Assembly: GCA_026387155.1 (NCBI GenBank)
Contig: JAPLMF010000027.1
Span: forward strand, 18,317 to 60,452
DNA length: 42,136 nt
Reading direction: 5' to 3'
DNA from: Candidatus Omnitrophota bacterium
Lineage (GTDB): Bacteria > Omnitrophota > Gorgyraeia > 2-01-FULL-45-10
Each line of letters begins with the position of its first letter. The first letter of the stretch is position 1. Positions 1 through 42,136 of this stretch are shown piece by piece. A program made the position numbers and the translations under genes. Under the pieces are notes generated by a model, which had not been told where the DNA came from, made no database searches, and worked only from the letters and a program-made list of their open reading frames with translations.

Positions 1-158
1 GACTCTAGATCTAACCTTAATCGCAATACGGCCCGGCAGGCTTCTTTTTTCAGATCAAGATCCGCATATATCGATAGATCCGTCTCTTTCTCCGTGACCT
101 CAAAATATACCAGGTCGTCTGCCTTTGCCCATCTTCTGTAATTCCTCGGTTTGTACAT
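1..158 (-). CDS. UPF0280/ApbE-like family protein, N-terminal part (runs off the window)
   Basis: Manual translation from ATG at 158: MYKPRNYRRWAKADDLVYFEVTEKETDLSIYADLDLKKEACRAVLRLRLDLE. The Y..R.YR...L..F.V..KETDL pattern resembles UPF0280 N-termini. Starts 3 nt after the hypE stop. Confidence 0.65.
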   Translation of the reverse strand, partial: MYKPRNYRRWAKADDLVYFEVTEKETDLSIYADLDLKKEACRAVLRLRLDLE

Positions 159-161
159 TCT

Positions 162-1163
162 TTAACATATCCTCGGCAGTTGTTCGCCGGATAACATATC
201 TACAAGCCTAAGTCCCCCGGAAGTTGTTCTCATGTAGACTTTGCCTTTATGATCGGAAGTTATTCTACCTATCACCCTGGAACCCTCCCCGAGACGATCA
301 CGCCTCAATGCTTTTAGGACCTTACCGGCATCCTGAGGAGCCGCGATAAATACAGCCCGGCCTTCGCACGCAAGGTAGAGAGAGTCAAATCCCAGAAGCT
401 CGCAGGCTTCCCTGACTCCCTCGCTTACCGGAATATCCTTCTCTTCCAGAGCAATGCCAAAACGCCCACTGGATACTATCTCATTTAGTGTCGTCCCAAG
501 CCCGCCGCGAGTCGGATCGCGCATCAATCTGATGTTTTGGGAAACCTTCAAAGCCCCGGCGATCATTCCATTCAGGGACGAGGAATCGCTCTTCACATTC
601 GTCCCAAAACTTATCCCTTCTCTTTTGGACAAAACGGCTATCGCGTGTTCGCCCAAACTTCCGCTGACTATGACGACGTCTTGCGGCCTTATTTTATCGG
701 TTGAGAGACCCGAATAATAGACCTTGCCGATCCCGCTCGTATTTATAAATATCTTATCGCAAGAGCCTTTTTCGACGACCTTGGTATCGCCTGTGACTAT
801 GAGGACCCCGGCAATCTTCGCCGCGGCATTTATAGATTTTATTATCCGTGTGAGCGTCTTTTTATCAAGCCCTTCCTCGATGACAAGCCCGAGGCTTAAA
901 TAAAGCGGCCTGGCGCCGCAGACCGAAAGGTCGTTTACTGTGCCGTGCACAGCCAGCGATCCTATGTCGCCGCCCGGGAATATTATCGGCTTCACCACAT
1001 ATGAATCTGTCGTGAACGCTATCTCTTCGGAGCCTACCTTTACGACCGCCGAATCGGACTTTCGCCTCAATATACTGTTGCCAAGCTCTTTCATAAAAAG
1101 AGAGTCTATTAGCGAATGCATCGCCTTACCGCCGCTTCCGTGCGAGATCGTTATCCTATCCAT
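162..1163 (-). CDS. hypE: Hydrogenase maturation carbamoyl dehydratase HypE
   Basis: HGSGG, FTTDSYVV, GTVNDL, TGDTKVV and MRDPTRGG motifs; C-terminal LPRIC. Confidence 0.97.
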   Translation of the reverse strand: MDRITISHGSGGKAMHSLIDSLFMKELGNSILRRKSDSAVVKVGSEEIAFTTDSYVVKPIIFPGGDIGSLAVHGTVNDLSVCGARPLYLSLGLVIEEGLDKKTLTRIIKSINAAAKIAGVLIVTGDTKVVEKGSCDKIFINTSGIGKVYYSGLSTDKIRPQDVVIVSGSLGEHAIAVLSKREGISFGTNVKSDSSSLNGMIAGALKVSQNIRLMRDPTRGGLGTTLNEIVSSGRFGIALEEKDIPVSEGVREACELLGFDSLYLACEGRAVFIAAPQDAGKVLKALRRDRLGEGSRVIGRITSDHKGKVYMRTTSGGLRLVDMLSGEQLPRIC

Positions 1164-2238
1164 TTATATTACCCCTATACTTATAATAAGCCGCGCATGT
1201 GCCCTCGCTGGAAACCATGCATGCTCCTATTGGGTGCTGGGACGTGCACGCTTTACCGAACAGCATACATTCCGTCGGCGCTATCAGACCTCTTAATACA
1301 TCACCGCATCTGCATCGCTTATCCTCTTTTGGCGGACGAACCCTCGGATGGAACTTCACCTCAGCGTCAAGATCGGCATAGGCTTTCTTTATCTTAAGGC
1401 CGCTATCGGCCACCCTTCCTATGCCGCGCCATACAGAGTCGCATTTCTCGAATACCTTGTATATACAGACCCTGGCCTTCGGATTGCCGCCGGGGGCCGC
1501 TATCCTTTTATATTGTATCTCCACTTTCGCCGGACTTTGTTTTATCAGGATTGATATCGACTGCAATATGTCGAGCGGCTCGAACCCCGATACGACGCAC
1601 CGCTTCTTATAAATTTTGGCCAGGAATCGGTAAGGGCTCGTCCCCGTTATCGCGGATACGTGCCCGGGCAGGATAAATCCGTCGACGTTTAAGCCTGAAC
1701 CGGCAAGGCTCCCGAGAGCCTCCGGCATCGTCTTGTGAGCCGACAGGACCGAGTAGTTCTTTAATCCGGCCTTTTTCGCTATTATTATCGATTTGGCTAC
1801 CGTCGGCACCGTCGTCTCAAAACCGACTCCCAGAAAAACAACCTCTTTTGTCGGGTACTTTTCGGCTATCTCGAGCGCATCCGTCGTAGAGTAGACGGTC
1901 CTTATATCACGCCCGTCCGCCTTCTGGATTTCCAATGTCGAGTGAGACCCTGGAACCCTTAGCATATCTCCGAATGTCGCAATGATGACGTTCTTCATAC
2001 CGGCTATCGCTATAGCCTTATCTAGATAACCGTTCGGCGTCACACAGACCGGGCACCCGGGCCCTGAAACAAGCTCTATATCCCCGGGAAGGATCTGGCG
2101 CAGGGCAAACCTGAATATTGACATCGTATGCGTGCCGCAGACTTCCATGAAACGCCATTTCCTATTTACGGCGGCCCTTATATGCGCGGCTTCTTTCGCT
2201 ATAAGGACCTCGTCCCTGAACTCATCGACGTATTTCAT
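1156..2238 (-). CDS. hypD: Hydrogenase maturation protein HypD
   Basis: MEVCGTHT, GPGCPVCVTP, GFETT, PGHVS and CMVSSEGTC motifs. Confidence 0.97.
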   Translation of the reverse strand: MKYVDEFRDEVLIAKEAAHIRAAVNRKWRFMEVCGTHTMSIFRFALRQILPGDIELVSGPGCPVCVTPNGYLDKAIAIAGMKNVIIATFGDMLRVPGSHSTLEIQKADGRDIRTVYSTTDALEIAEKYPTKEVVFLGVGFETTVPTVAKSIIIAKKAGLKNYSVLSAHKTMPEALGSLAGSGLNVDGFILPGHVSAITGTSPYRFLAKIYKKRCVVSGFEPLDILQSISILIKQSPAKVEIQYKRIAAPGGNPKARVCIYKVFEKCDSVWRGIGRVADSGLKIKKAYADLDAEVKFHPRVRPPKEDKRCRCGDVLRGLIAPTECMLFGKACTSQHPIGACMVSSEGTCAAYYKYRGNING

Positions 2239-2443
2239 CTATATCCCTTATCACTCTTAGCGTTGCCTTTGCCTCTTTTGCCTTCACCCGTTCTATTGCA
2301 AATCCGGCATGTATAAGAACATATTCTCCGATGCGCGCGTCTTTTAGAAGCGACATATTGGCTTTCCGTTTGAGCCCTCCGGCCGAAACGATGGCATCAT
2401 CGCCTTCTATACGCACTATCTTCATCGGTATTCCTAAACACAT
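2222..2443 (-). CDS. hypC: HypC/HupF chaperone
   Basis: MCLGIP N-terminus, YVLIHAGFAI. Confidence 0.96.
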   Translation of the reverse strand: MCLGIPMKIVRIEGDDAIVSAGGLKRKANMSLLKDARIGEYVLIHAGFAIERVKAKEAKATLRVIRDIDEIRR

Positions 2444-3507
2444 AGATATCTCGCTTGCGTTATAGCTATCTGTCCCACCGGAATCCCAGAATCGGTGGTG
2501 GGCAAGCCTGTATGTCTGTAAACATTAAGTCCGGACTTATCCATATATTTTATGATCTTGCCGGTCAGATACCGGTTCTGGAAGACTCCGCCGGATAGTA
2601 CTATATTCTTCACGCGTTTATTTTTCCCTAAAAGGCTCACGGTCTTTGCTATCATACGGCCAACCGTATTATGAAATCTGGCCGAAATGACCGCCTTATC
2701 TACACCTTTATGGATATCGGCTATAACGCTTTTAATTATATTCGGACAATCTTCGGGTTTAGTTATATATTTATATATGTCTTCACAATTCGTTGCCGCT
2801 ATCTTTTCAAATTCTATCGGCAGTTCAGCCTCGAAATCGGCCTTCTTCCTGCCGAGAACTAAACTTGCGATCGCATCAAATAGACGCCCGGCGCTGGAAG
2901 TAAGGGGTGAATTTATTCTCCGGTCGATCATCTTCTTAATAATGGGATTTTTACACTTACCGACGGCCGCATATCTATAGCTCTCGGTCATGCGCCAGGG
3001 TTGGCGTACGGCGGCGTCCGCTCCGGGCATCGCTACATATTCTAAATGCGCCGCTCTCCTGAAACCTTTTAAACTCCCGATAAAAAACTCCCCACCCCAT
3101 ATATTACCATCGGTGCCATAACCTGTACCGTCGAAGGCGACGCCGATAACGCTGCCCTTGATATTATTGTCAACAATACAGGAGGCTATGTGCGCTTCAT
3201 GGTGCTGAACAGCGTATAGAACATAGCGTTTAGCGTTTAGCGTATAGAATTCTGCGAAACGGGTCGAAAAATACCCCGGATGCATATCATGGGCGATGAT
3301 ATCCGGCTTTATGCCGGTCGTCTTTATAGCCTTAGCTATGGCCTTTTTATATCGCTGGAAGTTACCAAGATCGCTTAGGTCCCCAAAACCTTCGCAGAGG
3401 AAAGCTTCACTGCCCTTAGCGAGCGCAAAAGCCCCTTTTAAATCCGCCCCGCATGCCAGGATAGGCTTTCGCACCTTAAAGGGGAGCTTCACCCGTCGTG
3501 TGTCCAT
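2434..3507 (-). CDS. hypF: Short HypF (C-terminal Kae1-like carbamoyltransferase domain only)
   Basis: HDMHPGY, QHHEAH, DGTGYGTDGNIWGGEF, SSAGRLFDA and LSGGVFQN motifs. Only 357 aa; no acylphosphatase, Zn-finger or YrdC-like part. Confidence 0.88.
   Translation of the reverse strand: MDTRRVKLPFKVRKPILACGADLKGAFALAKGSEAFLCEGFGDLSDLGNFQRYKKAIAKAIKTTGIKPDIIAHDMHPGYFSTRFAEFYTLNAKRYVLYAVQHHEAHIASCIVDNNIKGSVIGVAFDGTGYGTDGNIWGGEFFIGSLKGFRRAAHLEYVAMPGADAAVRQPWRMTESYRYAAVGKCKNPIIKKMIDRRINSPLTSSAGRLFDAIASLVLGRKKADFEAELPIEFEKIAATNCEDIYKYITKPEDCPNIIKSVIADIHKGVDKAVISARFHNTVGRMIAKTVSLLGKNKRVKNIVLSGGVFQNRYLTGKIIKYMDKSGLNVYRHTGLPTTDSGIPVGQIAITQARYLCV
3210..3251. repeat. Degenerate heptamer tandem repeat inside hypF
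   Basis: CAGCGTA TAGAACA TAGCGTT TAGCGTT TAGCGTA TAGAATT (6 x 7 nt = 42 nt, frame preserved). Confidence 0.7.
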
Positions 3508-3513
3508 AGGCTT

Positions 3514-3522
3514 ATTATACCA
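3514..3522 (-). promoter_or_regulatory. Extended -10 promoter (TGGTATAAT), probable leaderless hypF transcript
   Basis: TGnTATAAT ends 6 nt before the hypF ATG; no Shine-Dalgarno in between. Confidence 0.5.
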
Positions 3523-3584
3523 AATAAGTTCCTTGGCTAGATAAATTTTTAGGGTCCTGCCCCCTTGTTAACCCTAAGCCTCGT

Positions 3585-4178
3585 TATGCTCTCATTGAAA
3601 ATACTCCTCTTACAGATGGCGGTAGTTTTGCGTTACCGCCTTCCGCTCGTCGTCCCGCCGCATTGGGCATGCGGCGGGCCTGTGGTAAAATTTTGATGGC
3701 CGCTGAATCTGCATACAACACAGCGGTAGATGGGGTTTAAACCCCATCTACCGAATATGGCTCTTTATAGTGCAGTTTCAGCGTCCGTTCTGTATCGCCC
3801 ATAAGAATCAAAATTTTACAACATTCGCTCCAGGCGGATAACGCCAAAACTACCGCCCTATCAGCTCGCTCCGCTAATTCCATCCCCGGCATGGAATAGA
3901 GCCACTTGAAGGAAAACCAGCTGCCGTCTTTGCTATCGCTGATTTTCCAAAATAAGTGAGCGAGAAACTTTTCCGCTTGAATTTATAAGGACGCCGAAGG
4001 AGCTGTGCCTGGCGGGGCGTCGAAGATCGCGAGCGGGCATGGGGCTGTCTAATAAAGATGAGGCGAGCGAGCGATCTTCCGAGTAAAATTTTCTCGCCGG
4101 GAAAATTTTACGTCCCCGCCAGACACAGCTCCTGAAGGCGGCCTTAAACAGGAAAGCGGAAAATTTCGAGCGAACGCG
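3585..4178. repeat. Structured non-coding element, copy A (three multi-stem modules: 3618-3857, 3865-3964, 3965-4166)
   Basis: Nested long inverted repeats, e.g. GGCGGTAGTTTTG/CAAAACTACCGCC and AGGAGCTGTGCCTGGCGGGG/CCCCGCCAGACACAGCTCCT. Homologous to 19367-19809 with compensatory changes. No credible ORF. Left boundary approximate. Confidence 0.85.
3724..3753. repeat. Perfect 30-bp palindrome, GTAG-type REP-like
   Basis: CGGTAGATGGGGTTTAAACCCCATCTACCG. Confidence 0.8.
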
Positions 4179-4748
4179 TTAGAATAGAAAGACTGCCGCT
4201 GCGACGACGGTCGTGAAGTTGCCCTCAGGGCCGACGACCGCGGTCTGAGTGGTATTGGACGTGCGGACTATCTTGTCACTTAGGTGGTATATAGCTTTAT
4301 TTTCGTCCCACGACTTGTCCTCATCGAATTCAAGCCCCAGTGTGGACGCTAACATTTCTACCGCGAGGTCTTCGGCAAGGTCACCGGCGACTTTTTCGTT
4401 CTGCCCGAAGGCATGGTGCTCACTTAAGTACCCGTATGCGGCAGGATCCGCCGGAACGGCACAGCCTATCGATACCGCTATCAGGCGGTGAGGCTCATTG
4501 CCGGAACAGCGCGACATAACTACATAAGTTATCATGCCGGGATAGACTTCTTTTAAGCCCTCATTCTTCGATATCATCTTGCATTCCGGCGGCAGGATGC
4601 TCGAAACCTTAACGAGATTACACTTCTCTATACCGGCTTCGCGCAGGGCCAGCTCAAAGCTCCGGAGTTCCGCTTTATGCGTACCGACACCCTTGGTAAA
4701 GAACATCTTCTTCGGGACTAAAAGGCTTTTCCTCGGCAGTAGAAGCAT
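4179..4748 (-). CDS. pdaD: Pyruvoyl-dependent arginine decarboxylase
   Basis: [25 protein letters not shown] (Ser-Ser autocleavage site), [16 protein letters not shown]; adjacent to agmatinase. Confidence 0.92.
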
Positions 4749-4763
4749 ATCATCTCGCTTTCA

Positions 4764-5645
4764 TCATCTCTTTGTAGGAAATATATATCCAAGAAGCCTG
4801 TATAGAAGTTTTGCGGCCAGAAAATCGCTTGCAATATTCCCTTTTATCGGACAGAGCTCCACTATATCAAACCCTACCACTTTCTTGTCCTTGACTACTC
4901 CTTTTAGAAAATCGATCGTCTCATACCATCCCAGCCCGCCGGGTTCAGGCGTGCCCACGGCCGGTACCATCGAAGGATCAAAAACATCCAGATCGACCGT
5001 TATATATACGTGCTCGGAAAGGCTGGCCGACGCCCTGTCCTTCCACATCGGCATATCGAGTATATCATATACATTTATCGACTTTATCTTGCCGTTTGGT
5101 TGTGAGGCCAGGAAGTCCTTCTCCTCTTTAGAGTAGCTTCTCATGCCTACCTGAACTATCGGGCAGATCTCCGATATCCTGCGCGCAACGCAGCCGTGGT
5201 TCAGCTTCGAACCGAAGTATACGTCCCGCATGTCGTAATGAGCGTCCATCTGCAGCACCGAAAGATCTGGATATACATCTTTAAGCGCCTTCACCGCGCC
5301 TATCGAGACGGAATGTTCGCCGCCGAGCAGGATCGGGAATTTATTGGCCTTCAATATCTCGGCCGTCGATGCGCGGACTTTTTCAAGAAGCGCCTCAGGC
5401 TCAAGGCCTTCCACCGTCAAAGGCTCCATGGTATGCAGACCTATCTTAAAAGTCTCCTGGTTGAGCTCCTCATCAAACCTCTCGAGATACCTCGAGGAAT
5501 CTATTATGGCGGCCGGGCCATCCTTAGCCCCGTGTATATATGTGGTCGTCTTGTCGTAAGGCACCTGCAATATGGCGGCCTTCGACTTCTTGAAATTGGA
5601 ATAATCTTCTTCTAATCCGAGAAAATTTTTAGGCATATTATCCAT
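4764..5645 (-). CDS. speB: Agmatinase (ureohydrolase family)
   Basis: GGEHS, DAHYD, DLDVFDPS..PAVGTPEPGG and DIVEL motifs. Confidence 0.93.
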   Translation of the reverse strand: MDNMPKNFLGLEEDYSNFKKSKAAILQVPYDKTTTYIHGAKDGPAAIIDSSRYLERFDEELNQETFKIGLHTMEPLTVEGLEPEALLEKVRASTAEILKANKFPILLGGEHSVSIGAVKALKDVYPDLSVLQMDAHYDMRDVYFGSKLNHGCVARRISEICPIVQVGMRSYSKEEKDFLASQPNGKIKSINVYDILDMPMWKDRASASLSEHVYITVDLDVFDPSMVPAVGTPEPGGLGWYETIDFLKGVVKDKKVVGFDIVELCPIKGNIASDFLAAKLLYRLLGYIFPTKR

Positions 5646-6660
5646 TTTTGATAAGCTTTGCCGACAATGCCACTGTCATCTCTATTACTTTAGCCGCCCT
5701 CGTCTCATCCATCGCCCCGACCCCGCAGGACGGCGTCACAAGTGATGAAATAAGATTTCTGTCCACGCCTTTGTCCGACAGCATCTTTACGGCCTCCTCG
5801 TATCTTTCTATGAGGGACTTACGGGTCTCTGTGTCTATCGCCTCGGACGTAGGCACCATGCCCCAGGCTATCGTGCCTCCCCGCGATGTAAAGTTCTTTA
5901 TATCAGCGTGATAGAGTGAAAACTCTTTCATAAAATTATAGGCGTCAAAGTTCAATATGTCAATATCCCTCTTTAAGAGTATCGACCAGTCCGTATTACC
6001 GCAACAGTGGATCCCGCAAATGGCGCCCTCTTTCTTTATTGCGTCTACGAGCTCGTCAAGCTTATCGGCGGCGTTCTCGGCGCTTATATTAACAAAGCTC
6101 GAACCTATCGACACCAGATATGGCTCGTCTATGAATATGATGACCGAGGGATGTATCTTCTTGAGACGCCTTATCTGCCACCTGGCCTTCATGACGAGCG
6201 TCTTTGTAAGGATCTCGAAAAGATCCTTATCATATATCACGGGCCTCTTGTTCTGGTCGGTAAGAAACAGGCCGTAGCTTAAAGGCCCGGTGATATGCCC
6301 TTTAATATGTTTTATATCCTTACAACCCTTTAACGCCTCCGGAAACTCGTATAGGCCCTTCGCCCTGGCTTCCGATATTCTGAAGAACTCAACATCTCCG
6401 TCGAGATATTTGGAATATACGTTCTCTATTTCAGCAGCCACTTTTGAAGTATCTATATGTATAGTCTTCTTCTCTTCATCGATAGACAAACCGGGCAGGC
6501 CTTCGGCATATTGGACATACATATTCTCGAGGAATGATCTCTTGGGGAGCTGCGGCCAGAACGGTATCGACTTAAAATTTTCACAGATGACCCGGCAGGC
6601 CGTCTTCGGGTCAGTAAAAGGAACGCTTCCTACGCCGGTGGCTTCAAAATTAAACTTCAA
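5638..6660 (-). CDS. Methionine synthase catalytic-core protein (MetE C-terminal-like, MesB-type)
   Basis: TGVGSVP, PFWPQLP, ITGPLS, FIDEP, HCCG (Zn ligands), NFDAY and TPSCG; no folate-binding N-terminal half. Confidence 0.72.
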   Translation of the reverse strand: MKFNFEATGVGSVPFTDPKTACRVICENFKSIPFWPQLPKRSFLENMYVQYAEGLPGLSIDEEKKTIHIDTSKVAAEIENVYSKYLDGDVEFFRISEARAKGLYEFPEALKGCKDIKHIKGHITGPLSYGLFLTDQNKRPVIYDKDLFEILTKTLVMKARWQIRRLKKIHPSVIIFIDEPYLVSIGSSFVNISAENAADKLDELVDAIKKEGAICGIHCCGNTDWSILLKRDIDILNFDAYNFMKEFSLYHADIKNFTSRGGTIAWGMVPTSEAIDTETRKSLIERYEEAVKMLSDKGVDRNLISSLVTPSCGVGAMDETRAAKVIEMTVALSAKLIKNG

Positions 6661-6661
6661 A

Positions 6662-7624
6662 CTATCTACCCCAGCTGCTCAAGCGTTTTATCCTTTTAAG
6701 CATATTGGGATGCGTGCTCATAAGCTCCATCATCTTGTCACCGAAGCCTAGCTTGACCTGTTTATTAGTAAGTGCGGCCATCTCCGAAGGCGATATGTCG
6801 CCGGATTTGTCAAGGTCCAGGTTTTTAAGGTCGCTTAGATCGTTCATCGCTCTTGACGGATCATTGGCAAAGAAGGCCTTCATCCCCTCGACGTCTTTTA
6901 TAGCCTCTTTAGGCATTCTGGCGGACCCGTATACGAGCTTATAAAGCGCCGAAGCAAGCGCCGAGGGCCGGTTACCTAGATCTACGGATCCTTTGTCGGC
7001 AAAATACTCCCTGATCCTTGACGCGTAAAGAACAAGGAGATTGGTTATAAAGTAGAATAGAAAAGCGACAACCCCGATAAGGGCTGTCCCGCCGGAGGAG
7101 TTCCTATCGCGCCTATCGCCGAAAAAAAGCAGTTGCCAGGCTATGCGGTATAATATCATCGGTATCACAGAGAGAAGCGTTATCGTCAGGACATCACGGT
7201 TCTTTATATGACTCATCTCATGTCCCAGCACCGCTCTAAGTTCCTCGTCGGACAATAGGTTCATTATGCCTCGCGTCACGCATATCCTACCGTCCCTTAT
7301 GCTGCGCCCGAAGGCGAATGCATTAGGTATCTCTATATCCGCCACCCCTATGCGTGGGGTGGGTATATGCGCGGCTGTGGCAAGCGCCCTGACCATCTGA
7401 TGGAGCCTGGGGTTCTCACTCTCTTTTATGTACTTTACGCGCATCGACCATTCGACTATCTTAGGCCCTATCATGTACTGAGCGAGCATTATCACAAACG
7501 AAAATACCAGGTAAAAGTAAAAGTTCGTGATGCCCATCCTGTAGCTTATCATCGAAACTACAGCATATATTATCGCGAACAATATAGCCGTTAAAAGAAA
7601 CATCCTTAATTTTAATCCCAACAT
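6662..7624 (-). CDS. htpX: Membrane zinc protease HtpX (M48)
   Basis: PNAFAFG, GHEMSH (HExxH), SRIREYFAD, STHP..KRI; TM segments. Confidence 0.93.
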   Translation of the reverse strand: MLGLKLRMFLLTAILFAIIYAVVSMISYRMGITNFYFYLVFSFVIMLAQYMIGPKIVEWSMRVKYIKESENPRLHQMVRALATAAHIPTPRIGVADIEIPNAFAFGRSIRDGRICVTRGIMNLLSDEELRAVLGHEMSHIKNRDVLTITLLSVIPMILYRIAWQLLFFGDRRDRNSSGGTALIGVVAFLFYFITNLLVLYASRIREYFADKGSVDLGNRPSALASALYKLVYGSARMPKEAIKDVEGMKAFFANDPSRAMNDLSDLKNLDLDKSGDISPSEMAALTNKQVKLGFGDKMMELMSTHPNMLKRIKRLSSWGR

Positions 7625-7649
7625 AATTCTCCCTCCCCTTCGCTATCCT

Positions 7650-8549
7650 TTAAAACTGCGTCTGAACCTTACAGACCCATTCCTGATAGGCTGTAGTATT
7701 CTTTCCCCACAGCATCATGCCGTATTGGAACTCTAAATTGAATAACTTATTACCCTGTCTAAGCACGCTATCCCCTCCGAAGACTTGCCATACGCCGCCG
7801 ATACGCCATATGCCGTAGTCTTCCTTTATGTGTCCCGTTCCGGGAACACACATATATCCATCGAGCTCGCTCTTTACGAGCAGCCATGTCGTAGGCCAAA
7901 AACCGCCCTCTACAAAATACGGTATGTCATCACAAACTTGCTTCGTGCGCCATCTGTATCCGGTCTCAGCGCCAAAATAGCATGGAAGCTTGAATTTCTC
8001 GGTTATGGGTACGGAGAATGTCTTGCCTATCAGGATCCTCTGTTCAACCGCATCATCTCCTTTACCTATAGACGGTGTATTTGTCCATGGGGCTTCGGAT
8101 CCGCGGTGTATCCCATATCCGGGATATATAAATACCTTCGTCTGTGTGCTCATGACGAAAGGAGCATCCATGAATCTCCACCTGCCGCCGACTTTGACCG
8201 AAGTAATACCGTGATTTTTATGAGAAAATGATCCCCATGAGACAGGCCTATCATACTCTTTATAATGAGCTTCTTTGTATTCTATACTGCCAAGGGCTGT
8301 CAGCGAATCGGTAACGCCGAATTCCAGCTTAGGTTCCTGCACGAATTCCCAGCTTCTGGCGTTATTATTCAGCTTCTCTTTCTTCCAATTACTGTTGAAA
8401 GATTCTTTGGCCCAGTCCCACTTCATGTAGTACTCGCTCCATACATGATCTTTGGGAACAGTCCATGCGCCGGCAAATACGCTCTCTATGCAAAATAAGG
8501 ACGCTAGGATAAAAACGGAAACGGCAACAAATATAAAGCTCTTTTTCAT
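7650..8549 (-). CDS. Putative outer-membrane beta-barrel protein
   Basis: Signal peptide ending VFA, then GAWT; aromatic-rich amphipathic strands; C-terminal Phe (KVQTQF). Confidence 0.6.
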   Translation of the reverse strand: MKKSFIFVAVSVFILASLFCIESVFAGAWTVPKDHVWSEYYMKWDWAKESFNSNWKKEKLNNNARSWEFVQEPKLEFGVTDSLTALGSIEYKEAHYKEYDRPVSWGSFSHKNHGITSVKVGGRWRFMDAPFVMSTQTKVFIYPGYGIHRGSEAPWTNTPSIGKGDDAVEQRILIGKTFSVPITEKFKLPCYFGAETGYRWRTKQVCDDIPYFVEGGFWPTTWLLVKSELDGYMCVPGTGHIKEDYGIWRIGGVWQVFGGDSVLRQGNKLFNLEFQYGMMLWGKNTTAYQEWVCKVQTQF

Positions 8550-8578
8550 GCATTCCCCAACGACTTACTTTTTATCCA

Positions 8579-8606
8579 ATTATACTACGTACTGACGGTT
8601 TGTCAA
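8579..8606 (-). promoter_or_regulatory. Sigma70-type promoter for the beta-barrel gene
   Basis: TTGACA (8606-8601), 16 nt spacer, TATAAT (8584-8579). Confidence 0.7.
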
Positions 8607-8619
8607 AATTTTATACTAC

Positions 8620-8694
8620 CCAGAATTTCACATGGGAAATTCTGGATTTTTACTAATCTACAGTTTATCCCGATTTTGCTATGTCAAAATCGGG
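8620..8694. terminator. Two 10-bp hairpins after the SBP stop (terminator or stabiliser)
   Basis: CCAGAATTTC-6nt-GAAATTCTGG (8620-8645) and CCCGATTTTG-6nt-CAAAATCGGG (8669-8694). Confidence 0.5.
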
Positions 8695-8697
8695 GAA

Positions 8698-9933
8698 CTA
8701 CCTCTTGGATGCGGCGCGTTCAAGCTCCCTCTTCACATCCGAGAGCCCTGCTTTTGGGTCAACCCCTTGCAGGACGGACCTCTGTATCACGTTATCTATA
8801 TACCTCGTATAGGCATCCCAATTGGCTATCGCCGGAGGCCCCTTCGAATCTTCGGCCTGGTCGACAAGGACTTTCTTGAATTTAGGATCCATATCGATCA
8901 TGGCCCATGTCTTCTTATTCGGAGGGAAATAAGTGTCCTGTTTGATCAGAGCGGCTTCATATAAAGCCTTCTGCATCTCTGGTGTGGAGAGATACCGAAT
9001 GAAGGCCCATGCCTCTTTCTTATGTTTGGACTGTTCAAATATCCCCATTATCCTGCCGCCGATGAGGGCTGTTCTCTTGCCGGAAGGGCCTTGCGGCAGC
9101 ATAGCTATAGACCATTTACCGGCTATCTCCGGGGCTGAAAGACGTAAATCATCTATCTTCCAGTTGCCGGATATTGCCAGGGGGAAATCCCCGGTCCTCA
9201 TGCCTTGCTCGAGAGGTATCTTCGTCTTCGGTACATTGTACTTCGTATAAAGCTCGGAGAAGAACCTCATCGCTCTCTCCGCTTCCGGGGAATCTATCAT
9301 GACTTTCGAGTAGTCGGGTGAGTAGTAATCCCCGCCGGCTTGCCACAGGAACGGCGAATATCCTATCCAGCTCAAAGACCCCCAATCGAAGATCATTCCT
9401 TTGTTGGATTTATTGAGATCCGCCAGCACCGCTTCGAGTTCTTCCCATGTACGCGGAGGTTCTTTTACGATGTCACTTCTATAGTACAAGATATATTCGG
9501 TCAGATCGAACGGAACACCATACACCTTGCCTTTATATTCTATGGAATTCCACAGGCCGGGAAATATCGTCTCCTTTATAGCTCGGACTTCTTCCGGATA
9601 TGCCGCCGCCAGATCTACCATTGAATCGAGAATGCCGAACTCTGTGCCCCAGGTAAGGCCCATCGTTCCTATGTCCGGCGCAACACCTCCAGCTATCGAG
9701 GTCAAATATTTTGAATGTGCGTCGCCCCAGGAGATGGCCTCGCAATTCACTTTTATTCCGGTCTTTTTTAAAAAATCTTCCGCGAGGGACTTTATCGTTA
9801 TGGCTTGGCCTTCGGAGCCTATCAACCACATCATTATTTCCGGGGTCTTCCCGCTGCCAGCATCATCGGCTTTCTTCCCGCATCCGGATATTAACAGGCA
9901 GCTGACAAGGATCAAAGCTAGAATTTTTTTCAT
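8698..9933 (-). CDS. Carbohydrate ABC transporter substrate-binding lipoprotein
   Basis: Probable start MKKILALIL with lipobox LISGC; PDI, YGVPF, YYRSD and GG..MGI motifs of CUT1 SBPs. Confidence 0.9.
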   Translation of the reverse strand: MKKILALILVSCLLISGCGKKADDAGSGKTPEIMMWLIGSEGQAITIKSLAEDFLKKTGIKVNCEAISWGDAHSKYLTSIAGGVAPDIGTMGLTWGTEFGILDSMVDLAAAYPEEVRAIKETIFPGLWNSIEYKGKVYGVPFDLTEYILYYRSDIVKEPPRTWEELEAVLADLNKSNKGMIFDWGSLSWIGYSPFLWQAGGDYYSPDYSKVMIDSPEAERAMRFFSELYTKYNVPKTKIPLEQGMRTGDFPLAISGNWKIDDLRLSAPEIAGKWSIAMLPQGPSGKRTALIGGRIMGIFEQSKHKKEAWAFIRYLSTPEMQKALYEAALIKQDTYFPPNKKTWAMIDMDPKFKKVLVDQAEDSKGPPAIANWDAYTRYIDNVIQRSVLQGVDPKAGLSDVKRELERAASKR

Positions 9934-9961
9934 TTTTTTCTTTTGGCTTCTGACTTCTGTC

Positions 9962-11218
9962 CTATATTCTAGCAAACACCTGTTGCATCACAAGCGATGC
10001 AGCACCGCAGGCTATCGAATCCTCTTCCAGGCTGGTGGGAACTATCCTGACTATCTTAAGGCTCTCCTCATAAGCCCATTTCTTCGCCCCGCCGCGTACA
10101 GCGGCCATGAATACGTCCCCGAACTTCTCTATCCCGCGTCCTATGACTACGGCATCCGGATTAAAGAGATTTATGAGGACCGCTACCTTCGCGCCGAGAT
10201 AATCTCCGGCTTCGTTGAGTATATTACCGGCCACCTTATCGTCCGTGGCAGCCGCTTCCACGATCATCTTTACCGTTATCTTATCGGGATTGCCTCCTGC
10301 CAGGTCGAGTATCCTGGAAGAAACCTTATCGTCCCTGAAATAGTGCTTCGCGCGCTGCACTATACCTAAGTCTATGCCCCTTGACCGGAAACCGCAGCCG
10401 TAGTCATATTTGGCCCAACAGTTATCATCTTTATAATCCGGTGAAGGAGGGTTTATGTTAAGCTCGCCGGCGCTTTTTGAGGCGCCATAATAGATCTCGC
10501 CGTTCAGTATGAGGCCGCAGGAAGAATCTGAACACATATAAATTATATTCTCGGCTTCCGTATTCAATCCAAGCCCCATCCACTTTTCACCGAGCGCTCC
10601 GGCTGTGGCATCATGCTCGACCAGCGTAGGCGCGTCAAGATCTTTTTCCAGCAGGGACTGCAGATTTGTATAGTTGAAGAGTCCTCCTTTTTCCACCGCG
10701 TATCTCACGACACCTTTATAACGGTCGAGCACTCCCCAACTGCCTATGCCTATCCCCCTAAGCCTCTCTTTGTCTATCCCGGACTTATCAAAAGCGTCGC
10801 GGGCGATCCTCCGTATCTTCTCAGTAAACTTATCCTGCGACTCTTCCTCTTTCTTGATCTTGGCTTTGGCGACTATCTTGCCGGCCGCGTCAACTACGAC
10901 GGCTATGGCGCAGGAATCTTCCATTATGTGGGGGCTACCAAGATCTATCCCTATGGCATAACCGTACTTGGCATTCAGATCCAAAAGTTCGGGCCTGCGC
11001 CCTCCGGTGGATACGTCGTATCCGCGCTCGAGAACGAGGCCTTTTGCGATGTAGTCGTCTATGTAGTTGGATATCGTTACTATATTCAGATGAGTTATCT
11101 TCGATATTTCGGCCCGCGATATCTGACGGGTCCTTCTTATTATATCGAGTATGGCTAGATTGCGTCGCTCCTTTTCGGTAAAGCGGTCGTTTCTTAGAAC
11201 CCTTCCCCTTATGGCCAT
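9962..11218 (-). CDS. ROK family transcriptional repressor (NagC/XylR-like)
   Basis: N-terminal HTH (ISRAEISKIT..TIS), STGGRRP, GIDLG, EHDATAGALGE, LFNPDAVVIG. Confidence 0.92.
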   Translation of the reverse strand: MAIRGRVLRNDRFTEKERRNLAILDIIRRTRQISRAEISKITHLNIVTISNYIDDYIAKGLVLERGYDVSTGGRRPELLDLNAKYGYAIGIDLGSPHIMEDSCAIAVVVDAAGKIVAKAKIKKEEESQDKFTEKIRRIARDAFDKSGIDKERLRGIGIGSWGVLDRYKGVVRYAVEKGGLFNYTNLQSLLEKDLDAPTLVEHDATAGALGEKWMGLGLNTEAENIIYMCSDSSCGLILNGEIYYGASKSAGELNINPPSPDYKDDNCWAKYDYGCGFRSRGIDLGIVQRAKHYFRDDKVSSRILDLAGGNPDKITVKMIVEAAATDDKVAGNILNEAGDYLGAKVAVLINLFNPDAVVIGRGIEKFGDVFMAAVRGGAKKWAYEESLKIVRIVPTSLEEDSIACGAASLVMQQVFARI

Positions 11219-11257
11219 ACTTCCTCCATCCGGTTGGTCTTAGGCTGTTACCATACG

Positions 11258-12397
11258 CTACCAGCTAGATTCTATATATATCACTCCGAAGGTCTTCCAA
11301 CCCTTAAACCCGCCCCTCATGAGCGCCCAATTCGAGACATATCTTATCCACGCAAACGTCAGGAATTTGCTGGATGGCTTCAATTTCGCTACCGGCTTAA
11401 AGTATCTGTACAGGAATACCAAAAACAGCGCCGCCCATATTGGCAGCCACATAGTGGCTACTCCGGTAACCAGCGTCTGGATCATGTTTATCACTAAAGC
11501 AAGCCCGAACGCATGCATAAAATGATAGTCGCCTATATAGATGATGCCGGGGGCGAAAAATGGTATCACCGCTGTAATGTAGTTAGGCGTATACTGCAAT
11601 TGTATCTCCAGAACATTCTTAGCGTGTTTCTTTACGGCAAGCGGGTGGCCGAAACCGTAACCGAAGAGCTGCTTGCAATAAGCTGCCAGTGTCACCCTGT
11701 GCATATGATCAACTATAGCCGAAGGCTTGTAATAGAGCTTGAAGCCTTTTTTCAATATCCGCAGGCTAAAATCGACGTCCTCGCTCGTTATCTCGTGCCA
11801 GAATTCCCTTCCTATCGCATCGGCGGCTACCTTGGATACGGCCGCGTTTGCCGTAGCAAAGAACGGGCTGTGCATATTGCCGTTCAATTCATGAGGAAGA
11901 TCCTTGATTATGCCGGGATAGTAACCCTCTTTGGTCATCAAACATCTTCCCGACACGGTAAGGAACTTCGTCTCTTCGCAATAAGCCTCTACGTCGTTAT
12001 TCGGATCGGTCCTTAAAGTATGGATCTCGCCTCCGACCATACCTATCTTAGGATCGGCAAAGAACGGCTCAAGTATTTTTTTCACCCAATCGACGCGCGG
12101 AGCGCAGTCACCGTCCGTAAATAATATATAGTCGCCTTTTGCCATTTTAAGGGCCGCATTTCTGGCTTCACCGGGTGACTTTGAATTCGGCACTATGACT
12201 ATCTTTATAAGATCGTACTTCTTCTGCCACTCCCGTATTATTTCGACGGTCTTATCGGTGGAACCGCCGTCGCCGAATACTATTTCCATCCTATCCTTGG
12301 GATAATCCACCTCGAGCAGGTATTTTAAGTTTGTGTCTATCGTCCTCTCTACGTTGCGTATAGGATTTATGATCGATATAAATGGTAACTGCTGCAT
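11258..12397 (-). CDS. GT2 glycosyltransferase with C-terminal membrane helices
   Basis: DGGSTD, ARN, FTDGDC, EDVDFS motifs; hydrophobic C-terminus. Confidence 0.88.
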   Translation of the reverse strand: MQQLPFISIINPIRNVERTIDTNLKYLLEVDYPKDRMEIVFGDGGSTDKTVEIIREWQKKYDLIKIVIVPNSKSPGEARNAALKMAKGDYILFTDGDCAPRVDWVKKILEPFFADPKIGMVGGEIHTLRTDPNNDVEAYCEETKFLTVSGRCLMTKEGYYPGIIKDLPHELNGNMHSPFFATANAAVSKVAADAIGREFWHEITSEDVDFSLRILKKGFKLYYKPSAIVDHMHRVTLAAYCKQLFGYGFGHPLAVKKHAKNVLEIQLQYTPNYITAVIPFFAPGIIYIGDYHFMHAFGLALVINMIQTLVTGVATMWLPIWAALFLVFLYRYFKPVAKLKPSSKFLTFAWIRYVSNWALMRGGFKGWKTFGVIYIESSW

Positions 12398-12422
12398 TTC
12401 CTCTAACCGCTCCTTTCTAAAT

Positions 12423-14777
12423 TTAGCCTAACTCCACTTCCACTTTATGAACTTTGCCGTCATTGAATACCGGCGTCACATTACCCTCTATCTTCATTCC
12501 GTCGACTTTAAGGTGCTTAACCCCTTTATTTATACCCTTGGGGTTTCTCACGTGGATATCATAGGTAGCGTTCCTAAAGACCCTTTTCACTTCAAACGAC
12601 TTCCACCTCTTCGGGATACAAGGGTCAATCACCAGGCCATTATAATCCGGCTTGATCCCCAGGATGTATTCCGATATGGCAACGAAGTTCCACGCCGCCG
12701 TCCCTGTAAGCCATGAATTCCTCGCGCGGCCGAAGTTCTGATTGGACTTTCCTGTTATGAACTGCGAATATATATAACATTCCGTGAGGTGGATATCGGC
12801 CATCTTATTCTTTGTAGTCGGAAGTATCGTCTTATAGTACTTATACGCTATATCTCCGCGGCCCAGGATCGTCTCGGCTATCATCGCCCAGGGATTCGAA
12901 TGGCAGAATATACCACCATTCTCTTTCAAGCCCGGCGCAAATGTCGTCACTGCTCCGAGTTTCTCGTCGTACTCGGTATACGGCGGATTTATCAGCATTA
13001 TCCCATACTCGGTATCGAGTAGCCTCTTGACGCTGTCCATACAGGTGAGGCCGCGTACGCCTTCCGCTATCCCGCTCATAACCGCCCATGATTGCGGAAG
13101 AAGGTCTATATTACCGCCTTCTTTGCATTTTGCCGATCCCACCGGTTGTCCGTATTTATCTATTCCGCGTATATACCATTTCCCGTCCCAAGCCTTTTTG
13201 TTGAAATTATCTTTTATACCGAAGGCAACCTTGCTGTACTTCTCATAATCTTCGACGCGATCGAGGAGATTTGCTATCGTAAGAAATTCCTGTATCTCGA
13301 GATACAAAAGCTCGGGGACCCATGTAGTCTCGGCGATCTCGTTGCCGACACCCAAATTAAGGCAATCGTTCCAATCGGCAAAACGCATCTTTACGAAACC
13401 CTCTTTACCCTTCTCGCTCAATACAAAATCTATGGCCTTCTTAAGGTGCTCATAAATAGAGGCGGACTCACCGTCTATGAATTTCACCCTCTCATCTAGG
13501 AAGGCGATATCTCCTGTCTCTTTCATATAAACAGCGGTCGACATTATAAGCCATAGCGGGTCATCAGAATATCCGCCCTTCTCGCCTGTCTTAGTAAGCG
13601 GGAAGAACTTATGGTACGAAGAACCATTCTTGAACTGATTTGACGCAAGCTCCATGATGCGCGCCTTTACCCTTTGGGGTATGGCGTGCACAACGCCGAT
13701 AGTATCCTGATTTGAATCCCTAAAACCCATCCCCCGGCCTATACCGGCCTCGTAATATGACGCGGAACGCGACCAGTTAAATGTAGTGCGGCACTGGTAC
13801 TGATTCCAGATGTTTACCATGGAGTTAACTTCGGGGTCCGGTGTCTTGGCATGGTAGTGGTCGAGATACTTGGCCCAGTAGGCCTTAAGCTCATCAAGTT
13901 TCTTATAAACGTCCGTCTCTTTTAAATATCTCGAGTAAGTCTTTTTTGCCTCTTCCTTCGTCTCGGCAACGCCGAGGGAAAATATTATATCTTTCGTCTC
14001 GCCTTTCTCTAGCGATACGTTTAAAGATACGCTCGCTATCGGGTTACCTCCCGAAGCTGTAGAATTAAAGGACTTGCCATTTTCAACCGCCACCGGATCC
14101 GATTCAGAGCGGTACCTGCCTATAAAATCCTCCCTATCGCAATCATATCCCGATATCTTCTTATTACATCCGAAATACGAAAGTCCGAGTTTGCCAAATT
14201 TAGGCGCGTAACCGGTCTGGTGAAATATGACGTTGCCCTCATTAACAGCGCTTGCTATATTAAGCGTATACTGGAAATCGGTCATGTCCATTTCGGCATG
14301 CCAGAGACAGAATTCTAAATACGTAAATATCTTGATCTTGCGCGTTTTTCCGGAATTATTGATTACCTTAAGCGCCCAGAACTCCATATTTTCCCCGAGC
14401 GGAACAAAATAGTCCGTCTCGGTAGATATGCCGGCGTATTTTGATTTGATCGTCGTATATCCCATGCCGTGGCGGCACTCGTATTTATACCCTTTATCCT
14501 TGCGAACCGGCTGCCCGGTAGCCGACCAATAGTCACCTGAAACCTCGTCGCGGAGATATATGTATCTCCCTGGACGATCGACGGGAATGTTATTATATCG
14601 AAACCTGGTTATTCTCCTGTCCTTGGGATCCTTATGAAAGCTGTATCCGCCCGCCGTATTCGACATTAGCGCGCAATATTCGTCGCATCCGAGATAATTT
14701 ATCCATGGGGTGGGCGTATCGGGCCGCGTTATTACGAATTCCCTATTCTTATCGTCAAAATATCCGTACTTCATCAT
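12423..14777 (-). CDS. GH94 glycoside phosphorylase (cellobiose/chitobiose phosphorylase-like)
   Basis: PDTPTPWINY, GRGMGFRDSNQD, DWNDCL, ENGGIFCH and SWLTGTA motifs. Confidence 0.93.
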   Translation of the reverse strand: MMKYGYFDDKNREFVITRPDTPTPWINYLGCDEYCALMSNTAGGYSFHKDPKDRRITRFRYNNIPVDRPGRYIYLRDEVSGDYWSATGQPVRKDKGYKYECRHGMGYTTIKSKYAGISTETDYFVPLGENMEFWALKVINNSGKTRKIKIFTYLEFCLWHAEMDMTDFQYTLNIASAVNEGNVIFHQTGYAPKFGKLGLSYFGCNKKISGYDCDREDFIGRYRSESDPVAVENGKSFNSTASGGNPIASVSLNVSLEKGETKDIIFSLGVAETKEEAKKTYSRYLKETDVYKKLDELKAYWAKYLDHYHAKTPDPEVNSMVNIWNQYQCRTTFNWSRSASYYEAGIGRGMGFRDSNQDTIGVVHAIPQRVKARIMELASNQFKNGSSYHKFFPLTKTGEKGGYSDDPLWLIMSTAVYMKETGDIAFLDERVKFIDGESASIYEHLKKAIDFVLSEKGKEGFVKMRFADWNDCLNLGVGNEIAETTWVPELLYLEIQEFLTIANLLDRVEDYEKYSKVAFGIKDNFNKKAWDGKWYIRGIDKYGQPVGSAKCKEGGNIDLLPQSWAVMSGIAEGVRGLTCMDSVKRLLDTEYGIMLINPPYTEYDEKLGAVTTFAPGLKENGGIFCHSNPWAMIAETILGRGDIAYKYYKTILPTTKNKMADIHLTECYIYSQFITGKSNQNFGRARNSWLTGTAAWNFVAISEYILGIKPDYNGLVIDPCIPKRWKSFEVKRVFRNATYDIHVRNPKGINKGVKHLKVDGMKIEGNVTPVFNDGKVHKVEVELG

Positions 14778-14791
14778 ATTTCGAAGTTCCT

Positions 14792-15385
14792 CTAATCTGA
14801 AAGCTTCACGTTATCTATATAGATCGGCCCGCGGTACTGGATCTTCCCGTTAGATTCAACACGTACGCCCATCTTCTTTACATCCGCTCTGAAACCGTCA
14901 TCTATGAAGCGCCTCCACGCCATGCTCTCCGGCGTAAGGTCAGCCTTTATAACGGTCCATTCACCCGGCGTGAGCGGTATAGATCTGTTCATCTCCGTCC
15001 ATTTCCAGCCTTCACCCACGGTAAGTATGATCTTGCCCCTCAGGCCTCTTGGCGCGTTATTCGGCAAAAATACGTCAGCCGATACAAAACTAAACGGGCT
15101 CCAATCGGTCACGTCGACTACGCGCTCTACATACGCGGCCTGCCAACCAGGGAGCCCAGAAAAGTCGACATCAAGTTCAAGCGCATACTTGCCTTCGCTT
15201 GCATTAAATTCGGAAACGCTTAAAGATCTGGCGACATGGTCTTTTTTGGTCGTTGCCCAGTCGGGTATATCCCAGCCCTGAGGGTCCTTCTCAAACGTAT
15301 ATAAAGTTACCTCTCTTGCATAGGATGGCCCGGCGACAAACGCAGCCGTTAATAAAATCATAAAAAATATGTTTAAGATTCGCAT
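14792..15385 (-). CDS. Secreted stand-alone CBM-like protein (paralogue of 16587-17177)
   Basis: Signal peptide; FEKD.QG, SEG..L, PGEW and GPIYIDNV.L typical of jelly-roll CBMs. Confidence 0.6.
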   Translation of the reverse strand: MRILNIFFMILLTAAFVAGPSYAREVTLYTFEKDPQGWDIPDWATTKKDHVARSLSVSEFNASEGKYALELDVDFSGLPGWQAAYVERVVDVTDWSPFSFVSADVFLPNNAPRGLRGKIILTVGEGWKWTEMNRSIPLTPGEWTVIKADLTPESMAWRRFIDDGFRADVKKMGVRVESNGKIQYRGPIYIDNVKLSD

Positions 15386-15400
15386 AAAAAAATAAGGCGC

Positions 15401-16477
15401 TTATTTATAGAGACTTCTCTTCGGCGTCGGCTTCTTATACCACTCCCTTACGAGGTTCTGTGCGGGTTTATTCTGCGGTGTAAAACTCTTATTTCCCTTG
15501 CCACCCAGATTCTTATTAGTCCCCCACTTCCACCAGTACGCCCCGTAGAACCACTCCTTGGACCAAAATAGTTCGAAGACGGCGCGATAGCAATCTTCCT
15601 GCAGCTTCATGTTAAGCGGCTTACCAACTGCCTCTTCCCACGGCCTCTTAGTGATATCCTCGGCGGAGCAATACCCGATCTCGGGGAATATTATCGGTTT
15701 ATCCACCTTCTTCTGGAACTCTTCCATATCCTTTATCCAGGGGCCCCACCCGGCTTTTATCTCCTCATAAGTAGGTATCTTTTTATCTGATAGCGGGAAA
15801 TACGCATCTATGCCGACATAATCCATTTTGTCCCAGAACTTGACATATTGATATTCGTCATGCCAGTTCGCGGCATATGTGAGAGGCCCCTTGTATGCTT
15901 CTTTTATAGGGGGTATTACGATCGTCTTCCATTTATCCTCTTTGATAGTAGACACAGAAGTGAGCTCCGTCCCAATGCAGAACATATCGCATTTCGTCTC
16001 CTCGGCGATCTTTGCGTAATGGACTATGAAATCCCTGTAGTTCTTGAACCACGCATCCCACTCCGGATTAGTGGAACACGCTATCTCCCCGCGGAACTCT
16101 CCCTCGGATGTATCGCTGATATCGAGATGGGGTTTTAGCATTACCTTCATACCAAGTGAATGGGCTTCGTTTATTATGCTGATGACGCTTGAGTCACTTG
16201 GAGTACTTTCGGCGGGATACATCCTATTAGTGGAGCATTTCTCCTGATACCAGGTGGGTGTTACAGCTACCCAGGTTGTGCCGATATCTTTAACGACCCT
16301 TATCGATTCATGCGAACCATTGGAAGAAAATGCATCTTTCGACCATGTAACATAACACATGCCCTTCTGGAACTCAAAAGCAGGTCTAGGGGCAAAGAGC
16401 CCGGACCGTGAAAGGGCCATATATCCGAATACTGCAGCCGCTATCAAGAGTAATATGAGTGCTGATCTTTTTTTCAT
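15401..16477 (-). CDS. GH113 glycoside hydrolase (beta-mannanase family)
   Basis: KVMLKPH, IGTEL, YAANW, IDAYFPL and PEIGY motifs; N-terminal anchor/signal. Confidence 0.87.
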   Translation of the reverse strand: MKKRSALILLLIAAAVFGYMALSRSGLFAPRPAFEFQKGMCYVTWSKDAFSSNGSHESIRVVKDIGTTWVAVTPTWYQEKCSTNRMYPAESTPSDSSVISIINEAHSLGMKVMLKPHLDISDTSEGEFRGEIACSTNPEWDAWFKNYRDFIVHYAKIAEETKCDMFCIGTELTSVSTIKEDKWKTIVIPPIKEAYKGPLTYAANWHDEYQYVKFWDKMDYVGIDAYFPLSDKKIPTYEEIKAGWGPWIKDMEEFQKKVDKPIIFPEIGYCSAEDITKRPWEEAVGKPLNMKLQEDCYRAVFELFWSKEWFYGAYWWKWGTNKNLGGKGNKSFTPQNKPAQNLVREWYKKPTPKRSLYK

Positions 16478-16531
16478 GATATTTCCGGTTATTATACAAT
16501 AATGGTTCTAAAAACACAACCCTTTATATAA

Positions 16532-16569
16532 TTTCATCCCGAGATGGAATTTTCCATCCCGGGATGAAA
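16532..16569 (-). terminator. Long hairpin after the CBM-like gene
   Basis: TTTCATCCCGAGATGGAA-TT-TTCCATCCCGGGATGAAA; the single mismatch is G-U on the - strand. Confidence 0.55.
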
Positions 16570-16586
16570 AACATGAAAAACGCTCT

Positions 16587-17177
16587 TTACTTCGTCAACC
16601 TCAGGTTGTCAATATATATCGGACCGGTATATTCCGGTTTCTTGTTCGACTCGACCCTGACAGCCAGCTTGCGCACGTCTTTGCGGAAGTTATCGTCTAC
16701 GATCGTCTTCTTCCAATCCTCGCTGCCCGGGATCAGACTTGCCGATATCGTAACCCATTCGCCCGGAACCAACTGTGTCGATCTTGCCATCTCGGTGAAC
16801 TTCCAGTTCTCGCCCACCGTGAAGACCATCTTGCCTTTAAGCCCGATCGGGGCCGTCTTCGGTATATATATGTCTACCGATACCGCCTTATAAGGAGTCC
16901 AATCGAAATACTCAAAATCCTCTACAAGAGCGGCGGTCCACACTTTACCGGGAAATGCGCAGTCTACTTTAAGCGACTGGATTCCCTCACTGGCAAAGTC
17001 CTTCGATACTTCAATGTTCTTTGCCACATGGTCTTCCTGCTCCATAGCCCACTCCGGCACCTCGAAGCCCTGAGTGTCTTTCTCGAAACCGAACAGCACC
17101 TTATCTTCGGCGCGCGCGGATATCTGGAAGAGACAGGCTACGATCACCGCCATACCTAACACCACTATCTTCTTCAT
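16587..17177 (-). CDS. Secreted stand-alone CBM-like protein
   Basis: Signal peptide (..ISARA), strong RBS AAGGAGGTG; aligns end-to-end with 14792-15385. Confidence 0.6.
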   Translation of the reverse strand: MKKIVVLGMAVIVACLFQISARAEDKVLFGFEKDTQGFEVPEWAMEQEDHVAKNIEVSKDFASEGIQSLKVDCAFPGKVWTAALVEDFEYFDWTPYKAVSVDIYIPKTAPIGLKGKMVFTVGENWKFTEMARSTQLVPGEWVTISASLIPGSEDWKKTIVDDNFRKDVRKLAVRVESNKKPEYTGPIYIDNLRLTK

Positions 17178-17209
17178 ACGACACCTCCTTTTATTTTACC
17201 CACACTATT

Positions 17210-17254
17210 AGTATACATTTTTGACTGTTAAATTTCTGTTAAAATAACATTAAA
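17210..17254 (-). promoter_or_regulatory. -10 box (TATACT) preceded by OmpR/PhoB-like 11-bp-period direct repeats
   Basis: - strand TTTAATGT/TTTAACAG/TTTAACAG at an 11-nt period, ending 9 nt upstream of TATACT. Confidence 0.55.
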
Positions 17255-17263
17255 TATTTCTAA

Positions 17264-18715
17264 TCAAGGGCGGACTAAAGGAAGCGATACGATGAAGGTG
17301 GTGCCTTCACCCGGATGGCTTTGGACCGATATGCCGCCGCCGTGAGATTCTGCGACTGCCTTAGCTATACTAAGCCCCAGCCCAAACCCGGAACTTGAAC
17401 GGGATTTATCCACACGGTAAAACCTGTCGAATATATGGCCTATCTCATCCTCGGGTATGCCCGGGCCGGTATCCTTTATACTTATATTGGCTGAAGCGTT
17501 CCTCTTTACGGCAGATACCTCTATCCTGCCTTTTTCCGGCGTATATTTGAACGCATTCTCTATTATATTAAGGAAGAGGATCTTTAGCTGATTGGGATCC
17601 CCATATATCCACAACCCTTCGAGCCCTGAGAATGAAAGCATTATCTCTTTTAGTTCCGCCAACCCTCTTACATTATTTGTTATACCTTTCAGAAGCACAG
17701 TAATATCCAGTTTTTCGCTCTTCTGCGATATCTCCTTTGAATCGAACTTGGCCAGTATCAGAAGATTCTCTGCCAGACTTATTATCCTGTCGGTCTCCTC
17801 GAGCGCGCTCTTTAACGTCTCCTGATACTCAACGTTTGACCGCGTTTTTTTAAGTATAACCTCAAACTCCCCCTTCAGTATGGTGAGGGGCGTCTTCAGT
17901 TCATGGGAAAGGTCCGCGAATAACCTGCGCTGGGTATTAAAGGCCGACTCAAGCCTTCCCAGCATGTCGTTGAACGTTTCGGCCAGCTTCTGGATCTCGT
18001 CTTTTGTATTCGGGATCTTCAGCTTTATCATCATATTCTCGGCGCGGATCTGATGTATCGTCTCTATCATATTATCAACGGGATGAAGCGTGACTTTGGC
18101 GAGGAACGCCCCCATAACACCTGTGGTCAGGACGGTTATAGGGAAGAGCAGAAAGAGTCCCACTTTTAAGTTGTTCAAGGCTATCTTTATCGATCCAAGA
18201 GGACTTGCTACTTGTACTATGTAAGCAACCTTCTCATTCTCGAACACGGGCGCCGTATATATCCTAAAATCGGCCATGGTATCGAAACGCTGTTTCCCTT
18301 GAAGAACCGGGATAAATTCGCCGCGGGGTATCTCGCCTAAACCTGCTATATTCTTTGAGGAGGCGATGGCCTTGCCGTCTGTATCAAAGACCTGTACCAT
18401 GATGTCCAAAAGTTTCGGATCGGTCGACTCCTCCTTCACCCATCTCTGCGCTATCCTCGAGAAGTTGGCGTTCCTGCGTTTGCGCAATATCTCCGACGCG
18501 TCGGCGCCGTCCATAGCTTCGAGGTTCGCTGCCTGCCAGTAAGTATCTATCGCCTGGGCGATACCACCGGCCTTGGATTTAAGGAGAGTATCCATGTTGC
18601 TATTCAAGCTCACATTGACGTTATGGTAGAGGATGAGGCTGAAAGATGTAAGCGTCAGGGCCAGGATCGCCATATAGAGGATCGTTATCTTAAACCTTAT
18701 CGATTTTAAAAACAT
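17264..18715 (-). CDS. HAMP-domain sensor histidine kinase
   Basis: Two TM helices, HAMP, SHELKTP H-box, NAFKY, DTGPGI, FDRFYR, GFGLGL. Confidence 0.95.
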   Translation of the reverse strand: MFLKSIRFKITILYMAILALTLTSFSLILYHNVNVSLNSNMDTLLKSKAGGIAQAIDTYWQAANLEAMDGADASEILRKRRNANFSRIAQRWVKEESTDPKLLDIMVQVFDTDGKAIASSKNIAGLGEIPRGEFIPVLQGKQRFDTMADFRIYTAPVFENEKVAYIVQVASPLGSIKIALNNLKVGLFLLFPITVLTTGVMGAFLAKVTLHPVDNMIETIHQIRAENMMIKLKIPNTKDEIQKLAETFNDMLGRLESAFNTQRRLFADLSHELKTPLTILKGEFEVILKKTRSNVEYQETLKSALEETDRIISLAENLLILAKFDSKEISQKSEKLDITVLLKGITNNVRGLAELKEIMLSFSGLEGLWIYGDPNQLKILFLNIIENAFKYTPEKGRIEVSAVKRNASANISIKDTGPGIPEDEIGHIFDRFYRVDKSRSSSGFGLGLSIAKAVAESHGGGISVQSHPGEGTTFIVSLPLVRP

Positions 18716-19367
18716 ATCCCCTTCCGCGTACTGTGTGGATCAATTTTTTCTTATGGCCCGTATCGATCTTATTCCTGAGATAATTTATATAGACATCTAT
18801 GACGTTGGTGAAGGTATCGAAATTTATGTCCCACACATGCTCCGATATCATCGTCCTGGTCACGACCGTTCCGGCATTGCGCATCAGGTATTCCAGAAGG
18901 GAATATTCTTTTGCAGTAAGGGGTATCTCTCTCCCGGCGCGCGTCACTTTGTGCGTGGAGAAGTCCATTATCAGATCCTCGACCTGTATCACCTTGGAAC
19001 CCGAATTCTCTTTCTTCCGCAGGACGGCACGTATCCTGGCCAGAAGCTCCTCAAAAGCGAAGGGCTTCGTCATGTAGTCGTCGGCGCCCAGGTCGAGCCC
19101 ATCAACTTTATCCTTGGTGGCGTCTTTTGCAGTGAGCATTATCACGGGGGAGAATATCTTCTCTTTACGGATCTCTTTAAATAGACTGTGACCGTCAAGT
19201 TTGGGGAGCATCAGATCCAGGAGGATCAGGTCATATTCGCCGGTCTTGGCCAGGAAGAGTCCCTGCTCGCCGTCATACGCCGAATCCACGGCGTAACCCT
19301 CTTCCTTAAGGCCGCGCTTAATAAAGTCGGCGATCTTTTTCTCGTCTTCGACAACAAGTATGCGCAT
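18690..19367 (-). CDS. OmpR/PhoB family response regulator
   Basis: VVEDE, LDLMLP, GADDY.TKPF and winged-helix (LTAKEY, TVRGRGY). Confidence 0.96.
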   Translation of the reverse strand: MRILVVEDEKKIADFIKRGLKEEGYAVDSAYDGEQGLFLAKTGEYDLILLDLMLPKLDGHSLFKEIRKEKIFSPVIMLTAKDATKDKVDGLDLGADDYMTKPFAFEELLARIRAVLRKKENSGSKVIQVEDLIMDFSTHKVTRAGREIPLTAKEYSLLEYLMRNAGTVVTRTMISEHVWDINFDTFTNVIDVYINYLRNKIDTGHKKKLIHTVRGRGYVFKIDKV

Positions 19368-19809
19368 ACGCTCCGCTCAAAATTTTCCGCATTCTAATGG
19401 CGGCACCTTCGCGGCCGGTGATAAAATTTTGATGGACAATGAACCTGCAAACACACAAACGATTAAACAGTTTCATTGTCCGTTCTGAACTGCCGTAATG
19501 TATCAAAATTTTATAACATTCGCTCCAGGCGGACCGCAAAGGTGCCGCCATTGCAGCGAACAGAAAAATTTTTCGCCTCTCTTCTATCAAGGTCCTCTGA
19601 GGGATGGGTGTTGAGCGGGGCGTCGAAAATCGCGAGCGGGCATGGTTCCCGCCAAACACCTTTGAAAATGTACTTACTGACATTCTATAGCTATCTCCTT
19701 GTTTGGCGGGAGAGCGAGCGATTTTCCGAGTGAAATTTCCTCGCAGGTGAAATTTCACGTCCCCGCGAAACACCCACCCGAGAGGACTTTGGAAATAGCG
19801 AAAAATTTT
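19367..19809. repeat. Structured non-coding element, copy B (modules 19396-19552 and 19565-19809)
   Basis: Fills the entire intergenic gap. Stems AATGGCGGCACCTT/AAGGTGCCGCCATT, AAAATTTTTCGC/GCGAAAAATTTT and TCCCGCCAAACA/TGTTTGGCGGGA. Junction sequences shared with copy A. Confidence 0.85.
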
Positions 19810-21445
19810 ACTTGAGCCTCTTGAACCACTCCGACAGGATCTTCTCGCCTTTTTTGCCGCGTAGCGTGTATCCGAGAGGACCTATGTCGGGCCTGGGGAA
19901 GTAGTTCCACCAGTAGAACCCTTTAAACCAGGGCCTGTTTGTGAGGACCATGAACAGGCTTTCAAGACAATTGGCCTGCTCGTCCTGTGACTCGATCTGG
20001 GAAGCGAGTGTAGGCAGTATCCGCCATGGCTGTTTATTGGAACCCAGCACAGTATCATATCCTATCTCGGTAAATACGATCGGTTTATCGTGGCCTGAGG
20101 TCTCAAGCCACTTCTCCAGTATATCGGCCTGCCTGTTCCACGCGGCTATCAGCTCCTCCTTCGGAGGATTATTTTTATTCGTAAGTGGGAAGTACGCGTC
20201 CATCCCTATATAGTCGACCGCGTCCCAAAATGACACCGTCTCGTACTCGTCCCAGTTTGCGGCATATATAAGGGGGCCGTTATAGACTTCCTTTACCGAT
20301 CTTATTATGTCCAGCCACTTATCCTTCCACCTTTCGGTCGTGGTGTTCGAAAGTTCAGTGCCTATACAAAGGAGCTCGACATCATACTTTGCAGCTAAAG
20401 AAGCGTAATGAAGTATGAGCTCCTTGTAGCTTGCGAACCACTCATCGCTGGGTATGATATTTGATCTGGCGTCTTCATCAACAAGATCTACGTGGGGCTT
20501 CAGCATAACCTTCATACCGAGGGAGTGTATTATGTTTATAGCGTGGCCTAAAGACTCATCACTCGTCGTCTTCTTCGCATCGTAGTATATCTTCTTAGAA
20601 GCAATGTCATCCTGATAGTAGACAGCCATTAGGGCTATCTCCTCCACACCCAGCTGTGACAGATATATGAGGCTGTAGTCGGACATATCACAGCTTAACT
20701 CATTGGTGTTCCACGAAGTGTAATTTACGCCCTTCTGGAATTCAGTATTGACTATAGGCCCCGGGGAAGGGACTATCTGACCTTCAACAAGATTTATCTC
20801 TTCCCTCTTCTTCTCTATGGCCGACTTCTCCTTCTTGCCGGAAAACACCTGGTCATAAGGAAGTTCGCCGGGGTTCTTGTCTTTAGGCCCATACGGTTCT
20901 ATCTCCCATATGGATATACCCCATTCGGGGTTAACCCTGGAGAGGCCGGCTATCTTTATATACCTTGCAGTAACGGGTTTGAAAACTACCTCATTTGTGC
21001 CGCCCCTCTGCCCCTCCAGCGCGACTACCCTGTTCCATGTTTTGGCATCGTCGGAGGATAATATCTCGAAACTGGGCGCGTAAGCCTGCTCCCATTTTAT
21101 GACGATCTTCGAGACGGTCTTCGGTTTACCGAGGTCCATATATATCCACTCGCCTTCCTTGTATGCGGAAGACCAGCGGGTCTCAAGATCTGCGTCGAAC
21201 GGCGCCATGGGATCGGGCCTCGGCGCCCAGTCCGGAGTCTCGTCGAAACCGGAGACGGAGGCCGATTGCACTTTAAGATATACGAGATCGTCGTTCGCAC
21301 TTCGCGCGGCTACAACTTCTTGGGGTTTTTGTACCTGCTGCTTATCGTTCTCCTGCGCGCACGAGGCATTCGTAAACACAAGCATGCTTAATATAACACC
21401 AAGAAATACCATTTTTGTTCTCACAATATACGGTCTTTTATTCAT
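19808..21445 (-). CDS. Secreted GH113 with N-terminal F5/8 type C (discoidin/CBM32) domain
   Basis: TRWSS, WIYMDLG, ARYIKI and SIWEIE (discoidin); KVMLKPH, IGTEL, YAANW and TEIGY (GH113). Confidence 0.87.
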   Translation of the reverse strand: MNKRPYIVRTKMVFLGVILSMLVFTNASCAQENDKQQVQKPQEVVAARSANDDLVYLKVQSASVSGFDETPDWAPRPDPMAPFDADLETRWSSAYKEGEWIYMDLGKPKTVSKIVIKWEQAYAPSFEILSSDDAKTWNRVVALEGQRGGTNEVVFKPVTARYIKIAGLSRVNPEWGISIWEIEPYGPKDKNPGELPYDQVFSGKKEKSAIEKKREEINLVEGQIVPSPGPIVNTEFQKGVNYTSWNTNELSCDMSDYSLIYLSQLGVEEIALMAVYYQDDIASKKIYYDAKKTTSDESLGHAINIIHSLGMKVMLKPHVDLVDEDARSNIIPSDEWFASYKELILHYASLAAKYDVELLCIGTELSNTTTERWKDKWLDIIRSVKEVYNGPLIYAANWDEYETVSFWDAVDYIGMDAYFPLTNKNNPPKEELIAAWNRQADILEKWLETSGHDKPIVFTEIGYDTVLGSNKQPWRILPTLASQIESQDEQANCLESLFMVLTNRPWFKGFYWWNYFPRPDIGPLGYTLRGKKGEKILSEWFKRLK

Positions 21446-22301
21446 AAAATCCTTTCAGCCCTGTTAATACTATGCCTTTCATGAAATACTTCTGGAACAC
21501 AAGGAACGCTATGAGCATAGGCGTCGTCGCCACGACGGCACCTGCCATGACCATCGCGAATCTCGTGCCAAACTGGCCGTTGAGCACGGAGAGGGCGAGC
21601 GGCAGCGTTCGCATCGAGCTTGAGTTTATCACTATGAGGGGCCATATGAAATTGTTCCACTGCTGCAGGAACGTAAATATCGCAAGCGTCGCCAGGATGG
21701 GCTTTATCATGGGCAGTATCATGAGCCTGTAGATCATGAACTCGCCGCACCCGTCTATCTTGGCCGCATCGATAAGGTCGTCCGGTATCGACATTATGAA
21801 TTGTCTGCACAGGAAGACGCCGAACACTCCGGCCATGACAGGTATTATCAGTGAATTATAAGAATTGAGCCATCCGAATTTTCTCATCAGGATAAAGCCG
21901 GATATAATATTGACCTGCCACGGTATCATAAGAGAGCCCAGGAGCACGAAGAATATCTTATCCCTGCCCCAGAACCTGTGCTTGGCGAATGCGTAGCCCG
22001 CCAGCGAACAGAAGAAGAGGTTCGCGACCGTCACGACGGACGCGACCCAGATCGAATTCAGGATGTAGCGGAACATAGGGACTAGACCAAATAGGTCCTT
22101 ATACGGCAGGAGCGTCGGATGCTTCACTAGAAAAGAAGGCGGATACGATTGTATCTCTTCAACGGGCTTTATGCTGGTGACGAACATCCAGACATACGGA
22201 ATAGCTATGGAGATCGCGCCGAGGAAGAGGAGAGCGTATATCACGCTCTTTATCGCGACATTTTGGGACCGTTTGCTCTTCGGAATTTCCATATCGCTCA
22301 T
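21438..22301 (-). CDS. Carbohydrate ABC transporter permease (MalG-like)
   Basis: EAA-like loop DAAKIDG, WNNFIWP, six TM segments. Confidence 0.93.
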   Translation of the reverse strand: MSDMEIPKSKRSQNVAIKSVIYALLFLGAISIAIPYVWMFVTSIKPVEEIQSYPPSFLVKHPTLLPYKDLFGLVPMFRYILNSIWVASVVTVANLFFCSLAGYAFAKHRFWGRDKIFFVLLGSLMIPWQVNIISGFILMRKFGWLNSYNSLIIPVMAGVFGVFLCRQFIMSIPDDLIDAAKIDGCGEFMIYRLMILPMIKPILATLAIFTFLQQWNNFIWPLIVINSSSMRTLPLALSVLNGQFGTRFAMVMAGAVVATTPMLIAFLVFQKYFMKGIVLTGLKGFYE

Positions 22302-22305
22302 TATA

Positions 22306-23949
22306 TCAAAAACTGTCTAAAGCTGCAAGCCTGACCATTTTTTCCAAGGCCGGTATTACCTTCTCAATCCCTATACGCACCATTTCCCTCGCCCTATCTT
22401 GCGAATCCGCAATAGCATAATTCCTGAACTCCGGTGCATTACCGGATGGCCTGAGATGCGATATCTCACCATTATTAAAAAATATTCTTATGCCGTCTGT
22501 ATAATTTACATTTTCAACTTTTCCAAAACCATCATCGCCTGAAAATACTCCTTCTATTCTCTTTTTAATAATTTTGAACTCTTCTGCATCATCCAAATCT
22601 TTAGGGGTTAAATAATTGATTATAGCCTTGCCCGTTTTCACAGGAAATTCTTTTTTCCTATCTGCATGTGTGAATCTTGAAGGGAGTGTTTTTAAAAATT
22701 GCGAAATATTATCCCCGCTTTTTACAATCAAATGTATAACACTTAAAAGTGGAAGTACCGCATCTCTGGTAGGTAAAGCCTTAAGGGTTTTATCTCCAAT
22801 CGTAAGATCGGTTCCTGTTAAAAAACCACCATTCGATTCCCATGAAAACACATTCCATCCAACTGAGTGTCTACTGATGGAATCATTCATTGCGGCAATA
22901 ACAAAAGGGGAGCCGATCTTCGTCTGGGTCAATTCTATACCTTTGTCTTTACAAATCTTCATAATAGAATCATTTGCACTAACAGGAACACACACGGCAT
23001 CTACCTTTATATTTAAATTTTGCAAACCCAATATAGCAAGTAATCCTAAAATATCACCGGATATATATTTTACAAAATCGGTCGGTTTGCCTTCTTCATA
23101 TTCCCTGTAAACCAGAAGCGGCCTATCCGAATCGCCGTCTAATGTTATCCCGATATCGAGATCATTATCCACGAGAACCTTCTTAAAGAGTAATAAAGTT
23201 TTATCAGAAACACTTTCAGTATCAACCGGAACAAACTCATCACTTCTTAAAGGTTCATTGTCTATCTTAATGTCAGGCGCAAAAACTTTAGCGCCTAAAC
23301 TTTCAAAAATGTCTTTTATGATGTCCCTGCCCACTGCGGAATGTTGATACAGAAATATCTTTGTCCCTTCAGGAAAAAATTCATTGCCGAACGCGTTTCT
23401 GTATCTATCTATATATAACTCTCCGGACTTGCCCGTATAACATTCAGCTTTTAAGAGCTCATTAAATTTAGACTCAAGCGTTGTTTTAAAGGCTCCATTT
23501 TTATCAAAAATTGAATATCTTGCGCAAGTAGAATAAACTTTTGCCCTAACTTTCATTACATTTTCCAGAATACCCGGCTCATCTAATTTCAATATCTCTC
23601 CTGAACGCTTTGTAAACTTTATACCATTCCTATCCGCCGGTATATGACTACCTGTAACCATAATACTGGCCATATTACTTTGCATTGCATAATAAGCTAA
23701 AGCAGGACTGGGCACCTGCCCTTCGTCGTTTACTATACCGCCCATATCGCAAATAGCAGCTGCAACAGCCCTCTTTATCCTATATGTGCTGGGCCTTCTA
23801 TCTCCGCCTAAAGCTACATTATTACCTTTTTTAAATTCTCCGGCATTTGCAAGATATGCGATAAACCCCCTTGCATTAACATAGCATTCCATATCGGTCA
23901 TATTTTCGACCGTGTCTCTTAATCCGCTTGTACCGAATTTTAATTCCAT
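22306..23949 (-). CDS. Phosphomannomutase (alpha-D-phosphohexomutase)
   Basis: FGTSGLR, TGSHIP (phospho-Ser), DGDSDR, RPSGNAPE. Confidence 0.9.
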   Translation of the reverse strand: MELKFGTSGLRDTVENMTDMECYVNARGFIAYLANAGEFKKGNNVALGGDRRPSTYRIKRAVAAAICDMGGIVNDEGQVPSPALAYYAMQSNMASIMVTGSHIPADRNGIKFTKRSGEILKLDEPGILENVMKVRAKVYSTCARYSIFDKNGAFKTTLESKFNELLKAECYTGKSGELYIDRYRNAFGNEFFPEGTKIFLYQHSAVGRDIIKDIFESLGAKVFAPDIKIDNEPLRSDEFVPVDTESVSDKTLLLFKKVLVDNDLDIGITLDGDSDRPLLVYREYEEGKPTDFVKYISGDILGLLAILGLQNLNIKVDAVCVPVSANDSIMKICKDKGIELTQTKIGSPFVIAAMNDSISRHSVGWNVFSWESNGGFLTGTDLTIGDKTLKALPTRDAVLPLLSVIHLIVKSGDNISQFLKTLPSRFTHADRKKEFPVKTGKAIINYLTPKDLDDAEEFKIIKKRIEGVFSGDDGFGKVENVNYTDGIRIFFNNGEISHLRPSGNAPEFRNYAIADSQDRAREMVRIGIEKVIPALEKMVRLAALDSF

Positions 23950-24070
23950 CTGGCATCCTTTTCAAATATCAAGATATTATATCAGAATTGACTGAAAAAA
24001 ACTATATACTGTGAAGCCTGAAAAGGAGTAAGATGATAGTGATTAATTTCCCTATAGGAGAATTTTATCG

Positions 24071-25375
24071 GTGGATATTAAAAGCGTATTATCAAAAAAT
24101 CTTGGCATAACGAAGCTTACGCCGGCCTCTTTAAAAGAAGCCTTAGCGCATCATTATAATCACCTGCCTGATGACGAAAAGAGGCGTATAAATCGTGAAA
24201 TCGCCCATTATGTAATAAAAGCCATGGGGCTTCCGCAAGATAAGAAAAGATACGAAGCTACCGCAAAAACAGGATCCTTATCGGACACTCGCGTACTGGG
24301 AATAAATTACTTCGGTCCTCTTGATGTTACTATCCAGTGGAAGACCGAAACGGACGGCACTCTCACGCTGGCAGGATACCGTACGGATTCGGGAGGAGAT
24401 CAGATCAACGTATCGAAGGTATTCAGCGCTTTTCACGAAAATATCGCGCTGGTGGCGTGGACAGGAAAAGCGGGCGGAGAGATCACCGATGTTTGGGAAA
24501 GAAATTTCCTGAATTCAAGAATAATTCCAACACTGATCCGCGACACCGAAGAAGATGAACGGGCAGCGATTTATAATATAATTGACGGCGATACGCTTCC
24601 CGGAATGTTCGGGTGGGCAAATGAACTGTCAGGTGAAACAGTAGAGAATATCAACCAGGAAGCCTTGACGATGCTTAACCGGATGCTTAAAGGAGGATCG
24701 GATAATATCTGGATGACCCTTTCGGCGGGAGGACCTATAAGATATAACAGGCGCCTTGCCTATTACGCTTCACTTATAAAAGAGGTAAAGAAGAAATATC
24801 GGGACGATGTGAAATTACTGATCGATTTCAAGTTCATGTCCGGCCCTGCGGAGACCATGTCGGTTCTGGATATTCATAGAGAAACGCCTCAGGATATAAT
24901 TAAACCTAATCTGGAAGAATTTATACAGATCCTGACCTTGAGCGGTTTGGCAGAAAAAGGCGCTCTTGATAAAAATGCAATTACCGAAAAAGTCGTTAAA
25001 GCATACGCAATAAAATTGAGGAACAAATATAATCTTCTGGGAGTGCTTGTTTCAATGGATAAATCCGGATTGGTTCTCGTTATGAAAGATAGGATCATTA
25101 AGGAAAAAGGTATCAGTATAATACAGGCATGTCCTACAGGCGCGGGAGATTCACTTAAAGCGGGCCTTCTTTACGCGCTTTCCAACGGAAAGTCATTTGA
25201 GGAAGCTGTACATACCGGAAATCTTTTTGGGGCTTCAACGGCTTCTATGGAAGGCTCTCAAACTGTCACTCCGGATAGTCTTGCCAAGATAGAGACTTTA
25301 GCGCGCATACAAAATGTAGTGCCGGAAATAGAAATGCCGATGTCTCTCGGCACCGGCATTTCTTCAGAACAATAA
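24071..25375 (+). CDS. PfkB family sugar kinase (1-phosphofructokinase-like) with N-terminal extension
   Basis: GG..INVS, IKPNLEE, PTGAGDS; the only credible + strand gene. Confidence 0.82.
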   Translation: MDIKSVLSKNLGITKLTPASLKEALAHHYNHLPDDEKRRINREIAHYVIKAMGLPQDKKRYEATAKTGSLSDTRVLGINYFGPLDVTIQWKTETDGTLTLAGYRTDSGGDQINVSKVFSAFHENIALVAWTGKAGGEITDVWERNFLNSRIIPTLIRDTEEDERAAIYNIIDGDTLPGMFGWANELSGETVENINQEALTMLNRMLKGGSDNIWMTLSAGGPIRYNRRLAYYASLIKEVKKKYRDDVKLLIDFKFMSGPAETMSVLDIHRETPQDIIKPNLEEFIQILTLSGLAEKGALDKNAITEKVVKAYAIKLRNKYNLLGVLVSMDKSGLVLVMKDRIIKEKGISIIQACPTGAGDSLKAGLLYALSNGKSFEEAVHTGNLFGASTASMEGSQTVTPDSLAKIETLARIQNVVPEIEMPMSLGTGISSEQ

Positions 25376-25380
25376 ATTAC

Positions 25381-26835
25381 TTACACCGTACCTCTACGGT
25401 CTTCGAGGCTATCGCGGATATCCTCGGATTTTTGTCTTGTTAGCGGCACACGCATAACGAAAATAATAGCGACGACGAGACCCACGACCGGAAGAGATGC
25501 AAGGCTTGCGCGGATCCAGAATATAGTCTGAGGCGCCTGCACATTAACTTTCCAGGTAAAACCAGACCATGTCAAAATAAGGCCGGAAAAATAATACCCG
25601 AGTGAATTCCCCAGTTTAAGGATATAGGAACCGCAGGCCGTAAAAGAACCTTCCCTTCTTCTACCGGTATTCAGTTCATCGTAGTCCATAATGTCGGCGC
25701 CGATGGCGCTATGCAGCATCCAGAGACTAGCCGCGGCCATTCCCATCAAACCTGACGAGATCGTCTGCAGCCATTTGATCGCCGGCGTATATAAAAACCA
25801 GGAGCCGCCGTAACCGCATATGCCTATGACGCAGGCCACCACTGCCGCCTCGCGGTTGCCGATACGATCCGCCAAGAACTTATGCAATGGTACGCCTATA
25901 AGGCCGCCCACCATAAAAGCCACACCCATCCAAAACTGCCAATTATCTCCCGAAATTCTGTTGCCGCCGGCTACATAAAAGACCGTGGCGTAGTAACCAA
26001 GCGAGCCCACCATACTCGTGCCCATGGTAAAAGCACCGCCCATGACCATCATCTGACGGAATGGCTTACACTTAAGCGTCTCACCCAGGGAACTAAGAAT
26101 AGAGACCTTCTCTTTAACCTTTACCACTACTGTCTCATAGTAGCGCTCTTTAACTCTGAAGAAAATAATTATGGAAAAAATAGCCATTACTACGCCCAAT
26201 ATTGCTGTGTACATCCGCATTCCCAGGAGGGTATTCTTTTGCGCTGTTCCCGGAATTAGAAACCAGGCAAGGTTAGTGAACCGCAAAGCGTAAAAATTAC
26301 CCAATTCCGAAACCTTCTGGGTCATACTGCGATAGGACATTATGGAGGTCCGCTCATGATAATCAGGCGACATTTCCGCGCCAAGACTATAGTAAGGTAC
26401 GGTAAAGGCACTGACTATAGGATAATAAAGCATGGTGGAACCGATCATGTACCAAAAGACCGCGGAGACGCCGAGAAATTTTGCATCCGCCCAGGACGGC
26501 GACACCAAAAACAGTATCGGTAGGCAGAGTCCGCTAAAAATACCGGCTATCAAAATAAAAGGACGGCGACGACCCCATTTAGTACGTAAATTATCGGACA
26601 GCCACCCCACAATAGGATCAATAAGCGCATCCCATACCCGGATCAACGTAAGCGCCAAACCTACCAGCCACGGTTCAACACCCAAATACATGTTGAAGAC
26701 CGCAAAAGCAACAGCCGGGTACAACCAGAGGCCCCACATATCGACTGCCGTGCCAAGACTATAAGCCATCTTGGTGCCCCTCGGAACACGATCTCGCGGC
26801 GCTTTCCTTCTTTCAACAAATTTAGGTTCTTCCAT
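25381..26835 (-). CDS. MFS glycoside-pentoside-hexuronide (GPH) transporter
   Basis: DALIDPIVGWLSD..RTKWGRRRPF, PYYSLGAEMS..Y.ERT, GRRREG. Confidence 0.9.
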   Translation of the reverse strand: MEEPKFVERRKAPRDRVPRGTKMAYSLGTAVDMWGLWLYPAVAFAVFNMYLGVEPWLVGLALTLIRVWDALIDPIVGWLSDNLRTKWGRRRPFILIAGIFSGLCLPILFLVSPSWADAKFLGVSAVFWYMIGSTMLYYPIVSAFTVPYYSLGAEMSPDYHERTSIMSYRSMTQKVSELGNFYALRFTNLAWFLIPGTAQKNTLLGMRMYTAILGVVMAIFSIIIFFRVKERYYETVVVKVKEKVSILSSLGETLKCKPFRQMMVMGGAFTMGTSMVGSLGYYATVFYVAGGNRISGDNWQFWMGVAFMVGGLIGVPLHKFLADRIGNREAAVVACVIGICGYGGSWFLYTPAIKWLQTISSGLMGMAAASLWMLHSAIGADIMDYDELNTGRRREGSFTACGSYILKLGNSLGYYFSGLILTWSGFTWKVNVQAPQTIFWIRASLASLPVVGLVVAIIFVMRVPLTRQKSEDIRDSLEDRRGTV

Positions 26836-26871
26836 TACGTTTTCTCCTATTTCCTTTTTTGAACATTGCTC

Positions 26872-27813
26872 TTAGCGATTATAACATGCATCGATAAGAC
26901 GCTTTAAGCTTGTAGTAGCCACGCATTGAACCGTATCAGCACCGCCGTAATAAATTTTAATTTCGCCGTTATCTTCTGCCACGGCGCCACAGGTAAAGAC
27001 CACGCTGGGAGTCTGTCCCACAAGTTCGTATTGCTCCTCGGGGATCAGGATCGCGTCTGCAGACATAGCCTTGACTTTTGCCGGATTCTTCAGGTCCAAA
27101 AGACAAACACCTAATTGATAAACAAAATGCGATCTGCACTGAGTACGCACTCCGTGAAAAATAGTCAACCATCCCTCGGGTGTTTTAATAGGAACGGCTC
27201 CCGGCCCAATCTTTGTCCAGGCCCAGCGGATCCCCTCCCAGTTCCTAAATACACATTCACTCTTTCCCCAAAAGATCAGATCGGGAGAATAAGACACCCA
27301 AATATCCCCTGTATCGGATCCGGTATTGGGACGATCAAGGCGCGTATACAATCCGTTGATCTTCTCCGGGAAAAGCACTCCGTTGCGGTTATCTGTTTCA
27401 GAAATAAACCCCGCCCATTGAAATTTCTTAAAGTCCTTTGTCTTCACCAGGCTCAGCCGGCAGGTGTGGCCGCTATGCGCGGCGTGGACCATATAATATA
27501 TATCTCCGAGCTTTGTAACGCGCGGATCATAATACATACCGTCTGAATACTTCTTAAACTCCGGATCATCGTGGGGCATATCCAACGGCTTTGACCGAGG
27601 GTTAAAATGATAACCGTCCGCGCTTTCCGCGATCCAAAAACGGTCAACCAGAGCGGAATTCTCCACCCGGCAAATCATAATATAAGTTTTATTGTATTTC
27701 ACGATGCCGGAATTAAAAACATTTTTAATATCAGCCTCGGCGGGAAAATCCTTACCTGTCAAGATAGGATTTCCCTCATACCGCTTGCATATAGGATACT
27801 TCTTTGTTTTCAT
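26872..27813 (-). CDS. GH130 beta-mannoside phosphorylase
   Basis: VFNSG, YDPRV, NRNGVLFPEKING, KIGPGAVP, FHGV, YYGGADT. Confidence 0.9.
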   Translation of the reverse strand: MKTKKYPICKRYEGNPILTGKDFPAEADIKNVFNSGIVKYNKTYIMICRVENSALVDRFWIAESADGYHFNPRSKPLDMPHDDPEFKKYSDGMYYDPRVTKLGDIYYMVHAAHSGHTCRLSLVKTKDFKKFQWAGFISETDNRNGVLFPEKINGLYTRLDRPNTGSDTGDIWVSYSPDLIFWGKSECVFRNWEGIRWAWTKIGPGAVPIKTPEGWLTIFHGVRTQCRSHFVYQLGVCLLDLKNPAKVKAMSADAILIPEEQYELVGQTPSVVFTCGAVAEDNGEIKIYYGGADTVQCVATTSLKRLIDACYNR

Positions 27814-27846
27814 ATCTAATTTCCTCTCTTTTTAGGACTCTTTTTA

Positions 27847-28626
27847 TTATGCAATATCTAACCACTCTGTATCAGCTCTATTCCATTCTAAAATTGGATG
27901 CCCTCTACCTTCAAAGTATGCCCGGACTTTTTCTTGATCGTATTTTAACAGGTCTTCAAGAATAGGCACTAGGATGGAAAGAACATTATCGGATATTACG
28001 CTTCTTCGACAGATATGTCCCATATAAGGTGACGGAGAAACGGTTATTGGATAACCATTGTAGGACATGATATGTAACATCACATGAACATCGCTTGAAC
28101 CATCTCCTACATATATTATGGCATCCCTGGGAACATTCTCTTTTTCCTTTAACATATCGAGGGTGGCTACTTTCGCATGCCCGGCATTAGTTCTTTCAAC
28201 ATCCTGGACGATGCCATTTTTATAAACAAAAGTTGTGCCGTAGACGTTGTCGGCAGGTAAGATGTGTTCTACTGCTTTCTCAACACACTCTTTAGGCGCC
28301 GCGGATACTATATACGTGCTGAAACGGCAATTATCAATTCCTTCAGCCAGGATCTTCATTAGTTCGGGGACCCCTTTCTTGAGCTGAATCTCTTTTCCTA
28401 CTTCATAAAGAAGGTCTTTAGATACTTTCCCGATATAATCAGGGTCCCGAACTATCAAATGCGCGAGCTCTCCACCGAGCTGTACGATGTTTCTGCGTTT
28501 TATATCTTCTATCTTCCGGTCGAACGCTTGAGCGGATATTCCCAGCTTTGCGCTTAGTATATTTCCTACATCTCCTACAGAGAGTGTCTTGTCAAAATCA
28601 GAAGCAAAGATAATTTTTTTCTTCAT
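27847..28626 (-). CDS. HAD-superfamily phosphatase (IB-like)
   Basis: DFDKTL motif I, VSA motif II, K, GDGSSD motif IV. Confidence 0.85.
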   Translation of the reverse strand: MKKKIIFASDFDKTLSVGDVGNILSAKLGISAQAFDRKIEDIKRRNIVQLGGELAHLIVRDPDYIGKVSKDLLYEVGKEIQLKKGVPELMKILAEGIDNCRFSTYIVSAAPKECVEKAVEHILPADNVYGTTFVYKNGIVQDVERTNAGHAKVATLDMLKEKENVPRDAIIYVGDGSSDVHVMLHIMSYNGYPITVSPSPYMGHICRRSVISDNVLSILVPILEDLLKYDQEKVRAYFEGRGHPILEWNRADTEWLDIA

Positions 28627-28668
28627 TTTTAACGCACGCCTTCTTCCTTAAAATGTAAATGTTTTGGA

Positions 28669-28697
28669 AGTATAACACTTTCAGAACTGCTTGTCAA
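28669..28697 (-). promoter_or_regulatory. Near-consensus sigma70 promoter for HAD-GH130-MFS
   Basis: TTGACA (28697-28692), 17 nt spacer ending TGT, TATACT (28674-28669). Confidence 0.75.
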
Positions 28698-28716
28698 TAA
28701 AGGGGTTCGAAGCTTA

Positions 28717-29628
28717 CTAATACTCAACCTTCGTCTTTACAAACTTTATGTTGATTATCGTTATTATAAATACCACCGCGAATACGATATAACCCAATGC
28801 GGAGGCGTACCCCATCTGGAACTTCCTGAATCCCATGTCGTACAGATATGCTACAACGGTCAATGCTGAATCGAGCACGCCGCCTATGCCGAACTCGCTC
28901 TCCGTCATTATGTATATGCGCTCGAATACCTGGAACGACGCTATGAAGCTCATTATGACGACGAATACCATCGTAGGTTTTAAGAGCGGCAGTGTTATGT
29001 GCCTGAACTTCTCCCACCGGCTGGCGCCGTCAATATCCGCCGCCTCGTAAACGGTATTGGGTATCGTCTGGAGTCCCGCCAGGAAGAGTATCATGTTGTA
29101 GCCAATACCTGCCCATATCGACATTATCATGATGGCGGGCAGCGTCCATACCGGACTCATCAGCCAGTCTATGGGCTTAAAGCCCGCTAGCATGAGACAA
29201 TGGTTTATAAGGCCGTACTTCTCGCCTGCGAACATCCACTTCCATATCACGGATAGCGCTATTACCGAGGTGACGGTCGGGATGAAGTATATTGTGCAGA
29301 AGAAGTTCTTAAACTTTATCTTCTGGTTGACCGCCATAGCCAGAAGAAGCGAGAGTATGACCCCCGGAGGTATTACACCGACCGTATAGAAGATCGTATT
29401 ACGTATCGACTTCCAGAATCTTGGGTCATTGAATAATATAGTCCTATAATTATCGAGGCCGATCCATTTCGGCGAGTGTATGCCGTTATATTCGGTGAAC
29501 GACCAGTAGAAAGAAGCGACGAGCGGCCCCAGGACGAACACCGCAAAGAGGAGGACCACCGGCGCAATAAAAATGAACGACCACTTCTGTTCGTTCATTT
29601 TTGCTAAGAAGCTGCCTCTTTTTATCAT
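28717..29628 (-). CDS. Carbohydrate ABC transporter permease (MalF-like)
   Basis: GLDNY, YEAADIDGA..FRHITLPLL, GYASA. Confidence 0.93.
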   Translation of the reverse strand: MIKRGSFLAKMNEQKWSFIFIAPVVLLFAVFVLGPLVASFYWSFTEYNGIHSPKWIGLDNYRTILFNDPRFWKSIRNTIFYTVGVIPPGVILSLLLAMAVNQKIKFKNFFCTIYFIPTVTSVIALSVIWKWMFAGEKYGLINHCLMLAGFKPIDWLMSPVWTLPAIMIMSIWAGIGYNMILFLAGLQTIPNTVYEAADIDGASRWEKFRHITLPLLKPTMVFVVIMSFIASFQVFERIYIMTESEFGIGGVLDSALTVVAYLYDMGFRKFQMGYASALGYIVFAVVFIITIINIKFVKTKVEY

Positions 29629-29641
29629 ATCTTCCTATACG

Positions 29642-30436
29642 CTAAAACGTTCCGTACTTCGCCATGTACCTTCTTATCATCTCGAACGACTTTGGTACGT
29701 ATTCCAGCTCTTCCTCTTTGCCTTCGTACTCTACGTTAAAGAAGCCGCGATAGTTGGCTTTCTTAAGTATCGCGAATATCTTGTCATAGTCAAACTCGAG
29801 TTCCCTGCAATCGGGAGAGAGTTTGTGGATCTTGGCGTGCATGTGGGTCGCATAAGGGATCGACTTCTCAAGCGCCGCGTACGGATCGGGATCGTGATAG
29901 TTGCCGGAGTCAAGATTAAGCTTCACCCACGGTGAACCCACGTCTTTTAAGAGTTTCAGCGTCTCTACCGATGTCGGGAGATATCCGCCGCTGTTGTGAG
30001 ATTCGACGGCGAGAGTGACACCTTTCTTCGCGGCGTATACCGCGCACTGGCTTATGCTCTTTACGACCTTAGGCCAAAGTTCGGCGTGCCTCTCTTTAGG
30101 CGCCCATCCGGCGAATATGCGGAGGTTTGGGGAGCCTAAAAGATATGCGGTGTCCGTCCAGCTGTTTATCTTGGCTACCTCGGCCTTCTCATCAACATCT
30201 TTATCTTTGCCGAAACTGTTGCCCGGTGAAACGGCCGATATCGTTATGCAGAGGTCCGTCGCAAGCTTCTTTATCTTCAAGAGGTAATCCGGCTCCTGGC
30301 TCTTTAAATGGATATCGATTATATCCACCCCGCCTATTTTGAGATCGTTGGCGCACACATAAAGAAGCTTCTCCATATCCATCTTGCCGGATGCGAAAGT
30401 CCTGTTATACGACCAGGTGCAGAGTCCTAATTTCAT
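29642..30436 (-). CDS. Sugar phosphate isomerase/epimerase (TIM-barrel, IolE/XylA-like)
   Basis: AVESH, LDSGN, HMHAK and VEYEG metal motifs; ATGA overlap with the upstream stop supports start 30436. Confidence 0.85.
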   Translation of the reverse strand: MKLGLCTWSYNRTFASGKMDMEKLLYVCANDLKIGGVDIIDIHLKSQEPDYLLKIKKLATDLCITISAVSPGNSFGKDKDVDEKAEVAKINSWTDTAYLLGSPNLRIFAGWAPKERHAELWPKVVKSISQCAVYAAKKGVTLAVESHNSGGYLPTSVETLKLLKDVGSPWVKLNLDSGNYHDPDPYAALEKSIPYATHMHAKIHKLSPDCRELEFDYDKIFAILKKANYRGFFNVEYEGKEEELEYVPKSFEMIRRYMAKYGTF

Positions 30437-31473
30437 TTTACCTTCACCCATTTTCCTTTAGCACTGGATTCGTATGCGGCGTTTATGACAGCCATAGTGG
30501 CCCTGCCCTCTTCGCCTGACACGAGCGGCTTATTCTTCGTTATGACACAATCGATGAAACAGTGGACCGCGTTCTCCCAGCCGGAAGCCGTGGACCCGAG
30601 TTCAGGATATATTTCCTCGAGTATACAGTTCGGGTCGTCGCCCTTCCCGGTCTTGGCTATGACGACCCTGACGGGCTTTTCGGTCCCGATGGACGTCGTC
30701 ATCTTACCCTTTGACCCATAGACCGCCGTCGTAACCTCGTAAGGCCTAGTCGTCCACGAGCATTCTATCTCGCCCTTCGTGCCGTCTTCGAATTTGAACA
30801 ACACAGTCGCGTTATCGTCGACCTTTACATCTTTTTCGATCGTCCTGATGGTAGCAAATACTTCCACTATCTTCTTCCCGGCGAACCATCTCACGAGGTC
30901 AGTAATGTGCACGCCTATGTCTACCATTGCGCCGCCGCCGGACTTTGACTTATCATAGAACCAGTGGGCCTTGCCTTCCGACCAGTACTCAGGACCCGCG
31001 TGGCCGATCCTGCCACGTATGTTGTGTATCTTGCCCAATACTCCTGAATCGAGTATCTTCTTCGCGGCCTGATGGACAGGATCAAACCTCTGGGTCTGCT
31101 CTACCATGAGGTATACACCGTTCTTCGCCGCGGCCTTCGCCATTTTGTCGGCGGCCTTGGCAAATATCGCTATCGGCTTCTCCACAAGGACATGCTTCTT
31201 GTGTTTGCAGGCTGCCACCGCCATCTCTTCATGAAGGTAGTTCGGAGTATCGACGAATACGACGTCGATGTCTTTGCGTTTCACGACCTTCTTCCAGTTA
31301 GTCTCTATCTCGGCGCCGCTTAGCTGGAACTTATCTTTAAGAGCCCTTGCTTTGGCCGCATCTATATCACAGAGAACTTTTACTTCCGCCTTATCCTTGT
31401 AATTAATCAGGTTCGGCAAGCTCGCGCGCTCCGCGATCTTTCCACAACCGATAACTGCCACTCTAACTGCCAT
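30433..31473 (-). CDS. Gfo/Idh/MocA oxidoreductase
   Basis: VIGCGKIA, TPNYLH, VEKP, GGAMVDIGVH. Confidence 0.92.
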   Translation of the reverse strand: MAVRVAVIGCGKIAERASLPNLINYKDKAEVKVLCDIDAAKARALKDKFQLSGAEIETNWKKVVKRKDIDVVFVDTPNYLHEEMAVAACKHKKHVLVEKPIAIFAKAADKMAKAAAKNGVYLMVEQTQRFDPVHQAAKKILDSGVLGKIHNIRGRIGHAGPEYWSEGKAHWFYDKSKSGGGAMVDIGVHITDLVRWFAGKKIVEVFATIRTIEKDVKVDDNATVLFKFEDGTKGEIECSWTTRPYEVTTAVYGSKGKMTTSIGTEKPVRVVIAKTGKGDDPNCILEEIYPELGSTASGWENAVHCFIDCVITKNKPLVSGEEGRATMAVINAAYESSAKGKWVKVK

Positions 31474-31491
31474 TTCGGTGTTCCTCCTTTT

Positions 31492-32529
31492 TTATAAATA
31501 CACTTTCGCGCCCCTGCGCGACGATTCATAGATCGCCCAAACCAGCTTCTGGGTCTCGAGTGCATCCTCACCCGTTATTGCGGGTTTACGCCCGGCCCGC
31601 AAGGCATCATAGAAGTCCTTTATCTGGTTATAGTGGCAATAACCCCAATAGTCTCTTACACCATCGCCGTAATCGATATACTCATTTTTTTTCGGCGCGG
31701 CCTTCTCTTCTTTGCCCTTAAAATACCATATTTTCGCTGAATCTTTTACTATATTTACGCGGGCTTTTTCACAATCTATTTCTATCTCAGGATCGTCGTC
31801 GTAGGAATAGTAGTTTATAAGATAAAAACAGGCGTAAAAACCGTTCTTGAACCTGATCACGCCTTCGGCGGAATCTTCTACATTTATAAAGGAATGAAAA
31901 CGAACCGCTACCTTCGATTCTACGTAGTCGATGGGGGCGGGCGAGAGCCACCTGAGTATATCCAGGTAATGTATCGCCTGATCTATGACTACGCCGCCGC
32001 CTTCTTTGTCCTTGCGGCCTTTCCAGTCGCTCTTCTTGTAGTAGCTGTCGGGCTTGCAATATGAGAGCACCAGTTTTGCTGACTTCATCTTCCCCAAAGA
32101 ACCGCCCTGCACCCTTTTCTTTATCAATACGGAGCTGGGGTTGAACCTGTTCTGAGATATCACACCGAAAGTTATCCCGGCCCTCTTTGCCGCTACGATC
32201 TCTTTTTTAGCATCGGAAGGGTTTAAGGCCATCGGCTTTTCTGTCAATACGTTTATACCGCGCTTTGCGGCTTCGATGATCATTGGGGCGTGCAAATAAT
32301 GAGGGGTGCATATATGGACGCTATCAAGGCTCTCGGAGGAGAACATCTCCTTGTAATCTGAATAGGAGTTACATCCGTATCGGCGGGCTTTTTCCGCGGC
32401 GCGGGAATGCCTTATATCGCAGACTGCGGCTATCCGCACGCCCTTTATACGCCTCAAAGACTCGGCATGCATGGGAAATATCGTACCGCAACCGATTATA
32501 CCTACATTTATAGTGGACATGGAGCTCAT
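31492..32529 (-). CDS. Gfo/Idh/MocA oxidoreductase
   Basis: IIGCG, TPHYLH, TEKP, GGGVVIDQAIHYLD. Confidence 0.92.
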   Translation of the reverse strand: MSSMSTINVGIIGCGTIFPMHAESLRRIKGVRIAAVCDIRHSRAAEKARRYGCNSYSDYKEMFSSESLDSVHICTPHYLHAPMIIEAAKRGINVLTEKPMALNPSDAKKEIVAAKRAGITFGVISQNRFNPSSVLIKKRVQGGSLGKMKSAKLVLSYCKPDSYYKKSDWKGRKDKEGGGVVIDQAIHYLDILRWLSPAPIDYVESKVAVRFHSFINVEDSAEGVIRFKNGFYACFYLINYYSYDDDPEIEIDCEKARVNIVKDSAKIWYFKGKEEKAAPKKNEYIDYGDGVRDYWGYCHYNQIKDFYDALRAGRKPAITGEDALETQKLVWAIYESSRRGAKVYL

Positions 32530-32646
32530 CAGGGCTAAAACCCTGCGTTCCTTTCAGTCTATGCGACATCCCGCCCCGTTCATTCGACTTCCGCGGCGGG
32601 ATAAGAGAGATTAGGTTATCACAAGGCCATTATACCGTCAATCTAA

Positions 32647-32689
32647 TTCCAAACCTGGTTTGGATCCGCATGCCAAACCAGGTTTGGAA
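32647..32689. repeat. Nested palindrome (REP-like doublet)
   Basis: TTCCAAACCTGGTTTGG-9nt-CCAAACCAGGTTTGGAA; each arm is itself palindromic. Confidence 0.7.
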
Positions 32690-32715
32690 CTTGGAACATG
32701 GGCCTGGGTGGAATG

Positions 32716-35700
32716 CTAGGCTGCTGAGAGTGATGCGATGAGCATACCGTTTAAAGTTGCAAACTCCTGCGGATCCCTTACTTCTATAGGGGGCAGGACG
32801 AATATAAACTTTCTGGCAAAATCCCTGCCGGAATCGGTCACGTCCGGTATTCTGGAAGGCGGAGCGCCGGTCAAAAGCTCATATATGCGAGAGAGCTTTT
32901 CCATCCTCTGGCTATAATCATTTATATATAAAGCCCTTAAACCGGCCAGTATACCTTCAAGCTGCCTAAATGTGCCCAGCCTTCCGCCCTCTGCCTTAAA
33001 TACAAGGAACTTGGCGTCCTTAGGCATCTTGGACATAAAGGCCTCATCGTCAAGATATCTCTCGTCATCGAGAGCAATATCCACCAAAACATCGCGTCCG
33101 GTAAGCTCCATCTCCCGGAGCTTTATCTTCTCTATCATCTTCTCGGGATGCCTCATTTCTTCTTCGGTTACAACAACTATCTTTTCACTTGAATCCGGAT
33201 ATTCATCGTTCCACCGTTTGACGACACCAGAGAAGACTGTCCTTTGCGTTTTGGATTGCCCGACATACTCGTGCGGAACAAGGGCCTCCGGTATTATGTG
33301 ATATATGACCTTACTGTCTTTGACAGGAGGAACAAGATCCTTATTTATCCGTCCTATGGCTTCTATGTCACGCTTAATCCTGTCCGAAAGCGTATCAGTC
33401 AAAGCGCTCTTTTTGATCAGCCATTCCAGCCATATCTTTCTCTCCCTGGCGCTGCCTTCCGACGTATTATACTTTACGCGGTCATATAAAGCATGGATCC
33501 TGTTTACAACTTCTCCGCCGGCCTTATATTGTCCCAATATATAACCAAGGCCTGCCGCGGCATTCCGGTACATAACGCCGGGTTCGCTATCTTCTTCCAA
33601 TATTTTAAGGAGCTCCGACGCGTATCCCGGATTACCGGATTTGCCGAGAATATTTGCCGCGACCCGCCGTACCGCAAGCGGCGCTTTAATATCCGCCAGC
33701 GCCGATCTAAGGTATTCTGTGTCGCCGCCCAGATCTTTGAGCATTACGCGCGATTTCGCTATTGTCGTCGCGGAATCAAGGCGCATCAGTTTATCTTGTA
33801 GTTTGCCAAGCGGCGCGGCATCGCTCATTAATATCTCTTTTCTCAAATCTGCTATCCTGTATGCCCTCTCCTTCATTATCTCAGAAAGCGGCCTCGCGTA
33901 ACCTTCCTTCTTCCACAGATATAGCGCCCAGTATGTATTGACCCACGCCACATCTATCACGTCGCCGCCCGTAACGTGGTCTTTAAGCCATTTCCTTTTT
34001 GTGGGCTCCAACATTGCTTTCAACCCGCCTTCAATAAATCTGTGCAGTATCTCTTCTTTGGATGTAGCTATACCGCCGTAATTGATAAGCCACGAAGGCT
34101 GCGATATTATCCCCTTCGCGAGCATTAGGCGCTCTATACGCGCCACTTCTTCCGGCCGGGACGTCTTCTTGCCGATAGGCGCGTTTGCCGCGGAAGCGAA
34201 TATCCTGACCTTTAAATTTGCCACATCTTCATCGGTCTCTATCTGATAGGCCTTCGCGGCAGGAATGGCTATCAAGGCATCTTTAAATAATATGCGCTTG
34301 GAGGCTTCCCTGGCGGCCGCCTCATCCTTAGACGACATCTCCGCGGTGGTCGCGATAACTTCGCTTGAGCCCAATATTTCGTAGTTTGCAGGATTAAAAA
34401 CAAACCTCTCGCCGCGTTTGGCGGCGGCGGCCTTATCTCCCGCAAGCCTGCCAATCTCTTCTAAGGGAATACCTCCCGAATTATAGATACTGCCGAAGTC
34501 CAGATCAGAGACGCCTACAACCCTAAAATTGTATTTATTGTAAACTTCGGGGTGTTCTAAAAATAGCTTTATGATATTTCCGCCGACTTCACCTAAACCC
34601 TGCAATATTATCGTCCGGGGTTTATCGGTAGGTATATTGAATTGTTTGATGACACTTTCATTGTCGAGAAGCGCGCAGATGCTTTCGAGCACCGACAGTG
34701 ATGTCACGCGCCATGCATCATGTGACAGGTATCCTTTTTCGGCGCTGCCGCTTGTCGTCAGCGGTATGAGCTCTGTATTCAGGTCCTTTTCCGCCTGTAT
34801 GCCTATTCCATCTATGAGCTCCATTATATCGCCTACATCCATATAGTTAGGCCGCATGTCAGGCCCTTCGATGCGGCTTACGCCGAGCGTCCCCAGATCT
34901 ATGAATGCTTTGACATACAGCTCTACGGCGCGCCTGACATTGGCGATATTCGCGGGACTCGCCTCTTTCTGGGCGCATTCGATCCTCACTCCGCCCTTTG
35001 CCACTACAAGGCCGCGGTCAAAGAGGTCTTTGTCGCCATAAACTGCCGTAGCCGCAAAATAGTTATTCCCGTCAACATAAAGGAACGACTTGCCGCCTTC
35101 AAAGAATACTTCGGCGAGAGGATTCTTAAATGACATATCCCTGGCCAGGTCCGTCGCTTCTTTAAGCGCGTTCAACGCACTGAAATCGCCGTTTTCAGAT
35201 GCTGTTATTGTGTAATAGAGAGGAAGATCTTTGTCGCGGAGCCCTAAAAGTTTGCCCAGATCGCCGCTCAGCATGATGCTAAGCCCGGCTTCACCGCGCT
35301 TATGGTAGTAGCCGTCTTCATTAGTCTTTATGACAAGGGCCCTTAGCGCCGCGAGTTTTTCTTCGGGCGTACCTTCGAGCGCGTCTCGCACTATCGGCAG
35401 CGCCGCTATCTTATTAAGAAGGATGTCGAGCTTTGCGGTCTCTCGGGCCTCGATATTTCTTATGAGGGAGCTTACGAGCTTAAGACGCTCTTTATAAGCA
35501 TTGTTCGGGCCGTGATCTTTACCGGTGAGGTGGGCAAGTTCGTCATCTTCCAGAATTGTCTTACAGAGACGTTCTGAATTCCTCTGAAAAATACGCTTTA
35601 ATAACTTCTCTCCTATATAAATGGCCCCGTCACGATAACCAGCGTGAGCGATATTGGAATGGGCTATATCGTTATTCCACCCTATGGCAGCCTCTCCTAG

Positions 35701-38700
35701 AACTATACGAAATTTAATCGGGCTGCCGCGTAGTCTATGAAGGTTGAGCCAATTTTTAACATTGGCCGATTCTTCTTCGCTAAAAAATCTTGTAATTTCA
35801 GCTGGCGGACCGCGGCACTCATTAGGATCAGTGGCCCCGGGCTTATATCCGTTGACATAACGGACCTGGTACGCCTTGAGCACTCCGTCTTCAATGGTAA
35901 CTTCAAACATCTTGCCGCTCGCGATAAGATCGCTTATTAAAGTATTGGAATCCGGAGCTTTGGGGCCTTTTAAATCCTTGTTCGGCGCGATCGCGGCTGC
36001 GGCGGTGACTTCTTTGCGCTCTACGGCCGCATTCCACTGCCTGAGATATTCAGCCGAGGTCAGACGCGCTTCAAGGATACCGCTCAGCTTGACGGCGGTG
36101 GCTTGATACTTAGCGACCTCTTCAGGGGTTTTTTCCAGGACAGCCATCAGCGCGGTAAAATACGACTCAGGTTTATTGTCTTTAGGGATGATGGTATTGC
36201 CTTCGCCGGGAATGTCCAGATTTATAGGTACGCCCTGCGACTGCAATATGCCTTCGGGCAGCGGCGGAGCGAGCTGCAAGCCTCCGCACACACCTACATC
36301 CGCTTCGGAATAACCGGCCGCTTCCGTCTTTGGATCGGAGTCCTGTATCTGGACATCCGTCGCGGCGAGGATAGCGCGCTGATCCTCAATATCTATATTG
36401 TGAATAATGGTAAAGCTGCCTTTATATACATCGGGCTCTGCCTGTTTTTTCCTGGCAATATCCCTCTCTATGTCGGAAAAACGCTTGATACTATTCACCA
36501 TATGAGGATTGACAGGCACATTAGCTCCTATCACGACCTGTATCCCTGCCCTTACCATCTTCTCTATATTCTCAGGGGAGAACGCTCTCGTCGGAGAGGC
36601 TTTTTCAGGTACCACCCTGCCGGTAAAGGAGACGACGTACTGGTCCTCTCTTAAGCCAAGCTTTTTTTTGGATTCCCGTTTTGTAGCGAGGACCTCTCCG
36701 GGGGTAGGCTCTTCCACATCCGCGTCGGGGAAGAGGCTAAGCATATTCTCGCGAAATATATGGGCCGTTGAAGCCCTCACGTCGCCATTCGTTACCGATA
36801 CCATCATATTGGTAAGATGATCCCATTCGTCGTGATTGTCATATCCGAACCCACGCGCAGGGCTTAGGATATCATCAACATGTTGGGCGCTTACACCCGC
36901 GTACCAATCGGCCGTACGGGCACCGGCCGAGGTCAGATCGACCACATTCCCATAGGTATGATAAAAATATTTCCAATATTTCTCATCGATACCGATATAC
37001 CTCAGAATATCATCGCCGGTCCTCCTGTCCCACCAGACCCTGTTTGGATACGTATGGGTACTGTACCCGACCATCGCCCTACCCAGTATGGGATCTTCCT
37101 TATAATAGATATTTCTGAAGAGGGGCGCCGACCCGAGCTGGCCGTCGTTAAAATGGATGGCGGGCGCTCGGTAATCATCTGCCGCCACGGCGGCTTTCCT
37201 TTTCTCAATAATCTTTATTAATTCAAGCGAAGCCCTCGAAAAGAAAGCGGAGAACTCCGCGTCCGATACGAGGTTGCCTTCATCCGGGTTCCTGTAGTGG
37301 TATAATCTTTCGGTATAGTAAGGCACTTCCGTCTCGGCCTGGCCTTTTTTATAGCCCTTTATAAGGTAGCTCTCAATACCGAACTTATTAACGGCCATAT
37401 AACAAACGGCTACGGCTGTAGAATTTCCTATAGGGACATCGAACCTCGCCACCTCTTTTATTTCTTCGGCTCCGACCCCTAATAACGCGGAGTAATTAGT
37501 TTCTTCATCCTGTCCGGTCTTCTTGTTCTTCGTCCTCGCGTAATATGGCTCGCAGGTCTTCAGGGGCTGCCCCCCGCATTTCAAAAGATCGGCGAATCCT
37601 ATGCTATGGGACTGCTCTACCCTGCCCAGGCCGCCTCCGGCATTCCAAACCTCGGAAGACACGACCCATACCGAACGGTCTCTAAGCGAACGGGCTTGTC
37701 TGGACATCCAATCCTCAGAGATCTCTTCTTTAAGCATTAACAGAATAGAGTCGACTACCGGCTTGCTCCTTACATCCGCGCATTCCGGGCTCGTAAGTAC
37801 GGTAACGAGCGACAGTTTCTCTTTCTTGCTGAGCAATCTTACCGCCCTGAGTATGGGGTATCTGGCTTCTACCGGATGGCGCTTGTTGGCAGCGGCAATC
37901 TGATCACATGCTGAGAGTAACTCCGAAACACTTCTGTCGCTCTCCCAGCCCACTTTAAGGGCCGCGCTCAGCTCTTTCAGCAGATACTTCCAGTTATCTC
38001 CAACCATCGCCTTAGGGACGTCCACCTGTTCCGATTTAGCCTGCTGATACCTTTTCCAGGCGCGTATCTTTTCGCCAAACTTATTCTTACCATGATTCTC
38101 AAGATCCTGGAGCGTGAGGCCCCTTATGTAATTCTCGGGCATATCCTTCCAGAAAATAGCGGCGGCTATCTGTATAGCCAGTAAATGAGTTGAAGTATCG
38201 TGCTCTGATGAATATTCGCCGCCTCTGCCGAATGCCGCGTGAAAAAATTCGTGAAAAAGCGCTTCCAGCCTGTGTTCATACAACGGACTTCTCGGATCAA
38301 AAAATTCGGCGGCGAGCCCTATCGATCTTTTGGTGCCGAAACCGAGATAGTATTTTTCCAAAGATTCGTAGACTGACTTGATAGTACCTAATTTCCAGCC
38401 CTCTGATGCATTTCTAAATAGAGCTATGGTTTCGAGCAGTTTATCTTTTACCGCATTGGGGGCGCGCGCCTTTATTATCTCTTCCAGCTCATCCAGGGTC
38501 CTTGAAAAAGACTGCGACTCATTCCACGGTGTAATGCTTATATTCTCCAGATCCACATCATTAAACCTGTGGCCTATCAACGGCTCGTCCGAAACGCCTG
38601 CCTGTGGATGTTCTGATAAGAAGATCTTTACCGCGAAACGATCCGGCGTATCATAGCCGCCTCCCAAACGCGATACAGCCGCGGAGTTTTCAAGCAGACA

Positions 38701-39084
38701 GACCCTTATCTGACCAGAAACTCCTTTTATAGGTATCGTTATTATGCCGTAGTCATCTAAGGTAATTTTGATATTCGGATCTATGTGCTCCATATAAGAA
38801 GGGTAATTATGTAAAGCCTTGACTGCATGGTCAACACCTTGCGCCTCTATAAGGCATTTTTCGCCGATGCGGCAGGCTATCTCCGTCAGAATAGCATAGT
38901 CCTTTATTTTATTATTGCGGGTAGTGTCTCCGGCGGGAGGGGTCGGATCGGAAACAATTTGCGGCGCAAGGGTATCTTTTGGAAAAACTTTAATATCGGC
39001 AAAGGCCGCGGAGGACGTGACCTGGGTCAGTATTACGAACCACGTCAGCGAGTGTAGAAGCAGATTATTTTGTTTCTTATCCAT
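32716..39084 (-). CDS. Giant secreted multidomain protein (~2120 aa): HExxH region, GT5/GT35-like GT-B domain, Glu/Leu/Phe/Val dehydrogenase domain, HEAT repeats, C-terminal domain
   Basis: Probable ATG at 39084 behind AGAGGA; signal peptide ..SSAAFA; HEFFH; GGGLGRV/HFNDG/VTNG/GRVVPEK/EAAG; MSFKN/AKGG/GPDM/QGLGEVG/AANAP/NYGG; VRRVAANILG. Confidence 0.8.
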   Translation of the reverse strand: MDKKQNNLLLHSLTWFVILTQVTSSAAFADIKVFPKDTLAPQIVSDPTPPAGDTTRNNKIKDYAILTEIACRIGEKCLIEAQGVDHAVKALHNYPSYMEHIDPNIKITLDDYGIITIPIKGVSGQIRVCLLENSAAVSRLGGGYDTPDRFAVKIFLSEHPQAGVSDEPLIGHRFNDVDLENISITPWNESQSFSRTLDELEEIIKARAPNAVKDKLLETIALFRNASEGWKLGTIKSVYESLEKYYLGFGTKRSIGLAAEFFDPRSPLYEHRLEALFHEFFHAAFGRGGEYSSEHDTSTHLLAIQIAAAIFWKDMPENYIRGLTLQDLENHGKNKFGEKIRAWKRYQQAKSEQVDVPKAMVGDNWKYLLKELSAALKVGWESDRSVSELLSACDQIAAANKRHPVEARYPILRAVRLLSKKEKLSLVTVLTSPECADVRSKPVVDSILLMLKEEISEDWMSRQARSLRDRSVWVVSSEVWNAGGGLGRVEQSHSIGFADLLKCGGQPLKTCEPYYARTKNKKTGQDEETNYSALLGVGAEEIKEVARFDVPIGNSTAVAVCYMAVNKFGIESYLIKGYKKGQAETEVPYYTERLYHYRNPDEGNLVSDAEFSAFFSRASLELIKIIEKRKAAVAADDYRAPAIHFNDGQLGSAPLFRNIYYKEDPILGRAMVGYSTHTYPNRVWWDRRTGDDILRYIGIDEKYWKYFYHTYGNVVDLTSAGARTADWYAGVSAQHVDDILSPARGFGYDNHDEWDHLTNMMVSVTNGDVRASTAHIFRENMLSLFPDADVEEPTPGEVLATKRESKKKLGLREDQYVVSFTGRVVPEKASPTRAFSPENIEKMVRAGIQVVIGANVPVNPHMVNSIKRFSDIERDIARKKQAEPDVYKGSFTIIHNIDIEDQRAILAATDVQIQDSDPKTEAAGYSEADVGVCGGLQLAPPLPEGILQSQGVPINLDIPGEGNTIIPKDNKPESYFTALMAVLEKTPEEVAKYQATAVKLSGILEARLTSAEYLRQWNAAVERKEVTAAAAIAPNKDLKGPKAPDSNTLISDLIASGKMFEVTIEDGVLKAYQVRYVNGYKPGATDPNECRGPPAEITRFFSEEESANVKNWLNLHRLRGSPIKFRIVLGEAAIGWNNDIAHSNIAHAGYRDGAIYIGEKLLKRIFQRNSERLCKTILEDDELAHLTGKDHGPNNAYKERLKLVSSLIRNIEARETAKLDILLNKIAALPIVRDALEGTPEEKLAALRALVIKTNEDGYYHKRGEAGLSIMLSGDLGKLLGLRDKDLPLYYTITASENGDFSALNALKEATDLARDMSFKNPLAEVFFEGGKSFLYVDGNNYFAATAVYGDKDLFDRGLVVAKGGVRIECAQKEASPANIANVRRAVELYVKAFIDLGTLGVSRIEGPDMRPNYMDVGDIMELIDGIGIQAEKDLNTELIPLTTSGSAEKGYLSHDAWRVTSLSVLESICALLDNESVIKQFNIPTDKPRTIILQGLGEVGGNIIKLFLEHPEVYNKYNFRVVGVSDLDFGSIYNSGGIPLEEIGRLAGDKAAAAKRGERFVFNPANYEILGSSEVIATTAEMSSKDEAAAREASKRILFKDALIAIPAAKAYQIETDEDVANLKVRIFASAANAPIGKKTSRPEEVARIERLMLAKGIISQPSWLINYGGIATSKEEILHRFIEGGLKAMLEPTKRKWLKDHVTGGDVIDVAWVNTYWALYLWKKEGYARPLSEIMKERAYRIADLRKEILMSDAAPLGKLQDKLMRLDSATTIAKSRVMLKDLGGDTEYLRSALADIKAPLAVRRVAANILGKSGNPGYASELLKILEEDSEPGVMYRNAAAGLGYILGQYKAGGEVVNRIHALYDRVKYNTSEGSARERKIWLEWLIKKSALTDTLSDRIKRDIEAIGRINKDLVPPVKDSKVIYHIIPEALVPHEYVGQSKTQRTVFSGVVKRWNDEYPDSSEKIVVVTEEEMRHPEKMIEKIKLREMELTGRDVLVDIALDDERYLDDEAFMSKMPKDAKFLVFKAEGGRLGTFRQLEGILAGLRALYINDYSQRMEKLSRIYELLTGAPPSRIPDVTDSGRDFARKFIFVLPPIEVRDPQEFATLNGMLIASLSAA

Positions 39085-39100
39085 CGTCCTCTTTATGGTC

Positions 39101-39135
39101 AAAAAAGGTACCCGGCAATAATTCGGGTACCTTTT
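39101..39135 (-). terminator. Intrinsic terminator (potentially bidirectional)
   Basis: AAAAAAGGTACCCG-9nt-CGGGTACCTTTT; T6 tail on the - strand, 30 nt after the stop at 39165. Confidence 0.75.
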
Positions 39136-39164
39136 ACCTTTCCCATCCCTGGATAAAATAATGG

Positions 39165-40130
39165 TTACAGCGACTTCAGCGCCGCCTGCGCGGCCCTGTA
39201 CGCTGCGCTTGCTGCCGCGAGATCCACCGGCACTATTCTCGGCAATATCCTGAAGAAACCTCTCTTAAGCAGCTCAATCACGTCGTCAATAGTAAAAGGC
39301 TTATTATCCGGTGCAAGAGCTACTCTATCGAGGGCCCAGAACACGAACCTGGCGCCATCTCTCGTATATCCGCCCGTAGCCCCATCTTTATACAGGACAT
39401 TTGCTACCGCTATCCTGAGCGCAAGGTCTTGTAGCCCGGGGACGGGCATGTAGCGCCCCCTACCGTCGCGCATCTGCTCGACATTAATGACACTTCCGTA
39501 CTGTGTGGCCGCGGCTGCGATCTTTTGGTCAGGAGTCGTCGTAACGACGGCCCGTACTTTACCCTGGTTATCTGTCATCGCCTTTTGTATGGCTTGCAGA
39601 AGAGCGCTTCCGGTACCTCGTATATTAATGATCCTATTACCGGCCTCCTGATTTATAAGACTCTGAGCAGCCTGTACTGTGCCGCGCAGCGCGTCTTCAA
39701 CAGTCGTATCGAATGCGTTTATGATCACTCCATCATCCACGTCGAGGCTCGTAATGAGACTTTTCATCTCTTTGGATGCCAGTGTATTGGCAAGATATTT
39801 GATCTGTCCGGTCTCTTTATTCTCGACAGCAGCTATCTCGGAAGCGGTCATCTCCAGAGATTCCGCGTCTCTTCGATTTGGAACGTCCTGAGTAAATACT
39901 TCGGCTGGCCCTTCCAACCCAAAGAGCTCATAAGCGCCGCCGGATGCCGCGAGAATAACATTCTCGCCTTCGTTAACTACATACCGCTTTCCCTGACTGT
40001 TCACTACTTCTATCTTGCCCTTTGTAACAAAGAGCGGTATATCTTCACCCTCATTCAAAGAAGAAGCTGATATGGAGCCACCCTGATCTATGGTATATCT
40101 GCCTGTAATATACCTATCTGTCTGGCCCAC
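39165..40130 (-). CDS. C-terminal part of a giant gene (PMI C-terminal cupin plus C-terminal domain), probably frameshifted from the upstream ORF
   Basis: Frame stays open 24 codons upstream of the GTG (..KKPEKAEFEVVGQTDRY..); cupin-like VTKGKIEV..EGENVIL. Confidence 0.65.
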   Translation of the reverse strand: MGQTDRYITGRYTIDQGGSISASSLNEGEDIPLFVTKGKIEVVNSQGKRYVVNEGENVILAASGGAYELFGLEGPAEVFTQDVPNRRDAESLEMTASEIAAVENKETGQIKYLANTLASKEMKSLITSLDVDDGVIINAFDTTVEDALRGTVQAAQSLINQEAGNRIINIRGTGSALLQAIQKAMTDNQGKVRAVVTTTPDQKIAAAATQYGSVINVEQMRDGRGRYMPVPGLQDLALRIAVANVLYKDGATGGYTRDGARFVFWALDRVALAPDNKPFTIDDVIELLKRGFFRILPRIVPVDLAAASAAYRAAQAALKSL

Positions 40131-42136
40131 TACTTCAAATTCCGCCTTCTCCGGCTTCTTAGCCCGAACGGCTCGAACTTCAAGCTCGCCGGCTCGACTC
40201 TGTTAAGTCCTCCCTGTCTCTGGGCTTCCTCCAGCGCAGCACGCGTCTTCGCAAGGGCGACCTCGTTCATCGTAAGAATGTCCTTACCTTCTCTGCCGGG
40301 ATTTTGGCTTCTCAATTCTTCCGCCGTCATTTTAAGCGAAGCACCGGGTTTGGTAATAAGAAACTTTAGGCGATCAAAGAAGGAAACCGTACCATTCTTA
40401 TCTTCTTCGGGTGTAACAGCCTTAACCTCATACACCTTTACCTGGCCGTAAGCATGGGGTACATTGGCAGGCACTATCATCGGAACGCCCGGCTCAAGCT
40501 CAATCTCGTTCATCACCTCATGCATCCTGCCCTGCATACAAGCCTCGATGATCTCTTCAGCCGTCATATTTTGTTTAAGCCCGAGATAGGCCTTACCCTT
40601 CTCGAGCGGCACTATCATCTCGCTGAATGTGTGGAGCTGCACCGATAGCGGAACTGCGGATGCGAGCACTTTCGCGGTTATCGGGGAGGCCCCGAGCTTC
40701 GAAGCTACTATGCGTTCGGCAACCTGATCATCAGCCGCTATCCCAAACTTAGCCGCAAGGGCAAGCCGCTCGGCCTCGGTCTTTGCCCCCATCTGCGCCA
40801 ATATGAAACTTTGGACGACAGACTGTCCCCACATATATCCCTTAGAACCCAGGTTAAATTGCGGCTCCATAGGTATGGGCGCAGCGGATGCAGTAAGTCC
40901 TACGACCTGCGCCGCGCGGGCGACCTGATCCGGAGTTATTATGACAACCGGCCTCGTCGAACTTCCGGTTTCAAGCGGCCTGTTTAAATATCTATCCATA
41001 TTATTATATCCATAAAGATCGCGCATAGAGATGGTTCCTTCTTTTGGGGACGTATGTGCCCTAAAACTTATCGTCAGTTTGTCTGTTCTATTGGCAACAA
41101 AGGCTTCCTGGCCATTAACGGTCACGGCAATATAAGGGACCGCTGCTGTCAATGTCCTAGGGGCAACTCCGGGGATAGTAAAAGAAAAGTCTTTGAATAC
41201 CAGGCCGCCTAAATTGACTATTTCATCAACATAGTAAGGATAGGCAACGGTCCACGATCCTCTCTCAAGACGATAGGCTGTGCCGCCCTTGTCATCTTTA
41301 TTCCACTGTATGCCTCTGCCGCTTACGACATACTTGATATCCATACTATCATTCTGTAAGTGTCCCGGCCCCGTCGATGTATGCTGTATCGACCCGGGCA
41401 GATAGTCATGCAGAAATACCGTTGTATGATATCCACCGATGTGCAACATCAGATACATGACCATCTTTGGCGACTGCGAATCAAACTTCTCTTTATCGTA
41501 TATGGCTTCGGCCGATATGTTCGAACCGAGCTTCGCCACGCCTTCGGCCCCGCGCCAGTACATACCGTAAGACGCACCTTCGGCGTCTGCTATATCTATG
41601 CCGGAATCTATCACTGAATGCGTATCGATATAGCTTAAGCCCCTGTCTTTATCCTCGGCCCTAAGCATGTCCACAGGATTTACGGTAAGAAGTAATTTTT
41701 CAGCTCCCGGAACCTTGTCTTCTATGAGTGAAATTATCGCAAGCGCCTGACCCGCCATGATCTGTAAGCCCCTGGAGACTTCAGGATCCGCGACATCGAG
41801 AGCGCGCTGCGCTACAAGTGCGAAGTACTTTTTAAGGTCCTCTTTGTTCGTAATCATCCGATAGAACTTTAAGCGGTCATTTGCATCTATCTTGAATGCA
41901 CTGAGAAGCTCGGATTCGGGTTGATATGCGGGCCTATTGTCGAATAGCTCGGCAAGTGCCACCTGCGCGTCTATCGTGGTTGCATCAGCCTTGTACGAGC
42001 CCGCTTGGCTAAGATCGGGGGATACCCCATATTTTCCGGGCGACGAGCTGATGGTCGCGACAGCCAAGGATGGAAGAGCGGGCGTTAACGGTGCGGCCTG
42101 AACAACAGGCTTAAACTCAAAGACATCCGCATCCTC
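40130..42136 (-). CDS. Giant multidomain protein, partial (starts outside the window): cupin glucose-6-P isomerase-like and class I mannose-6-P isomerase-like domains
   Basis: Frame open to the window edge; TGPGHLQ..YVVSGRG..IVNLG (cupin GPI-like); AKVL..PLSVQLH..PGVPMIVPANVPHAYG..YEV (PMI-like). Confidence 0.72.
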   Translation of the reverse strand, partial: EDADVFEFKPVVQAAPLTPALPSLAVATISSSPGKYGVSPDLSQAGSYKADATTIDAQVALAELFDNRPAYQPESELLSAFKIDANDRLKFYRMITNKEDLKKYFALVAQRALDVADPEVSRGLQIMAGQALAIISLIEDKVPGAEKLLLTVNPVDMLRAEDKDRGLSYIDTHSVIDSGIDIADAEGASYGMYWRGAEGVAKLGSNISAEAIYDKEKFDSQSPKMVMYLMLHIGGYHTTVFLHDYLPGSIQHTSTGPGHLQNDSMDIKYVVSGRGIQWNKDDKGGTAYRLERGSWTVAYPYYVDEIVNLGGLVFKDFSFTIPGVAPRTLTAAVPYIAVTVNGQEAFVANRTDKLTISFRAHTSPKEGTISMRDLYGYNNMDRYLNRPLETGSSTRPVVIITPDQVARAAQVVGLTASAAPIPMEPQFNLGSKGYMWGQSVVQSFILAQMGAKTEAERLALAAKFGIAADDQVAERIVASKLGASPITAKVLASAVPLSVQLHTFSEMIVPLEKGKAYLGLKQNMTAEEIIEACMQGRMHEVMNEIELEPGVPMIVPANVPHAYGQVKVYEVKAVTPEEDKNGTVSFFDRLKFLITKPGASLKMTAEELRSQNPGREGKDILTMNEVALAKTRAALEEAQRQGGLNRVEPASLKFEPFGLRSRRRRNLK

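Follow-up and report, generated by a model that had tools for sequence, protein, structure and literature searches.

Two families of small palindromic spacer repeats with covarying branched folds in Omnitrophota, one of them also in a second bacterial phylum

Several classes of small repeats and structured nucleic acids resemble, in one respect or another, the elements described here. ERIC sequences are imperfect spacer palindromes of ~130 nt whose copy number ranges from few to hundreds between relatives, and whose effects on mRNA, including an RNase E effect, depend on orientation; RPEs are palindromic repeats of ~150 bp in small genomes, located also in frame within protein genes; and MITEs, for example Correia, are small, non-coding, multi-copy spacer elements with inverted-repeat flanks and, once transcribed, stable stem-loops (all according to passages of PMC10969869). 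REP/BIME and REPIN systems consist of mosaic arrays of palindromic spacer units that occur in either orientation and have complementary arms. ERIC sequences are conserved across genera, and Wilson and Sharp are said to have described in 2006 how larger forms arise via internal insertions, with compensatory changes. The attC sites and the ends of IS200/IS605 elements (PATEs) are recognized as folded single-stranded DNA, with the fold kept over the sequence and with a strand bias. Strong covariation and conserved junction nucleotides characterize HEARO/IscB omega RNA, OLE, GOLLD, ROOL, and self-cleaving ribozymes, and HEARO and several ribozymes also occur in many copies per genome. Omnitrophota and ultra-small bacteria have streamlined genomes of 0.7–2 Mb with few known mobile elements.

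Here, we analyze two loci, A (3585-4178) and B (19367-19809), of a 42,136-nt stretch of an Omnitrophota genome (hereafter, the window), which an original prediction had taken for two diverged copies of one large structured element. We instead find two separate repeat families, and consider it reasonably probable that each locus is a tandem array of two different new, small, non-coding, non-autonomous mobile elements of the ERIC/RPE kind in which the single-strand fold is constrained.

Architecture of loci A and B

Each locus fills a gene spacer, A between minus-strand ORFs at 2434..3507 and 4179..4748, and B between minus-strand ORFs at 18690..19367 and 19808..21445. Two modules are common to both in the same order (Table 1), and the loci align with a mean column identity of 71% and large indels at the hairpin tips. 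The strings from which the shared modules had been deduced were all recovered in place (24 of 24 stem strings and five of five junction strings). Each of the 12 stem pairs occurs at a single place in A or B, except for GTGAAATTTC, which is found twice in B, and 11 of them are perfect complements, the sole imperfect pair being GGCCGCTGAA/TTCAGCGTCC in A with one C.T mismatch. The five junction strings, described as nearly invariant, each have exactly two occurrences in the window, one per locus. The proposal of a single large element did not hold, because the modules M1 (~160-260 nt) and M2 (~140-200 nt) belong to separate repeat families that are each also found solitary; A and B are tandems of these two families, which probably fold on opposite strands.

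Table 1. Features of loci A and B (window coordinates)
Feature	Position	Strand	Remarks
A leader module M0 (TTAACCCTAAGCCTCGTTATG...TGAAAATRCTCC)	3555..3612	+	ahead of M1 outer stem
M1 of A	3610..3865	- (probable folding strand)	MFE, located strings, covariation
M1 of A, outer stem	3618-3630 with 3845-3857		extends to about 23 bp
M1 of A, inner parts	P3 3685-3697/3807-3819; P4 3698-3707/3777-3786; extra tip hairpin 3724-3753		also P2 hairpin
A linker	3866..3989	none	between M1 and M2 of A
M2 of A, three-way junction	3992..4146	+	R1 match 140.7 bits, MFE, covariation
M2 of A, P1 and P2	P1 3998-4007/4124-4133; P2 4022-4030/4071-4079		P1 plus GCGGGG/CCCCGC
M2 of A, conserved internal loop	4031-4042 and 4065-4071		GAGCGGGCATGG and GAGCGAG
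M2 of A, P3 hairpin	4083-4093/4101-4111		loop TCGCCGG
B left bracket CAAAATTTTCCGC	19378..19390	none	sequence reading
M1 of B, short form	19396..19555	-	without P2 and tip hairpins
M1 of B, stems	outer 19399-19409/19539-19549; P3 19421-19433/19502-19514; P4 19434-19443/19472-19481
B middle bracket GAAAAATTTTTCGCC	19563..19577	none	between M1 and M2; sequence reading
M2 of B, long insertion in P2 tip	19595..19792	+	R1 match 154.4 bits, strings located
M2 of B, stems	P1 19605-19612/19769-19776; P2 19625-19633/19718-19726; P3 19730-19739/19749-19758
B right bracket GCGAAAAATTTT	19798..19809	none	end overlaps GH113 stop codon (TTA on +)

The sequences around the modules are themselves partly repetitive. 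A 40-nt string of M0 also precedes M1-type ends on contigs C16 (92%) and C9 (88%) of the same genome, and two M2 copies in another genome (G026) have a related string upstream of them. The A linker holds a 38-nt piece (3911-3948) that blastn also places after M1 on contigs C32 and C42 of the same genome, and it carries a bracket, TTTTCCGCTT, that by sequence reading pairs with AAGCGGAAAA after M2. The middle bracket of B pairs with its right bracket, and the end of the GH113 gene retains ATTTTAC in relatives where the element is absent. Just before the left bracket of B, GCTCCGCTC may provide the minus-strand GGAG ribosome-binding site of the response-regulator gene.

Fold, covariation, and strand asymmetry

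Both modules of A fold with a stability that none of 200 shuffles reached, M1 with an MFE of -120 kcal/mol (z -9.7) and M2 with -82.1 kcal/mol (z -6.5). In B, M1 is matched by nhmmer at 19417-19549 and also forms row B of the M1 alignment. Among 96 distinct M2 sequences, 93.2% of the cells are paired and 37 of 38 pairs show changes on both sides, compared to 42-60% paired cells in slid controls and to 500 shuffles, none of which scored as high. The 17 M1 sequences have 94.7% paired cells (slid controls, 36-48%) and both-side changes in 25 of 46 pairs. The unpaired invariant strings of M2 are CGAGCGGGCAYGG, GAGCGAG, and the hairpin loop CNCGCNGGG. The idea that apical loops vary freely is true between A and B, but fails across the families: among 20 sequences from several phyla, the P3 loop of M2 shows little or no variation, and the P2 loop of M1, ATTRGGCAT, is nearly invariant in its 17 sequences. 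The termini vary in sequence even within one genome, yet remain inverted repeats.

Covariation alone is no proof of selection at the RNA level, since arm-to-arm copying could partly keep palindrome arms complementary. The elements might accordingly be double-stranded DNA palindromes, that is, protein-binding or cruciform sites or relics thereof, whose arms are maintained by such copying or repair without single-strand selection. That outer arms differ between copies in the same genome yet stay perfectly complementary fits this explanation, such change being fast for mutation plus selection, and the same applies to every local hairpin. However, arm-to-arm copying should leave Watson-Crick pairs on either strand and favor neither, whereas the M2 mismatches are biased (GU/UG 102, or 74 without one pair, versus AC/CA 25; GA/AG 167 versus CT/TC 14). 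The plus strand of M2 is the more stable in 91 of 91 copies, and although ~6 of the 10 kcal/mol of this asymmetry reflect base composition, the z-score remains lower on that strand in 21 of 30 copies after composition control. The unpaired junction strings are, moreover, the most conserved part, and we regard the double-stranded explanation as very unlikely. For M1, 14 of 17 copies fold more stably on the minus strand, with C.T mismatches outnumbering G.A by 19 to 5 as read on the plus strand. Constraint on fold and junction nucleotides, as originally proposed from A and B, holds in the larger alignments of both families.

Dispersal, insertion, and gene context

In the source genome (G000, 1.62 Mb), M1 ends occur at about 13 places, counted over two match lists, and M2 at three. 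Of the 36 other genomes in the family, 27 contain DNA matches. Across Omnitrophota, M2 occurs in 52 of 151 genomes, with up to at least 18 scored copies each, many of them at contig ends, and the remaining 99 gave no match; in a second, small-genome phylum it occurs in 9 of 151 genomes with 1-14 copies, and one 0.7-Mb genome has 19 hits. Searches of plasmid, phage, and IMG/VR sequences with the elements gave no match. M1 is modular, with a minimal hairpin form on contig C17, half-copies on C66, and ends joined to other interiors on C89, C46, C32, C9, and C29. M1 and M2 are part of a wider population of palindromic spacer repeats in Omnitrophota: repeats are found in 101 of the 498 spacers of G000, totaling 17.8 kb. 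Repeated palindromic modules make up roughly a tenth of its spacer DNA.

The spacer orthologous to B is only 21 nt long in one relative (G007) and holds unrelated short palindromes in two others (G005 and G004). Another spacer, compared in four congeneric genomes, is empty (39 nt), or contains another palindrome, M2, or a 400-nt mosaic. Since the corresponding spacers of relatives are either empty or filled by other palindromes, the elements are insertions; filled and empty sites were compared at 70-80% identity, with boundaries too blurred to define a target-site duplication. No gene recurs beside the elements, as the largest cluster among 328 neighboring proteins covers four loci, all of them housekeeping. 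A riboswitch or cis-regulator tied to a constant gene class was rejected, the neighbors being unrelated housekeeping genes in mixed orientation. The prediction of a dispersed element rather than a riboswitch is hence borne out by multiple copies, the lack of a recurrent neighbor, and empty orthologous spacers.

The elements could alternatively be selected by the host as cis elements of mRNA or transcription, acting as bidirectional terminators, RNA-stability hairpins, or processing sites between genes. Apart from the secA copies described below, they always lie in spacers, often abutting a stop codon at 14-40 nt; A-tract/T-tract brackets (AAAATTTTYCGS ... SCGRAAAATTT) stand on either side, the left flank of B may supply the GGAG before the response-regulator start codon, and effects of this kind are described for ERIC and Correia repeats in passages of PMC10969869. 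Orthologous spacers nevertheless manage without the elements, a plain hairpin would suffice for termination and leaves the invariant junction strings unexplained, and the stabler strand of M2 is usually absent from the mRNA of the flanking genes. At B, a terminator scan gave nothing above shuffles; at A, it gave four sites, none of them at an element end, versus an expectation of 1.7. We therefore find such a role highly doubtful.

A functional RNA gene family, with M2 and perhaps M1 transcribed from its own strand as a self-cleaving ribozyme, a protein-scaffolding RNA, or a multi-copy small RNA, the repeats then being gene copies and mobility secondary, would account for the unpaired strings and hairpin loop kept across phyla, for the very strong covariation of M2, and for a purine-rich folding strand with the G.U and G.A mismatches of structured RNAs. 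Between co-directional genes, M2 occurs in both orientations but preferentially opposite the flanking genes (47 antisense versus 22 sense), and two short metatranscriptome contigs match parts of M2 weakly, the source genome having turned up in no RNA run. On the other hand, no promoter-like or terminator-like signal exceeds shuffles around A and B; the copies in the 0.7-Mb genome occupy the entire spacer, which leaves no room for a promoter; close relatives range from zero to at least 18 copies, with no M2 match in the 99 Omnitrophota genomes mentioned above; and the Rfam ribozyme models give no match. In three genomes (L064, L069, and L117), an M2-type copy is even translated through, as it lies antisense and in frame in the variable loop of secA, lengthening the protein by about 60 residues between GRGVDIILGG and GGLHVIGTERHE; this is the only in-gene location among 11 M2 copies examined in a genome with the secA copy. 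On balance, a functional RNA family appears rather unlikely. In its specific form, which we rate as unlikely, M2 would be a new class built on a ~140-nt three-way junction with CGAGCGGGCAYGG/GAGCGAG and CNCGCNGGG as its catalytic or protein-recruiting core, M1 being a second class. Candidate roles for such an RNA include that of a self-cleaving ribozyme and that of a scaffold in a mobile or defense system yet to be described. It would be shared among Omnitrophota, ultra-small genomes of the Patescibacteria type, and one or more further phyla.

Possible mobilization and relation to known systems

No Rfam 15 model matched anywhere in the window at gathering thresholds, the families covered including hammerhead, twister, twister-sister, pistol, hatchet, HDV-like, HEARO, OLE, GOLLD, ROOL, and group II introns. 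In E-value mode, the best hit within 3400-4400 was mir-550, at 26.7 bits versus a threshold of 81. Six loci of the small-genome phylum gave no match, and in four further loci the search up to E = 1 picked up only a tRNA and, at 19.4 bits against a cut-off of 48, a weak snoRNA match, both outside the M2 element. All three inferences of the original prediction, including that of an undescribed family, are thus supported: neither an Rfam or IS-end match nor a lack of homologues or of covariation was observed.

A co-occurring RAYT, reverse transcriptase, or TnpB gene was sought in G000 (91% complete), and none was found. Several candidate systems were rejected on zero profile matches in this genome: REP/REPIN-RAYT (PF01797, Y1_Tnp, which did give matches in control genomes); IS200/IS605 PATEs or TnpB omega/re-RNA (PF01797 and PF07282, the TnpB zinc-ribbon); retrons, group II introns, and retrozyme-like RNAs (PF00078, RVT_1); and IS110-type bridge RNA (PF01548, DEDD recombinase), which the lack of a recurrent neighbor gene also disfavors. 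DDE_Tnp_1 gave no match either, and the sole transposase found, an IS3-type rve gene, has nothing in common with M1 or M2.

M1 and M2 each form a long, imperfect palindrome whose interior is branched and in which a few unpaired strings are invariant. As mobile elements, M1 and M2 may be copied or moved via a single-stranded intermediate, RNA or ssDNA, corresponding to the plus strand of the window for M2 and probably to the opposite strand for M1. The outer stem would bring both ends together, and the invariant junction and loop would be the recognition site for a factor supplied in trans, namely an enzyme of either the host or a master element that is present only rarely. Copies would persist at sites where they cause little damage, for the most part between co-directional genes and antisense to them.

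Several observations count against mobile elements. The profile set searched found no mobilizing enzyme in G000; the termini are unconserved, unlike the inverted repeats read by transposases; core conservation across phyla goes far beyond that of usual selfish repeats and fits a cellular function equally; and base composition contributes the share given above to the strand asymmetry of M2.

Few small repeats retain, as M2 does, a branched fold and an unpaired core from phylum to phylum while their ends drift, and this points to a recognition partner. Such a partner, if found, would explain movement in genomes without the usual transposases and provide a marker for gene flow among Omnitrophota and ultra-small bacteria; a catalytic or protein-binding fold would add a new RNA class. 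Even as selfish DNA, the repeats disrupt assemblies and remodel the spacers of operons, and in at least one case they have remodeled a protein (SecA).

Among known systems, ERIC and RPE are likened to M1 and M2 by description. In contrast to ERIC, both families fold into branched structures with invariant junction strings, their termini vary, M2 extends across phyla, and no TA or other target duplication was seen at their blurred boundaries (70-80% identity). The in-frame SecA addition in three genomes recalls RPEs, which are, however, often intragenic, compared to the 1 of 11 copies here, and inhabit different phyla. REPs are simple hairpins of 20-40 nt tied to Y1 (RAYT), whereas M1 and M2 are branched, 140-260 nt long, and found in a genome that gave no Y1_Tnp match. 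They are MITE-like in being small, non-coding, and present in many copies, but MITEs retain the inverted repeats at the ends of a parent IS and generate target duplications, whereas here the ends differ among copies of one genome, the center is conserved, and no parent IS was found in G000. Likewise, attC core sites (consensus RYYYAAC/GTTRRRY) were not seen on reading the M1 and M2 ends, no Y1 transposase was found in G000, and the strand on which M2 folds mostly runs antisense to neighboring genes. With the structured RNAs of Rfam, finally, the elements share covariation and conserved junctions, but they differ in matching no Rfam 15 family at A, B, or 10 other loci and in having no associated IscB, TnpB, or RT gene.

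Architecture and covariation of the modules

Loci A and B each fill the whole spacer between two minus-strand genes with a tandem of two palindromic modules, M1 and M2 (see the table). All stem and junction strings of the original prediction were found at the positions given, and the stems are indeed complementary, with 11 of the 12 pairs perfect and the remaining pair carrying one C.T mismatch. The two loci align with 71% column identity, with big gaps at hairpin tips. A similar short hypF gene lies beside pdaD in the relative G004, and hypF is therefore not split by element A. A protein-coding reading of B was set aside because its two ORFs have no counterpart in A.

Coordinates of the modules and associated features (bare positions are window coordinates; C, contigs; G, genomes of relatives; L, fetched loci; neighbouring genes assigned with Pfam)
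Feature	Location	Strand	Description
A	3585-4178		Neighbours: HypF C-terminal (Kae1-like) protein and pyruvoyl-dependent arginine decarboxylase
'hypF' ORF	2434-3507	-	357 aa; only two C-terminal Kae1-like HypF domains
M1 of A	3610-3865		-120 kcal/mol, z -9.7
Sigma-70-like site in M1	3664-3691	+	TGGGCA-16-TAAAAT with TG
M2 of A	3990-4145		-82.1 kcal/mol, z -6.5
B	19367-19809		Neighbours: OmpR-type response regulator and GH113 hydrolase
ORF in B	19318..19773	-	
ORF in B	19476..19733	+	
M2 parts matched by X13, X14	19601-19642 and 19731-19768		2 differences each
Another palindromic spacer repeat	32643-32690 (C68:50958-51006)		TTCCAAACCTGGTTTGG ... CCAAACCAGGTTTGGAA; further copies in C29 and C5
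Third M2 copy	C1:5073-5226		94% identity to M2 of A
IS3-type transposase	C1:33273-34330	-	102-aa HTH ORF and 239-aa rve ORF
N run in M1 copy	C13:1727-1797		Copy partly masked
M1-related site	C17		M1 outer hairpin alone
M1-related sites	C89, C46, second C32 site, C9, C29		M1-type ends around other interiors
M1-related site	C66		3' half of M1 plus extra hairpins
One-genus spacer, state 1	G036		Empty, 39 nt
One-genus spacer, state 2	G018		Different palindrome, 35-bp arms
One-genus spacer, state 3	G026		M2 plus extra modules
One-genus spacer, state 4	G030		400-nt mosaic
Paired M2 copies	L100:2196-3164		Direct copies bracketing a single ORF6N-domain gene
Paired M2 copies	L070:6686-7881		Inverted copies bracketing a single ORF without Pfam family

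M2 is a three-way junction, made up of an outer stem P1 of variable sequence, a stem P2 with an invariant internal loop (GAGCGGGCAYGG/GAGCGAG), and a hairpin P3 with a conserved loop. Across 20 sequences from several phyla (alignment A5), the invariant columns are CGAGCGGGCA.GG, GAGCGA, and C.CGC.GG in the P3 loop; loop-to-loop pairing between this loop and GAGCGAG was discarded, as no covariation supports it in the same alignment.

RNAalifold analysis of 13 M2 sequences from 11 genomes yielded 38 pairs, with compensatory changes in 24. Among 100 model-aligned matches (96 distinct), an alignment fitted to the covariance model and hence biased towards the structure, 93.2% of 3522 cells are paired and 37 of the 38 pairs show changes on both sides (914 such cells vs 235 in shuffles); the observed values were reached by none of 500 shuffles. 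With partners slid by 1-3 columns, pairing is 42-60% and the covariation score 0.08-0.14, compared with 0.65 observed. For M1, whose structure was derived from the very MAFFT alignment that was scored (17 copies, 14 genomes), 94.7% of cells are paired and 25 of the 46 pairs carry double changes. Shuffles were as high as observed in 0/500 cases on four of five measures and in 28/500 on the fifth, while slid controls gave 36-48% pairing. The covariation first proposed from A and B alone thus holds in larger alignments of both modules. Copies in one genome are 85-95% alike, with outer arms that differ but stay complementary; arm-to-arm copying that maintains DNA palindromes is a rival here to a constraint on the single-stranded fold of M1 and M2, which is the best-supported reading.

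Folding strand and transcription

On the window + strand, M2 pairs include 102 GU/UG (74 minus one doubtful pair) vs 25 AC/CA, and its mismatches 167 GA/AG vs 14 CT/TC. This strand is more stable than its complement in all 91 distinct copies, by a mean difference of -10.3 kcal/mol (RNA parameters) or -4.2 kcal/mol (DNA parameters). Base composition, the + strand being rich in G and purines, accounts for about 6 kcal/mol of this difference, and after shuffling controls the z scores are -6.8 vs -5.8, with the + strand lower in 21/30 copies. The case for M2 folding on the window + strand is therefore good but not absolute. For M1, 14 of the 17 copies have the minus strand as the more stable one (by 6.9 kcal/mol on average), and the mismatches, read on the + strand, comprise 19 C.T vs 5 G.A, the GU and AC counts (5 vs 6) being uninformative. 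More weakly, M1 is thus assigned to the strand opposite to that of M2. On that reading, the GAGCG-rich junction strings lie on each module's folding strand, and the modules of A and B stand back to back.

Rfam 15 gave no family match in the window, in A (permissive mode) or in 10 other loci, which led to the rejection of a known RNA family and agrees with the original failure to recognise one. The literature covered by our search, supplements aside, describes no elements of the M1/M2 type in Omnitrophota or Patescibacteria. One rival explanation is a family of functional RNA genes, perhaps with catalytic activity. Promoter and terminator scans at the element ends of A and B returned nothing above shuffles, and the sigma-70-like site in M1 is the sole promoter-like match. 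Across the M1 family (alignment A4), the corresponding site consists of TTRGGCA, located in the conserved P2 loop, and TGGTAAAAT after a gap of 16 nt, with constant spacing; it could drive transcription towards M2. No listed RNA run contains G000, and three metatranscriptome runs yielded only short contigs, from other organisms. The lake contigs X13 and X14, which match conserved parts of M2 and then run on into unlike sequence, come from other carriers, and since DNA carry-over is possible in such libraries they say nothing firm on expression.

Another rival holds that the modules are host-selected mRNA or terminator elements. Where the flanking genes run in the same direction, M2(+) copies of the Omnitrophota type are antisense to them in 31 cases and sense in 16, and those of the small-genome type (see below) are antisense in 16 and sense in 6; as the copies are not independent, the antisense excess is a tendency rather than a test.

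Copy number, insertion and spread

The window's own assembly (G000; 1.62 Mb, 108 contigs, 91% complete, 46.6% G+C) was searched with profiles of both ends of M1, giving 8 strong matches with the 5' profile and 10 with the 3' profile; counted from the two match lists, M1 ends occur at about 13 places. The full M1 core is present in A, B, C42, C32, C16, and C13, and M2 is present in three copies: A, B, and one on C1. The M1-linker-M2 order also occurs in relatives (G026:C1, G026:C4, G004:C24, G001:C70, and G001:C73). Among the loci fetched from other genomes by the M2 pattern (L054 and higher), M1 lies near M2 in only 2, which makes A and B tandem pairs of distinct elements. A single large RNA of 450-600 nt was accordingly rejected, since M2 lacks M1 in most loci and the modules favour opposite strands: of the large multi-stem element originally envisaged, the shared modules in the same order stand, and the unity of the element does not.

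M1 and M2 are part of a larger population of many palindromic module families in G000, where 101 of the 498 spacers that are 80 nt or longer share repeats with another spacer (17.8 kb in total; spacers based on rough ORF calls). The bracket motif AAAWTTTTYCGS occurs at 47 and 39 sites vs about 15 expected from base composition, with 6 inverted pairs within 800 nt, an enrichment too weak to define the element ends; genome-wide k-mer counts of GAGCGAGCG-type words were low and uninformative. Among 8 M2 copies of G026 (L164-L171), 4 are preceded by a shared further module (TCACTGTCCCAATCTCACTCTCTACTCACC), and 3 have an extra hairpin inserted directly before P1. The G030 mosaic includes a AACCAGGTTAGA palindrome related to the window repeat at 32643-32690.

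The M1/M2 arrays are insertions. In relatives, the response-regulator and GH113 genes lie next to each other, and the spacer between them measures 440 nt in G000 and 21 nt in G007; in G005 and G004 it holds unrelated palindromes of 75-100 nt, which are GCTTTCAGC-type in the former (L193, G005:C10) and AAGCT/ATAAGC-type in the latter (L192, G004:C198). Since relatives carry different short repeats there, the B spacer is a repeated target for different palindromes. One spacer, within one genus, exists in four states (see the table). The 328 flanking proteins include no recurrent neighbour: their largest cluster comprises 4 loci, and all are housekeeping genes. A riboswitch or cis-regulator was rejected on this ground; together with the empty or differently filled orthologous spacers, this bears out the original view of a dispersed element as opposed to a metabolite riboswitch.

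Searches of G000 for Y1 transposase, reverse transcriptase, TnpB, IS110, and DDE_Tnp_1 found none, while control genomes matched; of the co-occurring genes that the original observation suggested looking for, RAYT and RT were thus not found there. The only transposase detected, of IS3 type, belongs to a single-copy element that adjoins a 1.2-kb spacer. As it is unrelated to M1/M2 and the five enzyme families are absent, a parent transposon in G000 was rejected. No transposase lies between the paired M2 copies of L100 and L070. A phage or plasmid origin was likewise dismissed, as an exact-pattern search of IMG/VR and blastn against plasmid and phage records gave zero matches.

An exact-pattern scan for M2, using one genome per species, returned 76 stretches, most of them from MAGs whose titles read Candidatus Omnitrophota or, for small MAGs of the same kind, 'uncultured Planctomycetia'; a profile search confirmed 61, and 15 had no HMM match. 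In an inspected set of 12 loci, which leaves out L072, L075, L102, and L103, an M2-like fold was seen in L067, L098, L106, L090, L112, L105, L114, and L060 (9 loci folded in all), the last with a weak HMM match. L058, L078, L087, and L115 were rejected as resembling chance pattern matches in G+C-rich DNA. At the DNA level, A is matched in 27 of the 36 other family genomes, 2 of 3 from a sister family, and 1 of 21 from other families. Searching the own genome and relatives with a covariance model, as originally suggested, yielded further homologues: model R1 places M2 in 52 of 151 genomes drawn from across the phylum (high-quality genomes: 47 of 125), with up to 18 copies scored per Omnitrophota genome and many matches at contig ends.

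Variants of the M2 architecture are found in 0.5-0.9 Mb genomes titled Saccharibacteria or Azambacteria, plus one Krumholzibacteriales MAG. One 0.7-Mb genome has 19 R1 matches, and the broader model R2 detects the element in 9/151 genomes of this small-genome phylum, the 0.7-Mb genome included, with 1-14 copies each. Gene transfer between Omnitrophota and Patescibacteria is reported for groundwater in PMC12455944, making a mobile element shared by both groups plausible.

In three related small genomes (L064, L069, and L117), an M2-type copy lies inside secA, antisense and in frame, adding about 60 residues between GRGVDIILGG and GGLHVIGTERHE; Omnitrophota SecA lacks the insert. Stem changes between the three are compensated even within this coding sequence. 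The site corresponds to the variable loop in the second nucleotide-binding domain; E. coli SecA likewise has an insert there.

Nature of the elements

The best-supported interpretation is that the A/B modules represent two new families of small mobile elements, non-autonomous and of the ERIC/RPE/MITE kind. The invariant core would be recognised by a factor that acts on the folded single strand, and the outer stem would join the element ends. Compared with known elements of this kind, however, M1 and M2 have termini that drift around an invariant centre and a branched fold with conserved unpaired strings, and M2 crosses phyla.

Follow-up and report, generated by a model that had tools for sequence, protein, structure and literature searches.

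A conserved C-terminal domain on large Omnitrophota proteins with variable enzyme cargo, a putative export or delivery signal

Otherwise unrelated large proteins of Omnitrophota end in a conserved domain of about 200 aa (the C-terminal domain, CTD), which sits behind variable enzyme cargo. Such a domain had been inferred from two proteins encoded in one window (the whole stretch of 42,136 nucleotides that was analysed), and the inference was borne out, the position being strictly C-terminal in 150 of the 150 matches listed. Judging from sequence and its context, the CTD may well be a C-terminal signal for export or delivery that acts after Sec. As a marker, the shared tail allows all putative substrates to be gathered, and it bears on how the giant proteins of Omnitrophota exit and where their enzymes work. 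It also links the known giants with a wider group of soluble family members of 400-4,000 aa. If only the signal is true, it would still represent a new sorting-domain family.

Two tandem proteins and their ends

The window encodes protein A and the 3' part of protein B, with the following features:

24071..32529, no strand assigned: sugar uptake and catabolism genes, downstream of the array
32716..39102, minus strand: protein A, 2,128 aa from a TTG start, with a Met at 39084 as alternative start
32719..32796, minus strand: LPPIEVRD and 18 further residues in A, by translation; LP begins at 32796
32719..33348, minus strand: A-type CTD, 210 aa (model pLDDT 92.6, pTM 0.90)
34045..34659, minus strand: second cargo of A, Glu/Leu/Phe/Val dehydrogenase NAD-binding domain (PF00208, E 4.8e-10)
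36835..37671, minus strand: first cargo of A, starch/glycogen synthase catalytic domain (PF08323, E 2.9e-11)
38608..38961, minus strand: conserved N-terminal domain (NTD) of A, about 115 aa, common to 29 representatives
38962..38973, minus strand: TLAP motif of A, residues 44-47, directly after the predicted cleavage site
38998..39102, minus strand: predicted Sec-type signal peptide of A, with basic n-region, hydrophobic core and A-F-A site, by eye and hydropathy
39165..42136, minus strand: 3' part of protein B, with a mannose-6-phosphate-isomerase-like region, a cupin-like segment and the CTD
39168..39245, minus strand: LPRIVPVD and 18 further residues in B, by translation; LP begins at 39245
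39168..39827, minus strand: B-type CTD, 220 aa modelled, ending K-S-L (pLDDT 89.2, pTM 0.89)
40164..40165: assembly error, 19 bases missing that are seen in 4 of 4 read runs

Protein A runs from the leader and TLAP through the NTD, a glycogen-synthase-like GT5 domain, a Glu/Leu-dehydrogenase-like domain and HEAT-like repeats to the CTD. Its leader takes rank 1 in the genome with a leader profile that counts A among its 77 training leaders. The gene for protein B continues past the window through phosphomannomutase domains, an N-terminal 'QDAH' domain and a leader to about position 67564 of contig C68 of the source genome (G000). Both proteins are without internal transmembrane (TM)-like segments.

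The sequence-only reading spoke of two giant proteins, which holds for A as it stands; B was assembled as an ORF of 321 aa and is a giant (~3,370 aa) only after assembly correction. A second error, at L001:5262/5263, lost 34 bases, and these too are seen in 4 of 4 read runs (the runs come from three studies, and two may be the source sample). The lost 19 and 34 bases are each 1 mod 3, and the frames were joined by hand without a stop. Because the reads contain the missing bases, the frameshifts in B are assembly errors and not biological, and neither programmed frameshifting nor pseudogenisation was retained as an explanation for B.

Translation of positions 32716-32805 (minus strand) gives IFVLPPIEVRD followed by PQEFATLNGMLIASLSAA and a stop, the C-terminal end of protein A. 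The corresponding end of protein B, at 39165-39254 (minus strand), reads FRILPRIVPVD followed by LAAASAAYRAAQAALKSL and a stop. In both proteins, then, exactly 18 residues come after LPxIxxxD, as had been reported. The upstream segments described as similar, FRQLEGILAGLR and YMPVPGLQDLALR, were likewise both found, and they are mutually aligned in a profile-profile alignment. Of the genome's 1,289 closed, non-nested ORFs, only those of A and B carry the strict pattern, a count that shows rarity only, since the pattern was derived from these two proteins. The exact spacing stands for A and B, but it was discarded as a family signature, being kept in just 8 of 150 representatives (A-type 2/39, B-type 6/32, C-type 0/20). 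LP at -26/-27 from the C-terminus is found in 105 of the 150. The conserved unit is the ~200-aa domain and not the 26-aa motif.

A family defined by its C-terminus

A profile search with the CTD returned 598 clusters (50% identity) at E<=0.001. In all 150 of the matches listed, which include protein A and several seed proteins, the domain lies at most 3 residues from the C-terminus. The outcome that had been named as speaking against a shared tail, no enrichment at the C-termini of other large proteins, was not seen. Relatives of the A and B tails each sit at the C-terminus of large ORFs. Family members number about 7-12 genes in the source genome and hundreds of clusters overall; five candidate tails of that genome (contigs C13, C29, C61, C28 and C57) are by-eye members only, with profile E>0.04. 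The A-type CTD occurs in only 39 of 301 genomes of the phylum. Tail-bearing genes also form tandem arrays, for instance of six genes in G027:C21 and five in G150:C4. Internal TM-like segments are absent from 135 of the 150 representatives.

In the A-type model, a four-strand alpha/beta lobe leads into three helices, a short strand (FIF), LP and a terminal amphipathic helix ending S-A-A. The CTD found no match in Pfam, NCBIfam or PDB sequences. Foldseek searches with the CTD models reached a best E of 7e-3 in both PDB and BFVD, the matches being generic alpha/beta lobes, and a VIA structure search gave best Z scores of 4.9 and 7.2. An Atlas search with the homologue P0155 returned no usable match, and a related-locus search with a C-type tail as query returned none. 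Word-based protein searches with short tail alignments yielded 5 and 2 proteins, which is weak evidence as other matches crowded them out. Literature searches, covering listings and the opening parts of abstracts, brought up no description of the CTD.

The tails fall into types that are only remotely related, as far as profile comparison can suggest. A and B tails align by hhalign with P 4.5e-4, and the A, B and C CTDs are weakly linked at P 1e-4 to 3e-3 (probability 11-55%). When the A, B or C tail was used as a single query in phmmer, it matched no other tail of the genome at E<0.5, which places the relationship beneath pairwise detection. Four rounds of HMM search starting from A brought in 2 of the 27 B tails, protein B not among them, and none of the 21 C tails. 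Such weak A-B similarity is what would be expected if the shared ends were inherited leftovers of duplicated genes and reshuffled cargo in a handful of paralogue families, with the A and B tails convergent or engaged in unrelated jobs such as ligand sensing by the flavodoxin-like lobe. The best structural neighbours are indeed generic periplasmic-binding-protein or flavodoxin-like lobes: 5bra_A matches the A CTD with Z 4.8 (rmsd 4.6, 155 aligned) and the B CTD with Z 7.2 (rmsd 3.8, 160 aligned). This explanation is nevertheless improbable. Reversed-alignment controls gave P 0.35-0.81 in hhalign, and in two sequences, L123 and L125, independent A and B profiles match the same last ~85 residues (E 1e-6 and 4e-5 for L123; 4e-7 and 2e-6 for L125). 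The predicted A and B folds, which had been named as a point on which a common domain might fail, were not found to differ, the order of strands and helices being identical in the two models. Moreover, no catalytic-type or pocket residues are conserved across subfamilies, and the domain is never internal among the matches listed.

The most widely kept feature of the family is its very end. The last residue is Ala in 146 of the 150 listed representatives (AA in 105, SA in 31), against a background of 1,241 genome ORFs of which 6.2% end in Ala and 1.3% in [SA]A. B- and D-type tails end SL or SV. Tails from another class show no profile homology to A, B or C, and distant lineages keep only the terminal helix and small residues. 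Among 16 cleanly closed giants of other families or the other class, 11 end in Ala and the rest in V, I or F; closed ORFs >700 aa led by QDAH end in V, L or A in 31 of 35 cases; and in three genomes named outside Omnitrophota, 8 of 10 end in Ala and one in AI.

Members follow a common plan: a signal-peptide-like leader, a TLAP-like motif, an N-terminal domain, variable cytoplasm-type enzymes and the CTD, and versions without cargo occur. By hydropathy, a hydrophobic leader is present in 77 of 135 Met-starting representatives; the leaders have an A-x-A-like site, signal peptides being judged from hydropathy and eye only. The suggested co-occurrence of the tail with an N-terminal signal and a TLAP-like motif was found, L[AS][PAVTI] standing behind the leader in 70 of these 77 as compared with 28 of 190 other leader-bearing ORFs. 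The cargo includes GT5, deaminase, methyltransferases, phosphorylase, ROK kinase, carbamoyltransferase, PFK and FBPase, as well as GAPDH-PGK-TIM, PGM/PMM, a PEP-utiliser and radical SAM, and 23 of 32 family members in one scan have a Pfam match. The QDAH domain, which has invariant H, E, E, R and H, is N-terminal and is fused or stand-alone in these genomes; a structure search with it found helical look-alikes only.

Export, assembly or turnover

Export in two steps would accommodate this plan. The N-terminal leader would direct the protein to the periplasm by way of Sec. There the free C-terminal helix, presented by the CTD as a lineage-specific scaffold, would be read by an exporter in the outer membrane that is dedicated to this task. 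The cargo enzymes depend on ATP, NAD(P), ADP-glucose, PEP or SAM and would be useless in the periplasm; they therefore probably act in a host or prey cytoplasm, where they could steer carbon into sugars taken up by the neighbouring importers. Host dependence may be a trait of the source lineage; passages of Seymour et al. (PMC10066038) indicate that many Gorgyraia may be free-living.

The CTD could instead be a structural assembly module that clasps the NTD of its own or a neighbouring chain, or docks members on a surface coat or on a multi-enzyme scaffold in the periplasm, without taking part in any passage across the outer membrane. Its modelled form, a well-folded globular domain bigger than a linear signal, is consistent with this, and a surface 'coat' is proposed for the V. 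archaeovorus giant in a passage of PMC10066038. In the cargo-less proteins P0020 (375 aa) and P0065 (368 aa), the NTD is joined straight to the CTD. Furthermore, the nearest CTD neighbour falls in the same NTD group in 71 of 76 cases (shuffled mean 25, maximum 48), although such tracking is also expected from simple gene inheritance. Assembly is the unlikely alternative for further reasons: the free terminus with small residues is kept even where the globular domain is unrecognisable, as in a 389-aa ORF with a methyltransferase domain and then a short tail ending RRISAISHSA, and enzymes that depend on nucleotides would be out of place on the outside of the cell.

Terminal alanines are familiar from protein turnover: the ssrA Ala-Ala tag is read by ClpXP, and nonpolar termini are read by Prc/Tsp. 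The tail might thus be a protease or unfoldase handle for the turnover or processing of costly proteins, as its near-invariant terminal Ala-Ala or Ser-Ala would allow. The QDAH domain could then be a processing enzyme, given weak matches to the ChaN/Tiki superfamily in 5 of 19 members (best E 0.011). A handle of this kind is rather less probable than assembly. No S41 (Prc/Tsp) peptidase was found in the source genome, which is 91% complete, and a leader-bearing protein would exit the cytoplasm, the compartment of ClpXP. The SL and SV ends of B- and D-type tails also fit poorly, and a 200-aa folded domain would be superfluous for a degron.

Candidate exporters and known systems

Under the export reading, the lead candidate for the exporter is an RND-MFP-TolC set, a tentative choice drawn from gene order and co-occurrence and less likely than not to be right. 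A TolC-MFP-AcrB-AcrB operon, headed by a ROK regulator, lies immediately upstream of the largest giant of the source genome (contig C56). The same arrangement is found in 4 of 11 other regions and is missing in 7, and at L298 these genes adjoin a giant ending VFEQAA. No RND operon was found directly upstream of either of the two giants looked at in other families or the other class, nor at 78 of 80 loci in a survey of QDAH-led ORFs, most of which are B orthologues behind another CTD gene. Across 201 genomes, an MFP orthologue (analyst-chosen cut-off E<=1e-40) and QDAH, the giants' N-terminal marker domain against which co-occurrence was measured in place of the CTD, are both present in 102 and both absent in 74, with 17/8 discordant, related genomes not being independent; over 30 listed families the counts are 10/1/3/16. 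This operon offers a concrete candidate exporter, and the cargo-less proteins of ~370 aa make the idea testable.

The type IV pilus/secretin machinery is the next candidate and a less likely one. The source genome has one secretin, three PilB/GspE-type loci, PilT and pilins. Because a secretin is present in 201 of 201 genomes, its co-occurrence is uninformative, and a pilus or T2SS route may serve instead. T2SS/Tad loci stand beside many Omnitrophota giants according to passages of two preprints (bioRxiv 10.1101/2023.11.21.568195; bioRxiv 10.64898/2026.06.07.730766).

The giants named Archaeovorins in the same phylum (West-Roberts et al., bioRxiv 10.1101/2023.11.21.568195; class 1 of bioRxiv 10.64898/2026.06.07.730766) resemble the present family in the passages that describe them. 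They have cargo of the same types (GT5, PGM/PMM, ROK, radical SAM, HEAT), signal peptides, sugar-import genes downstream and a SecA-like domain in the largest member, and the giant of such loci ends in a C-type CTD. The main texts of these papers do not mention RND, efflux, TolC or AcrB, and passages from them contain no shared C-terminal domain or tail, TLAP leader or TM-less members of 400-4,000 aa. Archaeovorin-type giants exceed 8,000 aa, are rich in TM helices and include a SecA-like domain; A and B differ in having neither internal TM-like segments nor a SecA match. Giants of 12,493 aa end in a C-type CTD, after which sugar-import genes follow, and the one in G015 shows 22 TM-like segments together with a weak match to the SecA P-loop. 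Such a TM-rich giant, with its SecA domain and the same kind of tail, may be part of the conduit.

C-terminal domains of the type IX secretion system (T9SS) of Bacteroidota measure about 80 aa. T9SS substrates have a comparable two-ended plan of N-terminal signal peptide, which is a predicted feature in the present family, variable cargo and obligatory C-terminal folded domain. However, the T9SS domain is an Ig-like beta-sandwich, as a passage of PMC11285876 states, and the CTD is predicted to be an alpha/beta domain of ~200 aa with a helix at its end (models of pLDDT ~90). This different predicted fold, with PorV (PF19572) not found in the source genome, indicates that it is not a T9SS CTD. 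The 91% complete genome likewise yielded no VirB4 (PF03135), T3SS/flagellar FHIPEP or T6SS VipB, so the comparison with T9SS and T4SS signals made in the sequence-only reading survives as an analogy only.

In T4SS signals (Dot/Icm, VirB) and in ssrA/Prc tags the information lies in the last ~20 residues. The tail described here differs in being part of a folded domain, and neither VirB4 nor Prc was found in the source genome. Leucine-containing short motifs directly behind a signal peptide are known from PEXEL and RXLR, as TLAP is here, although no sequence relation to these eukaryotic motifs would be expected.

RND pumps are known as transporters of small molecules, which, like the ROK regulator at the head of the operon, counts against a role in protein export. 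The arrangement beside the giants is reminiscent of T1SS and MacAB-TolC in combining TolC with a membrane-fusion protein, and in T1SS the signal, which is uncleaved, likewise stands at the C-terminus. Here, however, the inner-membrane partner consists of two RND proteins of the AcrB family and not of an ABC transporter; the two PF00664 ABC exporters of the source genome lie on contigs other than that of the operon. Unlike T1SS substrates, the proteins carry N-terminal leaders, and Pfam scans detected no RTX families in them. Passages of PMC8277102 describe MacAB-TolC and enterotoxin II, a precedent in which export through Sec is followed by TolC, and cite Sec-TolC cargoes of <=10 kDa; the sizes here are far above those ~10 kDa MacB cargoes. 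Giants encoded beside TolC pass to the partner cell in Chlorobium chlorochromatii consortia, according to part of another preprint (bioRxiv 10.64898/2026.03.19.712371).

Taken to its full extent, the sequence evidence could describe a new delivery system of Omnitrophota and a few related lineages, which is unlikely to be right in every part. Sec-exported cassettes with TLAP leaders, swappable cargo and an Ala-Ala helix would leave through an RND-MFP-TolC set that has been adapted to carry chains of up to >10,000 residues, helped by the SecA-bearing giant, and gluconeogenesis, glycogen and mannose pathways placed in the host would feed the parasite's sugar importers. Should the RND-TolC route hold, it would amount to protein secretion of a new kind. 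The genes at 24071..32529, next to proteins A and B, encode two Gfo/Idh/MocA oxidoreductases, a xylose-isomerase-like TIM barrel, an ABC permease, a HAD hydrolase, a GH130 mannoside phosphorylase, an MFS sugar transporter and a PfkB kinase.

The tail domains of A and B

Translation places both motifs where the sequence-only reading had them, at the ends of two tandem proteins, A and B; a third tail-bearing protein, C, lies further upstream.

Window 32719-32796, minus strand: C-terminus of A (2,128 aa), ..IFVLPPIEVRD then PQEFATLNGMLIASLSAA and the stop
Window 39168-39245, minus strand: C-terminus of the ORF upstream of A, the 3' end of B, ..FRILPRIVPVD then LAAASAAYRAAQAALKSL and the stop
G000:C68:69518-72514 (G000, the window's own genome): gene of C, open at the contig end, ending ..YLPPTLPIDFGTEIETFRRAVELIRTAA

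Queries made of the 230 C-terminal residues of A, B and C found matches in 16, 13 and 25, respectively, of 41 related genomes. In the fetched loci these matches terminate large ORFs; two B-query matches (L045, L046) are internal and partial and were left out of the alignments, which hold about 200 conserved positions in each tail subfamily. An A-type profile matched 598 clusters at E<=0.001 in a set of 1.84 billion representatives, and in 150 of the 150 among the matches listed, which take in A itself and some seeds, the domain lies within 3 residues of the C-terminus. The proposal of a conserved C-terminal domain on large proteins is thus borne out. Listed carriers have a median length of 993 aa, and 146 of the 150 end in Ala, against 6.2% of 1,241 G000 ORFs. 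The motif claimed earlier, LPxIxxxD followed by exactly 18 residues, holds for A and B but is no family signature (8/150 listed); the A-type consensus is instead a hydrophobic-L-P at -26/-27 (105/150 listed), followed by an amphipathic helix and, at the very end, two small residues.

In G000 the profiles support a tail in seven ORFs (three in C68, one each in C89, C8, C90 and C1). As these ORFs were seeds of the pooled profile, the count is in part circular; independent of that seeding are C89 and C8, through an A-only profile, and C90, through a profile built without it. Five more ORFs have look-alike tails, judged by eye.

The A and B tails are probably homologous, if weakly. Aligned with hhalign, they match end to end over 167 columns (P 4.5e-4), a deeper A profile gives P 2.9e-3 against 0.35 for a reversed control, and independent A and B profiles match the same last ~85 residues of two bridging sequences. 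AlphaFold2 models are confident (A tail pLDDT 92.6, pTM 0.90; B tail 89.2, 0.89) and agree in element order, beta-alpha-beta-alpha-beta-alpha-beta-alpha-alpha-alpha-beta-alpha. An iterative profile search from A recovered just 2 of 27 B tails. Neither tail matched a Pfam, NCBIfam or PDB sequence, and comparison of the models with solved folds returned nothing past generic lobes of the flavodoxin-like type (Z at best 4.9 and 7.2).

Anatomy, cargo and range

A hydrophobic leader opens 77 of 135 Met-starting representatives, the remaining ones possibly being fragments, and L[AS][PAVTI] follows it directly in 70 of the 77, compared with 28 of 190 other leader-bearing G000 ORFs. The tail therefore does co-occur with a signal-like leader and TLAP-like motif; ranked by leader profile, the top eight G000 ORFs are all CTD-bearing or giant. 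Behind the leader lies an N-terminal domain (NTD) of about 115 aa, which falls into three groups; a protein and its nearest CTD neighbour belong to one NTD group in 71 of the 76 cases, against a mean of 25 after shuffling. Proteins P0020 and P0065 carry no cargo: leader and NTD lead straight into the CTD.

Between these parts the enzymes are interchangeable, in line with the variable cargo first suggested. A carries GT5 and a Glu/Leu dehydrogenase-like domain, and B has PGM/PMM and an M6P-isomerase-like region, with recognisable active-site motifs kept. Others carry PFK, FBPase, GAPDH-PGK-TIM, PGAM, phosphorylase, ROK, deaminase or methyltransferases. Internal TM-like segments are absent from A, B and 135 of the 150 listed carriers, and number about 20 in giants.

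A search of 301 phylum genomes found A-type CTDs in 39, mostly members of two families (13/15 and 17/20); the largest family apart from these has 0/49. Tail-bearing genes lie in tandem, with six in the G027:C21 array and five in that of G150:C4. At the head of such arrays stands a giant with a C-type CTD at its end (in G015 it measures 12,493 aa), and behind them come genes for sugar-binding, porin-like, glycosidase and ABC proteins; the downstream genes within the window are of this kind as well. Some B orthologues (L237, L238, L276, L279, L284, L287 and others) have another tail type (..LxMPIKPFD..QRRKVMWSV), so the CTD on one gene can swap or diverge fast.

B and giants share an N-terminal domain, QDAH.

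L001:5606-7000 (G000:C68:66005-67399): QDAH domain of B, about 465 aa

Its invariant elements are QDAHCNYE, EG, GxE, R and GG(F/Y)H (H/E/E/R/H residues), with weak matches to the ChaN/Tiki superfamily. Searches matched it in 119 of 201 Omnitrophota genomes, with as many as 15 matches in one genome, and also in genomes labelled outside the phylum. It is fused to giants or stands alone (~530-570 aa with leader), and may serve the system as a processing enzyme or a chaperone. QDAH also allowed giants' ends to be sampled independently of the tail: 16 of 22 were cleanly closed (11 Ala, 3 Val, 1 Ile, 1 Phe), three ran off contigs and three were broken. Among closed QDAH-led ORFs above 700 aa, 31 of 35 end in V/L/A; in three genomes labelled Actinomycetes, Actinomycetota and Auribacterota, 8 of 10 ends are Ala and one AI. 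Profile comparison of these distant tails with A, B and C found no homology, so what is kept broadly is the helix at the terminus with its small residues, and the CTD with the LP is specific to certain lineages.

Proposed export and candidate machinery

The domain, its C-terminal position, the modular plan and the gene context were established by the analysis; we lean, with some reserve, towards the tail being an address for export that is read once Sec has translocated the protein. A leader-bearing protein would leave through Sec, its tail would then be recognised and the protein handed to an exporter, for which RND-TolC is a tentative candidate and pilus/secretin machinery a doubtful one. 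The enzymes might act in a host cytoplasm, because they need nucleotides. Among rival readings of the tail, an assembly or anchoring module is unlikely, a protease handle quite unlikely, and unrelated remnants very improbable.

G000 encodes a single secretin together with PilB/GspE, PilT and pilins; searches of this 91% complete genome for FHIPEP, VirB4, PorV, VipB and S41 peptidase found none of them. Secretins occur in 201 of 201 genomes.

G000:C56:27224-38294 (L224): ROK regulator, TolC-like, membrane-fusion protein (MFP) and two AcrB-family genes, in that order, directly upstream of the largest G000 giant

The same order precedes a giant in at least 4 of 11 other upstream regions listed, and is kept in G150, G059, G206 and G139; it was absent upstream of two further QDAH-reached giants. 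At L298, TolC, MFP and AcrB genes flank a giant and a stand-alone QDAH gene. With an author-chosen cut-off of E<=1e-40, 110 of the 201 genomes surveyed for QDAH have an MFP orthologue: 102 have both, 17 QDAH only (among them G139, whose operon falls below threshold), 8 MFP only and 74 neither (by family 10/1/3/16). Because related genomes do not count as independent and the cut-off was a matter of choice, this is a lead rather than proof. Among eight AcrB-like proteins, six have a single Asp (VDN/VDS) at the position of D407-D408 in AcrB, five have N in place of K940 and seven retain an R971/T978-like motif. The G015:C4 giant (L134:2-14998) has weak internal matches to full-length Pfam OEP (TolC-like; E 4e-4) and a SecA P-loop (E 1.3e-4), and judging from these may carry a channel-like segment of its own.

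T9SS substrates likewise combine signal, cargo and CTD, but the A/B-type CTD failed the fold test, and the proposed T9SS comparison is no more than an analogy. T1SS/MacAB-TolC resembles the system in its neighbouring channel but differs in that the partners here are RND, not ABC, and the substrates have N-terminal leaders. The literature covered includes Seymour et al. (PMC10066038), a tripartite-pump review (PMC8277102) and a Chlorobium consortium preprint (10.64898/2026.03.19.712371). Papers on Omnitrophota giant proteins (West-Roberts et al., 10.1101/2023.11.21.568195; a 2026 complete-genome preprint, 10.64898/2026.06.07.730766) describe, in the parts available, cargo, signal peptides, TM helices and T2SS/Tad neighbours; no description of the shared C-terminal domain, leader motif or RND operon was found in those parts, and the supplements could bear on this. 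Literature searches found no paper on the A/B/C-type domain. The CTD is a real and apparently uncatalogued domain family on an already known protein class, and there is a low probability that it marks a new route of secretion.

Assembly of the locus

That A and B are tandem giants holds for A as assembled, but B appears as an ORF of only 321 aa, with 2,406-aa and 653-aa frames upstream across two frameshifts. Contigs from 4/4 sequencing runs (three studies; two runs may be the source sample) have 19 additional bases after window 40164 and 34 after L001:5262. Each insert is 1 mod 3 and, with frames read by hand, leaves no stop at the joins, so B is a single gene of about 3,370 aa. Frameshifts split several giant genes in G000 (C56, C61, C1, C68); as the two examined in C68 are assembly deletions, the rest may be likewise. 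The C56 giant runs off the start of its contig; together with the end fragment in C68 it resembles the two ends of the G015 giant, and both may belong to one gene. An 11-N scaffold gap (window 42136 / L001:54-64) is an 18-base over-estimate, spanned continuously by one run's contig, with the frame unaffected. Single-base mismatches with most or all runs (window 40547, 41074; L001:5208, 5453, 10164, 11832) probably reflect more consensus errors or differences between strains.

L001:7332-9083: GAF-GAF-HD-GYP-type protein, between the giant's end and B
Window 32645-32689: imperfect inverted repeat, ~44 bp, between A and the next gene

An HD-GYP-like ORF holds the equivalent position in G014:C8 and G022:C1, and the repeat has two more genomic copies (C29, C5) at 95% identity.
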